NCBI GenBank assembly: GCA_963681965.1 | Contig: OY820579.1 | Span: forward strand, 3,872,001 to 3,936,000 | Source of the DNA: a bacterium | GTDB lineage: Bacteria; Electryoneota; JAOADG01 | Direction: 5' to 3' | Length of the DNA: 64,000 nucleotides | Shown here: piece after piece, positions 1-64,000 of the stretch | Numbering within the stretch: position 1 is the first letter of the stretch | Layout: the number at the start of each line of letters is the position of its first letter | Notes under the pieces: model-generated | What the model was told of the DNA's origin: nothing | What the model saw: only the letters and a program-made list of their open reading frames with translations | Databases searched by the model: none | Translations under genes and position numbers: made by a program

Positions 1-316
1 GTTCCTACGCTGCGTTCCTCGCAACGACAGAACAGGATACAGGATTTTAAAAAAAAAGATACCCGAAGATTGCTTCGTCATTCCACTTCGTAAATGCTTC
101 GCATATTACTTCGTTCCATTCCTCGCAACGACAAATCAAGATAAATGATAAAAAAAAGAACGGGCGCCCGCGGGGAGACGCCCCTACTGGCGTATAGTTT
201 TCGCAACGACAAATCACGATATCAGACGAACATGAAAGAGAAAACCGAGCGGGAGGTCCCAGAGGGCCTCCCCTACTAAAGAATACCGAACGGGAGGGCG
301 TGGGAGCCCTCCCCTA
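1..316 (+). repeat. Mosaic cluster of palindromic repeats (GATTGCTTCGTC...CCTCGCAACGAC elements plus ...CCCCTAC REP-like hairpins)
   Basis: CGCAACGAC ends at 28, 131 and 210; hairpins gggcgccc...cgcccctac and gggagg...ctcccctac; near-identical copy at about 1833-2150. Confidence 0.9.
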
Positions 317-479
317 CTTTGATAATGATGGATGCATGACTTGCCGCGGTAAAAAAAATCGACTACTGCGATTGTGTCTAAGTATAGCGGAACTCAAGAG
401 ATGGGTCATCCGTTACAGAGCTATCGACTGCGCGGGTTGGCGAAGATCGCACGCCAGTTGGTTTTGATGGAGCTGAAAA

Positions 480-788
480 ATGGATTGTCCACGCTGTACC
501 AATGTCAACCTGGTCGTATCGGATCGCGCCGGAATCGAAATCGACTATTGCCCCACCTGCCGCGGAATCTGGCTGGATCGCGGCGAATTGGATAAAATTA
601 TCGAACGGTCTCAGAGTTATGCCGCCATGGCACCGACCGCGGTAAATCATCCGCCTTCGCGCGAAGACTACCGCTACGAGGAACACGGTCACGATAAGCA
701 TCGCGATCACGATTCACACGGATATTCCGGTCACGATTCGTACAAACACGGTCGTCGCAAATCGTGGCTGCAGGAACTGTTCGACTAA
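480..788 (+). CDS. zf-TFIIB-type zinc-ribbon protein with His-rich tail (copy 1)
   Basis: CPRC...IEIDYCPTCRGIWLDRGELDKII and C-terminal KSWLQELFD; RBS GGAG upstream. Confidence 0.9.
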   Translation: MDCPRCTNVNLVVSDRAGIEIDYCPTCRGIWLDRGELDKIIERSQSYAAMAPTAVNHPPSREDYRYEEHGHDKHRDHDSHGYSGHDSYKHGRRKSWLQELFD

Positions 789-817
789 CCGATCCAATCG
801 CTGTGGAAATTGAAATG

Positions 818-843
818 AGGTGGATGAAAATCCACCTTTTTTT
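818..843 (+). terminator. Intrinsic terminator after the zinc-ribbon gene (second copy at 2650-2675)
   Basis: AGGTGGAT-GAAA-ATCCACCT hairpin followed by a T run. Confidence 0.75.
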
Positions 844-845
844 CG

Positions 846-1262
846 TATGGGCGTATGGCATACGCCCTTTTCCGATCAAGATGCTCATATCAAAAAAAGT
901 AGGTTGCCACACTTCGCCAGCCTTTGGTTGTCTTCGTTCGCAACGACAGATCAGGATACAGGAATTAAGAGATACCCGAAGATTACCTTCAGTGAGCCCT
1001 TCGGGGTTGCTTCGTCTCTTCGCTACGGAAGTGCTGCGCACGTTCCTACGCTGCGTTCCTCGCAACGACAGAACAGGATACAGGATTTAAAAAAAAAAGA
1101 TACCCGAAGATTGCTTCGTTATTCCACTTCGTAAATGCTTCGCATGTTACTTCGTTCCATTCCTCGCAACGACAAATCAAGATAAATGATAAAAAAAAGA
1201 ACGGGCGCCCGCAGGGAGGCGCCCCTACTGTTGCAAAGTTGGCGCAACGACAAATCAGGATA
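846..1262 (+). repeat. Mosaic repeat cluster (CGCAACGAC-family elements and REP-like hairpins)
   Basis: Four CGCAACGAC ends; segments recur at about 1762-2042 and 3150-3450. Confidence 0.9.
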
Positions 1263-1430
1263 CAAGACACCGGATTTAAAGCATTAACCACGGAGAGCAT
1301 CTACGAAGGAACAATAAGACGCAAAGTGGCACCAACTTGTCGTTGCGAGGAATGAAGCGAAGGATCGTCAGCCACAGGATGACAGCCGTAGCGAAGAGAC
1401 GAAGCAATCTTCAGGTAATCTTTATTATTA

Positions 1431-1459
1431 TTGCATACAGAACCACTATGCAATATAAT
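1431..1459 (+). promoter_or_regulatory. sigma70-type promoter of the GIY-YIG gene (probably leaderless)
   Basis: TTGCAT (1431-1436)-N17-TATAAT (1454-1459); ATG at 1466 with no Shine-Dalgarno. Confidence 0.7.
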
Positions 1460-1465
1460 AAAATC

Positions 1466-1756
1466 ATGAAAACGTATTATGTCTACTTCATCACCAATCA
1501 TACGAACACAGTCCTCTATGTCGGTGTGACCAGCAACCTCGCACGTCGCTTGCAGGAGCATCGATTAGGCGTTGCAATGGGGTTTTCAAAGCGGTACCGA
1601 TTGACAAAGTTGGTCTATGTCGAGCAGACGACTGATCCGTCAGCGGCAATTGCGCGCGAGAAAACGATTAAAGGATACTCCCGGGCGCGGAAAGACGAAT
1701 TGGTGAATGCACAGAATCCAGAATGGAAAGATATCTCGGATCAGATTCCACTGTAG
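1466..1756 (+). CDS. Small stand-alone GIY-YIG endonuclease (UPF0213/YhbQ-like)
   Basis: YYVYFITN...VLYVGVTSNLARRLQEH...LVYVE...AIAREKTIKG...NPEWKD; start reassigned from 1337 to ATG 1466 because the ORF-track extension runs through the repeat arm. Confidence 0.9.
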   Translation: MKTYYVYFITNHTNTVLYVGVTSNLARRLQEHRLGVAMGFSKRYRLTKLVYVEQTTDPSAAIAREKTIKGYSRARKDELVNAQNPEWKDISDQIPL

Positions 1757-1832
1757 AAAAACGATACCCGAAGATTACCTTCGGTGAGCCCTTCGGGGTT
1801 GCTTCGTCTCTTCGCTACGGAAGTGCTGCGCA

Positions 1833-2683
1833 CGTTCCTACGCTGCGTTCCTCGCAACGACAGATCAGGATACAGGATAAAAAAAAAAGGATACCCGAAG
1901 ATTGCTTCGTCATTCCACTTCGTAAATGCTTCGCATGTTACTTCGTTCCATTCCTCGCAACGACAAATCAAGATAAATGATAAAAAAAAGAACGGGCGCC
2001 CGCAGGGAGGCGCCCCTACTGTTGCAAAGTTTTCGCAACGACAAATCACGATATCAGACGAACATGAAAGAGAAAACCGAGCGGGAGGTCCCAGAGGACC
2101 TCCCCTACTAAAGAATACCGAACGGGAGGGCGTGGGAGCCCTCCCCTACTTTGATAATGATGGATGCATGACTTGCCGCGGTAAAAAAAATCGACTACTG
2201 CGATTGTGTCTAAGTATAGCGGAACTCAAGAGATGGGTCATCCGTTACAAATCTATCGACTGCGCGGGTTGGCGAAGATCGCACGCCAGTTGGTTTTGAT
2301 GGAGCTGAAAAATGGATTGTCCACGCTGTACCAATGTCAACCTGGTCGTATCGGATCGCGCCGGAATCGAAATCGACTATTGCCCCACCTGCCGCGGAAT
2401 CTGGCTGGATCGCGGCGAATTGGATAAAATTATCGAACGGTCTCAGAGTTATGCCGCCATGGCACCGACCGCGGTAAATCATCCGCCTTCGCGCGAAGAC
2501 TACCGCTACGAGGAACACGGTCACGATAAGCATCGCGATCACGATTCACACGGATATTCCGGTCACGATTCGTACAAACACGGTCGTCGCAAATCATGGC
2601 TGCAGGAGTTGTTCGACTAGTCGATCCAATCGCTGTGGAAATTGAAATGAGGTGGATGAAAATCCACCTTTTTTTCGTATGGG
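1833..2683 (+). repeat. Direct segmental duplication of about 1-851 (offset 1832 bp)
   Basis: Near-identical sequence covering the repeat cluster, zinc-ribbon gene and terminator. Confidence 0.92.
2312..2620 (+). CDS. zf-TFIIB-type zinc-ribbon protein with His-rich tail (copy 2)
   Basis: Protein identical to 480-788. Confidence 0.9.
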   Translation: MDCPRCTNVNLVVSDRAGIEIDYCPTCRGIWLDRGELDKIIERSQSYAAMAPTAVNHPPSREDYRYEEHGHDKHRDHDSHGYSGHDSYKHGRRKSWLQELFD

Positions 2684-2685
2684 CA

Positions 2686-3600
2686 AATCAGGATACAGGA
2701 GATAAAAAGATACAATCATAATAGCTTCACAAATTTGTCGTTGCGAGGAACGAAGGGCGCAACCGTGTGCGCCCGAAGAGACGAAGCAATCTATTTTTTT
2801 CATGAAACGACAAATCAAGATAAAAAAAGATACCCGAAGATTGCTTCGTCTCTTCGCTGCGGAAGTGCTACGCACGTTCCTACGCTGCGTTCCTCGCAAC
2901 GACAGAACAGGATATAAGATATAAGATACCCGAAGATTACTTTCGGTGAGCCCTTAGGGGTTGCTTCGTCTCTTCGCTACGGAAGTGCTGCGCACGTTCC
3001 TACGCTGCGTTCCTCGCAACGACAAATCAAGATAAATGATAAAAAAAAGAACGGGCGCCCGCGGGGAGGCGCCCCTACTGGCGTATAGTTTTCGCAACGA
3101 CAAATCAGGATAAAAGATGATGGCGACTCTAAAGAGCCACCTCCAGTCGTAGGGGCGTATGGCATACGCCCTTTTCCGATCAAGATGCTCATATCAAAAA
3201 AAAGTAGGTTGCCACACTTCGCCAGCCTTTGGTTGTCTTCGTTCGCAACGACAGAACAGGATACAGGACATAAAAGATACCTGAAGATTACCTTCGGTGA
3301 GCCCTTAGGGGTTGCTTCGTCTCTTCGCTACGGAAGTGCTGCGCACGTTCCTACGCTGCGTTCCTCGCAACGACGAATCAAGATAAATGATAAAAAAAAG
3401 ATCGGGCGCCCGCAGAGAGGCGCCCCTACTTCCGAAATGTTTACCCAACGACAGATCAGGATATAGGAATAGGGCGGCACTAAAGTGCTACCTCCGATCG
3501 AACAAGCGAACAGCTCTTCGCGCTGAAAGACAATCGCAGGCTCGGAGGTCTGCGCCACCGAAAAGATGGGGATTGGGTGGTAGGTGTTGGGCAGTTGGAA
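2686..3600. repeat. Large mosaic repeat cluster, including a gene-less inverted pair (2737-2903)
   Basis: GTCGTTGCGAGGAA...GAAGCAATCT then GATTGCTTCGTC...CCTCGCAACGAC; further direct copies and GTAG-type hairpins. Confidence 0.88.
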
Positions 3601-3650
3601 AAAGATGAGTTGCGGCAAAATTTGGAATCGCCAGAGGGATTCACTTATCT

Positions 3651-3682
3651 TATATCTAACTGATATATATCACTCTGATAGA
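3651..3682 (+). promoter_or_regulatory. Tandem palindromic operator, probably for PadR autoregulation
   Basis: TATATC-N5-GATATA (3651-3667) and TATATC-N5-GATAGA (3666-3682) just before the padR-like start. Confidence 0.6.
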
Positions 3683-3689
3683 GGTCAAG

Positions 3690-4262
3690 ATGAAACGCGA
3701 GAATATGACCCGATTCGCAATCCTCGGTTTGATATCGAAACAACCGATGAGCGGTTTCGATATCAAGAAAGCCGTCGATCAAGGGATCGGCTATTTCTGG
3801 AACGAGAGCTACGGTCAACTCTACCCCATCCTCAAGACACTCGCCGCCGAAGGATTGGTCGAGATGGCGATCGAACAGACCAGCGGGAAACCGGATCGTC
3901 ACGTCTACTCGATCACTTCTACCGGCTTGCAAGAATTGCGCTCATGGCTGATGCGACCGGTGGAAGCGCAACGTGTTCGCAATACGCTGCTGCTGCGACT
4001 GTTCTTCGGCGACAATGTGCCGACCACTGTCAGTATCCAACAAATCGAAGGAGTGTGCAATTTCAGTCGCGGATTACTCGCACAATTCGAGCAGCTGGAA
4101 CCGATCTTCAAACAACGTCCCGCATTCGAATACATCACCCTGATGTTCGGAATGACCTACCACAAAACCATTGTGGAATGGGGCGAGCAGGCGATTCAAC
4201 TATTGCAGCAACAACCATCGACAAAGTCGAACAAGAAACAGCGATCAGGACGAAAATCATGA
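3690..4262 (+). CDS. PadR/AphA-family transcriptional regulator
   Basis: FAILGLIS..PMSGFDIK...FWNESYGQLYPILKTL...YSITSTG...WL. Confidence 0.92.
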   Translation: MKRENMTRFAILGLISKQPMSGFDIKKAVDQGIGYFWNESYGQLYPILKTLAAEGLVEMAIEQTSGKPDRHVYSITSTGLQELRSWLMRPVEAQRVRNTLLLRLFFGDNVPTTVSIQQIEGVCNFSRGLLAQFEQLEPIFKQRPAFEYITLMFGMTYHKTIVEWGEQAIQLLQQQPSTKSNKKQRSGRKS

Positions 4263-6589
4263 AGTGGAAGATTCTTTTGAACACAATTCTAGTGTTCGCA
4301 TTCGCAATTGGCGCAGAATCCGGATATACCGCACCGACCGGAAGTCTGCATGGCACGGTCCAAGACCGTCAGACACTGGAAGCGATTCCCGGTGTGACAG
4401 TGCTAGTAATCGATGCGAAAACCGGCGCAAAAGCCGATACCGATGGGAAATTTTCCATCGCAGATATCCCCGTCGGCGTGTGGAGTGTTCGGATCAGCGC
4501 AATCGGTTACGAGACCATGATCCGCAGCGATCTTCAGATCTCAGCGGGACGCAACGCCTTTCTCGCGGTACAACTGGAACCGAAAGCACAGCAGGCAGCC
4601 GAGATGACGGTCGTAGCAGACCAATTTCAACAGGCGCCGGAAATGACGACATCGAGCCAGCGGATGTCGCAAGAGGAGATTCGCCGTGCACCGGGTGGTC
4701 GCGAAGATGTGACCCGCGCCTTAAAAATTATTCCCGGTGTACAGAGTAGTGTCGACGAGCGCAACGATTTGATCGTGCGCGGTGGTTCGCCGTCGGAAGT
4801 GTTGTTCCGGATCGATGGGATCGAATTCTCGAATCCGACGCACTTCGGTACGCAAGGGTCGTCGGGTGGTATCTTCTCGATGCTGAATAACGATTTCATT
4901 CAGGATGTGAACTTTCTCACCGGCGGTTTTCCGGCACGGTTCGGCGACAAGAGTTCGGCAGTGGTGGATGTGGCGTATCGCGAAGGGAGTCCTAAATTCA
5001 CCGGGAATGCGTATTTCGGATTTGGCGGTGCCGGTTTCAGTATGGAAGGACCACTCGATGCGGAAAAGAAAGGCTCTTATCTGTTCAGTGTGCGCCGGAG
5101 TTATTTCGATGCCGTGGTGAAGTCGATGGATTATGGTGCCGTTCCTACGCTGGCGGATCTGCAGTTTAAAATCGCTTATGCGTTGACGCCGCTCGATCGT
5201 TTGGTCGTGTTGGGAATCGGCGGGACATCGCGAATTCATTACGAACAGAAGATGTCGAACACCAAAGAGCCGGGTACCGATATGATTGAAAGCGGCAACG
5301 AGAGCGGTGTTGCCGGGATTAGTCTCACGCATTTGATTCCCAAATTGGGATTCACGCGAATCATCGTCTCGCACGATCGGGGACGGTATACCAATCGGAT
5401 CGATACGGTCGAGTCGATTGCGAATCCGGTATATCACAGGAGTTTCTACAACAATTCGCAGGAGAGTCAGACGGAGCTTCGGAACGAATGGAATCTCCGG
5501 TTGAACGAGAAGGTGGAATGGAATAGCGGGATTCAATTCAAACGTCTTTATGATCATCTCAATTACGAGCAGTTCGAACGGACCGTGTCGGAAGCGGTTC
5601 CACCGTTGCCGGATGTGGTTTCGTATCGCTCGACCGACCGGATCGATTGGTCGAATAAAATGGGGGTGTATTCCGCATTCACTTTGCAACCGCGGTTGGA
5701 GTGGGTTGTCAATATCGGCGGTCGATTCGATTATTTTCAGGCGACGAAGCAACAGGAATTTTCGCCGCGCCTCAGTTTGAGTTATCGACCGACCGGACAT
5801 TCGCGAATCACCGCATCCTACGGCATTTTCCAGCAAACGCCTCCGTTGGTCTTGATTGGTTCGAATCCGGAAAACTGCAAGTTGCAGAATATTCGCGCGG
5901 AACATTATGTGCTGGGTTTCGAACAGATTTTCGATGGATCGACGAAATTCTCGATCGAGACTTATCACAAGCAATATACGCACGTTCCGACCTATCGCGA
6001 CGAGAAACAGTGGGTGAGTCTGTTGTCGATGGGCGATGAATTCGAGGGGATGTATTCGTTCGATGCACTGGTCTCGAAGGGCACCGGACGGAGCGATGGA
6101 ATCGAAGTGATGGTGCAGAAGAAAGCGATGCAGGGTTTCTACGGGATTGTGTCCGGCACCTATTCGCGGACATTTTTCACACCATTCGACGGGAAAGAAC
6201 GACCGAGTAAATTCGACAATCCCTTGCTGTTCCAAATTGTCGGTGGTTGGAAACCGAATGCGAAACACGAACTGAGTGCGAAGTGGACCTATGCGAGTGG
6301 CGCGCCGTATACGCCGATCGACGAAGTTGCTTCGGCGCGATTGAATTACGAGATCAGCGACACCAGCCGGATCAATGCTGTCAGACAGCCGCCGTATCAC
6401 CGGCTCGACGTACGGTACGATTACCGTACTTTCTTCACGGGATGGAATCTCGTGAGTTGGATTTCACTCGAAAATGTGTATGATCGTCAAAATCTGCAAG
6501 CGAAATTGTGGAACCGCAAGAACGGGAAATTGGAGAACAAATATCAGATGGGAATCTTGCCGGTATTCGGTGTGACGGTAGAATGGTAA
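4259..6589 (+). CDS. TonB-dependent receptor with N-terminal carboxypeptidase-regulatory-like domain
   Basis: Signal peptide MKWKILL; plug motifs LIVRGGSPSE, IDGIEFSNPTHF, GGFPARFGDKSS; YHRLDVR near the C-terminus; ATGA overlap with the regulator. Confidence 0.92.
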   Translation: MKWKILLNTILVFAFAIGAESGYTAPTGSLHGTVQDRQTLEAIPGVTVLVIDAKTGAKADTDGKFSIADIPVGVWSVRISAIGYETMIRSDLQISAGRNAFLAVQLEPKAQQAAEMTVVADQFQQAPEMTTSSQRMSQEEIRRAPGGREDVTRALKIIPGVQSSVDERNDLIVRGGSPSEVLFRIDGIEFSNPTHFGTQGSSGGIFSMLNNDFIQDVNFLTGGFPARFGDKSSAVVDVAYREGSPKFTGNAYFGFGGAGFSMEGPLDAEKKGSYLFSVRRSYFDAVVKSMDYGAVPTLADLQFKIAYALTPLDRLVVLGIGGTSRIHYEQKMSNTKEPGTDMIESGNESGVAGISLTHLIPKLGFTRIIVSHDRGRYTNRIDTVESIANPVYHRSFYNNSQESQTELRNEWNLRLNEKVEWNSGIQFKRLYDHLNYEQFERTVSEAVPPLPDVVSYRSTDRIDWSNKMGVYSAFTLQPRLEWVVNIGGRFDYFQATKQQEFSPRLSLSYRPTGHSRITASYGIFQQTPPLVLIGSNPENCKLQNIRAEHYVLGFEQIFDGSTKFSIETYHKQYTHVPTYRDEKQWVSLLSMGDEFEGMYSFDALVSKGTGRSDGIEVMVQKKAMQGFYGIVSGTYSRTFFTPFDGKERPSKFDNPLLFQIVGGWKPNAKHELSAKWTYASGAPYTPIDEVASARLNYEISDTSRINAVRQPPYHRLDVRYDYRTFFTGWNLVSWISLENVYDRQNLQAKLWNRKNGKLENKYQMGILPVFGVTVEW

Positions 6590-6831
6590 TTATTGACACA
6601 AAGTCTTAACTCACTGAGTTATTGAATGTTAATCATTTGGTATTCTTCACAAATTCTTTTCGAATGGTTCGATTCATCGATTTGAAATTTGATTAGTTAC
6701 AAACATCGGATGCTTCGATCATTCTTGATTGATGACGGTAGTGCAAGACTTTGTAAAGAAAGTGAATAATTACACTTGATCTCTTGGAACAATTACTCGA
6801 TATAAGACTAACGTGACTTAACTGGGAGATC

Positions 6832-7383
6832 ATGATGGCACAATTTGTAGCGTTACAGCAGAATGTCGAAGTCAATGGGCAAACCGTTTTATCCGTCGTG
6901 AATGGGATGGGTGCATTTGAGTTTGCTGCGAAACAGTTATTGAAAAAGAACGGAATTCCCGATCCTCAACCGGACAACTGGTATCTCCAACAAGCTTGGT
7001 TGGACGCATTCAAGGAAATTCACGATAAGTTAGGCGCGAATACCCTGTTTCAGATCGGTTTGAAAATTCCTCAAAGTGCGAAGTTCCCTCCGGAAATCGA
7101 TGACATCGAGAAGGCGTTGTCGGCAATCGATATTGCATATCATATGAATCATCGCAATGGCGAGATCGGTCATTATAATTATTCCAAAGTGACAGCCGAA
7201 TCGGCAAAGATGGTATGCAACAATCCTTACCCGTGCGATTTCGATCGCGGAATTATTGCCGCAATGGCACAACGCTTCAAACCGACGGGATCGGATGTAA
7301 TGTTAATGCATGACGATACCGCACCTTGCCGGAAAAAAGGCGGCGATTCGTGTACATATCATATCGCATGGAAAAATTTGTAA
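6832..7383 (+). CDS. V4R-like (4-vinyl reductase fold) small-ligand-binding protein
   Basis: AYHMNHR..IGHY, NPYPCDFDRGII, CRKKGGDSCTY pattern. Confidence 0.65.
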   Translation: MMAQFVALQQNVEVNGQTVLSVVNGMGAFEFAAKQLLKKNGIPDPQPDNWYLQQAWLDAFKEIHDKLGANTLFQIGLKIPQSAKFPPEIDDIEKALSAIDIAYHMNHRNGEIGHYNYSKVTAESAKMVCNNPYPCDFDRGIIAAMAQRFKPTGSDVMLMHDDTAPCRKKGGDSCTYHIAWKNL

Positions 7384-7402
7384 TGCTACGAGACGAGTAG
7401 AG

Positions 7403-7430
7403 AAAAGCGGGATGATGTCCCGCTTTTTTT
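7403..7430. terminator. Bidirectional intrinsic terminator
   Basis: AAAAGCGGGA-TGATG-TCCCGCTTTT between convergent genes. Confidence 0.8.
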
Positions 7431-7452
7431 CGTTCGGTCGGATGAATTGTGT

Positions 7453-8193
7453 TCAGCAATTCCCTCGAACTAGTGCAACCCAAGCGAGATATTTGATCCA
7501 AGGGACGTGGGCGATCGCGCGATCGATCGTCCACGCGACCCGGAAACACGGTTTGCGGAGGAATCGCGGAACGCAGACCACCAGCGGTGCAGTATAACTG
7601 TAAAAGTCGATCTGAACTTGCTTGAACGTGCTCGCAATCAGTCGGAAATCATCCAATAGAAACGGATGTTCGTCGGGTGAGCGGAGTTGCGGAGTGACAG
7701 ATCGGTAGAGTTTCAAAATCGGATTCATTCCCAGCGGTTCACTGAATAGTAGGGTGCCACCCGGTTTTAATACACGTTGGATTTCCGGAAGGGCGCGTGC
7801 CAGAACCAGATGATGGAGGATTCCCGATCCGAATACAAAATCGAAACTGTTGTCCGGGAAATCGAGTTGTTCGGCACTCATTTCGAGAAAGGTGATTCGT
7901 TCCGGCGATAGATCGGCATGGACGGTCCGCGCCTGTTCGATGGCAGTGCTAGAGATATCGATTGCCGTGACGCACGCACCCGATTCGACCAGCATCCGCG
8001 AAAATAAATCTTGACCGCAACCGAGTTGCAACACTTTTTTTCCGGCACCGAATTCCAGCATCCATGCAATGAAGCGATCGTGCATCGGTTCATTGGCAGC
8101 ATGGAATCGTTCGACCGTTCTCCGGTTTCCGGCGGCATATTCGCGATCGAAAAATTCCTTTTCGCGCGCAGTGGAATTTGTTTGATCCGTCAT
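7453..8193 (-). CDS. Class I SAM-dependent methyltransferase
   Basis: KVLQLGCG motif I, AIDIS, FPDNSFDFV, LHHL, RVLKPGG. Confidence 0.9.
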   Translation of the reverse strand: MTDQTNSTAREKEFFDREYAAGNRRTVERFHAANEPMHDRFIAWMLEFGAGKKVLQLGCGQDLFSRMLVESGACVTAIDISSTAIEQARTVHADLSPERITFLEMSAEQLDFPDNSFDFVFGSGILHHLVLARALPEIQRVLKPGGTLLFSEPLGMNPILKLYRSVTPQLRSPDEHPFLLDDFRLIASTFKQVQIDFYSYTAPLVVCVPRFLRKPCFRVAWTIDRAIAHVPWIKYLAWVALVRGNC

Positions 8194-8507
8194 TGAATAT
8201 TTTTAGACAATCTTTCTCGAATAGTGTTGCGGGTGGAATAGGGTCTCACGCATACTGAAAGATACACGGTGAGTGACTGTACGACAAGACGGCGTGATCG
8301 ATGTTGGATCGGTTGAGTAGAAAATAACAAAAAAATAAAGAGTCAGGCTAAAGCTTGACCTCCGATATACAAATCGGCATGAGATACGTATTTTTAAGTG
8401 TTATCTTGTCATCGGAACCGACACAGATATTAGCGGGTGGATGCGGGGATCCGCCCTACTTGCGATGACAATTTCCAATTGAGAACCACTATAACTTAAA
8501 AAACAAA

Positions 8508-9842
8508 TTGGGAGCGGGTTTGTTCAAGATCATCCTGCGGTATTTCTCGTCATTCGTGCTGACGATCGCGCTATCGCTACTAAGCGTCGGTGCAGTGATC
8601 GGTGCACTGGCATTCGAATCCGGCATTCACCGGACCCTCTGGTTCGAACTGCTGCTCGGTCTGCTGGCGGTGCAGCTCGTCGTTCTGACTGCGACTCGTC
8701 TTCGCGGAAGCTTGCACCGGTTCTATATCGTGGCAATTCAGTTTGGAATTCTATTGCTGTTCACCGGGTTCGTGCTTCATGTCGCCACCGGTGTCTCCGG
8801 GCAAATGACATTATCGCTTGGTAAATCGGTCGATCGAATATCGTCCACAGAGAATTTCCAACTTGAAATCGAGATGCCGTTTGTCGCATCGGCATTTCTC
8901 CCACTCCAACTGGAACGATTGCCACGCAACCCGAATAGTGCACCGTTCGTCGCCGATTTACCATTTAATCTGGGTAAGATCGCGTTGCTGCAATTCATTC
9001 CCCAGGCAGTCTCGCTCCCCGTTCTGACGAAGAGTGAAGGGGAAGGGCTGCCGGCACTCGATCTTCAAATTTCGAGCAATCAGAAACATGAAAGCCGCAA
9101 ACTATGGAGTGGCGATGCGCGCGATGGTACGTGGCAACACCCCGCGCTCGGTAAAATTCAGGTTATCTATTACGGCAACGACACACCGACGGAGGATCGG
9201 TTCGCAACGAACGATGCCGCACTGCTATTCATTACTACGCCGAATAAAATCTTCCTGCTTCAGCGGACGAATTCGGGGATTCGATTCGATTCATTGACGG
9301 TCGGACAGCAGGCGGAGATCGACGCCACGCATCTGTTTACGATCGACAATCGCGAAAACAACTTGATTGCCAGCGAGATTTTCGAACCGGCACCCAAAGG
9401 ATCGCCGGGTGAGACCGCAATCCAATTTGCACTCATCAAACCGACTGGTGAAGAATCAGACGCAGCTTGGTTGACTGACCAGATGAAAGTCCGGACAGAA
9501 GAACCCAGCGCCGAATTTTCATTGAAACCGGCAAGTCACGAGCTGGGATTCGCGATGGTGTTGCAACCGGGCGGGGATGCTTCAGAGCATTCGGTTCAGA
9601 TGATTGATCCAGATGGGGCGAAATGTGAAATCAAGATTGGTGAAAATCGATCATTCCGGCATCGCGGTTGGAAATTTACCGTCATCGGCAAACCGGACGA
9701 TCGGACAGGATCGATCCATGTGGCAGTGACTCACGATAACCGATCGGATTTATGCTATCTGATCGGGAGTATCGTATTGCTGTTAGGTTTAACCGGATTT
9801 CTATTCAATCCATTTCGCGGATACAAGAGGATGTCGGAATAA
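8508..9842 (+). CDS. ResB-like cytochrome c biogenesis membrane protein (divergent paralog of 37714-39105)
   Basis: Three N-terminal TM segments, WFELLLGLL, large periplasmic domain, HRGWKF, C-terminal TM; shares LPLxLExLPR with the second copy; start uncertain. Confidence 0.7.
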   Translation: MGAGLFKIILRYFSSFVLTIALSLLSVGAVIGALAFESGIHRTLWFELLLGLLAVQLVVLTATRLRGSLHRFYIVAIQFGILLLFTGFVLHVATGVSGQMTLSLGKSVDRISSTENFQLEIEMPFVASAFLPLQLERLPRNPNSAPFVADLPFNLGKIALLQFIPQAVSLPVLTKSEGEGLPALDLQISSNQKHESRKLWSGDARDGTWQHPALGKIQVIYYGNDTPTEDRFATNDAALLFITTPNKIFLLQRTNSGIRFDSLTVGQQAEIDATHLFTIDNRENNLIASEIFEPAPKGSPGETAIQFALIKPTGEESDAAWLTDQMKVRTEEPSAEFSLKPASHELGFAMVLQPGGDASEHSVQMIDPDGAKCEIKIGENRSFRHRGWKFTVIGKPDDRTGSIHVAVTHDNRSDLCYLIGSIVLLLGLTGFLFNPFRGYKRMSE

Positions 9843-9861
9843 AGGTTTTAGATTAATTATG

Positions 9862-10592
9862 GGTAAGGGCGCTCTTACGCGTCCGCCCGAACCCGATGAT
9901 AATACACAAATATTTACCTTTCGCAAAAAATATTTTTCCTGATTGCGAATAAAATCGATCTTCAACAGACACGGGCGGACGCGGAGGAACGCCCCTACCA
10001 AAAAAAGGAGTCGGAATGAATTCCGACTTACGGAAAAGAAGTGAGTCGCATGCTCGGAGGATTGCTATTTTTTGTAGGGGCGTATCGCATACGCCCCAAG
10101 CGGCAGGCAGCGCCTGACGCATTGAATGGGAGATGAGGGTTAGGGGTTGGGAATTAGGAAATGATTAAAGCATAGATTGCCACGTCCTTCATGCGCCCTG
10201 CGGCGCATTCAGTCCTCGCAATGACAGAACAGGCTACAAGATAAAAAGATAGAAGAATTGGTCAGAACAAGTTCTGACCTACGGATAAGATAGGTATTGG
10301 GTGATAGGTGGTGGGGGTTGGGAAAAGATAAATAAAAGATACAAGAAGTGGTCAGAACAAGTTCTGACCTACGGATAAGATAGGTATTGGGTGATAGGTG
10401 GTGGGGGTTGGGAAAAGATAAATAAAAGATACAAGAAGTGGTCAGAACAAGTTCTGACCTACGGAAAAGAATATTCACGCAGGCTCGGAGGCCTGCGCCA
10501 CCAACAGAATAGGGATTGGGTGTTAGGTGGTGGGTAATAGGAAAAGATAATAAAAGATACGAGAAGAGGTCGGAATAAATTCCGACCTACCG
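9862..10592. repeat. REP/BIME-like mosaic with a 90-bp tandem array
   Basis: GTCAGAACAAGTTCTGACC at 10261, 10351 and 10441; also GTCGGAAT.AATTCCGAC, CGCAGGCTCGGAGGCCTGCG and GATTGCCAC...CTCGCAATGAC (10175-10225). Confidence 0.9.
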
Positions 10593-10648
10593 GTTAAAAA
10601 TAAAGCAGAATAATGATGTGCCAGTAATGAACGATACTGTATTACCGA

Positions 10649-11677
10649 TTAGTACTTGATGTATTGGAATACCTGAACGCGCTGATTGTACTGATCGGCG
10701 ATGAACAGACGATCCTTCTTGTCGAATGCCAACCCTGCCGGTAGCGAAAACTGTCCGGGTTCTTTACCGGCAGCTCCGAAATAGAGCAACAGCGTACCAT
10801 CGGATTTAAACACCTGAATATTGTCGAATGCGGCATCGGACACGTACACATTCCCTTCGCTATCGATCGCAATCCCCTTCGGACGATTGAAACTTCCCGG
10901 GACATTGTCCGGCTGACCAAATGAATGCAGATACTTGCCATCCTTATCGAACACTTGAACCCGGAAATTCATCGCATCGACGACAAACAATCGCCCTACT
11001 GTATCGCAAACGACATTGGTCGGAAGATTGAATTGACCATTGTCCATCCCTTTCGAGCCAACCGTTCGCAACAGCTTGCCAGCACGATCGAAGAATTTTA
11101 GATTACAATCTTTAGTATCGACGACGATGAGTTCATGCGACACGGGATTGAATGCGACCCCGGATGGTCGAACAAACGATTTACTGGTTCCGATATCGGT
11201 GACAAAATCGTGTTTGGCATTGTACTTCTTCACCATATTCAATCGGACATCGGTCACGAACACATTGTTGCTGTCGTCGAACGCGATCGCCGCGGGTTCG
11301 ATCAATTGTCCATTACCGCTATTTCCCAAAAATGTCAATGCATCGTTGTTATTTTTCGGATTTTCATCGAACACCAACACGCAGCGGTTACCGGCATCGC
11401 TGACGTAAATCCGTCCGTTTGCGTCGATTGCAACACCGTACGGTTTAATCACTTTCGATACGGTTTCCCGTCCGGCAATGGTCTCTTTCAGCTTGTTGAA
11501 GCTGCCGCTGGTTACATCGGTTCGGTCGGAAATCGATTTCAGATAGCGCAAACGGGGTTGTTCCGGCGGAGACGGGTAGACAATATCCGTTTTCACCGCT
11601 TTACGCGGTGCGCAGCCAAACAGAAATAAACCGAATATGAATACCAATGCGAATTGGGACAGGGTTTTGCGGGTCAT
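10649..11677 (-). CDS. NHL-repeat beta-propeller lipoprotein
   Basis: Lipobox LFLFGC; YPSPPEQPRLRYL; repeats F..PxGIAIDS.GNVYVSD. Confidence 0.9.
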   Translation of the reverse strand: MTRKTLSQFALVFIFGLFLFGCAPRKAVKTDIVYPSPPEQPRLRYLKSISDRTDVTSGSFNKLKETIAGRETVSKVIKPYGVAIDANGRIYVSDAGNRCVLVFDENPKNNNDALTFLGNSGNGQLIEPAAIAFDDSNNVFVTDVRLNMVKKYNAKHDFVTDIGTSKSFVRPSGVAFNPVSHELIVVDTKDCNLKFFDRAGKLLRTVGSKGMDNGQFNLPTNVVCDTVGRLFVVDAMNFRVQVFDKDGKYLHSFGQPDNVPGSFNRPKGIAIDSEGNVYVSDAAFDNIQVFKSDGTLLLYFGAAGKEPGQFSLPAGLAFDKKDRLFIADQYNQRVQVFQYIKY

Positions 11678-11913
11678 AGCGACCTTTCTCCGAATCGAGA
11701 TTACAGAAATAATAAAATTCTATGTCTAATCATATATACGAAAATTTGACGGGATCCGACAACTGGTTTCGCTGTTTCGAAGTTCGGTGTTTGATCAATG
11801 GTAGTAGTAGTTGACCGATCCATATTCATCTCGATCCGTCTGACATTTTTTGTTGAAGGAAAACGGTGAACGATTCGGTGAACTTGTATCGATTAGAGTG
11901 TCGGAACTACAGT

Positions 11914-12012
11914 TTTCAAGTGTACAGACAAGAGTGTCTGTACCTACAGAATTTCAAGTGTACAGACAAGAGTGTCTGTACCTACAGATACACACGGGGG
12001 TCCGCCCCTACT
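11914..12012 (+). repeat. 38-bp tandem REP-like hairpin (GTACAGACAAGAGTGTCTGTACCTAC x2) plus a CGCCCCTAC hairpin
   Basis: Two identical copies starting at 11914 and 11952. Confidence 0.85.
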
Positions 12013-12061
12013 ACCGATCGCAACTATTTCCAAGAGATACTATCGAACAAATGACTGAAAT

Positions 12062-12095
12062 AAAAACAAGGTACCGGATTGCCCGATACCTTGTT
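12062..12095 (-). terminator. Probable intrinsic terminator after the decaheme gene
   Basis: AACAAGGTA...TACCTTGTT stem with an A run on the + strand. Confidence 0.55.
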
Positions 12096-12146
12096 CGTCT
12101 TGGATAACACGCCTTAAGACCCCCCGTAAGACGTGGAACTCTTATC

Positions 12147-13709
12147 TTATCGCCATCGCTTGTAGACGACAGTACGACCAAAGTGGTTGTTGCTCTGTGC
12201 GTTTACATAAGTACCACGGAGCGAGTCTTTACCAGTATGGCAATTGACATAGCAATAGTTCACGATGTAATCGGCAATGGTATCGCCATTGGAATTAACA
12301 ATCGCGGTATCGCGAGTCGGTTGTCCCCAGAGACCAGAGGTTCTTGGTGCAATCGGCGGAATATACTTGTTGACCAAGCGATAGTAGCCAAACAATGCCG
12401 AACGTCCAACGACAGTATTTGCACCACTACCGATTCGATAGGTCGAGTCGGGATTGGTCAAGCTGTCGCGCTGCGTCCAACCAGTCTTCATGACGCCATT
12501 GGCATCCAATTCACGACCGGTGTACTTCTTGCTCCAACGTACCAGACCAACGCGACCGGTTAATTCCTGAGCCGCAGTCGGACCACCGTGGGCACCGTGA
12601 CATTCCAAACAGGCTTCCTGTCGTTCCTGCGTATTGCTGGAATTGTAGGTAACGTGCGTGTTATGTCGCGAGAATCGGATCGAGTCATTCTTCAGATAGC
12701 CATTGGGACGGCTGGATGCACTGGTACGATAGTAATACGGATCGTGACAGGCATAGCATACGGCATCGGCGACCAAGTCAAAGTTTGCGCCTTCTTCCTG
12801 ATTCATTCCAGGTACATACGAACGCTTCAACTGCGGATACGATGTCGTGCCGCCTTCGGAAATCGTGTAGCTCAAACCGTGGAGACCATTCGATGCAGTT
12901 GAGTCACCGTGACAGTCAGTACAGTTGATCTTCGACGTGCTGGTCATGGTCGGTGTTGCAGTCGATGCATTCGACCACCACGACGGGGTGACCAACATCT
13001 TATTGGTGACTGCCGCCATCGATTCGACCTTGGCAATAACCGAGTTCTTGCCAATGCCGAGAATCGGGTGATAAGCAGAACGGGTCGTATCGAGACGTGC
13101 CACCATATCGGTATGGCAAGAGAGACACAACGTCGCCTGACGGGTGGCTTTGAAACCATCGTCGTGCTTGTGGCAGTTGGTGCACTTGTCCGAACCAGCA
13201 TGCTGACCTAAGCTAGCAGTGGTCGGGTGTACGCCAGATGCGTTGTTACGGAAGATACTGGTATTGGTATGGCAAGTTTCGCAAACGCCATCGTACGGAA
13301 CGGTGACGCCGGTGGCTTCGTGAATGAAGTCGGCGGAATCGCGGAACGCCATTGCCTTGGAACGACCGTCGGGAAGGACGACTTCGTTCTTCAGATAGTT
13401 ATGCGCGTAGCCGGCTTGATGCTGGTGCGGATTGTGGCAATTCTCGCACATCATCGTGTCGCCTTGCGCGTGGACGGTCGCAGTCGTCGCCACACCGCCA
13501 GCGGCGTGACAAGTCGCGCAAACCACATTCGACAACCAATTTCTTGGTGCCGGAATCGTACCGACTGGCACGTGGCAACTTCCGCAATCCATTGCGTTGG
13601 TTGAATCGTGCGGTGCATCAAGTCGATTCACTTCTGCTAAGGACGCTGGTACGTATACGATCATCGTCAGCGCCGCTGCAATTAGAAACATTCGCGTTAG
13701 AAGCTTCAT
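12147..13709 (-). CDS. Secreted multiheme cytochrome c (9 CxxCH + 1 CxxxCH)
   Basis: Signal peptide from MKLLTRM (RBS GGAG); CGSCH, CATCH, CENCH, CETCH, CTNCH, CLSCH, CTDCH, CYACH, CLECH, CYVNCH. Confidence 0.93.
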   Translation of the reverse strand: MKLLTRMFLIAAALTMIVYVPASLAEVNRLDAPHDSTNAMDCGSCHVPVGTIPAPRNWLSNVVCATCHAAGGVATTATVHAQGDTMMCENCHNPHQHQAGYAHNYLKNEVVLPDGRSKAMAFRDSADFIHEATGVTVPYDGVCETCHTNTSIFRNNASGVHPTTASLGQHAGSDKCTNCHKHDDGFKATRQATLCLSCHTDMVARLDTTRSAYHPILGIGKNSVIAKVESMAAVTNKMLVTPSWWSNASTATPTMTSTSKINCTDCHGDSTASNGLHGLSYTISEGGTTSYPQLKRSYVPGMNQEEGANFDLVADAVCYACHDPYYYRTSASSRPNGYLKNDSIRFSRHNTHVTYNSSNTQERQEACLECHGAHGGPTAAQELTGRVGLVRWSKKYTGRELDANGVMKTGWTQRDSLTNPDSTYRIGSGANTVVGRSALFGYYRLVNKYIPPIAPRTSGLWGQPTRDTAIVNSNGDTIADYIVNYCYVNCHTGKDSLRGTYVNAQSNNHFGRTVVYKRWR

Positions 13710-13751
13710 TAAATCTGCTCCTGAAAGATTACAATTGATAAAGGTCAATGA

Positions 13752-14990
13752 TTATTTAACAAGAAGCATCTTCTTGGTCAATTCGGTCGCAGTGCCGTTG
13801 CCGGTTGCCGTCAGCTTGCAGAAATACACGCCGCTAGCCGCCGCACCAGTACTGGATTTTTCCGAATTCCAAGTATACTCGTGTTGACCTGCCGAAAGGT
13901 TTCCTTCGACCAAGGTCGCTACTTGCTGTCCCATCGCATTCCAAATCGTAAGCTTCACGTTTTGGTTCTGGCTCAAGGTAAACCGGATGCGGGTGGAAGC
14001 GTTGAACGGGTTCGGGTAGTTGCCGTTCAGCTTAAACTCTTTCGCTACCGGGTCCGAATTCGAGACACTCAAAACGATATCGTTAACGGTAAAGGAGTAG
14101 ATTTGCGAAGTTAGACTCGAAATGGCATACAGGCGATTGCCGACCATTGCGATGTCCATCGGCAGCACAAACAAATTGTGCTGTGCGTCGTCCGAGACGA
14201 TACGACCGAGATACTCGCCTTGTGCGTCGAGCATCTGCAGATCGCTTTGATACAAGTCCGAAATATAAATGCGGTTCAACTGATCAACGGCGATTCCCTG
14301 GGGACGCGTGAACGTTCCATTGAAAACCCATTCGTTGTTCGCATTCTGATAAGTGAAGCGTCCGCTCTGTCGCAGATAACTACCATTGCGGTTGAACATC
14401 TGCACGCGGGCATTGCCCTGATCTACGACGTAGACTTCGGTTTCAGACACATTCATGCAGATCCCGGCGGGGAACATGAACTGACCGTTGCCGCTGCCTG
14501 CACCACCGAAGGCGCCGATGCGGCTACCGTTGTTGCCGTAAATCTTGACTTGGTGTGCTTTCGAATCGGTTACATAAATCGAACCATTCGATGCGACGAC
14601 CATGTCGTTGGGTTTTTCGAATTCGCCGACGCCGTTACCGAGTGAACTGATGAAAACGCCATTGGCATTCAAACGATCGACTTGAGTATCATGTCCGACC
14701 AGCAGATCGCCGTTCGGAAGGACGCCCAAAGCCACCGGTTGATGAATTGCGATTTCACCGATCGACGTGCCGGTGCTCGAAAGAATTCGAATCCGGTCGT
14801 TCGCCGGTTCGGAAACATAAACTGTTCCGTTCGCGGCGACAACCAGTCGCTCCGGTTGGTTTGAACCCTGCCCGTTGATGTCCGGTGCATTAATATTGGC
14901 AGGATAAGCAAACGCGAATTGTGCAAACACGATACCTAACAGCATCATGCTGCCGACGATTATTAAAATCTTGCTATTGCGATTGGCCAT
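13752..14990 (-). CDS. NHL beta-propeller protein with C-terminal T9SS type A/FlgD-like sorting domain
   Basis: NHL repeats, then NYPNPFNASTRIRF...ASGVYFCKL...KKMLLVK. Confidence 0.9.
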   Translation of the reverse strand: MANRNSKILIIVGSMMLLGIVFAQFAFAYPANINAPDINGQGSNQPERLVVAANGTVYVSEPANDRIRILSSTGTSIGEIAIHQPVALGVLPNGDLLVGHDTQVDRLNANGVFISSLGNGVGEFEKPNDMVVASNGSIYVTDSKAHQVKIYGNNGSRIGAFGGAGSGNGQFMFPAGICMNVSETEVYVVDQGNARVQMFNRNGSYLRQSGRFTYQNANNEWVFNGTFTRPQGIAVDQLNRIYISDLYQSDLQMLDAQGEYLGRIVSDDAQHNLFVLPMDIAMVGNRLYAISSLTSQIYSFTVNDIVLSVSNSDPVAKEFKLNGNYPNPFNASTRIRFTLSQNQNVKLTIWNAMGQQVATLVEGNLSAGQHEYTWNSEKSSTGAAASGVYFCKLTATGNGTATELTKKMLLVK

Positions 14991-15041
14991 TGTTTTAATC
15001 CTTCGTTGCCGATTTGATATACGACTCCTCGCTATGTTATT

Positions 15042-15057
15042 GGCAAATAGTGTGCCA
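15042..15057 (-). promoter_or_regulatory. sigma54 (-24/-12) promoter
   Basis: Minus strand TGGCACACTATTTGCC (GG-N10-GC), about 50 bp upstream of the 14990 start. Confidence 0.8.
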
Positions 15058-15271
15058 TGCTCGGTTCTCAGGTTGAGAATTCGGGAAGAGACTTTGGAAA
15101 ACGTGGTACTCTTCGAGTAACTGAATAGATACTTCCGATATCACATTATATAACAATAGGTTATATATAGCAACCAAAAACAGGATTGGGAATACCAGCT
15201 CCCTGAAGCGGGATTAATTGAATGATATACACTACATGATCAAACGATTACATCCCCTCATCTGCGAGATC

Positions 15272-15309
15272 TGAGTGTAGGCGCTCATCGATCTGAGTGA
15301 AATGACGCA
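15272..15309. promoter_or_regulatory. Paired candidate enhancer (UAS) sites for the sigma54 activator
   Basis: TGAGTGTAGGCGCTCA (15272-15287) and TGAGTGAAATGACGCA (15294-15309), 22 bp offset; same layout at 30276-30313. Confidence 0.6.
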
Positions 15310-15985
15310 ATGGGATTGGTGGTGGAGGTTAGGTGATGGGGATTGGGAAAAGACCGGTCGCGGGTGCAAGTGATGGGATCAGAAGGGTAGCGGCGGACTT
15401 TAGTCCGCGTTTTGTTTTCTTTGTAGCCGCAGGCTTTAGCCTGCGTTTTTTCTTGAATCTTGTATCATTCGCCCGATCATTTTTGGACACAAGAGGAGTC
15501 GGAATAAATTCCGACCTACGGAAAAGATAGGTTGTGGGGATTGGGAAAAGAAAAAACAGATAAACGATAGATTGCTTCGTCTCTTCGCTACGGAAGTGCT
15601 GCGCACGTTCCTTCGCTGCGTTCCTCGCAACGACAAAACAGGATACAGAATGCGGGCGGGCACGGGGACCCGCCCCTACTATAGGATACAAGATACAGAA
15701 TACAAGATAAAAAAGAGACAAGAAGTGGTCAGAACAAGTTCTGACCTACGGAAAAGATGGGTGGTGGGGGATAGGGGTTGGGGATTGGGAAAAGAAAAAA
15801 CAGATAAACGATAGATTGCTTCGTCTCTTCGCTACGGAAGTGCTGCGCACGTTCCTTCGCTGCGTTCCTCGCAACGACAAAACAGGATACAGAATGCGAA
15901 CGGGCGCGGGGACCCGCCCCTACTATAGGATACAAGATAAAAAAAGATAAAAAAACGGGCGGACATTGGAGCCCGCCCGTAGTAT
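15310..15985. repeat. REP mosaic with a duplicated block (244-bp offset) carrying GATTGCTTCGTC...CCTCGCAACGAC elements
   Basis: Elements at 15570-15634 and 15814-15878; GTAGCGGCGG, GTAGCCGCAGG, GTCGGAATAAATTCCGAC and GTCAGAAC hairpins. Confidence 0.9.
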
Positions 15986-16008
15986 CATCGAATTGCGAAG
16001 AAATCCGG

Positions 16009-17400
16009 CTAGACGAGCAAACCGTGTTTCTTCATTTTGTAGCGAATGGTGTCACGCGTGATCGACAGCAACGACGCCGCGCGCGACTGATTGCCGTCGC
16101 AGAGTGCCAGTGCCTTGACAATCGCGATCTTCTCCAATTCTTCAAGCGAAAATCCTTCTTCCGGAAGATAGACTTGAATACCGCTATTGTTATTGGCGAT
16201 AGTACTCGCGGATTTGATCTTATGAAATTCGGACGGGAGATGTTCCTGCCGAATTAGCGAATCGCTTTCCAGAATCAAAACCCGCTCAATCACATTCTTG
16301 AGTTCGCGGACATTGCCGGGCCATTGATAAGAGAGAAACGACGCTTTCGCTTCGTCATCGAGACCAGTGAAATTCTTGGAGAATTCGTTGTTATATACCG
16401 AAATAAAGTGCTGGGTCAATTTTAAAATATCGTCGTGCCGGTCGCGCAATGGCGGCAGGTGGATATTGATGACTTTCAACCGAAAATAGAGATCGCGCCG
16501 GAAGGACCCGTTTTCCATCGCAGCCATCAAGTCGCGATTGGTGGATGCTATCACGCGGACATTCATCTTGATGTCCTGCATCCCGCCCAGCCGTTTGAAC
16601 GAGCGCGTTTCCAGCACCCGCAACAATTTCACCTGCATCTGGGTGCTGATTTCGCCGATTTCATCGAGCAGCAGCGTACCGCCGTCGGCTAATTCGAATT
16701 GACCGCGCTTCATCTGCTTGGCGTCGGTAAATGCCCCTTTTTCGAAGCCGAACAATTCGCTTTCGAGCAGCGTTTCCGGCAGTGCGGCACAGTTGATTGC
16801 CTCAAATGGTTTCTGGAAGCGGCTGGACTCGAAGTGAATGACCCGTGCGACCAGTTCCTTGCCGGTGCCGGATTCCCCTTCGATCAACACGGTGGTAGCT
16901 TCGGAGCTGGTGATTTTGCGAATAATCTCAAAGATATGCCGCATCTGCGGCGAATCGCTGATGATGTTGGAAATGCCGTGGGTATTGCGTAATTCACGCC
17001 GGAGCGACAGTACTTCGTTGTTGATCTTGTTCGCCTTGAGCGCCTTCTCGACGTTCAGCCGGACTTCTTCGAAATCGATCGGTTTGTTGATATAGTCGTA
17101 TGCGCCGATCCGCATGGCTTCCACCGCGGTATCGATCGTTCCGTATGCCGTCATGAAAAACACGATTGTCGACGGGGATTGATGGCGAATAATCTGCAAG
17201 ACTTCCAAACCGCTGGCAGCGGGAAGTTTGTTGTCGAGAAATACCACTTCGGGAAGCAACTTATCGAATTTCTCCAGCCCCTCTTCCCCACTGGCGGCAG
17301 TAATGGTTTCATAGCCAAGCTGTTCGAATTGTTTTGCGAGCGACCAACTAATCAATTTTTCATCGTCGATAATCAGAATCTTTAGTTTAGTTCCGTTCAT
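16009..17400 (-). CDS. sigma54-dependent response regulator (NtrC/AtoC/ZraR family)
   Basis: REC domain (ILIIDDE, FLDNKLP), GESGTGKE, GAFTDA variant of GAFTGA, WPGNVREL, Fis-type HTH; start reassigned to MNGTKLK. Confidence 0.95.
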   Translation of the reverse strand: MNGTKLKILIIDDEKLISWSLAKQFEQLGYETITAASGEEGLEKFDKLLPEVVFLDNKLPAASGLEVLQIIRHQSPSTIVFFMTAYGTIDTAVEAMRIGAYDYINKPIDFEEVRLNVEKALKANKINNEVLSLRRELRNTHGISNIISDSPQMRHIFEIIRKITSSEATTVLIEGESGTGKELVARVIHFESSRFQKPFEAINCAALPETLLESELFGFEKGAFTDAKQMKRGQFELADGGTLLLDEIGEISTQMQVKLLRVLETRSFKRLGGMQDIKMNVRVIASTNRDLMAAMENGSFRRDLYFRLKVINIHLPPLRDRHDDILKLTQHFISVYNNEFSKNFTGLDDEAKASFLSYQWPGNVRELKNVIERVLILESDSLIRQEHLPSEFHKIKSASTIANNNSGIQVYLPEEGFSLEELEKIAIVKALALCDGNQSRAASLLSITRDTIRYKMKKHGLLV

Positions 17401-17491
17401 CTTGACGCCTCTCCCGTTCGATTCAACGAAAGAACCAGATTGTAGTTCGTTTGTATTCTCACCGGACGATCGATTGAAACCATCGTGATGA

Positions 17492-19000
17492 TTATGCTTC
17501 ATTGATTTCTTCCATGGTAAGGATCGCATATTCCGGAGCGAATGGGAGCTGAATCGTGAATGTCGAACCGCTGCCCGGTATGCTTTCCACTTTAATGTCT
17601 CCACCGTGACGGCGAATAATTCCGCGACAAATCGCCAATCCGAGACCCGTTCCATTGTGCTTGGTGGTGAAGAACGGTTTGAAAATCAGATCCAATTTTT
17701 CTTCTTCAATTCCGACGCCGGTGTCGGTGACCGATATCTGCATCAACTTGGTCGATAGATTGCAACTCTGCGCCACCGATAATTTTCCACCATTTGGCAT
17801 CGCCTGAATCGCATTCATGATAAAATTCACAAGCACCTGTTGAATTTGTTCCACATCGGCGACTATTTCCGGTGCCTCCGGATCTAATGTTACATCTACT
17901 ACTATATTTACGAGTTTTGCTTTCTGATCTGTTAGTTGCATTGCCTGTGAAATGACCTTATCGATCCGGCAGGGTACCATCCACGGCGGTCGAGGACGGG
18001 AATAAGACAGGAGACTATTGACAGCATTGTCGACTCGGCGGATTTGTCGCAATATTTCTTCAAAAATGGGTTTATTTGCCGAATTTTCGTGAGAATCGTT
18101 CAATAGTACCTGCATCGCGCCCGAGATACCCGCTACCGGGTTTTTGATCTCATGCGCCATTCCGGCAGCTAACTCACCGACATTTGCCAACTTATCCGCA
18201 CGCTGCAACTCGTTGAGGTGGGCGATCCGCAATTCCTCCCGCATCTGATTGAGCCGGTCGATCATCCCGTTGAAGGCGAGTGCCAGCGACCCCATTTCCC
18301 TGGAATCGTCGATCGGGATATGCGATTTAAAATTCCCCTGCTCCACCTCTTTTATTGCGGTATTCATCAATCTGATATTGGTCTGAACAAACCGGAGATG
18401 CACACCGGAAATCACGACAATCAAGGCGGTAATGACAATCAGCGCGACCAGAATATCGTTGCGTTGGTGGATCGATAATTCGCGGCGAATATCGGAAATA
18501 TCCCCTTCGATACTGAGATACCCGATATAAGGGCTGGGATCGTCATGACACGCGATGCAGCGCGGTTCTTTCAGAATTCTCCGCGTCACCGTCATCATAT
18601 CTTTTTTTTCGTCGATAATTTCGTGGGTATTGGGTAGATCCTTGACATTGGAATAGGAGAATTTCGCGATTTGTGGAATGACCATCCCGACATCGGTTTG
18701 ATTGCTGCTATAGCGAACCAACCCTCCGTTAGTAAGAATTCGGATCGATTTGATATGGGTCTGGTGGCGAAGACCATTCAACGAGTTATGAATCTCGGTG
18801 GGATTGTTATTGTTCATGAACAGCATAATACCGTTCATCGTCACCTGCAGCATGGATTCCTGCAGGATCTGGCGCTGGGTAATCAAGCGCTCTTTTTGCG
18901 TTTTGATTGCCACGACACTCACGCCGATAATAGGGAGCAATAGTGCAATCCCCATTGCGACAAAGATTTTTCGCCGTAGGCTAAATCGCTTCGTAGACAT
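17492..19000 (-). CDS. Sensor histidine kinase with a periplasmic CxxCH motif and HAMP domain
   Basis: Two TM segments, [20 protein letters not shown]-box, DTGVGI, FFTTK, GTGLGL. Confidence 0.95.
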
Positions 19001-19135
19001 TTGTTACAGTCTTATTTTGGGTGAATTAACAGCACAATAGAAAGACATTCGCAAGGATCCCCCCAAGCGGGCACGTCTTTCGGAAGATATAACACGCAGT
19101 TACGTTAGGCAAGAAAAATTACATAAAATACCGGT

Positions 19136-19639
19136 TTATTTATCTTTCGATTTTTCATCATCTTTCGACCAAGACAAGCCATCATAGCTCAATAGCGCAA
19201 AATACAATTTTTGTGATTGATTGTCGGTATGACCCATCATTTTGCTCATTCCAAAATAGGGCATCGTTTTAAACGCCCAGCTATTGTACAGCACGGAATC
19301 GTTCTTGAGCACTGTGACGCGGATCGCGGGATTTTTTTCTTCGCGCGAGAAATTCACCGGTTTTCCCTTGATCATCCAGTGACAATAAAAATCGGATACG
19401 CGAATCGATTGACCGGTTTTTCCGACTGGATATACTTTACCGGGAATCAACGTCATCGGCGGTAACGTATCGCCGTTGCTGGTCAATACGGATATCACCA
19501 CGGATTTTACCAGTGGCAAAGTAGGCGTGTGCTGCACGGAATCGGGATTGACCATACTCGATGGTGGAAATGCGAAAACCGCATTGGACAAAAACAACGC
19601 GAACAGAATTACCAAGACGAAGAGAAAAGATTTTTTCAC
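19136..19639 (-). CDS. Exported protein, DUF2155-like
   Basis: Signal peptide; S.EEKNPAIRVTV...SWAF motif; GTG start. Confidence 0.6.
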   Translation of the reverse strand: MKKSFLFVLVILFALFLSNAVFAFPPSSMVNPDSVQHTPTLPLVKSVVISVLTSNGDTLPPMTLIPGKVYPVGKTGQSIRVSDFYCHWMIKGKPVNFSREEKNPAIRVTVLKNDSVLYNSWAFKTMPYFGMSKMMGHTDNQSQKLYFALLSYDGLSWSKDDEKSKDK

Positions 19640-19689
19640 TGATCCACCATTACTTTCAAAACTGCGCGATATTGCGCAACCGATAAAAA

Positions 19690-20385
19690 AATAGATACAA
19701 GATAGATTGCCACACCCCCTGCGGGGCGGGTTCGCAATGACAGAAAAATAGGTTTCAATGTGGCGGGGCTAAAGCCCCACCTCCAACAAAGGGCAAACGC
19801 CCAGATTGTTGTTATGGTAGGGGCGGTTCGTGAACCGCCCGTGTCCATTCAGGATGCACAAACACCAGCGCGATTGCCACAGCCCATGCGGGTTCGCAAT
19901 GACAGAAAAAAAGAAAAAAGAGCGGGCGGACACGGGGGTCCGCCCCTACTGAATACAGGACACAAGATGAGTCGGAATAAATTCCGACCTACCGAAAAAA
20001 AGTGAATCGCAGGCTCGGAGGCTTGCGCAACCAAGACAGAATCAAGATCACAAGATGAGTCGGAATAAATTCCGACATACCGAAAAAAGTAATCGCAGGC
20101 TCGGAGGCCTGCGCCACCAGGACAGAATCAAGATCACAAGATGAGTCGGAATGAATTCCGACATACCGAAAAAAGTAATCGCAGGCTCGGAGGCCTGCGC
20201 CACCAGGACAGAATCAAGATCACAAGATGAGTCGGAATGAATTCCGACATACCGAAAAAAGTAATCGCAGGCTCGGAGGCCTGCGCCACCAAGACAGAAT
20301 CAAGATCACAAGATGAGTCGGAATAAATTCCGACCTACCGAAAAAAAAGTGAATCGCAAGCTCGGAGGCATGTGCTACAAAAAAA
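19690..20385 (+). repeat. REP mosaic with a BIME-like 86-bp tandem array (5 units)
   Basis: GTCGGAAT(A/G)AATTCCGAC at 19971, 20059, 20145, 20231 and 20317, alternating with CGCAGGCTCGGAGGCCTGCG; GATTGCCAC...TCGCAATGAC at 19705-19741 and 19872-19903. Confidence 0.92.
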
Positions 20386-20386
20386 A

Positions 20387-22588
20387 CTATCTGACGACTG
20401 CGACTTTCGGATAACTCTTCATCGGGATCGATCCATGTCGCCGATTCGTTTCCGTGCTCGAAGATTGCGTCTCTTCCATCGTGATTTTTCGGAATGAGTA
20501 TTTCATCAGCACCGGTTCTTTCACGACTTCTTTCAGGACGTCTTCCGGCAATTCCAGCGCCGTCTTGAAGTGCTTCGACCACTTCTTGAAATATGCCTTG
20601 TCGAGCAATGGATAGCTTTCCAGCAATTTGCCGTCGGCGGAATACTGCTTCAGCGTGAACAGCAGATCCTTGCTGTTTTCGACATCCATCGGGAAGACGT
20701 AGCGTTGCTGTTTCTTCAGCTTGATCTTCTTCCGCTCGCTCTTCGCGACGACGGTTTCCGGTTTCGTCTTGCCGCTATCTCCCGCTGCAGCACCCTTCAA
20801 GATCAGCGGTTCCGCAACCACTTCCAGATAACCATCGACGGCTTGCGTCGCGTCTTTATTCTGCAACGTGACAGCGACCGAGACATTGTCGGAATCTTCG
20901 CGAATCGTCCAATCCATCATCCGCGCTGGATATGGTTTCGCATCGGTCATCTTCTCCGGTTTCGATGGTCCGTTGGGATGCAAGTGCAAGAACAACTGCG
21001 GCGATTCGAGATGCGATACGCTATTGACCAGCACCCACTGCTCGGCAGCACTCAACAATCCGACACGGTAATCGATCTTGCTGGGATAACTGACATCGAC
21101 TACGAGTGCTTCATTCGCTTTAATTTCGCCAATACCGTCGAGGATCTGACGGACGCTGTTGCCGAGATCCATCAATTCTTCGGCAGTTCGCGGTTTACGG
21201 CAATCAAATTCTTCGAAATACGAAGGTGACGCATACCCGTTTCGCACCACACTCTGGAACATTGAGGCTTTATGATTACCTTCGAGTTCGACGCGACGAT
21301 TCAACTGCTGTCCGGCATCGGTAGCACGTTTATCGTTCGGCACTTCCTTACCGGCAGCACCCATGATCAAGCGGTTTGCCGGAATACCGGATTCGCTGAG
21401 AACCTGTTTGGCAACCGTGAGGGTACGAGCCAAGCTCATTGCCCGGTTGACACTATATCCACCTTCAAAGTCGGTGTGACCGGTGGCGATCATCAAGAGA
21501 TTGCCATTCAAGCGCGACAGATCGTGATTGACTTCGGACAAAACTTTTTGTTCCGAAGAATTCAGGACATAACTGCCGCGATCGAAGAAAAGGCGCGCTT
21601 TGATACTCGGATTGCGCGAAGTCTGAATACTATCGGTCTTGGAAACAACCCCGGCGCCGGTTTCCGCAGGTGGCGGTGTACCTTTGTCCAATTCCATATA
21701 GGACTGATCGGTGTCGGTCGTTGCATCCAGCGGGAATACTAACCCTTCGGCGTGCTTACCATTATAGGAAATCTTTTTCGATTCCGCCGAGAATGAAACA
21801 CCAATGAAATACTGCCAATCGTATGTACTATGCGATACGCCGACACCACCACCCAACGCGAATTGGATATTCGGTTTCCACTGATACTTCAATCCGGTCA
21901 ATGCCGTCACCGAAACCGGTTTATCGAAGATACTGTTTGACGTCGCCAACAGATCGGAGGTGAACATGAACTGACTGGCAATCAAGCGATCCATGCCCGC
22001 GCCGATATTATCGCGGTTTCGCGTCCGCTCGGAAGGGGCGATGAAATGACTGGCATATAGGTGAAGATGATAACCGTTACCGAGCCGGAATGTATTGATC
22101 ACTTGAATGCCCGGAACAGCGCCATCGTGCTTGAAAGTATCGTTTGCGACGGGGCTGCGTTCGACCAATCCGGCAAATGCCATCCGCCAAGTGCTGGTAT
22201 TGGTGCCGATCGGACGATATTTCACCGACAACAGCGTATGCCCCTCGAAATGCGCGGGCGGCGTCTTCGTACCCCAGATACTCGGGAACGAGAAACCGAC
22301 GTCGATATCGGGACTCAAACCAGTCGTGAGAAACAGCGGGGTTTCGCTGTATTGCAGTGAACCGAATGCAAGCGAACGGTAATAGAAACCGGTACCGAAA
22401 CTGCCGGCAGGATACGGATCGGCACTCGGGGCGATAATTGCACCATGCTGTCCGGTAATGGTCTGTGCGAAACTTCCCGACACAAGAGCGATCAACAAGA
22501 AAATGAAAACTACGGTCGGAACACAGTTGGTAACCGACCAGCGAGAACTGTCAGCGCGAAACAAAGTAGATGTGCGTCGACAGATCAT
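20387..22588 (-). CDS. Outer-membrane protein: N-terminal beta-barrel-like region, OmpA peptidoglycan-binding domain and C-terminal extension
   Basis: GHTD...NRAMSLAR...NRRVE OmpA signature; amphipathic beta-strands ending YFIGVSF. Confidence 0.8.
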   Translation of the reverse strand: MICRRTSTLFRADSSRWSVTNCVPTVVFIFLLIALVSGSFAQTITGQHGAIIAPSADPYPAGSFGTGFYYRSLAFGSLQYSETPLFLTTGLSPDIDVGFSFPSIWGTKTPPAHFEGHTLLSVKYRPIGTNTSTWRMAFAGLVERSPVANDTFKHDGAVPGIQVINTFRLGNGYHLHLYASHFIAPSERTRNRDNIGAGMDRLIASQFMFTSDLLATSNSIFDKPVSVTALTGLKYQWKPNIQFALGGGVGVSHSTYDWQYFIGVSFSAESKKISYNGKHAEGLVFPLDATTDTDQSYMELDKGTPPPAETGAGVVSKTDSIQTSRNPSIKARLFFDRGSYVLNSSEQKVLSEVNHDLSRLNGNLLMIATGHTDFEGGYSVNRAMSLARTLTVAKQVLSESGIPANRLIMGAAGKEVPNDKRATDAGQQLNRRVELEGNHKASMFQSVVRNGYASPSYFEEFDCRKPRTAEELMDLGNSVRQILDGIGEIKANEALVVDVSYPSKIDYRVGLLSAAEQWVLVNSVSHLESPQLFLHLHPNGPSKPEKMTDAKPYPARMMDWTIREDSDNVSVAVTLQNKDATQAVDGYLEVVAEPLILKGAAAGDSGKTKPETVVAKSERKKIKLKKQQRYVFPMDVENSKDLLFTLKQYSADGKLLESYPLLDKAYFKKWSKHFKTALELPEDVLKEVVKEPVLMKYSFRKITMEETQSSSTETNRRHGSIPMKSYPKVAVVR

Positions 22589-23865
22589 TTCTTATGACAC
22601 TCCTGACAAAGCTGCGACATCGAAGCCGCTTTAGTAAACAACTTCGCATTCTCCGTCGCATGGGGATTATGACAAGAGATGCAGGAGAGCTCGCGCTTGG
22701 TGTTGTTAGGATCGCGGACACCGGACAACGGGTGCTTCATCACCGGATGATCTTTGGCGTATTTCGGTTCGTGGCAGGAGAGACACAATTTATTGACATC
22801 GGTGATAAGCAAGCTGAGTTGACTGCTGCTATGCGTAGTATGACACGACATACACTCCCCGCCTTCGAACGGAGCGTGTTTGACCTTGGCTTTGTCGACC
22901 AGATCTTTCAAATCGGAATGACACTCGAAACAAGTTTCCGCGGAATTGCGAGCTTTCGAAACGGGATATCCGGGCACCTTGGGGGTTGAAGCCGAATGAC
23001 AATAGAAACACGTCCAATCGGTTAATGGCGGATGCACACTCTTGCCGACGGTTTCCCACGCATGGCAGGGATAACACATTCGGGTCACGGCGGTGGTAGA
23101 ACCGATTTCGTACGCATTCGGTTGCATCCGGTGACATTCGGCACAGACTTTTTCCGATTCACCGGTATGGAAATTGTTCGCCGTGAAATTATCAATATCC
23201 TCGATATTCGCATCGAAGCTCGGCTTGTAATTGAATGAAACCGTCTTCTCTTCGATGATGCGCCAACCCGCCGCCATGGCACGGATCACGTAATCGTTCC
23301 GTCCCGGTGCCAAATCGATCCGAAAGACGAAGATCCTCCCCATCTTTTCCCGACGGCGTGCTTGCGTCAGATCGATCATTCGACCCTGCAATCCGGAGAC
23401 TTCGAACTTCATTGTAGAGATCGCAGTATCGGCGAGCGCTTTTTCATAAATCTTCAGGAACTCCGGCAACTGAGTGAATTTGCGCAGATCGACCCGATCC
23501 GCCGCCTTGCACTGGGTGTTGAGTATGACTGGTTTCTTGCCGGGATCTTTCGGTTGAATCGTGAGTGTGAAATTCGTGATCAATAAATTCTTGTCGAACA
23601 TCTTCTTGACGATGCGGACAAAATCGTCATTCAGATGATATGAATTCACTTCAAGGGTTTCGCTCTTTTGAATCGCCTGCGTCAATTCGAGAAACATCAC
23701 ACGCAAAGTATCGACTTCACCTACGATATAATGTCGCGGGGTGGTGACGGTGGCTTTATCGGTCGCCGGGAAATAGAGATTGATTGCCGAAGTCGCGCCG
23801 AACACGGCGATCGCGACGATCGACAACACAACCACTACTAACAAACCGATAAGACTACGCTTCAT
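22585..23865 (-). CDS. Octaheme cytochrome c (paired-CXXCH type) with a large non-heme N-terminal domain
   Basis: CAECH, CYPCH, CFYCH, CFECH, CMSCH, CLSCH, CISCH, CQECH; HAP/HP motifs; N-terminal signal or anchor. Confidence 0.92.
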   Translation of the reverse strand: MKRSLIGLLVVVVLSIVAIAVFGATSAINLYFPATDKATVTTPRHYIVGEVDTLRVMFLELTQAIQKSETLEVNSYHLNDDFVRIVKKMFDKNLLITNFTLTIQPKDPGKKPVILNTQCKAADRVDLRKFTQLPEFLKIYEKALADTAISTMKFEVSGLQGRMIDLTQARRREKMGRIFVFRIDLAPGRNDYVIRAMAAGWRIIEEKTVSFNYKPSFDANIEDIDNFTANNFHTGESEKVCAECHRMQPNAYEIGSTTAVTRMCYPCHAWETVGKSVHPPLTDWTCFYCHSASTPKVPGYPVSKARNSAETCFECHSDLKDLVDKAKVKHAPFEGGECMSCHTTHSSSQLSLLITDVNKLCLSCHEPKYAKDHPVMKHPLSGVRDPNNTKRELSCISCHNPHATENAKLFTKAASMSQLCQECHKK

Positions 23866-23881
23866 TTATTTGTGGATCCCC

Positions 23882-25627
23882 TTAATAATTTGCCGGATCG
23901 TGAGTGTGACTATGACACGTGATGTAGCAACTACCGTGATTGGCACCCTGATCGACGAACTCCAATCGCCCGCTCGGCGCCGGTAAGATCCGGGGATCGG
24001 TAAGATCGAAATTGATCAGGTGGTAATTGCGCGAACCGTGCGAATTGTGACAAGTTTTACACGAAAATTGATTGGTCACGACATGCGCCGAATGATTGGG
24101 AAACCGGCTCAAGGTCGCATTGAATAGCGTTGTCCGGTCATGGCACGAGTAACATAGCGCATAGGTCGAACTACCCTCGGCAGTACCCGAAGTCGCAGTA
24201 TACTGATTCTTCAATAACGGTGTGTAGTCCGATCCATGTGGTCCCTGTGCACCGGACGGATCGTTGTTTCCGTGACAACTGGTGCAATTCATCGTCGATG
24301 TCGCCGTCCATGGAGCTAACAATCCGGGTACAAACGAGTTCGTTCCGGGTGCGACTACCGGATGGAAACTTCGATTCAAAGGATCGAATTCAGTCCGTTT
24401 ATTGATTTCATTCGGCGGCAGATTCTGGGAATCGCCGTGGCACTTCAAACAGATTTGATATTCGTACGTTGCCGGGCTGATCTTGACACCACTGATTGTC
24501 ACTCCCCACTCTTGCCGAAGGGTACCGTTGATTTGTCCAATCGTATCGGTATTGGTAACGGCGTGCGCATTGTGGCAATCGGCGCATTCGACGTGTCGTG
24601 TTACCGTCGGTGACTGTTCGGGTAAATAAGAAGACGGTGGCGGTGTCGAATTCAGCGGACCTTCACCGGCATCGTGAATACCGTTTGTCAGGGCAACGGG
24701 ATGTCGACTCGCTTTATTGAATACCGTCACAATTTCAGTCGCGCCGACGGTTTCCAGCGCCGAATTGCGGTTGCCATCGTGACAGGTGTAGCACAAATTC
24801 TCTTCGGACTGTCGGAGCAAACGCGGAGCCGGCGCACCATGATCGACATGACAACTGCTGCAGGCTTGATCGACCAACTGACGATGCTGCGAACTGGTGG
24901 GGTGGCTGTGTTCGGAAACATTCCAACCCGATTTCACATGGCAAGTGACACACAACGCACCTTGCGCCGGATTCATCACTAGAAATTTGCCTTCGGTATT
25001 GTTATGCGGATCGTGACAACTGCGACATTGAACGACGTTGTGACGATCGAGCTTCACGGCAGAACCAACGGGCGGTGCCGAAATTTCCAAATCCTCGGTA
25101 GACAATTCCATCGAGATCGGGTGATCGTCATACAACACCGATCCAAGATTCGCCGAACCGGGCGGCATCATTCCCAATGCCGTGGTGCCAGTCATGGAAA
25201 TTTGACTCGGTTGACTGAGCACCAGACCCAGTGCGATCGTACCGTCGTGGCACGAGAGACAAATTCGCGAAGAACCTTCGGGCTGACCGACGCTAGCTTG
25301 CATCGATCCGCCGGAAGGATAGGTCGTGTAATAGACGGCAGACAATTCGCGATTCCACAATGGCGCTTCAACCGATGCACTGTGCGGTGTGTGGCAAAAT
25401 ATACAGACTTGACTTTCCTGCGAGGCGCGAATGGTGCCGGGACCGGTGATCGATAAATTGTGCGGAGTATTCGAAATCTGACGATACTGCGGTTGAGCGG
25501 ATGCAGATAAGGCGATGGTTAGAAATAGCATCGAAACGACAAGCGAAAGCCTGTTCCGGATTTCCGAAACAGCTCCAAGATTCAGTGATACATTTCGATA
25601 CGCTTTTTTCATGCTCGCGTTCTGCAC
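23882..25627 (-). CDS. Dodecaheme cytochrome c (11 CxxCH + CxxxCH) with an OmcE-like N-terminal tetraheme module
   Basis: TPHNLS...QVCIFCHTPH..PLWNR...CLSCHDG...DDHPIS...CRSCHDPH..FL...LCVTCH, then 8 more motifs; start uncertain. Confidence 0.92.
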   Translation of the reverse strand: MQNASMKKAYRNVSLNLGAVSEIRNRLSLVVSMLFLTIALSASAQPQYRQISNTPHNLSITGPGTIRASQESQVCIFCHTPHSASVEAPLWNRELSAVYYTTYPSGGSMQASVGQPEGSSRICLSCHDGTIALGLVLSQPSQISMTGTTALGMMPPGSANLGSVLYDDHPISMELSTEDLEISAPPVGSAVKLDRHNVVQCRSCHDPHNNTEGKFLVMNPAQGALCVTCHVKSGWNVSEHSHPTSSQHRQLVDQACSSCHVDHGAPAPRLLRQSEENLCYTCHDGNRNSALETVGATEIVTVFNKASRHPVALTNGIHDAGEGPLNSTPPPSSYLPEQSPTVTRHVECADCHNAHAVTNTDTIGQINGTLRQEWGVTISGVKISPATYEYQICLKCHGDSQNLPPNEINKRTEFDPLNRSFHPVVAPGTNSFVPGLLAPWTATSTMNCTSCHGNNDPSGAQGPHGSDYTPLLKNQYTATSGTAEGSSTYALCYSCHDRTTLFNATLSRFPNHSAHVVTNQFSCKTCHNSHGSRNYHLINFDLTDPRILPAPSGRLEFVDQGANHGSCYITCHSHTHDPANY

Positions 25628-25652
25628 TACAATCTACTCAGTACATCTCTCA

Positions 25653-26738
25653 CTATTTATTGATTTTCGGGTCTCCCGGTTCGTTCCGGTCGAGATACTG
25701 AAACACTTGGATCATGCCGTGGTACGTATCGGCAAGATAAATTCGATCCTGACGATCGATCCATATTCCGCCCGGAAGATTGAATTTACCCGGCTCCGGA
25801 TTGCCGGTTTCGCCGAAATTCAGCAACAATCTACCGGCATCGTCGAACAATTGCACTGTCCCGAACAAAGCATCGACGACATACAAATGATTTTTCGAAT
25901 CGACGGCTATCCCTTTCGGTCGTGCAAACGATCCGACGGCGTTCCCCGCCTTTCCGATACTCTGTAACATCGAACCGTCGCTGCGTAATTTCTTCACCCG
26001 GAAATTCAGCGCGTCGGTCACCAGCAAAGTATCGCCACTCATCGCAAGGCTGGTAGGGGTATTCAGACCGAGTGTCGAATCGCCGGCTGTGCCAAATCGA
26101 CCGACACACTCGCCACTCAAGCGATACTTACCAATCTTGTTGCCACCGGCATCGGACACAAAGAGCAATTGATTTTTGGCATCCCACGCGATACCGACCG
26201 GTCGACTGCATTCGGGATCGAATTCGCGGATCGGGTCCAGATTGTGCGAATACACGATTACTTTCCGGATCGACGAATCGACGACATAAACGGAATCGTT
26301 GGCTCCGACAGCCATCGAAACCGGCGACACCAGCCGCGCTTTGACGGTGGCATCCTGCATCCGGTAGTGATTCGGTTTCTGATGAAACAGATACAACCGC
26401 CCCGACATATCCGCGACATAAATCGTGCCATCGCTCCCAGTCGCTACTGCAATCGGTTGCTTCAGTTTGCGCAGATTCGATTTACCCAGTAACCGGACGA
26501 ATAAATTCTCTTTGATATCGAGATCTTCCGGGGTCGCAAAGGCGTAGAGATATCGAATTCGCGCGATCGCCGGAGCCGGGGGATAGACCACCGTGCCATT
26601 CGATTTCATCGCTTTGTTCGTGGCATCCGGACTGCAACTGCTGAGAAAGAGCAAAATGACTGCACCGATCGCCGTTATCCCGCAGGAGAACCAGCGTCGA
26701 ACCAATAATCGATCAATTTCCAAACGTCCGTGACGCAT
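25653..26738 (-). CDS. NHL-repeat beta-propeller lipoprotein (paralog of 10649-11677)
   Basis: Lipobox FLSSC; YPPAPAIARIRYL; GSFARPKGIAVDS; start uncertain. Confidence 0.9.
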   Translation of the reverse strand: MRHGRLEIDRLLVRRWFSCGITAIGAVILLFLSSCSPDATNKAMKSNGTVVYPPAPAIARIRYLYAFATPEDLDIKENLFVRLLGKSNLRKLKQPIAVATGSDGTIYVADMSGRLYLFHQKPNHYRMQDATVKARLVSPVSMAVGANDSVYVVDSSIRKVIVYSHNLDPIREFDPECSRPVGIAWDAKNQLLFVSDAGGNKIGKYRLSGECVGRFGTAGDSTLGLNTPTSLAMSGDTLLVTDALNFRVKKLRSDGSMLQSIGKAGNAVGSFARPKGIAVDSKNHLYVVDALFGTVQLFDDAGRLLLNFGETGNPEPGKFNLPGGIWIDRQDRIYLADTYHGMIQVFQYLDRNEPGDPKINK

Positions 26739-28431
26739 TTAATAGTACCGTAGTATTTTCTTGTCCGTATTCAATTCGTTTCTCGAATTGCAGGAACAAT
26801 TTGATCTCGCGCAACTGGTAATCAAGATCCGATTCGTAGCGATCGTTCGTACTGGTATATCGCCGATTGTAGATATGCGACGTCACGATCGACCAAGTTA
26901 AGTTGCGAAAGATCCGATATTTCATCGTGTTGGTCCAATTCACTGTTTCGTTGAACTGTGGATCGAACCGTGTTTCGGTAATGAGCGCCGATTCCAATCG
27001 CAAACTGCTGTATGGAAAATAGCTTAAAGTGGTACGATCTTCGATATACCGAAGCTTAGCCGTACCCTCGGCGTCCATCAAAACAATCTGATTCTGCAAC
27101 AGCGTCGGTTCCCAGAACCGATAATTAATCTGATTGGTCAGGCTGTTGACGATCTGATAATAATTGGTTGAATCGAGCCGGTTATAAAGCCCATCGGCGG
27201 AATAGCGATTCGTCCAATTCAATCGGTCGGTAAAGACATGTTTCTTTTCGAATGTCCGGTTGCCACGCAAAGTAAAGCGATCTCGCGACGCGATCGTGGC
27301 ACTATTCACTTCAATGAAAATATTGCCCGAATTGCGCCAGGTATTTACCGAATCGTAGGTCAACTTCATGTATTCCAGACCATTCGACAAATATTTCGTC
27401 GACTCGACGTTCAGCATTGCAGTGGAACGGAGATTCTGACGAAACAGCGTGGTTCGAACGACATAATAATAATATTGATTCAATTCGCGCTTGTAATCGG
27501 CTTCTACTGAATTCGACGAAGTATTGGCGTTATACCCTTCGTACGAGTTGTAGCCGTACAATACCGACAACCGGTCGGCACGGCGGAAATTCCGGATCAA
27601 ACGCAAACTGAAACGACCGGTGCGAAATTCGTCGCGATTATTATAATCGATGTCGGCATCGATCGACGTTGTCCGATCGAACAGCGACGAGCGCCCGTTC
27701 AAAGTAAATTGTTGCGTTCGGGCAATGCCGCCTTCGAATACCCGCTTCCGCTGTTCGTCGCGAAAATATGCCGAGACGTTGGCATTTTCACTGTTCCGCG
27801 AGAACTGCACGGTACTGATATGGGTACCATTCGTACCGTAGCGGTTGTTTTCCGCCGAATTGTATTGATATCCCAGCTGAATTCGCGGCAGTCGGGGAAG
27901 CATCACATACAGATTCGATCCGATCAGATTGTCGTACGATTTATCGGTATACTGCTTGTACACAAATTCGGTCATGGTCCGCTTCGCATTGACGCTGAAC
28001 CAGATATTCCGATATTGAAAGAACCTTGCATTCATATCGAACAGGTCGTAAGACCGTTCGATCGAATTCGTTTTGGAAATGGTCTTGTTCGACTGCCGGT
28101 ACTGCGAGCCGATGTAGTAAGTCATGAATCCCGACGAAAGGTAGTAACCTTTGATCCCGAATTTATAATTCTGGATGTATTCGCTTCCATCGTAATTCGA
28201 GACGCCACTTCCGAGATTTCCCAGCGTCCAATAGCGATATCCGTTTTCGGCATACCCTTGGAACACCGCTTTTGACTGTGCATAAGAGGTTGCTTGACCG
28301 AAACCGATAAGCATAAAAAAGAAAATGATGCCACGAAATACATCGTGGCACCATGACTTAACTCTTCCTCTTGTCGTCAAAGCGATCTGTCCTGTCTGGC
28401 TGTTCGAGTGTAATGCCACCACCCGGTACAC
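26713..28431 (-). CDS. Putative large outer-membrane beta-barrel
   Basis: Signal peptide, Tyr/Arg/Asn-rich alternating beta-strands throughout, near-terminal Phe; start uncertain. Confidence 0.7.
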   Translation of the reverse strand: MYRVVALHSNSQTGQIALTTRGRVKSWCHDVFRGIIFFFMLIGFGQATSYAQSKAVFQGYAENGYRYWTLGNLGSGVSNYDGSEYIQNYKFGIKGYYLSSGFMTYYIGSQYRQSNKTISKTNSIERSYDLFDMNARFFQYRNIWFSVNAKRTMTEFVYKQYTDKSYDNLIGSNLYVMLPRLPRIQLGYQYNSAENNRYGTNGTHISTVQFSRNSENANVSAYFRDEQRKRVFEGGIARTQQFTLNGRSSLFDRTTSIDADIDYNNRDEFRTGRFSLRLIRNFRRADRLSVLYGYNSYEGYNANTSSNSVEADYKRELNQYYYYVVRTTLFRQNLRSTAMLNVESTKYLSNGLEYMKLTYDSVNTWRNSGNIFIEVNSATIASRDRFTLRGNRTFEKKHVFTDRLNWTNRYSADGLYNRLDSTNYYQIVNSLTNQINYRFWEPTLLQNQIVLMDAEGTAKLRYIEDRTTLSYFPYSSLRLESALITETRFDPQFNETVNWTNTMKYRIFRNLTWSIVTSHIYNRRYTSTNDRYESDLDYQLREIKLFLQFEKRIEYGQENTTVLLNASRTFGN

Positions 28432-28514
28432 TACCTTTTCCCCTCTAATCGCGTTTAAGATACAACCGGGATTAGGTCAAAGGATACCCTTGGACACAAG
28501 ATGCCACAAATAAT

Positions 28515-29249
28515 TTATTTAATGTGGCAAGTCAGACACAAAGCACTGCCGGAATTGCTCATTACCAAGAAGGGAGCAATCGCATTGCTGTGAACGTCGT
28601 GACAAGAGCTGCATTCGAGCTGATCGTGGCTTGCGCCGTACAGCTTGACCGCGCTACCGGCTGCCGGCAAACGCAATCCGCCGTCCGCCAACACCAACGC
28701 GTTGTCGAATCCAAACGAAATCGGGTGATCGTTGGCGAGGTTATTCACGCCAGCGCCACTGCCACCGGGATAATTTTCACCGATATTGGCACCCAGACCG
28801 CGATGATCGGGCATAAACGGCGAACCGGGATAATACACCTGTCCGAGTTGATCGAAGCCACCGACCATCTGAATCGACGGACCGTAATTGTACAGCATCG
28901 AATTCAATGCGGTAACGCCGTCATGGCAGGAAAGGCAGAGCTTGGATTCGCCCTGGGGCTGGTGAGTTGCCGCATCGGCAAACGTTCCTTGGAACGTCGA
29001 GCTGGAATATGCGGTAAAGGTTTGGCTCGATGCATTGCGGTTCCACAGCGGTTTCTGCGAAGCAGAGGCGGCGTGCGGCGTGTGGCAATAGATACAAACC
29101 TGATTACTTGGGTCGTTCCCCGTCCAGTTTCCACCACCCGTAACCGATAGATCGTGCTTGGTTCCAACGATTTGTGCCGAGGCGAAATTCGCCAGCATAA
29201 GGGTGCCGAGGAATACGATGCAAAGGAATGCGAAAGTTTTCGATTTCAT
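28515..29249 (-). CDS. OmcE-like tetraheme cytochrome c (copy 2)
   Basis: TKHDLS..QVCIYCHTPH..PLWNR..CLSCHDG..NDHPISF..LECSSCHDVH.N...PFL....GSALCLTCH follows the motif order of Geobacter OmcE as I recall it; start MKSKTF. Confidence 0.85.
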   Translation of the reverse strand: MKSKTFAFLCIVFLGTLMLANFASAQIVGTKHDLSVTGGGNWTGNDPSNQVCIYCHTPHAASASQKPLWNRNASSQTFTAYSSSTFQGTFADAATHQPQGESKLCLSCHDGVTALNSMLYNYGPSIQMVGGFDQLGQVYYPGSPFMPDHRGLGANIGENYPGGSGAGVNNLANDHPISFGFDNALVLADGGLRLPAAGSAVKLYGASHDQLECSSCHDVHSNAIAPFLVMSNSGSALCLTCHIK

Positions 29250-29337
29250 GACTCTTTCCTGACAATCAAAAATTATTCGATGACGAACTAGTAACTGGTC
29301 ATGGTCAGACTTCGACCGCAACCGGTTCCAACTTGTA

Positions 29338-29991
29338 TTACTTAATATGGCAGGTCAAACAGAGTTGCGAACCTGCTTTTGTTTCATTCAAAAAGGGACG
29401 CATGTTTTCGGTAGCGCCGTACTTGTGTACATCGTGGCAGCTACTGCACTGCAGCATATTGCCGGATTCGAGCGCCCAACTCGGGAGCGATCCGACGGCA
29501 TGAAGACCGTTGTCGGCAGCGGCTGCGGTAGCGTAGTTAATGGAAATCGGGTGATCGTTGGTCAGACCCGCGGCATCGTTCAAATTCGCCGTTCCGGTGA
29601 GGACATCGCCACCGGTCATGGTGGGGGTACCGCTTCGGGAATAAATCAAGGAATTCATTGCGGTGACGCCATCATGGCAGGAGAGGCACATCAGCGATGA
29701 GCCGGTCACGTTGGGAATAACGCCGTTGGGATCGAACGCGTTGATCGTCGGACTGGAATAGACTTGGAACGTCGTGAGCGGCGTACTGCGGTTCCACAAC
29801 GGTTTCACAGTCGCCGACGCGGCGTGCGGGGTATGACAGAAAATACAGACTTGGGTCTGATTCGAATAGTGTGTGTTGGTTCCGGACGTTGCCGACGATA
29901 GATCGTGGGGTGTCCCACTGATCTGGGCAAACGACACCGAGGCAATCAGTAACAATGCGAATAACAATAAGGTAGCAAATTTCACGGTCAA
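29338..29991 (-). CDS. OmcE-like tetraheme cytochrome c (copy 1)
   Basis: TPHDLSS..TQVCIFCHTPH..PLWNR..SLMCLSCHDG..LTGTANL..NDHPISI..CSSCHDVH..PFL...AGSQLCLTCH; RBS GGGAGG. Confidence 0.85.
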   Translation of the reverse strand: MTVKFATLLLFALLLIASVSFAQISGTPHDLSSATSGTNTHYSNQTQVCIFCHTPHAASATVKPLWNRSTPLTTFQVYSSPTINAFDPNGVIPNVTGSSLMCLSCHDGVTAMNSLIYSRSGTPTMTGGDVLTGTANLNDAAGLTNDHPISINYATAAAADNGLHAVGSLPSWALESGNMLQCSSCHDVHKYGATENMRPFLNETKAGSQLCLTCHIK

Positions 29992-30108
29992 CCTCCCGGT
30001 ACAAGCGCACTTCTATTATGGAACCCGCAGCCCGCTCGATATTCAATGGTAATTTCTTACAATTCGACAAGCTACGTAGAAATAACATGGTTATTCAGTG
30101 AATGAATT

Positions 30109-30124
30109 AGCAAGAAGTGTGCCG
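30109..30124 (-). promoter_or_regulatory. sigma54 (-24/-12) promoter of the OmcE-like operon
   Basis: Minus strand CGGCACACTTCTTGCT (GG-N10-GC). Confidence 0.75.
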
Positions 30125-30275
30125 TATCGTCTAAGAGTGTGGCTCAAACCCGGCACTTTCCGAGTAGCAGTATATATCATTATACATATCAATAAGATAA
30201 ACAATAATAGTCAATCAATTCGAGCGATCTGCTCTACGAGTAAAGTACCGAAAATTAAAATCGGAGGAATCGGAC

Positions 30276-30313
30276 TGCGTAATTTGACACAGTGAAGCGA
30301 GTGAATTAGCTCA
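30276..30313. promoter_or_regulatory. Paired candidate enhancer (UAS) sites
   Basis: TGCGTAATTTGACACA (30276-30291) and CGAGTGAATTAGCTCA (30298-30313), 22 bp offset. Confidence 0.6.
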
Positions 30314-30599
30314 TTCCGGGGAATCGAACCGGAGTGGTGGGAAGACATAAACCACTCGGTGAGTCTTCTTTAAAATCGCTATTGGGACACGAAAATCGAT
30401 TGATCTGCGGGATTGTTCGATAGTAGATTGGTTAAGACCGGATCTCGAACAGGTTCCGGTTGTGCTTTGAATGATGAATGATGGTTAGGTTGCAAATCAC
30501 TACTGCAGCGAGACGATGATGCTTGATACGATCCCGACGACACCACTCGAATTCCAATTTCCTCGGCTAGCCTTGCGGCTGTTGGCGTTGCGTAATTGT

Positions 30600-31997
30600 A
30601 TGCGCTGCCTGATCGCGCTCATCCTGATCTTTCCGGGAATTTTGCTCAATCCCCTCAACATTGCCCACGCCGAATGGATTCGACTCGATAGTCTGGGTGC
30701 AATGGGGGATGGGTATGTTGCAACCTGTAATGGTAATGGATTCGCGGCATTCCCTGAAAGTCGCCGTATTGGATTGAACCGTACCGATGGTTGGGTATCT
30801 CTTTACAATTTACAAACCGGACATAGGATATGGACGCAACGAATATTCATACCCATGCCTTCCGATTCGATGGAAGCAGGCGGACCAGAAAAATTGGTTT
30901 CAGTTCTGTTACCAGATACATCGACTCTAGTATTAGTTACCAATAACGCCACGACCAACATTTATTCGAAAATATTTGCTCCCGATGGATCTGTGCGCCG
31001 CGATTGGGACTCGATCGGTGGTGACGAGAATATTTTTAATTTATATTCTCCGGTCTGTGACGATAGCGGACATACGTTTATTGTCTATGGTAGTCGATGC
31101 TTCCGTTTCTCAGTAAATGGCACGATCGATTGGACGGCTAGAATGCCCAATATGGTTATTTTTAATTCTTTTGTGCCTGACCAGTCGGGGGGAGCTTTTG
31201 TTTGGCATATCGACTACACTTCAACACAATATAATCACTACGTCTGTCATGTATTGAACGATGGCAGCGTCATCGGTCCTACTCTGGTTTATGTTACTCC
31301 TCATACGAATAACGGTTATGGCGCGGCTGGGATTACTTATGCCGCAAATACTCGCAGGTTGTTTCTTTATGAAAATTGGGGCTTTGGGGCGCTTAACGCA
31401 GTTGAGGTTGACCCGGATTCGTTAAGGTATATCACCACTTCACAGGTCTATTTTTGTGATGCTGAAGGGGGAGGATCGGATTTTCGTGCAGGAATGGATA
31501 CGACCTGGATTTTATTATCCTATTACCTACCTGACTCTACCGGACAACAACAATGGGTAAATACCCATCTTTACTACTATGCTACTGACGACTCTCTCCG
31601 CACAGCATGGATTTTCCCCGACCGCAATCAGAGCAGGCTTCAGATTCTGACCCAGGGAAACGATATGATTTGCCGGTTCGGGCGTACCGCCTATTACCGT
31701 CGCACCAGTAATTCCAGTATTGCAGCGCGCGATGCTGTCATCACCAAATATTCGCTGGTCTGCTATCCCAATCCGACGAATGGCTCGCTGCTGCTGCGCG
31801 GATTTCCGACAGGGAGTGGTCAAATCCAGCTCTACAATTTATTGGGACAAGCGCTCTATCCGACGATGGCGGTCACCGGATCGAATGCGATCTCCTATCA
31901 ACTTCCTCCGGTGTTGCCGAGTGGTAGTTATTTCATGGTCTATTCGTCATCGAATGGACGAACCAGACTCACTTGCCCCATCACAGTGACGAAATGA
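30600..31997 (+). CDS. Secreted beta-rich protein with T9SS type A-like C-terminal domain
   Basis: Signal peptide MRCLIALIL; YPNPTNG...LYNLLGQ...LPSGSYF; start reassigned from 30516. Confidence 0.75.
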   Translation: MRCLIALILIFPGILLNPLNIAHAEWIRLDSLGAMGDGYVATCNGNGFAAFPESRRIGLNRTDGWVSLYNLQTGHRIWTQRIFIPMPSDSMEAGGPEKLVSVLLPDTSTLVLVTNNATTNIYSKIFAPDGSVRRDWDSIGGDENIFNLYSPVCDDSGHTFIVYGSRCFRFSVNGTIDWTARMPNMVIFNSFVPDQSGGAFVWHIDYTSTQYNHYVCHVLNDGSVIGPTLVYVTPHTNNGYGAAGITYAANTRRLFLYENWGFGALNAVEVDPDSLRYITTSQVYFCDAEGGGSDFRAGMDTTWILLSYYLPDSTGQQQWVNTHLYYYATDDSLRTAWIFPDRNQSRLQILTQGNDMICRFGRTAYYRRTSNSSIAARDAVITKYSLVCYPNPTNGSLLLRGFPTGSGQIQLYNLLGQALYPTMAVTGSNAISYQLPPVLPSGSYFMVYSSSNGRTRLTCPITVTK

Positions 31998-32004
31998 GGC
32001 TGCC

Positions 32005-33390
32005 ATGCGAAAAATGATTGGGCTTGTTGTTATCGTGGTGACGTTATTATGCCAAGTCGTGGGTGCACAAACCTGGCTTCCGATCGGACCGTTTTGGTTT
32101 GCTCGCGATGCAATTTTAGACGGAAATAATAGATTGGTGTTATCACAGGACCTCAATAACGGTGGTGATTCTAATTATTACAGTCAATTCGATCTTGTGA
32201 CCGGTCAACAATTGTGGCGCAGGTACGAGACCATTCAAATCGATCCATCCCGAACTGTAGGACTTGCAGCATCTAACGATCACTCTTTTTTCAGTCTAAC
32301 TATGTGGGCTGGTCTCACATTTGCAAAATGGGATAGTAATGGAAATAATACTATACCACCTGTCAGCATTGATTCGACCTTTCGATATGTTCATTGGACT
32401 AACTATTCATGTGACCAACTTGGTAATTTGTACATTACTTGGAATCAAAATCGAGTCGGTTGGTGGTACTGGAGGATAAACTCGCGAGGTGAAATAGATA
32501 AAAGAATACTATTAAATCCGGGAACTGCATACAATTTTCGAGTTGCTTGTGATCATTTGGGAGGTGCATATCTCTGGGCAATAGAGGACTCAAGTAATAA
32601 TTTCTTTCGTCATTATCTATGGCATATCGATGGAACAACCGATTCAGTTCAGGGACCGATTATATATCGAACAACATCGAGAAATGTTAATATGAGCGGG
32701 TTATACTATTCCTGGAATGCAAGGAAACTAGTAGCGATAGAACAGTACGATTCACTTATTTTTCATCTTGAACGCGCAATTGAAATTGATCCCGATTCGT
32801 TACGGATGACTCACATATGCATACCGTTTGATCATCCAACGCAAGGTAACGGTTGGTCGTATTGTGCAGATGCCGATACGATCTGGCAGTTAAGCCCGAT
32901 AGGTGGTTACGATTCGTCGGGAATTTATCACGACGATTTTCGCTTAATTCTGTCAGGGCTTGCAGCTGATACAAATTGGTTTGTTGCCGAGACTCTTCCT
33001 CGGAATATGCTGGTCTCAAGACCGGATATTCCTAATAGGGCAATCGTTGCCCTAAATAATCAATTAGTTGTCCTCTGGAACGGTAGTGGAATTACTCGTC
33101 GAATTTCCAACACTGGTGTTGACAAACCTTATTACTCGCTACCACAATCGAATTTTTTCATTTTTCCCAATCCGACGAATGGCTGGTTCACGCTATCAGG
33201 ATTTTCAAACTCGAAATCACGCTGGCAACTATTCGATATACTCGGACGTGAAGTGCTGTCCGGCACCATTCCGCGCGGAACATCGCGCACCGCAATTCAA
33301 TTTCCGTCACAGCTTTCGTCGGGGAGTTATTATTTACAGCTTGCCGATCCGCCACAGTCGCAGATTCGAGCGATACGGCTGGTGCGATAA
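32005..33390 (+). CDS. Secreted beta-rich protein with T9SS type A-like C-terminal domain (paralog of the upstream gene)
   Basis: FPNPTNG...FDILGREV...LSSGSYYL; shares E(V/I)DPDSLR and GGA(F/Y)xW motifs. Confidence 0.8.
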   Translation: MRKMIGLVVIVVTLLCQVVGAQTWLPIGPFWFARDAILDGNNRLVLSQDLNNGGDSNYYSQFDLVTGQQLWRRYETIQIDPSRTVGLAASNDHSFFSLTMWAGLTFAKWDSNGNNTIPPVSIDSTFRYVHWTNYSCDQLGNLYITWNQNRVGWWYWRINSRGEIDKRILLNPGTAYNFRVACDHLGGAYLWAIEDSSNNFFRHYLWHIDGTTDSVQGPIIYRTTSRNVNMSGLYYSWNARKLVAIEQYDSLIFHLERAIEIDPDSLRMTHICIPFDHPTQGNGWSYCADADTIWQLSPIGGYDSSGIYHDDFRLILSGLAADTNWFVAETLPRNMLVSRPDIPNRAIVALNNQLVVLWNGSGITRRISNTGVDKPYYSLPQSNFFIFPNPTNGWFTLSGFSNSKSRWQLFDILGREVLSGTIPRGTSRTAIQFPSQLSSGSYYLQLADPPQSQIRAIRLVR

Positions 33391-33459
33391 GGTTTCGAGG
33401 AAAAACGATGAACAATGTTGGATGCAGATTTGATGGGAAGATTTTGTGGAGTCGATGAG

Positions 33460-34419
33460 ATGAAATATTTATCTTTAAAACCCACTCTCTTGTTTGTTCT
33501 ATTCGTTTTAATTTTATCTTCAGTCGTCGATGCTAATAAGTATTATGGTTCCTATTTTAGAATAGGTCCAACAAAACATGAAAATTTGAAAACCAATGAA
33601 GCATTTTCGGTTTGCACTGTATGGAAAATAGAAAAGAAAACTTCCTCAATTTCTGTCGACATATCTTTACCTGTCGGAGTCACATTACTAAGTGGCGATC
33701 TCCATTGGCAAACGGCAGTAGTGCAACATGAATCATATGACAAGTATTGCTCAGTTGTAATCGATGGATCAGGAATTTTTGTGGTTCCTTGTGTGTTCAA
33801 TGCGGTTCAATGTGAGGATTCCAGCTTCGCTAGATCATTACCAATTCACGACACGCTGTTTTTCGCCTCGCGCGAAGACACCGTTGCATATTTTGATTCC
33901 CAGCAGAAATTGGATCAGTATATCCGGGACTCTGCAAAATATTTCCCTCGAGTTCATCATAGAAAAACAAATCTTCAATTTGAAATTCATAACTTCAAAG
34001 AACAAGCTGATAGCATTATTGGAATTACGAATGGGGGTCCGTTTAATCGCATATTTAGTATTTTTTCGCTTTACGCACTCACTTTTCCAGACTCTAATTA
34101 TCGCGCTTCACTGCCTGATACATTTTCTCAAAACCAGTTGGAACGCATTCACACATTTCTTTTAATTTTTTCGCCACCTGATCAAACTCGGATTGCAAAT
34201 TTATGCAACTCGATCTTCCAGAGGGTAAATCCCAATCTGGCACTTGACAAACGCGAACGTTTCATCAATGCGGTTCAATTGCAGCTTGATGAGTTATTTG
34301 TGTTTGATCGGCAAATAATTATTGCTGAGAACTCGACGGTGGTCGACTCCCTGAATCTTAAGCGTTTTGGGCGAATTCTTTTGAGATTCAGCAAGCTATG
34401 CCATGAAGAAAAATGGTAA
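33460..34419 (+). CDS. Hypothetical exported protein (AT-rich)
   Basis: Open frame of about 320 aa with signal peptide MKYLSLK; no recognised motif. Confidence 0.6.
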   Translation: MKYLSLKPTLLFVLFVLILSSVVDANKYYGSYFRIGPTKHENLKTNEAFSVCTVWKIEKKTSSISVDISLPVGVTLLSGDLHWQTAVVQHESYDKYCSVVIDGSGIFVVPCVFNAVQCEDSSFARSLPIHDTLFFASREDTVAYFDSQQKLDQYIRDSAKYFPRVHHRKTNLQFEIHNFKEQADSIIGITNGGPFNRIFSIFSLYALTFPDSNYRASLPDTFSQNQLERIHTFLLIFSPPDQTRIANLCNSIFQRVNPNLALDKRERFINAVQLQLDELFVFDRQIIIAENSTVVDSLNLKRFGRILLRFSKLCHEEKW

Positions 34420-34629
34420 TGCTTTGTGGCGATTTTTTTCAATTCAGCGATCAGATCGCCAGACAATCGATGCGATTCACCCTTTTCTTTATTTTTCAAT
34501 CGATAACGTTCGAGTCTCGAGTTATTTCAATTTTACCGAATATTTGCTTGATTTATCGAAAGATTGATATTAGGTTATCTTTATCCGCGGAACGATGGTA
34601 CGCTGTTCGAACCTGCTAGAATATTCTTT

Positions 34630-34930
34630 TCCGTAGGGCAAAATTTATTCTGCCCAAATTATGTGATTACGATGAATTGAATAGCAGGTCGCAATTGGAG
34701 GCGCGGAAACAACCATCATACCCATTTACATCCCAGAAGTGGTCAGAATAAATTTTGACCTACGGAAAAGATGGGTGTTGGGAATTGGGAAAAGATAAAA
34801 AAACGGGCGAACACGGGGGTTCGCCCCTACTACAGGATAAAGATAGGGCGTATGCGATACGCCCATACGGAAAAGATGGGGCGAATGCGATTACCTTCAG
34901 TGAGCACTTCGTGATTCGCCCCTACGGAAA
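34630..34930. repeat. REP-like hairpin cluster
   Basis: GGTCAGAATAAATTTTGACC, GGGCGAAC...TTCGCCCCTAC, GGGCGTATGCGATACGCCC. Confidence 0.8.
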
Positions 34931-34997
34931 AGAAGTACTGTTCCACCAATTTTCGTGCATAGTTCGGTTTCACCTTGATGAATTGGAGGATTTTGTA

Positions 34998-37172
34998 ATG
35001 AAATCTCATCGCCACGTTTCCTGCTTACTTTCAGTTCTGCTCATCACGCTAGTCACCGTACCGATCGTCACTGCACAAATCGCCTGGGTTCCGATGGGAC
35101 CGTTCGGCGGTCACTGCACCGACATCGCTGCCACTTCCGACGGTACGTTGTACGCCTACAGCTACGGCGTCTATCGTTCGACCAACCACGGCGCCAGTTG
35201 GGAGCCGACCGGTTACTACGGGAGTTGGGATGGACACTTGCTGGTATCCGACAGTGCCGTATTCGTGACCACATTCAGCGATCTCTACCGGGTCGATTGT
35301 CAACCACCGCGATTCATCCCACGAGATGGCTCGTCAAACACACTGGTTTCGATCGATCACGATGGTCGACTGTTCCGCACCGGAGACTCGCATACCAATT
35401 TCCACTTCTTTCGCTCGACCGATTACGGTGAGCATTGGACGGTGATCGATACGTCGCTTTCCACGTATGGCAGCAGAATCGGAGCATTTCCCGACAATAG
35501 CTTGATCACCTCCGGCATCAACCAATCACGGATGACAAATTTCCGGTCGACTGATCACGGCGAGCATTGGTCTGTTTACGGCACCCCCGATCACAGTCTG
35601 GCAGTAGAGGTACTGCAATATGCCTTGGGCGAAGACGGTATCGGTTGCGCCGCCACCGATCGCGCTGTCCAGTATACCAGCGATTCCGGAATTTCATGGA
35701 ATGTAGTATTCAACATTCCGATCAATGGTTACATCGAAAAAATCGGACTGCAAGGAGACCAGCGCTTCCATTTCCTGACCTACACCGGGGGCGATTCCAG
35801 CACCTTCTTCTGGATGCCGGCAGCAAGTGGTTCATATGTGCCGACGGTATTCCATCACCGGATGTATTCCTTCGAATCGAATGATGCGTTGGGACCGATC
35901 TTTGCCGGTGAATATCCCGGAATCTGGCGCGCCGATTCGTCCGGAAACATCGCTCCGTTCGGCGATTCGCTCAATTCGTTGAATTGCCGACGGATTTTCG
36001 TCGATGCGAACAACCGGATTCATTGCTTTGCCGGGATCGATACTTCATTCTTTCATTTCTACAGCGACGATATCGGAATGCAGTGGACGCGAGCAGTATG
36101 TCCCTCGAATATTTATTATGCGAATTGCGTCATCACAAACAATTATTGGTATGCGCTCTCAACCAGCAACAACGAAATATTTCACTCTTCCGACGGCGGT
36201 TTAACCTGGTACTATCACGCCACCATTCCAACACGGATAGCCGCCTCGAATTTAGTGGCATTTGATGACGGCACACTGGTTACGTCGACCTACAACTCGC
36301 TGCAAATGCACTATTCGAGCGATGCCGGAACGAGCTGGCATGCGTTTGGATTTCCCGATTCAACCGATTACGAATTGATCTATGAATTCACAGCGATCGA
36401 TACATCGGTGATTGTCGGCTTGACGAATGGCACCATCAGTGGCACCTACCGGTGGTCATTGCACGATTCGCTGCGGCTCATCTCGCCATTTACCTGTCAG
36501 CGGCTGGCGTCCAAGGGGCTGGATGGAATGTACTACTGGTGGATGACCGATTCAGTCAGTCAATACTCACTGTATTTATCTTCGCCGGATTGGACTACGC
36601 TGCTTCATATACCGTTGCCCGATTCGCTCAGCGAGATTACGCCACTCGCAGTCGATGCTGCGGGGCAGCTCTATTTGCAGCGCAATGGCATCACGTGGAT
36701 GTCCAGCGATCGCGGTCAGCATTGGACGCAAATCACCACCGGTTTGCCGTATACCTCGAGTGATGAGAATGTCTTTTATGAATCCAATACCGTGACGGAG
36801 TTGGCAATACATCCCGTCACCGGTGTGCTTCTTGCCGGTATGACACACGGGATTTTCCGGACGGCGTCGTCCGTGACAAGCGTTGCCGAATCGCATCGGA
36901 CGGCATTGCCGACAATCCTCGCGCTCAGCAATTATCCGAATCCGTTCAACGGATCGACAGTCGTCTCGTTTACAGTTCCGCATGCGAATCGCGTGACTGT
37001 GGCGATTTACAATGTCAATGGCGAATTGGTTACGAAGCTGTTGAACAAATCGCTTGCAGCCGGTGAGCATTCGGTGAGGTGGAATGCGGAAGGGATTTCC
37101 AGCGGCGTTTATTTCTGCAAGGTTATCAGCGGCAACTTGAATGCGACGCGAAAGTTGATTTTAGTGAAATGA
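34998..37172 (+). CDS. BNR/Asp-box beta-propeller protein with T9SS/FlgD-like C-terminal domain
   Basis: Repeated STDxGxxW/SxDxGxxW; NYPNPFNG...SSGVYFC...KLILVK; RBS GGAGGA before MKSHRH. Confidence 0.88.
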   Translation: MKSHRHVSCLLSVLLITLVTVPIVTAQIAWVPMGPFGGHCTDIAATSDGTLYAYSYGVYRSTNHGASWEPTGYYGSWDGHLLVSDSAVFVTTFSDLYRVDCQPPRFIPRDGSSNTLVSIDHDGRLFRTGDSHTNFHFFRSTDYGEHWTVIDTSLSTYGSRIGAFPDNSLITSGINQSRMTNFRSTDHGEHWSVYGTPDHSLAVEVLQYALGEDGIGCAATDRAVQYTSDSGISWNVVFNIPINGYIEKIGLQGDQRFHFLTYTGGDSSTFFWMPAASGSYVPTVFHHRMYSFESNDALGPIFAGEYPGIWRADSSGNIAPFGDSLNSLNCRRIFVDANNRIHCFAGIDTSFFHFYSDDIGMQWTRAVCPSNIYYANCVITNNYWYALSTSNNEIFHSSDGGLTWYYHATIPTRIAASNLVAFDDGTLVTSTYNSLQMHYSSDAGTSWHAFGFPDSTDYELIYEFTAIDTSVIVGLTNGTISGTYRWSLHDSLRLISPFTCQRLASKGLDGMYYWWMTDSVSQYSLYLSSPDWTTLLHIPLPDSLSEITPLAVDAAGQLYLQRNGITWMSSDRGQHWTQITTGLPYTSSDENVFYESNTVTELAIHPVTGVLLAGMTHGIFRTASSVTSVAESHRTALPTILALSNYPNPFNGSTVVSFTVPHANRVTVAIYNVNGELVTKLLNKSLAAGEHSVRWNAEGISSGVYFCKVISGNLNATRKLILVK

Positions 37173-37174
37173 TG

Positions 37175-37710
37175 GGTGGTAGGTGATTGGATTTCGGTGG
37201 GTCGGAATTTATTCCGACACCTCCTGTGTCTGGTATTTGGTGGCGCAGGCCTCCGAGCCTGCGATTCCTTTTAGTAGGTCGGAATTTATTCCGACTCCTC
37301 TTGTGTCCAAAATTGAAGAAGCAACGCAGGCTGAAGCCTGCGGCTACAAACGAATAAAAAAAAGACACAAAAACGGGCGGGCGTGGGAGCCCGCCCCTAC
37401 TACAGGATACAGGATACACGATTAAAAAAGATACAAGAAGTGGTCAGAACAAGTTCTGACCTGCGGAAAAGAAGATTGGTCGTGCACCTCGAAAAGGCAA
37501 AGGATACGGGCGGGCGTGGGAGCCCGCCCCTACTACAAGATACAGGATACACGATTAAAAAAAGATACAAGAAGTGGTCAGAACAAGTTCTGACCTACGG
37601 AAAAGAAGATTGGTCGTGCACCTCGAAAAGGCAAAGGATACGGGCGGGCGCGGGGATCCGCCCCTACTAAAAGATAAAAAAGATACGGCGCACAAGCCCG
37701 CCGCTACTGA
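37175..37710. repeat. REP mosaic with a 133-134 bp tandem unit
   Basis: GGGCGGGCG...CGCCCCTAC at 37375, 37508 and 37642, alternating with GTCAGAACAAGTTCTGACC. Confidence 0.9.
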
Positions 37711-37713
37711 AAA

Positions 37714-39105
37714 TTATTCGTCGAGTGCATCCTTCAGGTCGGGTGCAAAGCGCTTGCGGAGATACGGTTTCACCGTTACAATTCCGACCAAGCCGAGCAT
37801 CAGGATGATGCATCCCGCATACACCGTCCAAGTACCGGGATCGTAAGCTACCGAGAAAATCGAATAGGTCGGATTCCCCTCAATAAAACTCGATTGATAA
37901 AATTTCCAGCCGCGATGATCCAACGTGTGGTTCATGTAAATATCGTAGGGATACTCTCCCTGCTGTGGATCATGCACGACCACATCACTAGCGAAACTCG
38001 CCGATTGACGGGTACCGGGATAGAAATCACGTTTGAATTTCTTCAATTCGATCGCAAAACCGAGATCGTACTTTTCCGCCGACATGACAAACGTCGGTGA
38101 ATTGGGACCGAAGGCAAAATCCATCCCTTTCCTGATCCAGACCGCTTTGGAAGTATTCCCTTGAGGATCGGTTACACTGAATTGCAGCGCCTGAATCCCG
38201 TTCTGCCCTTTGGTCGGTTCGAAATAGGTTCGCAGTACTACATGTTCGCGCAATTGCGTCACTGTGATCGACGATTGCGCAGTGATCGAGAATTTCTGAC
38301 CAATTGTAATAGGATCGACCTGCGGTTTATTGTCGACCATGTGCCAGACATACATCTGACCCGGCACGGCAATCAGCAGATACTGCACATTCAACTGTGC
38401 CAAGAACGACACATCGGGGGGGATTGCATTCAGGGCGATCAACTGGATGGTTCCGACCATCGGCAATTGCCAGCGGGCATTCTCGGGTTTACCACTCCAC
38501 AACCATGCATCATTCGACGCCATCGGCGCATCGAATCGAATCGCAATCGCCGGTAGACCATTCGGATCGTCTTCCATCTTGACTTCACCGACTGCCGAGG
38601 GCAAGAACCGCAACAAATTCAATTTACCGCGCTGCTTGGGTAGATCGACTACTTTCGGTTTAGCATTTTCCGATCGCGGCAACGATTCCAGGCGCAGTGG
38701 TAAAATACCATTCACACCATCGGGATAAGTGACTTCCAATTGATGGGATATAAGATCAATCGAATTGGAAGACTGCCCTTCCGCAACTGCCATCTGCCCT
38801 TCGATGCCCCAGTTGCGACTGATGACGGCACCCGCCAAAATCACGAGTACACCAATGTGGGTGAAGAGCCAGACGATCTGATGCAGCTTGAAGGGATAGC
38901 GTTCCAACGTACATGCAATCAGATTGATGGCGAGCAATCCCAATAGGAAATCGAACCAGATACTGTGATAGACATCGACTTGCGCGACTCGAGCCCCGAC
39001 CGACGACTCGTAGGTCGTGCCGAACACCATTGCGAGACCGATTACGATCAGCAAAATCACAGTTAACCGAATGGACGCCAGCGGGCGAATAAATCGTGGT
39101 AACAA
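37714..39105 (-). CDS. resB: Cytochrome c biogenesis protein ResB (system II)
   Basis: LASIRLTVILL, GTTYES, VYHSIWF, THIG, IYMNHTLDHRGWKFYQSSF, SVAYDPG. Confidence 0.88.
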   Translation of the reverse strand: MLPRFIRPLASIRLTVILLIVIGLAMVFGTTYESSVGARVAQVDVYHSIWFDFLLGLLAINLIACTLERYPFKLHQIVWLFTHIGVLVILAGAVISRNWGIEGQMAVAEGQSSNSIDLISHQLEVTYPDGVNGILPLRLESLPRSENAKPKVVDLPKQRGKLNLLRFLPSAVGEVKMEDDPNGLPAIAIRFDAPMASNDAWLWSGKPENARWQLPMVGTIQLIALNAIPPDVSFLAQLNVQYLLIAVPGQMYVWHMVDNKPQVDPITIGQKFSITAQSSITVTQLREHVVLRTYFEPTKGQNGIQALQFSVTDPQGNTSKAVWIRKGMDFAFGPNSPTFVMSAEKYDLGFAIELKKFKRDFYPGTRQSASFASDVVVHDPQQGEYPYDIYMNHTLDHRGWKFYQSSFIEGNPTYSIFSVAYDPGTWTVYAGCIILMLGLVGIVTVKPYLRKRFAPDLKDALDE

Positions 39106-39154
39106 AAATGCCTCCCGAGTGGAGTAGCGATTAATTTCGTCAAATACATCGATT

Positions 39155-39191
39155 AAGAAAAGCGCAGGCTAACAAACCGCCTGCGCTTCTT
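39155..39191 (-). terminator. Intrinsic terminator after the tetraheme gene
   Basis: AAGCGCAGGC...GCCTGCGCTT stem with an A run on the + strand. Confidence 0.7.
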
Positions 39192-39220
39192 ACCAAACAA
39201 TACGAGTGAAAGCTGAAGAA

Positions 39221-39757
39221 TTACTTGGCTTTCTTGCTGTGTGCTACCTTTGCCCACATTTCATCGAACTTGAATTCACCCTTGTGAGTCGGGCTCTTCT
39301 CGTTGTGACAAGTGACGCACCCTTTTTTGGGATCGGCAGTCATACCGGCGGCGACGCTGGCATCGTGATCCTTCATCACCTTCATCGGGCTGTAATCGGC
39401 ACCGGCACCGTGACACGCTTCGCAGCCAACGCCTTCATCCTTTAATTCGGCATTGATCACGTGGCAGGACAAGCACTGGGGATTATCCTGAGCAGTGCCT
39501 TCGAGCTTCAACGTTTTCATCACGGCAGCAGATTCTTCACCACTCAAACGCTTGAATGCGTTGGCATGAGCAGTTTTTGCCCAAGTTTCGGCAATTTCAC
39601 CCTTCGCCGGTCCTTTGTGACACATTGAACATTTTTTGGCTCCGACAAAAGCGTGAGCTGGTGCGGCATCCTTCGCGGCTTTTTCTTCGGCTAACGCACT
39701 GGTGGTAAACGCAATTGTAACAACCAGAGCCAATGCCACGAGTAGTAGTTTCTTCAT
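39221..39757 (-). CDS. Periplasmic tetraheme cytochrome c (c554-family domain)
   Basis: FVGAKKCSMCH..W..TAHA, CLSCH, GVGCEACHG, CVTCH; RBS GAGGAGG before MKKLLL. Confidence 0.9.
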   Translation of the reverse strand: MKKLLLVALALVVTIAFTTSALAEEKAAKDAAPAHAFVGAKKCSMCHKGPAKGEIAETWAKTAHANAFKRLSGEESAAVMKTLKLEGTAQDNPQCLSCHVINAELKDEGVGCEACHGAGADYSPMKVMKDHDASVAAGMTADPKKGCVTCHNEKSPTHKGEFKFDEMWAKVAHSKKAK

Positions 39758-39904
39758 TCTTGACCTCCTCCATTGATCGATCATTCATTAGGTTAAACGT
39801 ATGAATCAGTTAAAAAGTTTAGATCTCTTGTAGTAGTAAATTTGAAAACAAGTTCGCGACGTATCTAATTATATATCGACAAGTTAGTTCCGGATCCTGA
39901 ATAA

Positions 39905-40507
39905 TTATCTCCGTTGCTCGGTCGGTTTGTTCCAGAAATAGTAACTTTCCCGCGAGTGACAACGATTACAGGTCACGGTAGTACTATCAAATCCGATATC
40001 GTAATACATATCGATTCTGCCATTCATGTGCGTCGGCGAATCCCACAGGGTCGGTGCATCGTGACAGGTAGAACAATTGAAGTCCGTCAATTCGGTTAAA
40101 TGGAATTGATGACGCCCGACGCCGCGCACCGTCATATCGGTCTCGCCCGAAAGCGATCGGGGCGGTGCCCAATTCGCCATCGTGCCTTTCGCAGCTTCCC
40201 CACCGGAACCGTGACAGAAATTACAGTTGGTGACAATCCCGGTCGAATTGGAATTGTGGCATTCGTTGCAACCAACCCCTGACGTCCCGCCATCAAAATA
40301 AGTTCCGTGACAAGCTTGGCACTGGCGGATGTTGAAGTGATTTGCCCGAAGCCAGTCGGCATGTTTGGTTTCCGCCGGCGATCCAAAGTAAGGGTGCGAT
40401 TGATAAATCCCTTCCAACGGAGTATAATTTTTATTCTTCTCAACCTTGCAGCCCATCGTTAACAGGATCGACAGCGCCGCAATCAGAAACAATGCGATTC
40501 GGTTCAT
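39905..40507 (-). CDS. Pentaheme cytochrome c lipoprotein
   Basis: Lipobox LTMGC; CQACH, CNECH, CNFCH, CSTCH, CNRCH. Confidence 0.9.
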   Translation of the reverse strand: MNRIALFLIAALSILLTMGCKVEKNKNYTPLEGIYQSHPYFGSPAETKHADWLRANHFNIRQCQACHGTYFDGGTSGVGCNECHNSNSTGIVTNCNFCHGSGGEAAKGTMANWAPPRSLSGETDMTVRGVGRHQFHLTELTDFNCSTCHDAPTLWDSPTHMNGRIDMYYDIGFDSTTVTCNRCHSRESYYFWNKPTEQRR

Positions 40508-40519
40508 CGGTAGCTGCTC

Positions 40520-41215
40520 CTATTTGTTATGGCACCGGGCACAAGTGGGTTCGCTCTTGCCAACATCGTGACAGGCGAGACAAGTCTCGATAAATTTCTG
40601 TGCTTCATCGCGATGCGCACCGCCTTGCAGATTCGCCCAAGCGGAACCGAGCGGATGACGCATCGGAATCGAGGCGCGATGACAGGAAGTACAATATTCC
40701 CGGGTTTCGTGACAGGTCAGGCACCGTCCGCCGAATGCGGCATCGGTGGCATGATTGAACCGGTATCCGGCAGGATGCGGTTTGCCGGTGACGCCGGTGC
40801 TGTTATGACAGGCATCGCAACTGCTCTGATTGTGACAAACCCAGCATTCGGTTTTGCGTGCAGTCGCTTCGATCCCATGCAGATTTTTCGTCCAATCGGG
40901 GGTGATATGCGAAGTCGGTTTGCCGAAACCACCACCCTTTTTACCGTTGATATGACAAAAATCGCAATTTTCCTTACCGGCAAATTCGTGACACTCGACG
41001 CACTGTGCATGCTGCGGAAGTGCGTGAATACCGGGTTTTACTTCGCGGGTCGCATCATGACATTTGTCGCACGCGAGTCCGACTTCATCGTGATGATAGT
41101 TATGACTGAATTTCAGATTGGTGACCGATTCATTCATGCCGAATGCGATTAACGCTGATGCGGCAAGAACGATTACAATCAAAATGGGCAGGAGTAATTT
41201 TCGACTGTGTCTCAT
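40520..41215 (-). CDS. Periplasmic nonaheme cytochrome c
   Basis: FSH..H; 9 CxxCH; ATG 41215 overlaps the stop of the barrel gene. Confidence 0.92.
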   Translation of the reverse strand: MRHSRKLLLPILIVIVLAASALIAFGMNESVTNLKFSHNYHHDEVGLACDKCHDATREVKPGIHALPQHAQCVECHEFAGKENCDFCHINGKKGGGFGKPTSHITPDWTKNLHGIEATARKTECWVCHNQSSCDACHNSTGVTGKPHPAGYRFNHATDAAFGGRCLTCHETREYCTSCHRASIPMRHPLGSAWANLQGGAHRDEAQKFIETCLACHDVGKSEPTCARCHNK

Positions 41216-42471
41216 TTCGCACCTCCTGTCACAAACCGGACAGTGACTGAGCCGAGCGCACGATTGTCGCTGTTCAGAGCCGGGGTCTTGTAGTACTGGA
41301 ATTCGCCGCCGAATGTGATCCAATCAAGTTGCTTCGGAGTATAGCGACCGCCTAGATTTGCGGAAGTCGTTTGTCCCTTGACCAAACTTACACCATCCCA
41401 AGAGTAGTCGACCACCGAACTATTCACGTACAGATCGACTTGTTTATCGAAATTGTACCAACCGGACAACCATGGACCATAGGCTTTCGACAACTCACCC
41501 GAGGCGATGCGGTAACCAATCTGTCCGTATGGGGTTGTCACAACGGGACCGCCGCGAAAACCGGTGGCACCTTCCGTCATTGCCAGTGTTCCCTCGGCAC
41601 CCACTCCCCACTTCGCCGGTTCGAGGTAGTAATCAAGTGAACCACGGATTCGCTTTTCAGTCGGTAATTCGAAATTCTTGAACCAACTATTCGCGGCAAT
41701 TTCCGGAGAAAGCGCACCAATTTCGACAAATCCAACCAGCTTCGGAGAATAGTAACGAGTGCGAAGTGTCAGTTCGCGAATATCGGACGACATCAACCGA
41801 TATTGGGTCGTAAAGAGGAATGTCCACCGCTGATTCATCTTCCCGTACATCTGGATACCGAGCAAGCGGCGATAATTTTCACCTTCACGCGATTGATCGA
41901 CATAGGATAATTTCCAGATTTCTTCGTCGAGTGGTTTCCATTTCGGCATGCGATAGCGAATTTCGCCACCGACGAATGGCGAGGATCCTTTCGCCAATTC
42001 GAACCGGCGATTTTCGGGACCGTTGGTGCCGCCAATCAGGGTGAAGCCCAACGACTTCCATTCGCGCGATACTTCCATCCCATCGATGGTTCCGAGCGCG
42101 ACACCGCGATACAAAAAGAAGCGCCCGAGATTCACTTCCCATGGCGAATCGTAATCGTAGTAAGTGAGTTTCATCGCATAGAGTCGGGTTTCGGCAGAGC
42201 GCGAATATTTGTCGACATTGTCACCGCGATACTGAAGATGCGAATTAAATTTCCAGCCGCCGGGTAAATTGTTGACTGTCGCATTGACACCAGTGAATAA
42301 CCAAAGGTGATCTTTTGCGTCGCCGGAACCGGGATCAACCGCTTGGTAGCCGTATGCTTCGGTATAAAAATTACCGCGCAATTGCGGACGCGATGCTTCT
42401 GCCGCCAAAACGCTACTCGCGCCACAACACACTAACAAGAAAAGAGAAATTAGATATTTCCGTCGAATCAT
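41212..42471 (-). CDS. Putative outer-membrane beta-barrel (porin of a porin-cytochrome conduit)
   Basis: Signal peptide, LGRFFLYRGV..IDG, alternating strands, GSVTVRF near the end; translationally coupled to a multiheme gene. Confidence 0.78.
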   Translation of the reverse strand: MIRRKYLISLFLLVCCGASSVLAAEASRPQLRGNFYTEAYGYQAVDPGSGDAKDHLWLFTGVNATVNNLPGGWKFNSHLQYRGDNVDKYSRSAETRLYAMKLTYYDYDSPWEVNLGRFFLYRGVALGTIDGMEVSREWKSLGFTLIGGTNGPENRRFELAKGSSPFVGGEIRYRMPKWKPLDEEIWKLSYVDQSREGENYRRLLGIQMYGKMNQRWTFLFTTQYRLMSSDIRELTLRTRYYSPKLVGFVEIGALSPEIAANSWFKNFELPTEKRIRGSLDYYLEPAKWGVGAEGTLAMTEGATGFRGGPVVTTPYGQIGYRIASGELSKAYGPWLSGWYNFDKQVDLYVNSSVVDYSWDGVSLVKGQTTSANLGGRYTPKQLDWITFGGEFQYYKTPALNSDNRALGSVTVRFVTGGAK

Positions 42472-42625
42472 ATCGGTACCTTCACGGTTTTATTGCAATC
42501 ATTTCACGCAGTATTCAGCAATCCTTCGGTTGATAAAGATACCGTAAGATAAACCAAATTATGCTAGAGTCAGATTGAAATGACTGCAAATAAAACAAAT
42601 ACTGTGCTATCCCCTTAGTTACGTC

Positions 42626-45238
42626 CTATTTCGCTTCGTGATGTTTTTCTTCGGTCGAATTCGGGTCGCCTTCTTGCACAAATCCAGGTGTTTCGACAGT
42701 CTTATCGGCTGCCTGACCGTGGTGATGTTTCCACTCTTCGAGCGACATTCGACCCGTAATAAACGTCCAGCTCATCGGGTACTGCTTCGGATGCATCATC
42801 ACAAAGAAGAAGTGCCAGATGACAATTGCGCTGACCGCGAGTATTGCTTCATAGTAGTGGATAACACCAGCGACACGCACCACCCAGCCGGGCGACCACG
42901 ATGTCGCAATTGCCGGGAACCACAGAATGACACCGGTTACCGCCATGATGAAAGTACCCCAGACCAACGCCCAATATTCGGCTTTCTGGGTATAATCGTA
43001 CGCTTCAAATCGCGGTGGATCTTTCCGCAACCGGAGATGGAACATCACATTTTGAATTGCTAGTGTCGCATCGGCAAGGTTCGGCAAATAATTCTTGATT
43101 TTCTCGCGACCGCGTTGCGTGGTCAACACGAAATGGAGATGCCAGAACGAGTCGACCGTAAGCAATACCGCAAGAATACGGTGGATCAATGCGCGCCGGG
43201 TTTCATCCATACCGAGGAAATGCAATCCCTTCACCCACCAGGTGTCGGTATTGCGAAGCGCCAGACCGGTGATTCCGAGACCGATGAAGGTGATCAGCAA
43301 CAAATAATGTTGCTGCCGCTCGATCTTGTTCATCCGGACGATATACTTCTCGGTCAGGTGCTGTTTACGGTGTTCGCGAAGATGATAGGCATATACAATC
43401 ACATTGTGTACGAACATGCCACCGAGCACGAGAATAATGAGAATGATGTAGAATACGCGGACGTAGTCGTGAATTCCCCAGACCTGACCAAATGCCGCAT
43501 GCGAATAGGAAGCGGCAAATGCGGGATTGGAGTCTTTGTGACACTTGCCGCAAGTCGTGGCGATGTTGTCTTTGTATGTCGTCGACCGGGGATCGAGGTG
43601 ACTGTGAATGGCGTGAGTCGTATGGCAATCGTTGCAATTCGCGACGATCTTCGATTTACTTAACGCCCATCCGTGATAACTGTCCTGATAACTCTTCACG
43701 ACTCCGCGCCAAATTCCGAATCGGTCGGTGAGCGCGTTGTTTTCGTGACAGCGACCGCAATCCTTAGCCACATTCATCGGGGCAGTATTGGAAGCCGGAT
43801 TCGAGCGCGGTAGAATTAAGTGCGATTCGTGACAATCGTTACACGCTGGAGCGTCGACAACACCGCGTTTCGCGGCAGCGCCGTGAATTGAACTGGCATA
43901 CTCTTTTGCAGGCTTTTCGTGACACTTCCCGCACGCCGTGGGCAGATTCAACCGTGAGGTTGAGCTGGTAGGATCACCGGCGGTCTGGATCGTATGACTG
44001 CCGTGGCAATCGACACAAATGGCACCACGAACGTTGGATTTCTTGTTCACCCATTCGCGCCACTTATCGGCGTGTACCGACTTCGACCAATTCGAGAGTG
44101 TCATCGGCATGCGCACAAAATCACTAGTGATCGTAAGACTGTCGCCGTGACATTTACCGCACGTAGAAGGGATATTGGCAGGATTCGCCATCGATTTTTC
44201 ATCGGTGACGCGCCGGACCCCGTGACCGCGATCGTGACAATCTCCGCAATTGGCTGCCACCCCTAATCCAGTGGGATCGTCGCGGAAGTGCATACTCTTT
44301 TTATACTGTTCCAACTCGTTCTTGTGACAGTCGCCGCAATGGAATGCCGGTTCGCCTTTGGTCAAATGCACCGAGTGGCAACTGGCGCAAGTCATTTCAT
44401 TACTGACCAATTTTGCCTGATGCACCGAACCGGAGAATTCACCCATCGTCTTCTTGTGACAGGTCAAGCAATTCGAGAAGGCATCGTTGGATCGTTTTGG
44501 ATCGGGAACGCCGTGCGGTTCGTGACAACTGGAACATGAGACGCGACGCGTAGAAAAAGTATCGATCGCAGCGGTCGTATGAATACCGTGAATGCCGTGC
44601 GGACCGTTACGGAGTTTTTCCATCGCATCGCTGTGACAATTCTGACAAGTACGAGTGATGGAAATTGGATCGCCAAGTTTGGTTTCACCATGCGGCGGAT
44701 GGCAAGTCGCACAACCGTTTTTCTTACCGAGACCGGGGAACTTTCGACTGTGAGTGCTGGCGTTGAATTTCTTCGCCTCTTCGGTATGACAGCGGATACA
44801 GGCAGTGCCTGCCGCACCGGAAGCGACCGAGGCGATGCGATGCGGATCGCCGGTACTGGAATGACAATCGTAGCAGTTCGCGGCTTGGAACGGGGCTTTG
44901 TCACCTCCATGACCGTGGACGCTCGTTTGCCACTTTTCGGGGATACCGGTATGGCATTCGCCACATTTCACCGGAGTGTAAGATTTGAAGTGCGGCGTAT
45001 TGTCCCAATCGCCGGTTTTATGGCAATCGACACAGGACAATGAACCGTGAATGCTCTTGGTGAATTGGTCGGAGACACCGACTTTCTTCCCCTTGGCATT
45101 TTTCAAATCGGGATCGGAATGGCACGTCAGACAGTTGCTGTTATCCGACCATTCGGAGCCAGCAGCGACTGAGTATTGACAAACCAACCACCCGCTCGCA
45201 AGTGCGAGCAGTAATAGCACTATTCGGATTCGTTGCAT
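42626..45238 (-). CDS. CbcL-like protein: 19-heme c-type domain fused to an FdnI/HydC-type cytochrome b membrane domain
   Basis: 19 CxxCH, then TM helices with QH, IHR, KAEYWALVWG, IHYYEAILA, IWHF. Confidence 0.92.
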   Translation of the reverse strand: MQRIRIVLLLLALASGWLVCQYSVAAGSEWSDNSNCLTCHSDPDLKNAKGKKVGVSDQFTKSIHGSLSCVDCHKTGDWDNTPHFKSYTPVKCGECHTGIPEKWQTSVHGHGGDKAPFQAANCYDCHSSTGDPHRIASVASGAAGTACIRCHTEEAKKFNASTHSRKFPGLGKKNGCATCHPPHGETKLGDPISITRTCQNCHSDAMEKLRNGPHGIHGIHTTAAIDTFSTRRVSCSSCHEPHGVPDPKRSNDAFSNCLTCHKKTMGEFSGSVHQAKLVSNEMTCASCHSVHLTKGEPAFHCGDCHKNELEQYKKSMHFRDDPTGLGVAANCGDCHDRGHGVRRVTDEKSMANPANIPSTCGKCHGDSLTITSDFVRMPMTLSNWSKSVHADKWREWVNKKSNVRGAICVDCHGSHTIQTAGDPTSSTSRLNLPTACGKCHEKPAKEYASSIHGAAAKRGVVDAPACNDCHESHLILPRSNPASNTAPMNVAKDCGRCHENNALTDRFGIWRGVVKSYQDSYHGWALSKSKIVANCNDCHTTHAIHSHLDPRSTTYKDNIATTCGKCHKDSNPAFAASYSHAAFGQVWGIHDYVRVFYIILIILVLGGMFVHNVIVYAYHLREHRKQHLTEKYIVRMNKIERQQHYLLLITFIGLGITGLALRNTDTWWVKGLHFLGMDETRRALIHRILAVLLTVDSFWHLHFVLTTQRGREKIKNYLPNLADATLAIQNVMFHLRLRKDPPRFEAYDYTQKAEYWALVWGTFIMAVTGVILWFPAIATSWSPGWVVRVAGVIHYYEAILAVSAIVIWHFFFVMMHPKQYPMSWTFITGRMSLEEWKHHHGQAADKTVETPGFVQEGDPNSTEEKHHEAK

Positions 45239-45700
45239 GATTTTCTCTGGGATCTGGGAATGTGGTGTACTTTCAACTGCCGAATATATGGGAAGTGGTA
45301 CGGAATTGCAACGTTTTTCACTAATTCCTACTAAATATTGATGGTATTTTGCCGGAATCCAGCGATATTAGTTCAATGAAATCAACTGCGCGAAATTCCA
45401 CAGTTCGCGATACTTTTCACTGACAGTCAAATAATGTATTGAATTAATGGACATAACAAATGGAATATTAATTCATATCAATAACTATCGATTCGATACT
45501 GAGACGCGGAAAAATTCACAATCGTCTAGCCAACTTCGTGAAAGAAATTGCAAAGACTGTCGAGTCACTCCGATGGAGCGAGGTCAAAATTTTCTTCGAA
45601 CTTATCTGTCGTTCAAAAAATCTACTTGGATAATCGGCAAAGCGTTGCGTTGATGTTGGGCAGTAAATATATTCGCCTGAATACCTACCTGACTTTTCGA

Positions 45701-45814
45701 TAATGGTTCTTGAAAATTAGTTGTCATGATGCGGAGTCAGGCTTCGCCTGACCTGCGGGCGGACGCGGGGATCCGCCCCTACCACCGATAACAACTTATT
45801 TTTAAGCGATCCGA
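45701..45814. mobile_element. 114-bp MITE-like element (27-bp TIRs) carrying REP hairpins
   Basis: TAATGGTTCTTGAAAATTAGTTGTCAT ... ATAACAACTTATTTTTAAGCGATCCGA; same length and interior as 56050-56163. Confidence 0.7.
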
Positions 45815-45890
45815 AATTGTGAATTTCATTAACAGCACGACTCGATTTTCAAACAGGAATCCAATCAAGTAACAATCTTCCGAGGTAACG

Positions 45891-47195
45891 ATGCAGCGTC
45901 TCCAATCCATCCTCTTGATCGTGTTCGTAGTCATTGCGCTGATTGCAACTAGCGGCTGCAAAGACGACAGCAAAGACAATCCAACCGGATCGGGTCCGGT
46001 CACCATCGCGGATGTCGCCGGCACATGGTTGAATGTGGGATATGGCAATACAAACGGTACCGTTCGAACCGTAGCGCTCGATACTAACACCACAACTTTT
46101 GTGTTGCAGTCGAATGGCGATTGGCGCACGACGATTGTGGGTACATCAGTCACCACATGGTTCGCGGGTCATTCGAGTATGAATGGTGATACAGTAATTT
46201 CTTCGATCGATTCATCGTCGAATGGAACAATGGTTGGCGCGACAATGCGTGCGAAAGTCGACTACCATTCGAATTGGATGGTGTTCTTGAGCTATAGCTC
46301 AGCGTCTTATTATGTCCGGCGGTCATCTTCCAGTGGTGTGATTGCGGGATTTGTACTCGACCAACAAAATCAATCGCTAACTTCGGCATCCATTTTGATT
46401 CCATTGGCTGCCGGATCGCCGCTCACAACGACTTCGCAGACCGACGGCTTTTTCGCAATCAGCCAGATTGCCACCGGAACATACCATGTTCAAGCCGATT
46501 ATGCCGGTCGCTCCGTGACCCGTACCGGTGTTTTTGTACAGAATGGCGGCTTGGCGAAAGTAGTGCTGAATATTCCCGATGCGAGTACCGGTTTGACGTT
46601 TGCCTCGTTAGCCGGAAATTGGAAGCAAATTGGATGGTTTAGCAGTACCGACAGCACCTGCGGAGTCGATGGCGAATCGATCAGCTTTCAATTTTACTCG
46701 AATGGAAATTTCTACCGGACAGCCGTGATGAGTTCGGTTTCATACTGGTGGGCTGGTCACTCGACCATTCAAGGCGACTCGTTATTTGTTACGATCGATT
46801 CTTCGTCGCACTCCGGCGATAGTGGCAGATCCTTCCACAGCAAGTGCGAGATGCATACAGATTATTGGGTATCGAAATCGACTGACGGATATGTCGAATA
46901 TTATGCGAAACTCGGAGTCAGTAGTGGGACTTTATCAGGTTTCGTGAAAGATAATTCAGGCAAAGCAATCAACAATGCCGCAGTCTCGTTCCAGATTGGA
47001 AGCGGCACTCCGATTACAACATCTTCCGACAGCTACGGAAATTATTATTTCGGATCAGTGACACCCGGTGTTTACAACGGTCTTGCGACGATAACAATCA
47101 ATTCCATTTCGCACAATGCCGGATTGACAAATGTGAATGTTACGGCACAAACCGTTACGATTGCTGAATTTCAGATCAGTACCGGTGCGAAGTAA
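45891..47195 (+). CDS. Lipoprotein with two tandem modules, each with a carboxypeptidase-regulatory-like domain
   Basis: Lipobox ATSGC; internal duplication (AGxW, AGHS..GD, IDSSS, SSG...GFV.D). Confidence 0.8.
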   Translation: MQRLQSILLIVFVVIALIATSGCKDDSKDNPTGSGPVTIADVAGTWLNVGYGNTNGTVRTVALDTNTTTFVLQSNGDWRTTIVGTSVTTWFAGHSSMNGDTVISSIDSSSNGTMVGATMRAKVDYHSNWMVFLSYSSASYYVRRSSSSGVIAGFVLDQQNQSLTSASILIPLAAGSPLTTTSQTDGFFAISQIATGTYHVQADYAGRSVTRTGVFVQNGGLAKVVLNIPDASTGLTFASLAGNWKQIGWFSSTDSTCGVDGESISFQFYSNGNFYRTAVMSSVSYWWAGHSTIQGDSLFVTIDSSSHSGDSGRSFHSKCEMHTDYWVSKSTDGYVEYYAKLGVSSGTLSGFVKDNSGKAINNAAVSFQIGSGTPITTSSDSYGNYYFGSVTPGVYNGLATITINSISHNAGLTNVNVTAQTVTIAEFQISTGAK

Positions 47196-47223
47196 ACATA
47201 TTTGGCAGTTAGTAAGGTAAAAC

Positions 47224-47254
47224 GGGCGGGCATCGAAGCCCGCCCCTTTTTTTT
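47224..47254 (+). terminator. Intrinsic terminator built on a REP-like hairpin
   Basis: GGGCGGGC-ATCGAA-GCCCGCCC followed by T8. Confidence 0.8.
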
Positions 47255-47441
47255 GGATGCAGGATCGGTAATGAGAAAAAAGAGTAATGAACCCCGGTTT
47301 GTTTTTCTGACCGAATCAAACAAATAGTCAAAAAATAGATATTTCGACCTAAAGAAGATTTCTTTTTGTAAAATTGAATTCAGAAGAATAAATTACATAG
47401 CTAAATCGTAAACTACTTGAATATTACAATTGGAGTTATCT

Positions 47442-50400
47442 ATGTCGTTTGAAAAATACTTTCGATTTGTCCTCTTGCTGATATTGGTTTTTTCTTCCTT
47501 GGCGATCGCTTCCAGCAACGTGAATAGTCATTCTGAAACTGCCATAACCATCGCTAATCCGCTTATTCCCTCGTCGACCGACAGTTACGGTGGTCCCGAT
47601 GTTCTCGGCTACCGCTGGCGCGATAACAATAGCGATGCGTATGGACCGGCATACAACTGGTACGATATCTCTTCGACCGGTACTGCGATCACGTTTGCAT
47701 CCGGTAACGATGCGATCGCCACGATTCCGATCGGATTTTCGTTTACCTATGACGGTTACGCTAAAACCCGGGTTGGCGTCGCAATCGACGGCTATCTCAG
47801 CTTTACCGATACCACGAGCGATGTTCCGTCCAACGTAGCGATCCCGACCTCGACCTCACCCAATTATATGTTCGCACCCTTTTGGGCAGATCTGTACATC
47901 GGCACGACGGCTCCGTTGGGTGTCAAATATCGCAATGTCGGTACCGACACACTGGTAATCTCCTGGACTACCGTAAAGAATACAGCACGAACCGATACAC
48001 TGCGGTTTCAAGCGATACTGGTGCGGAGTGGCGACATTTTATTCCAGTATAACACCGTGACGAATCCAGCTAGTGTTATTCCGTCAATCGGTATTGAAAA
48101 CCACAGTGGTCAGATTGGATTGCAAGTCGCTTACAATACTGCCTATGCCACTGCAGGGCGGGTCGTACGCTTTACAACTCGAGTACTATCCGGTACGAAA
48201 ACAGTAGGACGAACGACTTCAGATTACCCGACTATCGCTGCAGCACTCACCGCTCTCTATACCGACGGGGTTAGTCAAAATGGGGTGACTTTCGATTTCG
48301 AAGGGGGTCCTTTCACCACTCCGTTTACGGTTAATCCGTTCCCTGGGATGGGCACATCCAATCCGGTAATTTTTCGCGGTCACAATTCAGTGACTTTGAA
48401 TCCACCTGTGGGCAGTTACGCGATCACCTTAGCCGGTGTGCAATATGTGACGATCCAGGATTTTATTATTACCGACAATTCGACCGGATCGGGAGTCGCG
48501 CGTGGGGGTATCTGCATCACCAACAGCTCGGTAACCACCGGATCGCAGAACAATACGATTAAGAATTGCGCAATTACGATGCGAGTGTCGTCGACAACCG
48601 ATACATCCTGCGGCGTAATCGTAAAAAACAGCTACGCTCCTTCCGGTTCGAATGGCGCAAACAGCTATAATAATTTTCTTAATTTAAAAATCTCAAAATG
48701 CAACTACGGTGTCTACGAACAAGGCTCTGCCTACTATCTTAATGTCAATAATGAGTATGGCAGCGATAGTACCGGTACCGGTTACTCCAAACGGTTCACG
48801 ATCGGTGCTGCGATAAACGATACGATCGGCGGATATACTGGTTACAATGGTATCTATATCCAATACGCCAATGGAGTATCGATCCACGATTTGGATGTCT
48901 GCCAGGTCTACGGAACCGGTACAGAATTAAATGTAGCGGGTATTTATCTGACTGGTTTGATGAGTACCAGCGCAATCTACAACTGCCGGGTTCACGATAT
49001 TAATCTAGCGGCGGCGACCACTCGCAGTTGTTATGGCATGTTACTTTCCAGTGCAGGCACAGTAAATTGTTATAACAATATGATTTATGGTCTTTACGGG
49101 ATGCCTGCCACGAGTTCATATTACCTCAGAGGATTCCACACAACAAATCGTGTGAATTTTTATAATAATTCGATTGTAATAGACACCCTTAAGCCGAATA
49201 TCTCGCGCTCAGTTTCAGGATCCTATTGTTTCAGTAGTTATTATGGCGACGTTAATATGTACAACAACATCCTGAACAATACCCAGCGAAACTCAATCCT
49301 CATTTCTGTCTCTTCGGGTACTTTCAACAGCGATTATAACGCTTTCAATTTCCCAAGTGATAATCACTTTTTTATCAATGCTTACACCGATTGGGCAGGC
49401 TGGTTAGCACCCAATCGCGACCGTCATTCGGTGCTTGGGGTTCCCTCATTCGCCGGCTATACCTATCCTCCGGATTTCCACATTCAACTCAATCAAAGCT
49501 CGTCGATCGTAGAAGGTGCCGGGTTGCACGAAGCATTGGTTACGACCGATATCGACGGTGAAATACGAGACACGCTATCTCCGGATATCGGCGCCGACGA
49601 AGGGAGCTTCGCCCCAATTTTATCGACGATGAATTATCCGGCATCAATTAGTTTTAACGATACTCGAACAGCTCATTTCGATTCAGTGTTAGTATCGATC
49701 CGTCAAAGTCAGAATCGCGCATTCACATTCTCCAATATTCAAACCAGCAATAATTCAGTTTTCAGTTATCGTGTCGTTAATAGCGGATCGACCATCAACG
49801 TACGCGATACGCTCCAGATCTGGGTTCGATTCAAACCCGATACGACTATAACCTATACGGATACTTTGAGAGTAACTATCAGCAGCCCGTACAACAGTGT
49901 CGCCCTGCCACTCAATGGACGCGGCAACGGTTACTATGTATCCATGCCAGCTTCGAGCATGTGTTTCCCGAATCCGCTATCGCCGGGTCAATTCGCTTCA
50001 CTCGAGTTGCCGGTGATTGTTAGAGGAAATAGCGCACTCGACAGCGCACACTGGATCACTTTGCCGTCCAACGCGCCATTTTATGTTCTGCCCGGCACGA
50101 TGTCATCCCTCCCAGTTGGAAATATTGTACCGTCACGATTATACTTCGCTCCGACTACTTCGGGATCGTTCTCGGCACAGGTCGGTCTGGTTTCGAATGC
50201 TGCCAACGGCGACACAATCTTGATGAATGTCAGTGGTGTAGCGCAATCGGCAGTTGTGACACCGGGTCTGGGGATCGCGATAAACGAATACAATACGGTC
50301 TTGAATTGGTCTCGTCCCGATACGCTGGTGCAGTATTATCTGGTGTATTTCCGCAACAGCGCGACCATTCCGTGGCAATATCTGACGAGCACGACTGGAG

Positions 50401-50576
50401 CCTACTCGACCACCTTCACTCATGTCAATGTCGTACGGTTCAGTCCACAGATGTATTATCAGGTGACAGCGTGGTACGGCAACAGTTCGGACGATTCGTT
50501 TGACCGCATCATTCGGACAATTCCAGTGGGTACGCCGGAAAGTGAAGTCATTCGCATATTGATGGGAACGCATTAG
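47442..50576 (+). CDS. Large secreted protein: nidogen-like N-terminus, parallel beta-helix, Ig-like domains
   Basis: GGPD..GYRW.D, FAPFWADL, FQAIL...GDI.FQY; NN-rich helix repeats; DIDGE.R..PDIGADE; ATG 47442 after GGAG. Confidence 0.75.
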   Translation: MSFEKYFRFVLLLILVFSSLAIASSNVNSHSETAITIANPLIPSSTDSYGGPDVLGYRWRDNNSDAYGPAYNWYDISSTGTAITFASGNDAIATIPIGFSFTYDGYAKTRVGVAIDGYLSFTDTTSDVPSNVAIPTSTSPNYMFAPFWADLYIGTTAPLGVKYRNVGTDTLVISWTTVKNTARTDTLRFQAILVRSGDILFQYNTVTNPASVIPSIGIENHSGQIGLQVAYNTAYATAGRVVRFTTRVLSGTKTVGRTTSDYPTIAAALTALYTDGVSQNGVTFDFEGGPFTTPFTVNPFPGMGTSNPVIFRGHNSVTLNPPVGSYAITLAGVQYVTIQDFIITDNSTGSGVARGGICITNSSVTTGSQNNTIKNCAITMRVSSTTDTSCGVIVKNSYAPSGSNGANSYNNFLNLKISKCNYGVYEQGSAYYLNVNNEYGSDSTGTGYSKRFTIGAAINDTIGGYTGYNGIYIQYANGVSIHDLDVCQVYGTGTELNVAGIYLTGLMSTSAIYNCRVHDINLAAATTRSCYGMLLSSAGTVNCYNNMIYGLYGMPATSSYYLRGFHTTNRVNFYNNSIVIDTLKPNISRSVSGSYCFSSYYGDVNMYNNILNNTQRNSILISVSSGTFNSDYNAFNFPSDNHFFINAYTDWAGWLAPNRDRHSVLGVPSFAGYTYPPDFHIQLNQSSSIVEGAGLHEALVTTDIDGEIRDTLSPDIGADEGSFAPILSTMNYPASISFNDTRTAHFDSVLVSIRQSQNRAFTFSNIQTSNNSVFSYRVVNSGSTINVRDTLQIWVRFKPDTTITYTDTLRVTISSPYNSVALPLNGRGNGYYVSMPASSMCFPNPLSPGQFASLELPVIVRGNSALDSAHWITLPSNAPFYVLPGTMSSLPVGNIVPSRLYFAPTTSGSFSAQVGLVSNAANGDTILMNVSGVAQSAVVTPGLGIAINEYNTVLNWSRPDTLVQYYLVYFRNSATIPWQYLTSTTGAYSTTFTHVNVVRFSPQMYYQVTAWYGNSSDDSFDRIIRTIPVGTPESEVIRILMGTH

Positions 50577-50689
50577 CGATAGGTGATGGGTAGTAGGTTT
50601 TGGGTGGTAGGAAAAGAAACAAGATAAAAGAAAAAAGATACAAGAACGGGCGGGCATGGGAGCCCGCCCCTACTGATTTATATTATGAA

Positions 50690-52729
50690 CTACTTTAATA
50701 GTAGAATTTTTCGAGTGGATGTTTGGTTTCCGGCTGTCAATTCGACAAAGTAAGTTCCACTCGCGATCCCCTTCCCATTAAACTGAATGGAGTGCATTCC
50801 GGGATTCATCGTCTCATTATTCACAATCTGTGCCACTTGACGACCCATCAAATCGAATACCGCAAGCTTTGCCGGCATTCGCGCCGGTAATTCGAACCGA
50901 ATGATCGTTTCGGAATTGAACGGATTCGGATAATTCGCCAGCATCGTGATTCGCGTTGGGAGCTTATTCGTTGCATGGTCGCGAACCGACATCGTCGGGA
51001 CGATCAGATCGGGTTCGCCATCACCAGCATCCAATATGCCGTTACCTGCCTGATAACGATATCTTTCCGGTCGCCACGGGTGGGTGTCTTCGGTATGACC
51101 GAGTAAGTTTGGATTCCATAAGGTATCGATGATCCCGTTGTTTTCCGACCCATCCGCATCGGGACCGGGATACATCCCGTAATATATCCCATCAATAATT
51201 ACGCTATCACCCGGAGATACGCCGTACAAACCGTCACTTCCAGTGTCTTCGCCATACCACCCATCGCCGTTGGGAAATTGCAGGGTGTGGGTGTCAACCA
51301 TCGGTAAATCCAAGCCGGGGCGGATCACGTTAGCAAACGCTCCAATCGAATTGAATTGATATTTCGTCGGATCCAGCGTGTTGCCTACTTGTGGATTGTT
51401 CTCATCGTGAAATCCCCAAGCGCCAAACACTACCAACGAAATGGCGGTACTTTCTCCGGGATAGAGACGGTAGACCGCACGACCCTGAGGATCATAATTA
51501 TTAAAAATTCCCAACGGTCCGAACGAGATCAGGAAGCGCGCATCGTAACCGTTCGCGATATCGGCATTATTTGCATCAGGCCGACGCCAGTTGTGCGATC
51601 GAGTAGTATCGGCGGGATCGGGTTGCGGATGTGCCGCGATCCAAGCAGTATCGTTCACACGATATTGATCGAAGTCGTGTTCGCCGTTGCTCATGATTAA
51701 ATATTTGCGGGTATCCCCCATCGGCGTGCCGATCACGTCGGGCCAGCGATTGGGCAATTCACCGTTGACAACACCATCCTGCCAGCTCGGACCGTAATCC
51801 AAATCGGAATTTCCGTTCGATATCCACCAATTATAACTGGTCCGACAATGCGGATTTGGATCTTGAAACAGTTTGACGCCCACTGCTCCGGCGCAGGTAA
51901 AATCGTGTCCGGAATTCACATCATGCGGTCGTCCGTCATTGTCGGCAATCCACGCGGTATTTATCAACGATGAATCGTTCGGACCGTTATAATAATAATC
52001 GATGAAGCCTGTGATGTCGTCGGTGTGGTAATTCACCTCATCGGTTCTGCCGACATCGCCATCGAAATAAAATCCCAGATAGACGTTCTTCAGATAGTTG
52101 GTGGAGATATTCTCGATATTGTAAGTAATGACGATAAAATCGCTGTGCCAGTCGCAGCTTAGCTGTGTGACTTTGATTCCGAGTGGGAAATGGGTACCGT
52201 CGATCACGTCGGTGGGAACATAAGGAGCAGCGATGCTCGTATCGGTGTAACAGCATGCCATGCTGTTCGGGGCATTCGTAACGTTGGTCTGGAAATTTGC
52301 ATCGGTTCCTTCTCCGGGACAAAACTCACCGCGCAAACGACCGGCGGGATTGACCCACCCATCGATTCCGACACTGACCCGGGGAAATTCCGAACCATTC
52401 TGCTGGACAAGAGCGCCGACCCAGATTCCACCAATGTAGAGATACTCGGTATTCGATCCGACCGGAAATTCAAGCGGAGGCGCCCAACCACCGTAGATCG
52501 GATCGGTCAGAGCGTTTGGGTCACTGGCACTTTCATTGCCAAAGAAACCGTAATTGGTAAAGTTCATCCGCATTGTAAACGTATGCTGAACGCGGTTTTG
52601 CATATTGGGATTGAACGGATTGATTTCGTCGATTGCGGAACTCCGTATCGGACCGCGGGGGTCTCCGAAGACAATAGATCCGAGCAGTAATAAAAGAAGC
52701 ATCGAAATAATTATTGGACGAAATGACAT
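50690..52729 (-). CDS. Secreted hypothetical protein with T9SS/FlgD-like C-terminal domain
   Basis: TNYGFFG, EFP.GS..EYLY.GGIWVGA, Asp/Gly-rich motifs; NYPNPFNS...ASGTYF...KILLLK. Confidence 0.82.
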   Translation of the reverse strand: MSFRPIIISMLLLLLLGSIVFGDPRGPIRSSAIDEINPFNPNMQNRVQHTFTMRMNFTNYGFFGNESASDPNALTDPIYGGWAPPLEFPVGSNTEYLYIGGIWVGALVQQNGSEFPRVSVGIDGWVNPAGRLRGEFCPGEGTDANFQTNVTNAPNSMACCYTDTSIAAPYVPTDVIDGTHFPLGIKVTQLSCDWHSDFIVITYNIENISTNYLKNVYLGFYFDGDVGRTDEVNYHTDDITGFIDYYYNGPNDSSLINTAWIADNDGRPHDVNSGHDFTCAGAVGVKLFQDPNPHCRTSYNWWISNGNSDLDYGPSWQDGVVNGELPNRWPDVIGTPMGDTRKYLIMSNGEHDFDQYRVNDTAWIAAHPQPDPADTTRSHNWRRPDANNADIANGYDARFLISFGPLGIFNNYDPQGRAVYRLYPGESTAISLVVFGAWGFHDENNPQVGNTLDPTKYQFNSIGAFANVIRPGLDLPMVDTHTLQFPNGDGWYGEDTGSDGLYGVSPGDSVIIDGIYYGMYPGPDADGSENNGIIDTLWNPNLLGHTEDTHPWRPERYRYQAGNGILDAGDGEPDLIVPTMSVRDHATNKLPTRITMLANYPNPFNSETIIRFELPARMPAKLAVFDLMGRQVAQIVNNETMNPGMHSIQFNGKGIASGTYFVELTAGNQTSTRKILLLK

Positions 52730-52957
52730 AAAACCTCCGGATTCGAAAATTGGTTCGATGGAGCCATTGCGAAAATATTTCGTCGATTGAAAATTTTTAT
52801 CGCGAATTTCAGTTCAGCGTGATTTTAGTGTTTGCCAATGATCAACAAATTGATGTATTCGTGAAAATATAAAAAGATTGCAAAAGAAAACACATTTCGA
52901 GAGATTTATTGAATCGTAATAAGTGGGGTAGCTCACATTTGATACCGTGTGGTACTC

Positions 52958-53093
52958 TTGGTGATTGGTATTTAGTGATTGGTGATTGGTGAAAGGATAA
53001 AAGATCCAATACAGGAGATGGGAGTTCGGTGGTGGGGGTTGGGAAAAGATGATAAGAAACAAGAACGGGCGGGCATGGGAGCCCGCCCCTACT
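52958..53093 (+). repeat. Heptamer tract (TTGGTGA-like) plus a REP hairpin
   Basis: TTGGTGA TTGGTAT TTAGTGA TTGGTGA TTGGTGA; GGGCGGGCATGGGAGCCCGCCCCTAC identical to the copy near 50648. Confidence 0.75.
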
Positions 53094-53141
53094 ATAGATA
53101 TTCAAAATTTCCATAACCGAGGAACCAAATACCCGGCTTTG

Positions 53142-54629
53142 TTAGAGCGAGAGCGGATCGGTTTCGAGTTCGACCAAGATATAGGGAATCGATTCCGCAA
53201 GCGACAAACTCTTCTGCCCGGCACGGAGTTGCAACCAGGTTTCACGCGCGATATGCGTATCATTCGGCACGGCGGCTTTCAACTCACTCTCGATCACCGA
53301 CGACATCAGTTTCGCCGTCAATGATCCAACCACAAGATCCTTCACCGACACTTCGTTCTTCGCCAATTCATCGGGACCGACAATCACCGCAAACCGAACA
53401 CCCATCGCATCGGCATAGGAGAGCATCTTCTTCAGATTCTTTTCCTTCCCGACATAGACTTCGGTTTTGATTCCGGCAATGCGATATTGTTTCGCGAGCA
53501 TGAACGCCTGCGCATGGGTGACGCCGAAGACCGGCAGGATCAGGACATCGGCGGTCGCTTTGCGCAATTTCACCGAACCCAATTCCACCAGCGCCATCAG
53601 CAATCGGTCGATACCGATCGATGCGCCGACTGCGGGAAGGGTCAGGTCGGAAAAGCGATTGACCAGACTGTCGTAACGACCACCGCTGAAGACCGCGCCG
53701 AATGCAGGAAGATCCACCAGCCAGCATTCAAAGACGGTACCGGTGTAATATGCCAGACCGCGCGCGATACTCGGATCGATCACAACTTCATCTTCGGGAA
53801 TTGCCATCGCATCGAGCAATTGATTCACTTCGATCAGTTGTGCAATACCCAGCTTGCCGATTTCGGTCGATTCCAATGGATGATTGTTCAATGCCGCCAA
53901 TGTCGCACTGCGGGTGTCTGCCGGAATTTTCAGAAAATCGGTGATCTTGGAAATTTGTTCCGGTTCCAGATTGAGTCCATGGATTTTATCGCCGCTCGCG
54001 TCAATCCTCCCACTCCCCAATTCCTTCGCGACGCCGTCGACACCGATCCGGTCGAATTTGTCGAGAACGCGCAATACGTCGGCTTCGCGATCTTTCGCGA
54101 TTCCGGCGACTTCGCAGAGACCGGAGAGAATTTTCCGATTTGAGAATCGAATGCGCGCTTTGACACCGAGCGTCTGGAACAACTCGAACATGATGCAGAG
54201 GACTTCGGCATCGGCAGCCATTTTATCGGTACCGACGATATCCAGATCCATTTGAATGAATTCGCGGAAACGTCCCGGTCCCGGTTTATCGACACGGAAG
54301 ACACTCGCTACTTGCCAGCGCCGGAACGGTTTGGCGATCTCGGGATATTGCGATACGACCCGTGCAAGCGGCACCGTCAGATCGAATCGGAGCGCCATCG
54401 GGGTTTCTTCGGGACCGATGAAATGAAAGATCGTTGCCGCGCCTTCGCTGCCATAGGCATCGCCGGTCAGGACATCGCGATGTTCCAGCGTCGGCGTCTC
54501 GAGCGGCAAGAAACCGTACCGTTCGTAGATCTTCTGACACTGTTCAATCAGTTCGCGACGTGCCCGGGTAATCTCCGGCATCAAGTCGCGAAACCCTTTC
54601 AATAACCGCGGTTGTATTCGATCCGCCAT
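53142..54629 (-). CDS. hisS: Histidine--tRNA ligase
   Basis: KGFRDLMP, ALRFDLTVPLAR, GRFREFIQ.D.D, ARGLAYYTG, GGRYD, GASIGIDRL. Confidence 0.97.
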   Translation of the reverse strand: MADRIQPRLLKGFRDLMPEITRARRELIEQCQKIYERYGFLPLETPTLEHRDVLTGDAYGSEGAATIFHFIGPEETPMALRFDLTVPLARVVSQYPEIAKPFRRWQVASVFRVDKPGPGRFREFIQMDLDIVGTDKMAADAEVLCIMFELFQTLGVKARIRFSNRKILSGLCEVAGIAKDREADVLRVLDKFDRIGVDGVAKELGSGRIDASGDKIHGLNLEPEQISKITDFLKIPADTRSATLAALNNHPLESTEIGKLGIAQLIEVNQLLDAMAIPEDEVVIDPSIARGLAYYTGTVFECWLVDLPAFGAVFSGGRYDSLVNRFSDLTLPAVGASIGIDRLLMALVELGSVKLRKATADVLILPVFGVTHAQAFMLAKQYRIAGIKTEVYVGKEKNLKKMLSYADAMGVRFAVIVGPDELAKNEVSVKDLVVGSLTAKLMSSVIESELKAAVPNDTHIARETWLQLRAGQKSLSLAESIPYILVELETDPLSL

Positions 54630-54786
54630 CTCAATTCCTTTTCCGAACTTATTCCGTTCCGCAATCAACTACGGAAGCGACAAGCTACCGATTGAAAATC
54701 AATTTACACCGTGCGGTATTTAAATCAAAGTACTGGCGAAACTGTTTTTTTTGTGTCAACCGCTCGCAGCTGTGTTTTCCCAATAC

Positions 54787-54834
54787 TTGCATTTGCCACA
54801 AAAAAGGATTATAATTTTTGATACCAAGTATCAA
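54787..54834 (+). promoter_or_regulatory. sigma70 promoter with a Fur-family-like operator at the start site
   Basis: TTGCAT-N17-TATAAT (54787-54815), then the palindrome TTGATAC-CAA-GTATCAA (54818-54834). Confidence 0.72.
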
Positions 54835-54846
54835 TTTTCAGGAAAA

Positions 54847-55281
54847 ATGGTCTCCGAATTTAAAGCAGCCGGTCTCTCGTCGACACGTGTTCGTATTGCA
54901 ATCTTATCTGCGATACGAGCTTCTCGCACGCCACTTTCGGCTGAAGCTGTGGGGGAAGAATTGACGCGTAGTGGATGCACGATCGGTCGGGCGTCGCTGT
55001 TTCGAAATTTGGATTTATTTCGTTCCGCCGGTTTGATTGAGCGGATCGAAACGGGAAATCGTGGCAACCAGTATCTGGCAAAATGCAGTGGGAATCATCA
55101 TCATCACCACATTCTCTGCGAAAAATGCCGGAGCATCGAACCAGTCGATATCTGTCTCTCGACTGCGATGTTGAAAACGATCGAGCAATCGACCGACTAC
55201 CGCGTGACGGGTCATTCCCTGATGCTGTACGGGTTGTGCCGAAAGTGTCGCAAACGAAAGCAATCGCGAAGGACCGACTAA
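54847..55281 (+). CDS. Fur-family metalloregulator (Zur/Nur-like)
   Basis: ASLFRNLDLF...HHHHHILCEKC...LYGLCRKC; start reassigned to lie downstream of the promoter. Confidence 0.88.
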   Translation: MVSEFKAAGLSSTRVRIAILSAIRASRTPLSAEAVGEELTRSGCTIGRASLFRNLDLFRSAGLIERIETGNRGNQYLAKCSGNHHHHHILCEKCRSIEPVDICLSTAMLKTIEQSTDYRVTGHSLMLYGLCRKCRKRKQSRRTD

Positions 55282-55284
55282 ACA

Positions 55285-56046
55285 ATGGAACTTGAATTAG
55301 GCACTCCGCTGCTGGTAGCATTCCTAATGGGTGGCTTGCATGTGCTCGAACCGGTGCATGGGCGATCGATCTTTCACGCGATTTTGGTCGGCAGCAGCAA
55401 ATCGGTCTGGCGGGTCATCCGCTTCGGTGCCGCAGTAACGATCAGTCATATTCTCACGGCAATTCTTCTGGCGCTGGCGGCAGTGCTGCTGAGTCATCAA
55501 TTCGGATACGAACAATTATCGCGCGGTGGACAAATATTCGGTGTAACGCTATCGCTGGGTATCGGGTTCGGGATGTTGTACAATTCTCTTCGCAAACAGG
55601 CACAGAAAAAAGCGAGCGATTGTCATTGCAGCTGTCATCATGTCGCAGCCGTAGACGATGGAACTGAACACACACCTGCCGATGCGCACGATCATCATCA
55701 CGATCACGACAATCACGACGATGGTCACCACCACGACCACGGCACCGGTTCCGCGACATTGTTGGGGATTTCCGGCGGTCTGATTCCGTGCAGTTCGTCG
55801 ATTGCGATCTTGATGTTGTCGATCAGTACCGGAAAGATTGCACTCGGATTGGCTGCGATGCTGGTCTTCGGCTTGGGCTTGGGTGTCACACTAACAGTCG
55901 TCGGAATGATTACCGTGTACACCAGTCATTTATTATCATTTTTAGACAGCAAACGGTACCAGCGCATTATGGTCTATACACCCGCTATTGTTATTATTCT
56001 AACTTCGGTCATTTCACTCATCTTAATTCTATTCTATCCTGAGTAA
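55285..56046 (+). CDS. RcnA/HoxN-like nickel/cobalt transporter with a His-rich loop
   Basis: GGLHVLEPVHG, SH, His/Asp-rich linker, GISGGLIPC, FGLG. Confidence 0.85.
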   Translation: MELELGTPLLVAFLMGGLHVLEPVHGRSIFHAILVGSSKSVWRVIRFGAAVTISHILTAILLALAAVLLSHQFGYEQLSRGGQIFGVTLSLGIGFGMLYNSLRKQAQKKASDCHCSCHHVAAVDDGTEHTPADAHDHHHDHDNHDDGHHHDHGTGSATLLGISGGLIPCSSSIAILMLSISTGKIALGLAAMLVFGLGLGVTLTVVGMITVYTSHLLSFLDSKRYQRIMVYTPAIVIILTSVISLILILFYPE

Positions 56047-56049
56047 ATA

Positions 56050-56163
56050 TAGTGTTTCTTGAAAATAAGTTGTTATGATTCGGTGTCAAGTTTCGCCTGA
56101 CCTGCGGGCGAATGCGGGGATCCGCCCCAACTTCCGATAACAACTTATTTTCACGAGATACTA
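56050..56163. mobile_element. 114-bp MITE-like element with 27-bp TIRs, flanked by TA
   Basis: TAGTGTTTCTTGAAAATAAGTTGTTAT / ATAACAACTTATTTTCACGAGATACTA (24/27 complementary). Confidence 0.78.
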
Positions 56164-56355
56164 TATACCCAACCATGATTGTGCTCTATGAGTACTCTCC
56201 GGGTAGATCTTCAGTGTCTCCAACGAGATTTGCGCCAGAATCTTACAGAATAGTTTGTTAGGAATCGACGGTTGCGACAAAGCCGAATCGAAAGCAACCG
56301 GGACGTCAGGAACCCTTGTCTGGATTCCAATGGTGCCGTATCTTGAGCTGCTTGA

Positions 56356-57651
<1,296 letters not shown>

Positions 57652-57698
57652 CCTACGAATTGCAGTTCGATCTCGTATTAATCTATGTATCACTCAGA

Positions 57699-57735
57699 TG
57701 GCGCAGGTTATTCAACTGATCTGCGCCACTTTTTT
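57699..57735 (+). terminator. Intrinsic terminator after eno
   Basis: TGGCGCAG...CTGCGCCA followed by a T run. Confidence 0.7.
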
Positions 57736-57774
57736 CACTGGAATCTTACCAACTTCTAACCCGACGAGACTAGC

Positions 57775-58791
57775 ATGCGTTACACGATCATTGGAGCCGG
57801 TGCTGCTGGCTTAGCCGCAGTACGAGCGATTTATCGCGAAGAACCAACCGCCACGATCACCGTGATTTCTTCGGAACCTGCACCGTTTTATTTCCGTCCG
57901 ATGCTGGTTGAACTTTTCCAACGCGACCAATTTTCGCACGATACCGCGAAACCACCGCAATCGCTGGAATCGATCCAGTGGCGGGTGGGTGCGAATGTCT
58001 CCAGTCTCGATCCACAATCCAACACCGTTACTTTGAGTACCGGTGAAAAAATCGGTTACGATTTTCTGATTATCGCCTCCGGCTCGATTCCCGATCTCGA
58101 ATTCATTGCACCATTCTGGTTACCAATCCATACCGTGCACAACTTTGCCAGCGTGGCGCGACTGAAACGCGTTCTCGGTTCCGGCGAAGTACTGGTCATC
58201 GGCGGTGGGTATGTCGCGATCGAAATTATCCGGCAATTACATAACCGGGGCAATAAGATTCATTTCTTCACCCGTTCCGACTTATTGTGGAAGCGTGAAT
58301 TGCCGGGCGTCAGCGAAAAAGATATCGTCGAGTTGCTGAATGGAGTTGGCGTATCGCCGCAATTCGATACCGAAATCGTCGATGCGATCGACCTCAACGG
58401 TCAGCATATTGCGATTATCGACAATCATGGTAAGACGACTACTGTCGAAGCGGTGATTGCAGTCCCCGAAGAAGTGCCGAATATCGAATTTCTGAATGGT
58501 TCGGGGATCGGTTGCGACGAGGGAATCCTCGTGAACGAAGAGTTGAGAACGAATATCCCCAATGTGTTTGCTTGTGGCGATTGTGCTCAAGTACTCGATG
58601 TGAAAAATCAGATCAACCGAATCAATTTCGGCTGGCGCAGCGCGGAAAAGCAGGGTGAGATTGCCGGCAGGAACGCAGCAGGCAAGGCAACCGTTTATAT
58701 ACCAAACTCGGAAGATTTCTACTTCCTCGACCTCTTGGGAAAGAATCTGTTGGATCGCTGGGCTAATCTCGAATCACGTGCGGAAGAATAA
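57775..58791 (+). CDS. FAD/NAD(P)-dependent oxidoreductase (pyridine nucleotide-disulfide family)
   Basis: IIGAGAAG, VIGGGYVAIE, TNIPNVFACGD. Confidence 0.88.
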   Translation: MRYTIIGAGAAGLAAVRAIYREEPTATITVISSEPAPFYFRPMLVELFQRDQFSHDTAKPPQSLESIQWRVGANVSSLDPQSNTVTLSTGEKIGYDFLIIASGSIPDLEFIAPFWLPIHTVHNFASVARLKRVLGSGEVLVIGGGYVAIEIIRQLHNRGNKIHFFTRSDLLWKRELPGVSEKDIVELLNGVGVSPQFDTEIVDAIDLNGQHIAIIDNHGKTTTVEAVIAVPEEVPNIEFLNGSGIGCDEGILVNEELRTNIPNVFACGDCAQVLDVKNQINRINFGWRSAEKQGEIAGRNAAGKATVYIPNSEDFYFLDLLGKNLLDRWANLESRAEE

Positions 58792-58887
58792 TATTTATCT
58801 AAAATATGTTATATTCTAACGTCAAAGTACTACTACAATTACGACTGACACACCGTATCACAAACATAGAAACATGAGTGGTGTTGT

Positions 58888-59466
58888 ATGCAATCAATTT
58901 TTCGGATCTTGTCGGTACCCTTCGCAATCTGCGTTTTCGGCTTCTTTTCAGCGAGTTCCGCCGAAATTGGCTCGCAATCGGTACAAACCCTACAAGGTGA
59001 AAAAGTTATCATAGGTTCGGGTGGCGCAATGCCTCAAGTCGTGTTCGTATTGGCTACCCGCTGCCCGATCTCGAATGCTTACAACGACCGAATGATGGCT
59101 CTTGCAACCGATTCAGTTTTTGCCAATAAGATTCGCTTTGTCGGACTTAATCCGAACGAAACCGAAAACAACGAAGAAGTTCGACACCACGCAACCGAAA
59201 ACAATATCACTTTTCCGATCTATCGCGACCCGACTTACAATATCATCGAGGCGTGGAAAATCAAAGTTACCCCCGAAGTATTTTTATTCGACAAAGGCGG
59301 TAAACTCGTCTATCACGGACGTATCGACGACAATCAGGATCTGAAAAAGATCAAGAGCAACGATTTGCGCACTGCAATCGAACGACTGCTTGCCGGAAAA
59401 TCAGTACTGGTCAGTGAAACTCATCCTTTTGGCTGCTCGATCAAACGACTAACACACTCGAAATGA
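58888..59466 (+). CDS. Exported thioredoxin-like/redoxin protein
   Basis: TRCPISNAY, TPEVFLFD, YHGRIDD, GCSIK. Confidence 0.85.
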   Translation: MQSIFRILSVPFAICVFGFFSASSAEIGSQSVQTLQGEKVIIGSGGAMPQVVFVLATRCPISNAYNDRMMALATDSVFANKIRFVGLNPNETENNEEVRHHATENNITFPIYRDPTYNIIEAWKIKVTPEVFLFDKGGKLVYHGRIDDNQDLKKIKSNDLRTAIERLLAGKSVLVSETHPFGCSIKRLTHSK

Positions 59467-60173
59467 TTACACTATACCACCCCGAATTGGATTTAGCCAC
59501 TTCTATTTGCGACGATCTTCCCGAGCAAGAGCGAAAACATCTGCGCTCACTCCGGGTCGGAATCGGTGAAGCAATCCGATTGGTTAATGGTCGTGGTTCG
59601 GCGTTAGAAGGGGTTCTCACCGACTTTTCGGCACATAAGTGCGCGATCGGCGATTTGGTTCACGTGTCGGCATTCGAACCGAATGGCGAGCGAATCATGG
59701 TCATTGGAAAAATTACCGAGTCGAAATTGGAGTGGGCGATCGAGGCATTGACACCGCTCGGTATGACACAGCTTTGGGTGGTCAATTCCGAATACTCGCA
59801 GCCAGTGACGTTGCGACACGACCGGTTGGAACGAATTGCCATCGCGGCAATGAAACAGTGTCGACGATCGCTGTTACCGACAATCCATTTAGGTTCATCC
59901 GATTCTGGCGTATCGCTCCCGCAATTGTTCGCTGCAATCGGACCACACAATTCGAATTACCACCGATTTCTTGCCGACTGCGACGGTTCGCCTATCGGCA
60001 GCATTGGAAAAATCAATCACTCCGATTCCATTTTCGCCATTGGTCCGGAAGGGGGATTCACAACCTCCGAGATTTCGTCGTTCGTGGATGAGGGATTTAA
60101 AAAAATCTCATTCGGCGACCGTATCCTTCGTGCCGAACTAGCTGCTACCGTTGCCCTTGCGACATTACTATAG
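59463..60173 (+). CDS. rsmE: 16S rRNA m3U1498 methyltransferase
   Basis: HLRSLRV, AAMKQCRR, IGPEGGF, GDRILRAE. Confidence 0.92.
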   Translation: MITLYHPELDLATSICDDLPEQERKHLRSLRVGIGEAIRLVNGRGSALEGVLTDFSAHKCAIGDLVHVSAFEPNGERIMVIGKITESKLEWAIEALTPLGMTQLWVVNSEYSQPVTLRHDRLERIAIAAMKQCRRSLLPTIHLGSSDSGVSLPQLFAAIGPHNSNYHRFLADCDGSPIGSIGKINHSDSIFAIGPEGGFTTSEISSFVDEGFKKISFGDRILRAELAATVALATLL

Positions 60174-60417
60174 CACTTCTTGAAAATAAGTTGACATGAT
60201 TCGGTGTCGAATAAATACAATTGTGTGCGGGCGGGCGTGGGAACCCACCCCTACTGAAAAAATGGGTGATAGGTGGTAGGAGTTGGGTAATGGGAAAAGA
60301 TAAATAATGATGCAAGAACGCAGGCTCGGAGGCTTGCGCCACCAAACAATAAAAGAACGGGCGGGCGCAGGGACCCGCCCCTACTTTCGATAACAATTAA
60401 TCTTCAAGAAATACACT
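60171..60417. mobile_element. Expanded copy of the TIR element (about 247 bp) filled with REP hairpins
   Basis: TAGCACTTCTTGAAAATAAGTTGACATGATTCGGTGTC ... ATAACAATTAATCTTCAAGAAATACACT. Confidence 0.68.
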
Positions 60418-60465
60418 CACATTATTGATCGAAGTCAGCTATCTTCTACTTCGCCGTTTTTTTTC

Positions 60466-61647
60466 TCACCGATACAACCGATTTCGTTCCACTCTTTTAA
60501 ACAATCCCCGATACCGTAGCGTCGCCAATCCAGCATACAATACGCATAGCAGCGCTAAGTGAATTATTAGCGGCAATACCGGTTTCAATCCGGCGTTCAT
60601 CACGGCAATTCGTTGAAAGCTGGTGAGAAATGGCGCTGTCGGGAAGAGTGCTGACAACCACCGCAACGGCTGCGGCATCGCGAATGCAGGCCAGGTGTAG
60701 CCAGTCAGCAGAAAGAAGGGGTAAGAGCAAAATACCCCGATCGATAATGCCTGTAATTTCGACTGGAAAAAGCTCGCCATAAACAGACCGAAAAGCAACG
60801 TCGCGATCAACCATAATCCAACCATTACCAGCAATAATCCAGCATTCCCCGCAATGGGAATTGCGAACATTCGGAAGAATACCACTCCGAAAAACAGTGT
60901 ATAGATAAAAGTAATCAGAAAATATGGGACAATTTTTCCGGTCAGTATTCCCGCAATATGTCCTGAACCGGCTTTGCGCCATTCTCCGATTGTGCGCTGT
61001 TCGCGCTCGCGACCGATACTTTCCAATAAGGCAAACAATAGTGTTTGATGCAGAATCAGAACCAGTAGACAGGGCAGCAAGAAGTCGCCGTACGTTTCAG
61101 GTGGCACGAACAGCGAACGCATATCGATTCGAATCGGTTCGAATGAATTCATTGTCTGATTGACCGACAGACCACTGGTTTCCATCCGCTTGATTCGAAT
61201 TCCGGCATCGATCGTGCCAACCACTTCGGTGACTGAGCGGTTGATATCGTTCCCGATCAAAAACCGGCTCACATTGATGTAAGTGCCGATCTCAGCGGCT
61301 TGACTACTTTTGACCAATCGTGAAAAATCACTGGGGATCCAGACAATTCCGTACACTTTCAACTGGTTGAATGCTTGTGTTGCAGCGGCGAAATCCGGTT
61401 CAACCCGCTCGACCCGCAGCAGCGAATGACAATTCAAATTCCGGACGATCATACGGGATAATTCGCTATGGTCGTCATCGATCACCACGATCGGCACTTT
61501 CGTTTCGGTCTTATTGTAGTAGATCGTACCGAAAAACATGACATACATCAACGGCGAAAACAATAAGATCAGGATTATGTTTCGATCGCCGGTAATTCGT
61601 TGCCATTCGCGACGAGCGGTTTTCATCGAATGATTGAAGTAATTCAT
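60466..61647 (-). CDS. ABC-2 type permease
   Basis: VIDDDHSELSR, YGDFLLP, LTGYTWP..AMP; start at the TGATG overlap. Confidence 0.88.
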   Translation of the reverse strand: MNYFNHSMKTARREWQRITGDRNIILILLFSPLMYVMFFGTIYYNKTETKVPIVVIDDDHSELSRMIVRNLNCHSLLRVERVEPDFAAATQAFNQLKVYGIVWIPSDFSRLVKSSQAAEIGTYINVSRFLIGNDINRSVTEVVGTIDAGIRIKRMETSGLSVNQTMNSFEPIRIDMRSLFVPPETYGDFLLPCLLVLILHQTLLFALLESIGREREQRTIGEWRKAGSGHIAGILTGKIVPYFLITFIYTLFFGVVFFRMFAIPIAGNAGLLLVMVGLWLIATLLFGLFMASFFQSKLQALSIGVFCSYPFFLLTGYTWPAFAMPQPLRWLSALFPTAPFLTSFQRIAVMNAGLKPVLPLIIHLALLCVLYAGLATLRYRGLFKRVERNRLYR

Positions 61648-62831
61648 CACGCCACTACTCCCTTCCGCCACCGCGCGACACCCCACCCGAGTAAGAGCAG
61701 ACAGATAGCGTTGGCAATCGTCAACATCAACAATTCAGGAGTAGCAGCAGACCACGGGATTTGCATCACGCAGAGTTTGAAGTATCCGAAGGTAAAATGG
61801 GTGTGCGGTAAAATCTTGGCGTACCAGAAGTGCGGTGCGAGCATTGCATCGAGCGGGAAGGTGTAACCACTAAACAGAAACGCCGGAGTATTGATAATGA
61901 TCGATACTTCGGCAGCAAATTGACAGTCTTTGATCCATGTCGATAAGACAAATCCCATCAGAATCGATGCTGCCGAAAACATCAGGTAGAGAACAAAGAA
62001 GCGGAAGTAATTACCGGTTAATGTGACATTGAATAGCGGCATAACAATAAACAGAGTGATCGAAATGATCATTGAATGCACCAATATGATCGGCAACGCT
62101 TTTCCCAGATAGAGCCGCGACCACGAATTCCGTGCCAGCGCGAGTGCGTCCTTCAGCGTGTCGGAAGCTATTTCGCGATTGATCCGTTGCGCCGCGATCA
62201 TCATCAATCCCATCTGAAATGTGAAGATGAGCATCAGCAGTACTAGATATTGCTCGTAGTTGTAGTTGGGATTGAACAACGAATGATCGACGACGCGAAT
62301 CGGCGCTGCCGCTGCCATCGCCTGTTGCGGCATCATCCCTTTCGCTTGGAACGATTTCAAATTCTTTCCGGTGGAAAAGGTGCGGATGATGGTTGACGCA
62401 TCCTTCAGTACCGTGTTGCCGACAATCAGATTGGCATTGTTCTTGTAAACCGTCACGGTTGCAGTCTGATTGGTTTTCAGTTTACGGGATAGATCGGCGG
62501 GAAAATGGAATGCTGCCTGTATTTTTCCGGACTGAAATAAATTCTCGATCTCGTCAACCGAAGTCACGGTCTCAGTCACTTGGAACGAGCGGTTGGCATC
62601 GACGGCACGGATCATCTGTCGCGACACTTCGCTGCGATCCTCATCCCAAACGGCAACCGGCATATCCAGCAAAACACCACGCGCATAGATTCCGGTTAAA
62701 ATCAGGATTAAGGCAATCGGGATTACGACAAGAATCAGGAATGTCGTGCGATCGGCACGAATCCTCCGCCATTCCCGCCAGGCAATTGCGGAAATCGATT
62801 GACCGAAAGAATTTGCCGGTTGCTTCGACAT
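61647..62831 (-). CDS. ABC-2 type permease
   Basis: PVAVWDEDRSEVSR, FNPNYNY, FSGYTFPLDAM. Confidence 0.9.
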   Translation of the reverse strand: MSKQPANSFGQSISAIAWREWRRIRADRTTFLILVVIPIALILILTGIYARGVLLDMPVAVWDEDRSEVSRQMIRAVDANRSFQVTETVTSVDEIENLFQSGKIQAAFHFPADLSRKLKTNQTATVTVYKNNANLIVGNTVLKDASTIIRTFSTGKNLKSFQAKGMMPQQAMAAAAPIRVVDHSLFNPNYNYEQYLVLLMLIFTFQMGLMMIAAQRINREIASDTLKDALALARNSWSRLYLGKALPIILVHSMIISITLFIVMPLFNVTLTGNYFRFFVLYLMFSAASILMGFVLSTWIKDCQFAAEVSIIINTPAFLFSGYTFPLDAMLAPHFWYAKILPHTHFTFGYFKLCVMQIPWSAATPELLMLTIANAICLLLLGWGVARWRKGVVA

Positions 62832-62838
62832 TGCTGTG

Positions 62839-63819
62839 CTACAATTTCACTCGAGCCGTCATTCCCGCTCGCAGTCCGGCAATGGGCAACGCCGGTCGGA
62901 GCTGAATTTCGAATGTTTTGAGATCGAAATCGCCTTTCTGATTGGTCGCACGCCAGGTAGCGAAATCCGCCATCGGCGCGATATAAGCGACCTTCAACGG
63001 TACAGCGGACAGCGACAATGCCGGAATATCGGCGTCGATCGACGCACCCATCGAGAACTTCTTCATCAGATCTTCGCGAACTTGCAGTACGATCCACTGA
63101 TCGGGCGATTTCGTGACGGTAACGATTGGATAACCTGAAGCCACCATTTCACCGGGATCGACAATCAGTTTACTGATTTCGCCCTCGAGCGGGCTGTAGA
63201 TATGCGTCTCAGACTGATAGGAGAGTGCTTCAGCAAATCCGTTTTCAGCCTGGCGGAACAGCGCTTCGGCACCGCGAATTTCCTCGCTGCGAGCACCACT
63301 CTTTACCATTTCGTAACGGGCTTTAGCGGCATCGCGTTGCTCGCGGGCAGCTTTATATTGAAACTCGATTTGATCTTTTTCTTGCGTGGAAACGACGCTG
63401 TCGGTAAACAGTGCATGTACCCGATTCCATGTTTTCTCGGCTAAATCGAATTGCGCTTGCGCCTGATTAAACAGCTTTTCCGCCCCTTCACGCTCTTCGG
63501 GGCGAGCGCCGTTGCGTGCCATATCGTATTTCGCTTGAGCGGCATCCCGTAGCGCACGCGCTTGTTCGACTTTAGCATCGACTTCGCGACTCTGGATGGT
63601 GAATAGCAGTTGTCCTTTCACCACATGATCGCCGCGACTGACTACCACACTGTCGATGCGTCCCGGAATTTTCGATGAGACATCGATTTCAGTCGCTTCA
63701 ACCATGCCGGTCAGGATAGTCGGATTCGGAAGCAGTGCATTGACGATGATTATCACGATCACAATCACCAAAATCGACAACAGCAGCGTCAGTATTTTTC
63801 CCGAGTTTCCCGCTTTCAT
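62839..63819 (-). CDS. HlyD-family membrane fusion protein
   Basis: VSSKIPGRI, NGARPEE, SPLEGEI, ADFATWRAT...FDLKTFEI. Confidence 0.92.
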   Translation of the reverse strand: MKAGNSGKILTLLLSILVIVIVIIIVNALLPNPTILTGMVEATEIDVSSKIPGRIDSVVVSRGDHVVKGQLLFTIQSREVDAKVEQARALRDAAQAKYDMARNGARPEEREGAEKLFNQAQAQFDLAEKTWNRVHALFTDSVVSTQEKDQIEFQYKAAREQRDAAKARYEMVKSGARSEEIRGAEALFRQAENGFAEALSYQSETHIYSPLEGEISKLIVDPGEMVASGYPIVTVTKSPDQWIVLQVREDLMKKFSMGASIDADIPALSLSAVPLKVAYIAPMADFATWRATNQKGDFDLKTFEIQLRPALPIAGLRAGMTARVKL

Positions 63820-64000
63820 TTTCCTACCTCCCCGTTCTGCCAGACGGTAATCATTTCGGATGGTATCCCGGCAGCGACATACAGTTCTGTCATCGACACA
63901 TTCCAGTCGTACAGCGATTGCAAGCGTTCGAGCCGGTTCTTTTCGTAGCTCAATCGGGCATCGATCACTTCCAGCGACGGCACCATTCCACTTTGAAATC
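63816..64000 (-). CDS. TolC-family outer-membrane protein, C-terminal fragment
   Basis: My translation FQSGMVPSLEVIDARLSY...ELYVAAG...GK*, with an ATGA overlap to the HlyD gene; truncated by the window edge. Confidence 0.75.
   Translation of the reverse strand, partial: FQSGMVPSLEVIDARLSYEKNRLERLQSLYDWNVSMTELYVAAGIPSEMITVWQNGEVGK

Follow-up and report, generated by a model that had tools for sequence, protein, structure and literature searches.

The question raised by this locus is whether a GIY-YIG nuclease can stand to a family of dispersed repeats as a RAYT enzyme stands to its REP sequences. Within the window, by which we mean the whole stretch of 64,000 nucleotides that was analysed, a stand-alone GIY-YIG gene for a 96-aa protein had been noted between inverted members of one repeat family, and both the coordinates (Table 1) and the pairing of the repeat arms agree with this: positions 1386-1407 pair with 1799-1820 over 22 nt at 100%, and positions 1338-1368 with 1832-1862 over 31 nt at 87%. 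The left element reads GTCGTTGCGAGGAA...GACGAAGCAATC on the forward strand and leaves a gap of 56 nt to the ATG at 1466; the right element starts 40 nt after the stop codon and reads GGTTGCTTCGTC...CCTCGCAACGAC on the same strand, and is therefore inverted relative to the left one. Since their centres are not alike, the two copies are family members with common ends and not a perfect inverted repeat. We read positions 1339-1861 as a cassette of the Ssn type, described below, in which an inverted pair of a TGTC-tagged repeat encloses the gene, and this architecture is directly visible here.

Table 1. The nuclease gene and the repeats of its family in the window (window coordinates; genome coordinates in brackets)
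Feature	Position	Strand	Basis or remark
ssn-like gene, single-domain GIY-YIG nuclease	1466..1756	+	Pfam, invariant residues, gonococcal homology
Left flanking repeat, long subclass	1339..1409	+	tag first on + strand
Right flanking repeat, long subclass	1797..1861	-	tag first on - strand
Full element cut by window edge	1..28 (genome 3871964-3872028)	-	
Full element, long subclass	68..132	-	
Full element, short subclass	902..947	-	..GTGTGGCAACC
Full element, long subclass	1005..1069	-	
Full element, long subclass	1109..1173	-	
Full element, long subclass	1900..1964	-	
Full element, long subclass	2737..2791	+	cluster's second copy with + strand tag
Full element, long subclass	2839..2903	-	
Full element, long subclass	2959..3023	-	
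Full element, short subclass	3207..3252	-	
Full element, long subclass	3310..3374	-	
Dispersed full element	10175..10225	-	
Dispersed full element	15570..15634	-	
Dispersed full element	15814..15878	-	
Dispersed full element, short subclass	19705..19741	-	
Dispersed full element, short subclass	19872..19903	-	

The encoded protein consists of one domain (Pfam GIY-YIG, PF01541, E 2.6e-15, residues 4-75 of 96) without an added DNA-binding extension. The database copy is 102 aa long and starts at 1448, and an alignment of the window protein with 29 homologs favours the start at 1466. Its 120 best database homologs are 86-146 aa long and carry PF01541, four of them also listing the related PF10544. 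Six residues (Y7, G20, R28, H32, E65 and N84), which we take to be the catalytic positions, are invariant in 30 homologs, and Y18 is conserved in at least 90%. Matches of 45-61% identity come from Chloroflexota, Cyanobacteria, Bacteroidota, Pseudomonadota, Patescibacteria, Bacillota and other phyla. No NCBIfam model reached its cut-off; TIGR01453, which describes a group I intron endonuclease, matched weakly and far under its own (E 7e-4); a sequence search of the PDB returned only 1ZG2, a UPF0213 protein (E 0.009), and a phage collection yielded one weak match, in Ralstonia phage RP13 (E 8e-9).

A partnership of this kind has been described before. Chenal et al. (Nat Commun 2025, PMC11893778) report the Ssn family, site-specific ssDNA nucleases of about 94 aa with a GIY-YIG domain that are flanked by hairpin repeats (NTS/SRM), and they have already compared the NTS-ssnA-NTS architecture with IS200/IS605, RAYT, REP and BIME. 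The pairing of nuclease and repeat is therefore not new in kind. For other members of the family, the same authors demonstrate site-specific nicking of ssDNA that is strand-specific and depends on the hairpin, and as a relative of this partnership the window nuclease is predicted to nick ssDNA at its repeats. Its match in Neisseria gonorrhoeae (NZ_CP119140.1, 1882263-1882541) has a tblastn E of 5e-13 at 38.7% identity, within the limit of E < 1e-10 that Chenal et al. use for Ssn homology, and pairwise BLASTP against the gonococcal protein gives E 3e-22 and 39% identity. The gonococcal ORF of about 94 aa lies amid 11 NTS matches (6 exact) within 1,279 bp, the tags of the nearest NTS pair being proximal; the ORF is the presumed counterpart, by orthology, of SsnA in N. 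meningitidis. Seven homologs from the same phylum as the window genome, 42-49% identical to the window protein, have flanks within 3 mismatches of the published NTS consensus. The subclade of the window protein is marked by K-G-(G/Y)-S-R, as against K-x-W-x-R in the Neisseria-like members.

The repeat itself has the consensus GTCRTTGCGA...GCAAYC, a length of 32-71 nt and an internal loop. The window contains 19 occurrences of its end CGCAACGAC, where 1.06 would be expected, and none of 100 shuffles reaches 19. About 18 copies of this end had been predicted in positions 1-3460; the abundance holds, and the exact count is 17, 15 on the forward and 2 on the reverse strand. Four of the 17 (202, 1243, 2034 and 3093) are not full elements because a GC hairpin ending in CCCCTAC precedes them in place of the 5' box. 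Each of the more distant copies that had been named, at 10175, 15570, 15814, 19705 and 19872, is the start of a full element, and three of these five elements end in CGCAATGAC. Across the genome there are 139 two-box matches, a few of them apparently spurious, or about 130 repeats, with 108 distinct sequences among the 137 matches of up to 75 nt. Long open frames make up 89% of the genome and hold 35% of the repeats. Arrays also occur, in which the repeat recurs every 101-104 nt or so, and in the local cluster a block of 933 bp is duplicated at 97.4% identity, so that the cluster has grown at least partly by segmental duplication.

Every copy carries a TGTC-type tag. In the short subclass, the tag is followed by an outer stem of 5 bp (ATTGC/GCAAT), an internal loop and a variable inner stem; the centre of the long subclass is purine-rich and is poorly folded by standard parameters. 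The median fold z-score over 137 copies is -2.7, and the two copies that flank the gene fold no better than shuffled sequence with standard DNA parameters (z = 0.08 and -1.15), so that the hairpin is well supported only in the short subclass. Of 137 copies, 97 begin the stem with G, and the first stem pair, tag base 4 with its partner in the 3' box, shows no significant covariation (Fisher p = 0.12). With respect to the direction of replication, taken from GC skew, the strands are used 86:53, a bias from which we draw nothing since tandem copies are not independent.

This repeat is distinguished from those of the characterised Ssn systems in that the published search pattern does not see it. 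The SRM pattern of Chenal et al., HGTCWYN(0-2)YYVSBRHN(0-5)WNVSBRGN(0-2)RNCYNB, has 9 matches in the genome, at or below the chance level of 3-7 per Mb in three Markov simulations, and none of them is an element of this family. Around homologs it matches at 0 of 73 loci of the window protein's subfamily and at 8 of 37 loci of the K-x-W-x-R subfamily. A large protein subclade thus pairs with a repeat class that is invisible to the pattern. According to Supplementary Data 4 of the paper, Seleniivibrio woodruffii and Draconibacterium orientale are positive for cd10448 at the genome level, and its table gives Seleniivibrio and Draconibacterium as ssnA-positive with SRMs only 0.96-fold and 0.56-fold enriched; the window protein shares 57% and 56% identity, respectively, with the GIY-YIG proteins of the two species. 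Since species with ssnA but without SRM enrichment have homologs of this subclade, the 71% of ssnA homologs for which SRMs are reported is probably an underestimate. The escape of this repeat type from the SRM pattern goes beyond the published account of Chenal et al. as far as it was available, as do the two paralogous nucleases of this genome, each beside its own repeat subclass, and the arrays. Ssn enzymes are the first site-specific ssDNA endonucleases and of practical interest for that reason, and every enzyme-repeat pair is a potential new specificity.

The association of gene and repeat is not confined to this genome. A GTC-tagged, stem-forming repeat is present on both sides at 92 of 141 homologous loci and at 1.15% of 2000 random sites, which bears out the expectation that homologs be flanked by repeats more often than chance allows. 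A tagged stem lies within 150 nt of the gene at 120 of the 141 loci (20.5% of the random sites), and the tags are distal on both sides, as in the window, at 73 (0.2% of random sites). Nor is the second expectation disappointed, that the repeat co-varies with the protein: placed on the protein tree, five repeat classes require 18 changes, a number that none of 500 shuffles reaches (mean 41.7, minimum 37), and in the same-phylum subset 14 changes compare with a shuffled mean of 23.4 and a minimum of 19. Related genomes are not independent, so both the tree tests and the tally overstate the case. A search with an alignment of 8 sequences gave 80 related loci, a biased sample because the search peptide picked out the K-G-G-S-R subclade. 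The nearest flanking pair has no fixed orientation: among 57 subfamily loci with tags on both sides, the tags are distal in 28, proximal in 13 and direct in 16.

The second paralog of this genome (genome 1431258-1431539), 64% identical, is bracketed in the same geometry by the short subclass, as the window copy is by the long one, and different repeat classes also lie beside paralogs of one genome in G006, G010, G018, G033 and G037. Among 41 related genomes, 21 have 10 or more repeats of this class, and all of these but G004, with 21 repeats, also have a homolog (20 genomes), and the repeats are absent from 6 of the 7 genomes that lack a homolog. In 10 of the 21 repeat-rich genomes, whose assemblies are mostly incomplete, no copy of the nuclease flanked by this class was found among the copies examined. 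Of the RAYT-like role that had been proposed for the GIY-YIG protein, the core stands, on the flanking, the tree and the second paralog: gene and repeat family are partners in the manner of RAYT and REP. These 10 genomes speak in part against a strict one-to-one dependence.

Does the unit also move? The cassette occupies non-orthologous places in the genomes G000, G001 (same genus) and G003 (same family), and the best matches outside the phylum, at 60% (Chloroflexia) and 61% (Oscillospiraceae), resemble the window protein as much as the same-genus copy does (58%). One neighbour of the G001 cassette has its G000 ortholog (89% aa identity) at 660,847-662,106 and the other neighbour differs, and the neighbours of the G003 cassette map 630 kb apart in G000; the search for empty and filled sites that had been suggested accordingly failed, no clean empty site being definable for G001 or G003 against G000. 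Azospirillum lipoferum 4B carries the cassette between sufB and sufC, and G037 has 12 matches, several with internal stops. No target-site duplication was found, inspection by eye showing no direct repeat at the ends of the G001 cassette, and the genome contains no near-identical second copy of the whole cassette, its two gene copies being the 64% identical pair. An insertion sequence or transposon was rejected as a description for lack of near-identical full copies, defined ends and target-site duplications.

To our mind the chances are evenly balanced that the Ssn-type cassette is, or descends from, a mobile unit, and that the solo repeats and arrays are its non-autonomous offspring, and this is the reading we prefer. 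By homology, the nuclease is predicted to bind the folded repeat in ssDNA and to nick the tag-bearing strand, the cut falling a few bases to the 5' side of GTC. The unit of gene and repeats would move between loci and between phyla, and the nuclease, acting on ssDNA, might seed or keep up the solo repeats and the arrays; the cassette would then be a functional counterpart of REP/RAYT with a different enzyme. More tentatively, and with some doubt on our own part, we speculate that the GIY-YIG nuclease replicates the TGTC-tagged repeats by nicking ssDNA hairpins, that this genome holds two specific enzyme-repeat pairs, and that a cross-phylum class GTCATTGCGAGG...GAAGCAATC serves a distinct nuclease subclade. 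If this were true, there would be a second, HUH-independent kind of REPIN-RAYT partnership, and the subclade served by the cross-phylum class would be one that escapes SRM searches as now run. With its two paralogs and two subclasses of repeat, this complete genome offers a natural system for studying specificity and could settle whether such nucleases spread their repeats.

A domesticated host function is possible too, although we would sooner bet against it: the repeats would be fixed sites for cutting ssDNA, be it DNA that enters by transformation or conjugation, the DNA of an ssDNA phage or a recombination intermediate, and they would owe their multiplication to ordinary duplication and recombination and not to the nuclease. 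In Neisseria, SsnA makes transformation by NTS-flanked DNA less efficient (PMC11893778), and NTS adjoin genes for secreted surface proteins there, as the repeats of this genome adjoin such a multicopy gene family. The invariance of the key residues argues for a maintained function, and the duplicated block and the tandem arrays are what ordinary multiplication would leave. A purely host-encoded signal would have no need, however, for each paralog to have its own adjoining repeat class, and neither the lack of synteny within the family, nor a protein as similar across phyla as within a genus, nor the genome with 12 partly decayed matches sits well with such a role. The GIY-YIG domain is also a classic fold of homing endonucleases, and the gene could be a homing-type parasite that cuts pre-existing repeat pairs, themselves spread by other means, and is copied in by repair. 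The weak TIGR01453 match, the many genomes with repeats but without a cognate flanked gene, and the frequency of inverted pairs without a gene (14 of 50 neighbouring pairs less than 400 nt apart) fit this idea, which we nevertheless consider improbable, as homing needs a double-strand break and the characterised Ssn enzymes are reported by Chenal et al. not to cut dsDNA; the small single-domain protein has no DNA-binding extension, and the differing centres of the flanking copies are not expected of one repeat pair split by insertion.

That the gene merely happens to lie in a repeat-rich intergenic region, the repeats being terminators or RNA elements unrelated to the nuclease, is very unlikely. 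Crowded as the 3.9-kb region is with several kinds of repeat, and despite a T-rich run that follows the element on the tag strand, coincidence is contradicted by the two-sided flanking across homologous loci and by the way in which repeat class tracks the protein tree; besides, the asymmetric GTC tag is conserved across classes whose stems differ, and Rfam assigned no family to positions 1-4000 of the window, its only two matches being at chance level. Hardly credible at all is a bystander role for the GIY-YIG gene, with a Y1 (HUH) transposase of the RAYT type mobilising the repeats from elsewhere in the genome. Two PF01797 matches above the cut-off do exist (genome 526789-527022 and 529738-529974), but about 3.3 kb separate them from the closest member of this repeat family, a pattern search reaching 900 nt from each brought up no GTAG-tagged hairpin, and Di Nocera, De Gregorio & Rocco (2013, PMC3733652), as far as their account was available, found no tyrosine transposase flanked by CGTC-type repeats.

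The cassette shares with Ssn/NTS-SRM (PMC11893778, cd10448) a single-domain GIY-YIG protein of about 94-96 aa, inverted oriented repeats with a 5' (C/T)GTC tag and a stem beginning ATT(G/C)C, and tens to hundreds of copies that are mostly intergenic and often clustered. It differs in its longer repeat (32-71 nt), which misses the SRM pattern and has a 5-bp outer stem and an internal loop, and in the protein motif noted above, and its activity is a prediction. The CGTC/TGTC-tagged REP superfamily, which includes dRS3 and the RPEs of Rickettsia and for which a dedicated transposase is reported to be lacking (PMC3733652), resembles the window family in its one-sided tag (TGTC here), palindromic body, intergenic and clustered occurrence, and the presence of GTAG-tagged repeats in the same genome. 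CGTC REPs have continuous stems of 8-9 bp that open with two A-T pairs and enclose a loop of 4-5 nt (PMC3733652), whereas the stem here is interrupted and most often begins with G.

With REP/REPIN-RAYT the cassette has in common an enzyme gene in few copies, enclosed by an inverted pair of a hairpin repeat that is dispersed in the genome, co-variation of enzyme and repeat, two pairs in one genome and BIME-like arrays. Membership in that group was rejected, the enzyme being a GIY-YIG protein and the two PF01797 matches not being flanked by these repeats: fold and chemistry are not those of HUH/Y1, and the tag is GTC and not GTAG. REPIN-RAYT systems are reported to be vertically inherited, whereas the cassette looks horizontally mobile. 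Like IS200/IS605, it would combine a small gene with subterminal hairpins recognised as ssDNA; unlike them, it has hairpins that are inverted and not in the same orientation, no Y1 transposase and no TnpB, and defined ends or target sites were not seen. An integron attC-like reading of the array was also rejected, since by eye the ends misfit the core-site form. One repeat that appeared to lie in frame within a 997-aa ORF (L143) really belongs to a read-through of two genes and their spacer, and in the seven paralogous copies of this site the spacer has been exchanged whole, with no clean insertion.

The nuclease cassette of the window is a divergent Ssn-type pair of enzyme and repeat. The original prediction had set a small GIY-YIG gene between inverted copies of a dispersed repeat, an observation that was borne out in every coordinate (see table). 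The ends common to both flanking copies are complementary to 100% over 22 nt and to 87% over 31 nt, and their centres are unlike each other. Alignment with homologs favours ATG 1466 as the start; a database copy of the protein begins at ATG 1448 (102 aa), which adds window 1448-1465. The surrounding spacer holds 13 full elements within the window, with further ones directly before its start. The window has 19 copies of CGCAACGAC, where 1.06 would be expected. The zinc-ribbon genes of a direct duplication stand on either side of the cassette, and the second duplication block opens with the right flanking repeat.

Coordinates of the cassette, its surroundings and related features (genome, the complete 4.24-Mb genome G000, 47% G+C; window, G000:C1:3872001-3936000)
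Feature	Position	Strand	Description
GIY-YIG gene	window 1466-1756	+	96 aa; PF01541, E 2.6e-15, sole domain
Left flanking element	window 1339-1409		71 nt, GTCGTTGCGAGGAA...GACGAAGCAATC; 56 nt upstream of ORF start
Right flanking element	window 1797-1861	reverse complement	same family; 65 nt, 40 nt past stop codon
Cassette spacer	genome about 3871560-3875470		3.9 kb, before PadR-family gene
PadR-family gene	window 3690-4262
Direct duplication	window 1-852 and 1754-2684		933 bp, 97.4% identity; begins 77 nt before window
Zinc-ribbon genes	window 480-788 and 2312-2620		PF13453; identical, 102 aa, one per duplication block
Tandem elements	window, e.g. 1005-1173, 1797-1964		spacing about 103-104 nt
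Tandem elements	genome 2252401-2252970		six, long subclass; spacing exactly 101 nt
CCCCTAC-ending hairpins	window 163-196, 243-280, 290-318, 850-868		GTAG-tagged in reverse
CGCAACGAC ends after a CCCCTAC hairpin	window 202, 1243, 2034, 3093
Second GIY-YIG gene	genome 1431258-1431539		64% identical to window copy
Beta-propeller gene family	genome 22704-24572 (locus L143)		at least 7 other sites
Y1_Tnp matches	genome 526789-527022, 529738-529974 (loci L031, L032, L145)		PF01797, above cut-off
Azospirillum lipoferum 4B Ssn-type cassette	plasmid AZO_p3, 255118-256190 (locus L147)		inverted SRMs both sides

Exactly such a system has been described by Chenal et al. 2025 (PMC11893778). The Neisseria meningitidis protein SsnA, with 94 aa and GIY-YIG as its single domain (CDD cd10448), is encoded between NTS hairpin repeats. 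SsnA binds this hairpin when it is in ssDNA, makes its cut upstream of the hairpin and only on one strand, is reported there not to cut dsDNA or RNA, and lowers transformation by NTS-flanked DNA (PMC11893778). SRM repeats lie beside the homologs, at least one in 71% and on both sides in 42%, and the authors draw a parallel with IS elements and with IS200/IS605-REP-BIME, proposing domestication (PMC11893778). Earlier, the catalogue of CGTC/TGTC-tagged REPs by Di Nocera et al. 2013 (PMC3733652), which takes in dRS3 and the RPEs, described these repeats as having no dedicated transposase.

The window protein matches an N. gonorrhoeae record with an E of 5e-13 (39% identity and E 3e-22 pairwise). 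Around the gonococcal ORF (about 94 aa), a stretch of 1.3 kb contains 11 NTS matches, including 6 exact ones, and we infer that this ORF is the SsnA ortholog. Near-NTS sequences also flank seven homologs of the same phylum. The genes sufB and sufC normally stand within one operon; in Azospirillum lipoferum 4B an SRM-flanked homolog lies between them. This strain is a reference genome in Chenal et al. 2025 (PMC11893778).

A GIY-YIG homolog is present in 34 of 41 genomes (40 same-phylum relatives and G000). We examined 141 loci, 61 from the same phylum and 80 from a collection of named genomes, the latter picked by a peptide typical of the window protein's subclade, with 2000 random sites in G000 as the control. 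A GTC-tagged stem lies within 150 nt of the gene at 120/141 loci (20.5% of random sites), on both sides at 92/141 (1.15%), and in the window's own arrangement, with both tags distal, at 73/141 (0.2%), so that the proposed flanking of homologs by repeats is upheld. The tag is constant across loci while the stems vary (TTGC, TTCC, TCCT, TCCC, TTCT). The expected co-variation of repeat and protein was likewise found: repeat classes cluster on the protein tree, needing 18 changes where shuffling gives a mean of 41.7 (0/500 shuffles as low), and 14 where it gives 23.4 in the same-phylum subset. Proteins with the K-G-(G/Y)-S-R motif of the window protein have the TTGCGA class of repeat on at least one side at 69/71 loci, whereas it is mostly absent beside K-x-W-x-R proteins (5/37). 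Different repeat classes also stand beside paralogs of a single genome. The second gene of G000 shows the same bracketing geometry as the window copy, but with copies of the short repeat subclass; G000 is a two-pair genome suited to specificity tests.

The published SRM pattern fits the flanks at 0/73 loci of the window subclade and at 8/37 of the K-x-W-x-R subclade; its 9 sites in G000 are no more than chance, and none is an element of the window repeat family. In the table of PMC11893778, species with GIY-YIG proteins 56-57% identical to the window protein are scored positive for ssnA and cd10448 yet lack SRM enrichment, so that the published SRM census seems to be blind to the GTCATTGCGAGG...GAAGCAATC class. 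Among the hosts of this class are Chloroflexota, Cyanobacteria, Bacteroidota, Pseudomonadota, Patescibacteria, Bacillota, Elusimicrobiota, Planctomycetota and others. The Ssn family is extended by this to a repeat class missed by current searches.

The casting of the nuclease as a RAYT-like partner was right in spirit, but it is a hypothesis, and one already in print. In favour of the hypothesis that the nuclease spreads its repeats, the cassette occupies non-orthologous sites within genus and family, its similarity across phyla equals that within the genus, and one genome holds 12 matches, some decayed; of 21 related genomes in which the TTGCGA class has 10 or more copies, 20 have a homolog, and such repeats are nil in 6 of the 7 genomes that have no homolog. 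Against it, a clean empty site in related genomes (the proposed comparison of empty and filled sites), a target duplication and an identical second cassette were not found. The nearest flanking pair varies in orientation among loci, and local expansion is partly plain segmental duplication. Moreover, 10 of the 21 repeat-rich genomes (at least 10 copies) have no TTGCGA-flanked nuclease among the copies examined, as in the related genomes G004, G009, G012, G019 and G033, with 21-111 such repeats; in G004, which has 21 of the repeats, 20 of them on one strand, a nuclease homolog is absent altogether.

A two-box pattern for the repeat has 139 matches in G000, a few of them apparently spurious, and the 137 copies of at most 75 nt comprise 108 distinct sequences. 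In their common layout an unpaired 5' GTC tag is followed by (A/G)TTGC, a variable centre and GCAA(T/C)C; conservation extends about 20 nt further 5' of the tag (..TCcTGATTT-GTC). In the short subclass (61 copies, 32-48 nt) the fold consists of an outer stem of 5 bp, an internal loop and an inner stem that is GC-rich and differs in sequence from copy to copy, and the centre of the long subclass (78 copies, 55-72 nt) is rich in purines and laden with GCGAAG. The median fold z-score of all copies is -2.7, and those of the two gene-flanking copies are only 0.08 and -1.15. Copies avoid long open frames, which take up 89% of the genome but contain 35% of the copies, and tandem arrangement is frequent, with a period of about 101-104 nt. 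Copies also lie in spacers adjoining a multicopy gene family (80-87% nucleotide identity) for secreted beta-propeller proteins (DUF7948, SBBP, Por_Secre_tail), which recalls Neisseria, where NTS clusters occur next to genes for surface proteins.

Elsewhere in G000, two Y1_Tnp matches are candidate RAYT-like genes; pattern searches up to 900 nt away from them detected no member of either repeat family. The second of these families, a hairpin ending in CCCCTAC, has about 405 genome-wide matches by pattern search, at many sites. Four CGCAACGAC ends in the window are preceded by such a hairpin and not by the usual 5' box, which suggests that they are composite or disrupted elements.

Follow-up and report, generated by a model that had tools for sequence, protein, structure and literature searches.

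Known OmcE-type and related gene clusters

The tetrahaem cytochromes OmcE of Geobacter sulfurreducens (PDB 7TFS) and DSOUD_2954 of D. soudanensis (PDB 9YUQ) are both long filaments in their solved structures.

The omcE gene cluster has been published for five phyla (PMC13712944), and its filaments are known from structures or images only in Desulfuromonadia. The minimal cluster given in that account consists of two multihaem cytochromes, two propeller lipoproteins, OmcE and a large barrel. The anchor and the tip of the filament are named there as open questions, with no tip candidate reported in the operons examined, and the smallest clusters of Desulfuromonadia are described without a 12-haem protein.

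The uet cluster of 'Ca. Tenderia electrophaga' and Gallionella (10.1101/2022.05.06.490989; PMC10734462) has been proposed for electron uptake (10.1101/2022.05.06.490989). In that proposal UetA or UetJ is the conduit in a 28-strand barrel, and polymers are mentioned as a mere possibility. The 11-CxxCH cytochrome of the cluster is labelled 'doubled CXXCH, c3 family, 11 and 12 haems' (PMC10734462). The occ cluster of 'Ca. Dechloromonas occultata', described as expressed during Mn(III) reduction, comprises 19 genes that include those for a 922-aa OccP and an oxidase-like OccS (10.1101/695007).

Organization of the locus

A related gene cluster was identified in the window, that is, the whole 64,000-nt stretch of DNA that was analysed. 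Coordinates refer to the window, and features lie on the minus strand unless stated otherwise. It probably encodes cytochrome filaments of the OmcE type that carry electrons through the outer membrane and beyond it. We infer filament formation and respiration of metals or electrodes from the gene content, sequence homologies, motifs, fold predictions and conserved gene order described below.

The earlier note had claimed a co-oriented gene run, and every open reading frame (ORF) that it named was found in the ORF list in the same order on the minus strand. The thirteen minus-strand ORFs are all intact and retain every haem ligand. The run is broken by gaps of 747, 1018 and 469 nt, and the two larger gaps contain genome-wide repeats, which are read as repeat insertions. 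Positions 20318-30300 were matched without differences by contigs of two sequencing runs from two studies, one of them possibly the source sample.

The published minimal omcE cluster is complete in this locus, which encodes the barrel, two propeller lipoproteins, OmcE and three further multihaem cytochromes. The lipoprotein genes (25653..26738 and 10649..11677) carry the lipobox-like sequences LSSC and LFGC, respectively, both read by eye; in genome G026 the second of them lies directly upstream of omcE1. Pfam NHL matches were found in these two genes and in a third (13752..14990), which encodes a 412-aa NHL propeller with a T9SS type-A C-terminal domain (CTD) (TIGR04183; Pfam Por_Secre_tail/FlgD_ig). 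Only 3 nt behind this gene lies the gene for a 10-haem cytochrome with nine CxxCH motifs and one CxxxCH (12147..13748), orthologues of which follow the NHL-CTD gene in G044 and G026.

The locus shares with the omcE cluster of Desulfuromonadia an OmcE-fold tetrahaem protein with eight His ligands, a large barrel, two propeller lipoproteins, multihaem partners (including an octahaem cytochrome homologous to the neighbour in stretch L087) and a resB-like gene nearby. The locus differs in having two tandem OmcE paralogues, a 12-haem fusion with an OmcE module, a barrel-OmpA protein, a decahaem cytochrome paired with a T9SS-tagged propeller, and a dedicated kinase and sigma-54 activator, and it lacks the glycosylation block and ccsB. 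The purHDE-resB-ccsB ... ffh synteny, published for Desulfuromonadia only (PMC13712944), is absent from the locus as well.

The barrel-OmpA protein (20387..22588) has 733 residues, with a strand-rich N-terminal domain, a putative barrel, and a peptidoglycan-binding OmpA domain at residues 334-431 (Pfam). Its gene lies behind the octahaem gene in all four carrier genomes. A 167-aa exported protein (19136..19639) has a 52% identical orthologue at the equivalent position in G044. This protein had been called DUF2155-like; it gave no Pfam match at E<=0.5 (Atlas feature scores were 0.80-0.81), and the DUF2155 identity was dropped for want of Pfam support, leaving the protein in no assigned family.

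The likeness to the uet cluster is one of architecture: each combines a tetrahaem and an 11-CxxCH cytochrome with two NHL proteins and a 28-strand barrel, and Pfam gives the 11-CxxCH protein the same label here. The gene order differs, and none of the ORFs of the locus encodes a UetB PPIase, UetDEG c7 trihaems, a UetF cupredoxin, ccsAB or batABD. The locus thus resembles uet in architecture and is not classed as a uet cluster. The occ cluster, likened here by its description, shares many multihaem cytochromes, NHL proteins and a predicted extracellular undecahaem cytochrome (10.1101/695007), and differs in OccP, OccS and gene number.

The tandem tetrahaem cytochromes

The gene omcE1 (29338..29985) encodes a 215-aa tetrahaem cytochrome with a signal peptide (OmcE1), presumably the major filament subunit, and omcE2 (28515..29249) encodes a 244-aa paralogue (OmcE2) that may be a second or minor subunit. 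In a search of PDB sequences, 7TFS (E 3.5e-33 for OmcE1 and 3.2e-28 for OmcE2) and 9YUQ (E 1.7e-29 and 2.6e-27) were their sole matches at E<=0.01. The AF2 model of OmcE1 (pLDDT 86.5) had 7TFS as its only Foldseek match at E<=0.001 (E 1.5e-13, TMq 0.68); the fold comparison covers OmcE1, and OmcE2 was assigned by sequence. The OmcE-like order of motifs given in the earlier note is therefore real and beyond chance, and the low similarity that would have spoken against the assignment was not seen. By homology, both tandem genes encode true OmcE relatives.

Both proteins contain four CxxCH motifs and the four conserved distal His residues. The four proximal and four distal haem-ligand His are invariant in all 115 aligned relatives, the chain ends two residues after the last CxxCH in 114 of them, and no relative carries a His beyond that motif. 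All 115 OmcE-like and all 120 twelve-haem proteins have a His at the third position behind the first CxxCH, in contrast to 0/7 octahaem-type and 2/26 pentahaem neighbours. The donor His between subunits of OmcE-type filaments is assigned by analogy with OmcS. In head-to-tail polymerisation, the His of one subunit would complete the open haem of the next.

OmcE2 is 41% identical to OmcE1 and has an insertion before the NDHP motif. The tandem is found in all four carrier genomes, and the two paralogues form separate clades.

Regulation of the cluster

A sigma-54 -24/-12 promoter motif (30109..30124) precedes the first tetrahaem gene. The motif occurs at this place in 4/4 genomes, 88-164 nt before the end of the scanned region, and the strict pattern has a background of 0.73 per 10 kb in the genome, which also contains rpoN. 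A second motif (15042..15057), before the unit of the NHL-CTD and decahaem genes, is near-identical in G044 and has only a poor counterpart in G026. A scan for sigma-70 promoters was at chance level (23 found, 25.2 expected).

The kinase gene (17492..19000) encodes a HAMP-HisKA-HATPase sensor histidine kinase whose periplasmic domain contains a CxxCH motif, found at the same place in six of the seven neighbouring kinases listed; it is putatively a haem-based redox sensor. The activator gene (16009..17400) encodes a 463-aa NtrC/AtoC-type sigma-54 activator with receiver, Sigma54_activat and HTH_8 domains (Pfam, NCBIfam). The domains found and the conserved promoter motifs bear out the kinase and sigma-54 activator pair claimed in the earlier note. 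The kinase would sense the redox state and phosphorylate the activator, upon which the two sigma-54 promoters would fire.

A terminator-like 12-bp hairpin followed by a U run (28325..28354) is located at the start of the barrel gene. It is also present in G044 and G042, and thus in three of four genomes, with z values of -4.2, -4.8 and -3.1 in windows that were chosen after the hairpin had been seen. The U run doubles as Phe codons of the barrel signal peptide. Transcription may drop at this hairpin, downstream of the subunit genes. That the promoter-proximal tetrahaem genes have the hairpin behind them suggests an excess of subunits over the barrel: the main transcript would yield abundant OmcE1 and OmcE2, and the hairpin would reduce read-through into the assembly genes.

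The twelve-haem protein as a candidate end-piece

The gene at 23882..25627 encodes a UetJ-like cytochrome with 11 CxxCH motifs and one CxxxCH. Residues 31-232 match 7TFS (E 7.3e-27), and a whole OmcE module (approximately residues 45-232) is fused to eight further haems. This N-terminal module had not been mentioned in the earlier note. The protein has at least 2234 relatives at E<=1e-100. It keeps His82 as a presumptive spare donor and would itself occupy the open-haem face of its OmcE module.

The complex model of OmcE1 with the N-terminal part of the 12-haem protein scored 0.64 (best of three controls, 0.01), against a mark that was reached by 116/157 solved and 2/215 mismatched pairs, counts that are only rough here. 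The two proteins dock head-to-tail, the best contact being that of OmcE1 D144 with His82; the runs share at least 92% of contacts, and the partner pLDDT is at least 80. The pass may reflect memory of 7TFS, in which case it indicates likeness and not binding. The match to 7TFS, the conservation of His and the complex model make the 12-haem protein a candidate for the filament tip or anchor.

It is conceivable, as a tentative reading, that this protein is the missing end-piece, encoded in the operon itself. His82 would ligate the haem left open on the terminal subunit, haems five and six of the 12-haem protein would block further docking and so stop growth, and the eight-haem tail would either be exposed as a tip or run through the 28-strand barrel as a wire. 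The filament so capped would perhaps mix two ancient OmcE paralogues, with the T9SS-exported propeller and the decahaem cytochrome maybe as a surface partner. In the preferred filament reading, too, the 12-haem protein would close the filament where its haem is left open, either at the tip or plugging the barrel. It offers a concrete and testable candidate for how OmcE-type filaments start or stop.

The same His-haem junction could instead join one or a few OmcE-like units (e.g., OmcE1-OmcE2-12-haem) that are stacked inside and above the barrel and capped at once; the product would be a porin-cytochrome conduit of fixed length, a short wire at the surface instead of a micrometre-long filament. 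The conserved His and the complex model also fit such a conduit, a defined chain could be built from two different tetrahaem paralogues and a capped module, and the uet model places UetA or UetJ in a 28-strand barrel (10.1101/2022.05.06.490989). This arrangement is nevertheless unlikely, as the solved relatives 7TFS and 9YUQ are long filaments and the promoter-proximal position of the tetrahaem genes, with the hairpin behind them in 3/4 genomes, suggests more subunits than barrels. No 12-haem protein was found in the Desulfuromonadia stretches L087, L034 and L023; because the filament formers of this class seem to do without it, clusters with the fused protein could form short capped conduits. 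The cultured Geothrix fermentans (L022) is among the loci with a related cluster and contains a tail-only form of the 12-haem protein.

Barrel, octahaem cytochrome and export

The barrel gene (26713..28431, start codon uncertain) encodes a 572-aa ORF with 28 predicted strands (AF2 pLDDT 92.1), and its Foldseek matches are outer-membrane barrels only, with TMq <=0.42. MtrAB (6R2Q) shares with the locus a barrel and a paired-CxxCH multihaem chain; its barrel reaches a TMq of only 0.39, the 12-haem protein matches 6R2Q weakly in sequence (E 8.6e-4), and MtrAB is not known to have a polymerising subunit. The barrel of the locus is a putative export pore or mount. In the preferred filament reading, the filament would leave through the barrel or sit on it, assisted by the NHL lipoproteins.

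The octahaem cytochrome (22585..23865; eight haem motifs, Pfam Paired_CXXCH_1) has a non-haem N-terminal domain and matches a 329-aa protein of L087 (BLASTP E 5.7e-45). It is a homologue of the ~330-aa octahaem protein beside omcE in Geobacteraceae. The chain ends two residues after the last CxxCH and the donor His is absent; two His precede the last haem pair and may close that pair in cis. The octahaem protein would form the link to the periplasm, and a complementary cap at the other filament end is a further possible role.

The T9SS-tagged NHL protein scored 41.7 bits against TIGR04183 (cut-off 23), and SprA and PorV were over the cut-off in the host genome, in agreement with the claim of a T9SS-bearing host. 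Export of the filament by the T9SS was considered and rejected, as the subunits end at the last CxxCH without a CTD, a domain that is confined to the NHL protein.

Haem attachment and quinol oxidation

The converging ResB-like gene that had been noted exists on the plus strand (8508..9842), outside 10649..30124, and its product gave no Pfam ResB match. The product is 31% identical to the ResB encoded at 37714-39105 and has Gln in place of a transmembrane His, whereas the G044 orthologue at the same place keeps the His and matches Pfam ResB; the copy in the locus therefore looks degenerate. The only CcsA-family gene of the genome lies beside a ResB gene at 326-329 kb of G000. The quinol-oxidising cytochrome b/c gene, which encodes a CbcL-like protein and lies 12 kb upstream, belongs to a separate cluster found in 51/79 genomes of the phylum. 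With haem attachment (CcsA/ResB) and quinol oxidation encoded elsewhere, the module is not self-contained, contrary to the earlier note.

The subunits would use Sec to cross the inner membrane, and their haems would be attached by the ResB/CcsA system from elsewhere in the genome. Electrons would most likely come from the quinone pool via the CbcL-like protein. Flow outward to minerals, humics or partner cells is the favoured direction, with fair confidence, and uptake of electrons, as proposed for uet, would be the alternative.

Host and distribution

The DNA belongs to a deep member of the FCB group, probably of the Electryoneota, which upholds the claim of a non-Geobacter host. RecA by itself did not identify the phylum, its nearest matches being in Calditrichota, Delongbacteria and unnamed bacteria, at ~72%. 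In a RecA tree from which a motif filter had removed the f4 and f6 genomes, G043 and G054, the host was separate from Caldithrix, and the phylum was not recovered as one clade.

The tetrahaem genes occur in 4/79 genomes of the host phylum, which marks the system as an accessory trait. The gene order is shared with G044 over ~20 kb, and the same core is present in G042 and G026.

The cytochromes could instead form a redox module or electron store, periplasmic or secreted, that never touches solids, or the block could have been acquired and be decaying without further use. Either would fit this patchy distribution, the degenerate ResB-like gene, the repeat insertions in the gaps and the other respiratory options of the genome, which include two haem-copper oxidase subunit I genes. 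Both readings are most improbable given the thirteen intact minus-strand ORFs with all their haem ligands, the large outer-membrane barrel in the same unit, and promoter motifs and gene order that are conserved across two families.

Reports on the host phylum, as far as they extend, describe respiration of sulfate and oxygen and no extracellular electron transfer. The titles and abstract openings surveyed yielded no paper that connects OmcE with uet, with FCB phyla or with PVC phyla. The lineage had been called unexpected; the phylum is indeed not among the five named in PMC13712944, but the word overstates the case, as the cluster is known in those five phyla, uet and occ are similar, and relatives are encoded at >=576 places in the GTDB collection. 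The gene kit itself is found across many groups of bacteria. The locus extends OmcE-type wiring to a small uncultured phylum of the FCB group. Bacteroidota, Calditrichota, Planctomycetota and Acidobacteriota are among the groups with relatives, and in the neighbourhood survey the kit turned up in many phyla other than the five published ones.

Gene content and integrity of the cluster

Thirteen minus-strand genes were identified by open reading frame analysis at positions 10649-29985 of the window, with the haem motifs and the Pfam and NCBIfam domains that the earlier note had claimed, apart from a DUF2155-like label that was without support. The cytochromes OmcE1 (29338..29985), OmcE2 (28515..29249), the fused 12-haem protein (23882..25627), the octahaem protein (22585..23865) and the decahaem protein (12147..13748), all on the minus strand, contain 4, 4, 11+1, 8 and 9+1 haem motifs, respectively. 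Positions 20318-30300, 15902-19948 and 11959-15442 were matched without differences by contigs of two runs from two studies, one run possibly being the source sample; an assembly artefact is therefore unlikely.

The gene run is interrupted by gaps of 747, 1018 and 469 nt, of which the first two consist of palindromic repeats with dozens of genomic copies. Intergenic mosaics of palindromic repeats lie at 9850-10600, 15300-16000 and 19650-20380, some of them as 86-90-nt tandem units. Three motifs of these mosaics have 79, 54 and 60 genomic copies, and read depth rises up to about 20-fold over the flanks. The mosaics are REP/MITE-like. A direct repeat of about 40 nt (11911-11988) is present in the gap between the decahaem gene and the last NHL gene.

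The converging ResB-like gene (8508..9842, plus strand) is a paralogue with 31% identity to ResB at 37714-39105, and its transmembrane His is replaced. Its orthologue in the carrier genome G044 is intact.

Tetrahaem subunits

The likeness to OmcE proposed in the earlier note was borne out by search: OmcE of G. sulfurreducens (7TFS) and its D. soudanensis relative (9YUQ) are the sole PDB matches of OmcE1 and OmcE2 at E<=0.01. The AF2 model of OmcE1 (pLDDT 86.5) has 7TFS as its sole Foldseek match at E<=0.001 (TMq 0.68). Of the 120 listed tetrahaem relatives, 115 were aligned, five long ones being excluded; all eight His residues are invariant in them, the chain ends two residues past the last CxxCH in 114 sequences, and a His after the last CxxCH is absent from all 115. 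OmcE1 and OmcE2 share 41% identity and form separate clades over the four carrier genomes in a tree built from 137 OmcE domains (support 0.99 and 0.98, respectively), which suggests that the pair is either old or was transferred as a block. Both clades are apart from the Bacteroidota and Calditrichota forms; the backbone support of the tree is weak, and no donor is assigned.

Candidate end-piece of the filament

According to the relevant passages of PMC9473688, PMC6584659 and 10.64898/2026.02.26.708365, one haem in OmcE and OmcS receives its missing His ligand from the next subunit, and in OmcS this is the fifth of six. Residues 31-232 of the 12-haem protein align over the whole of 7TFS (E 7.3e-27), and at least 2234 proteins belong to the fused family at E<=1e-100. 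Among 55 aligned members, His82 is found in 98% and the residues His56, His169 and His208 in all; the same pattern recurs at the third haem pair with His240 (98%) and His263 (100%). The inter-subunit donor is taken here to be the His three residues past the first motif (OmcS His16). This residue is present in all of 120 further 12-haem relatives (some possibly also in the 55-sequence alignment) and in 4/4 tail-only forms from Acidobacteriota, as against 0/7 octahaem-type and 2/26 pentahaem neighbours. By this assumed donor rule, all twelve haems would be self-satisfied and His82 spare, so that the 12-haem protein could fit the filament at one end only, blocking that end.

A complex model of OmcE1 (residues 22-215), residues 45-300 of the 12-haem protein and four haems scored 0.64, against 0.01 for the best control, with at least 92% contact agreement between runs and a partner pLDDT of at least 80. 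The mark is passed by 116 of 157 solved pairs and 2 of 215 mismatched pairs, counts that apply only roughly to this job. The modelled interface is head-to-tail, between OmcE1 residues 143-145 and 203-209 and 12-haem residues 72-86, with D144-His82 as the best contact pair. Because 7TFS is already solved, the pass may reflect memory of that structure, and it would then indicate likeness rather than binding. The anchor and tip of the filament are described as unknown in the part of PMC13712944 consulted, which reports no tip candidate in OmcE operons; the end-piece hypothesis makes this open question testable.

In four Acidobacteriota loci (L016, L018, L022 and L042) the eight-haem tail is encoded by a gene of its own and retains the spare His behind its first motif; L018 encodes an OmcE module in the neighbouring ORF.

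Barrel and regulation

The 572-aa protein (26713..28431, minus strand) is a predicted 28-strand barrel (pLDDT 92.1 from 14 sequences). No solved structure matched it above TMq 0.42 in Foldseek. UetC of the uet cluster is also predicted with 28 strands in the sections consulted of 10.1101/2022.05.06.490989 and PMC10734462.

All four carrier genomes have a sigma-54 -24/-12 motif upstream of omcE1, a second precedes the NHL-CTD gene (13752..14990, minus strand) in two of three genomes examined, and rpoN is present in the host. The kinase (17492..19000, minus strand) contains a CxxCH in its periplasmic part, which is kept in 6/7 listed neighbouring kinases from other loci. Terminator-like hairpins, whose z-scores are inflated because the windows were picked afterwards, lie 3' of the subunit genes in the host, G044 and G042; in G026 such a hairpin follows omcE1. 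The hairpin U run doubles as codons for signal-peptide Phe residues.

Distribution and comparison with known clusters

Tetrahaem genes were detected in 4 of 79 phylum genomes, single query and profile agreeing: three of the four genomes of the host's family and one of another family. Gene order is the same for about 20 kb in G044, converging resB included, and the cluster is rearranged in G026. The latter genome encodes a second decahaem paralogue (L013 4034-7207; 1057 aa, 13 motifs) directly behind the decahaem gene.

At least 576 places in the GTDB collection encode a tetrahaem relative. Titles of the best 76 include Bacteroidota, Ignavibacteria, Calditrichota, KSB1, Zixibacteria, Gemmatimonadota, Planctomycetota, Verrucomicrobiota, Acidobacteriota, Poribacteria, Sumerlaeota, Gammaproteobacteria, Campylobacterales, Deltaproteobacteria and others. 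Among these 76 loci, which were picked by similarity and are often short, so that counts do not equal prevalence, 66 encode a stand-alone OmcE-like gene (two or more copies in 14), 50 the fused form and 41 both. Barrels in the GTDB loci are putative, being unmatched 560-760-aa ORFs at the expected place. One record titled Thermoplasmata archaeon (L056) contains a bacterial-type cluster closely matching the deltaproteobacterial L044 and is probably mis-binned.

A minimal omcE cluster is defined in PMC13712944, which names five phyla in the part consulted. Beyond this minimal set, all of which is present, the host locus encodes paired subunits, the 12-haem fusion protein, a barrel+OmpA protein and the decahaem protein with its T9SS-tagged propeller. 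The core of uet, as far as the available text describes it, works alike in the host locus, but UetB, UetD-G, ccsAB and bat are missing, and the locus is therefore not assigned to uet. The host locus is a real, intact and regulated OmcE-type cluster. Its kind is already known and widespread, so the surprise that the earlier note attached to the lineage was rated too high; what stands is its presence in a phylum for which no earlier description was found in the texts consulted. The term "extracellular electron" is absent from the consulted text of PMC9324843, and no account of extracellular electron transfer in Electryoneota was found in the cytochrome passages of PMC10439189.

Host genome and other cytochromes

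The host genome is a single 4.24-Mb contig (99.9% complete) encoding SprA, PorV, 199 ORFs with a CTD-like motif and two haem-copper oxidase subunit I genes; dsrA was not found in it. RecA places the host among deep FCB-group lineages, separate from Caldithrix. Two public proteins (P0260 and P0068) are identical to proteins of its phylum-mate G026, and their source label is given as 'FCB group' in 10.1101/2020.06.18.160598. With this label taken to belong to Electryoneota (AABM5-125-24), the phylum is probably Electryoneota. The sole CcsA-family gene adjoins ResB at 326-329 kb.

A second porin-cytochrome cluster (37714-45238, minus strand) encodes an 870-aa 19-haem/cytochrome b protein, presumably CbcL-like, a 419-aa barrel-like protein, 9-haem, 5-haem and c554-like tetrahaem cytochromes, and ResB. 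Its cytochrome b/c gene was detected in 51 of 79 phylum genomes, and a quinol-to-surface route may thus be a phylum-wide trait. The second cluster is likely the quinol-side partner of the OmcE module; it lies outside that module, since it is on other contigs in G044 and G026. The interval between the two cytochrome clusters encodes three T9SS-CTD proteins in the opposite direction (30516-37172, plus strand). Elsewhere in the host genome, a 1432-aa cytochrome with 56 CxxCH motifs is encoded at 1530173-1534471 (contig C1, minus strand), and 17-haem proteins are found at 168958 and at 2961269.
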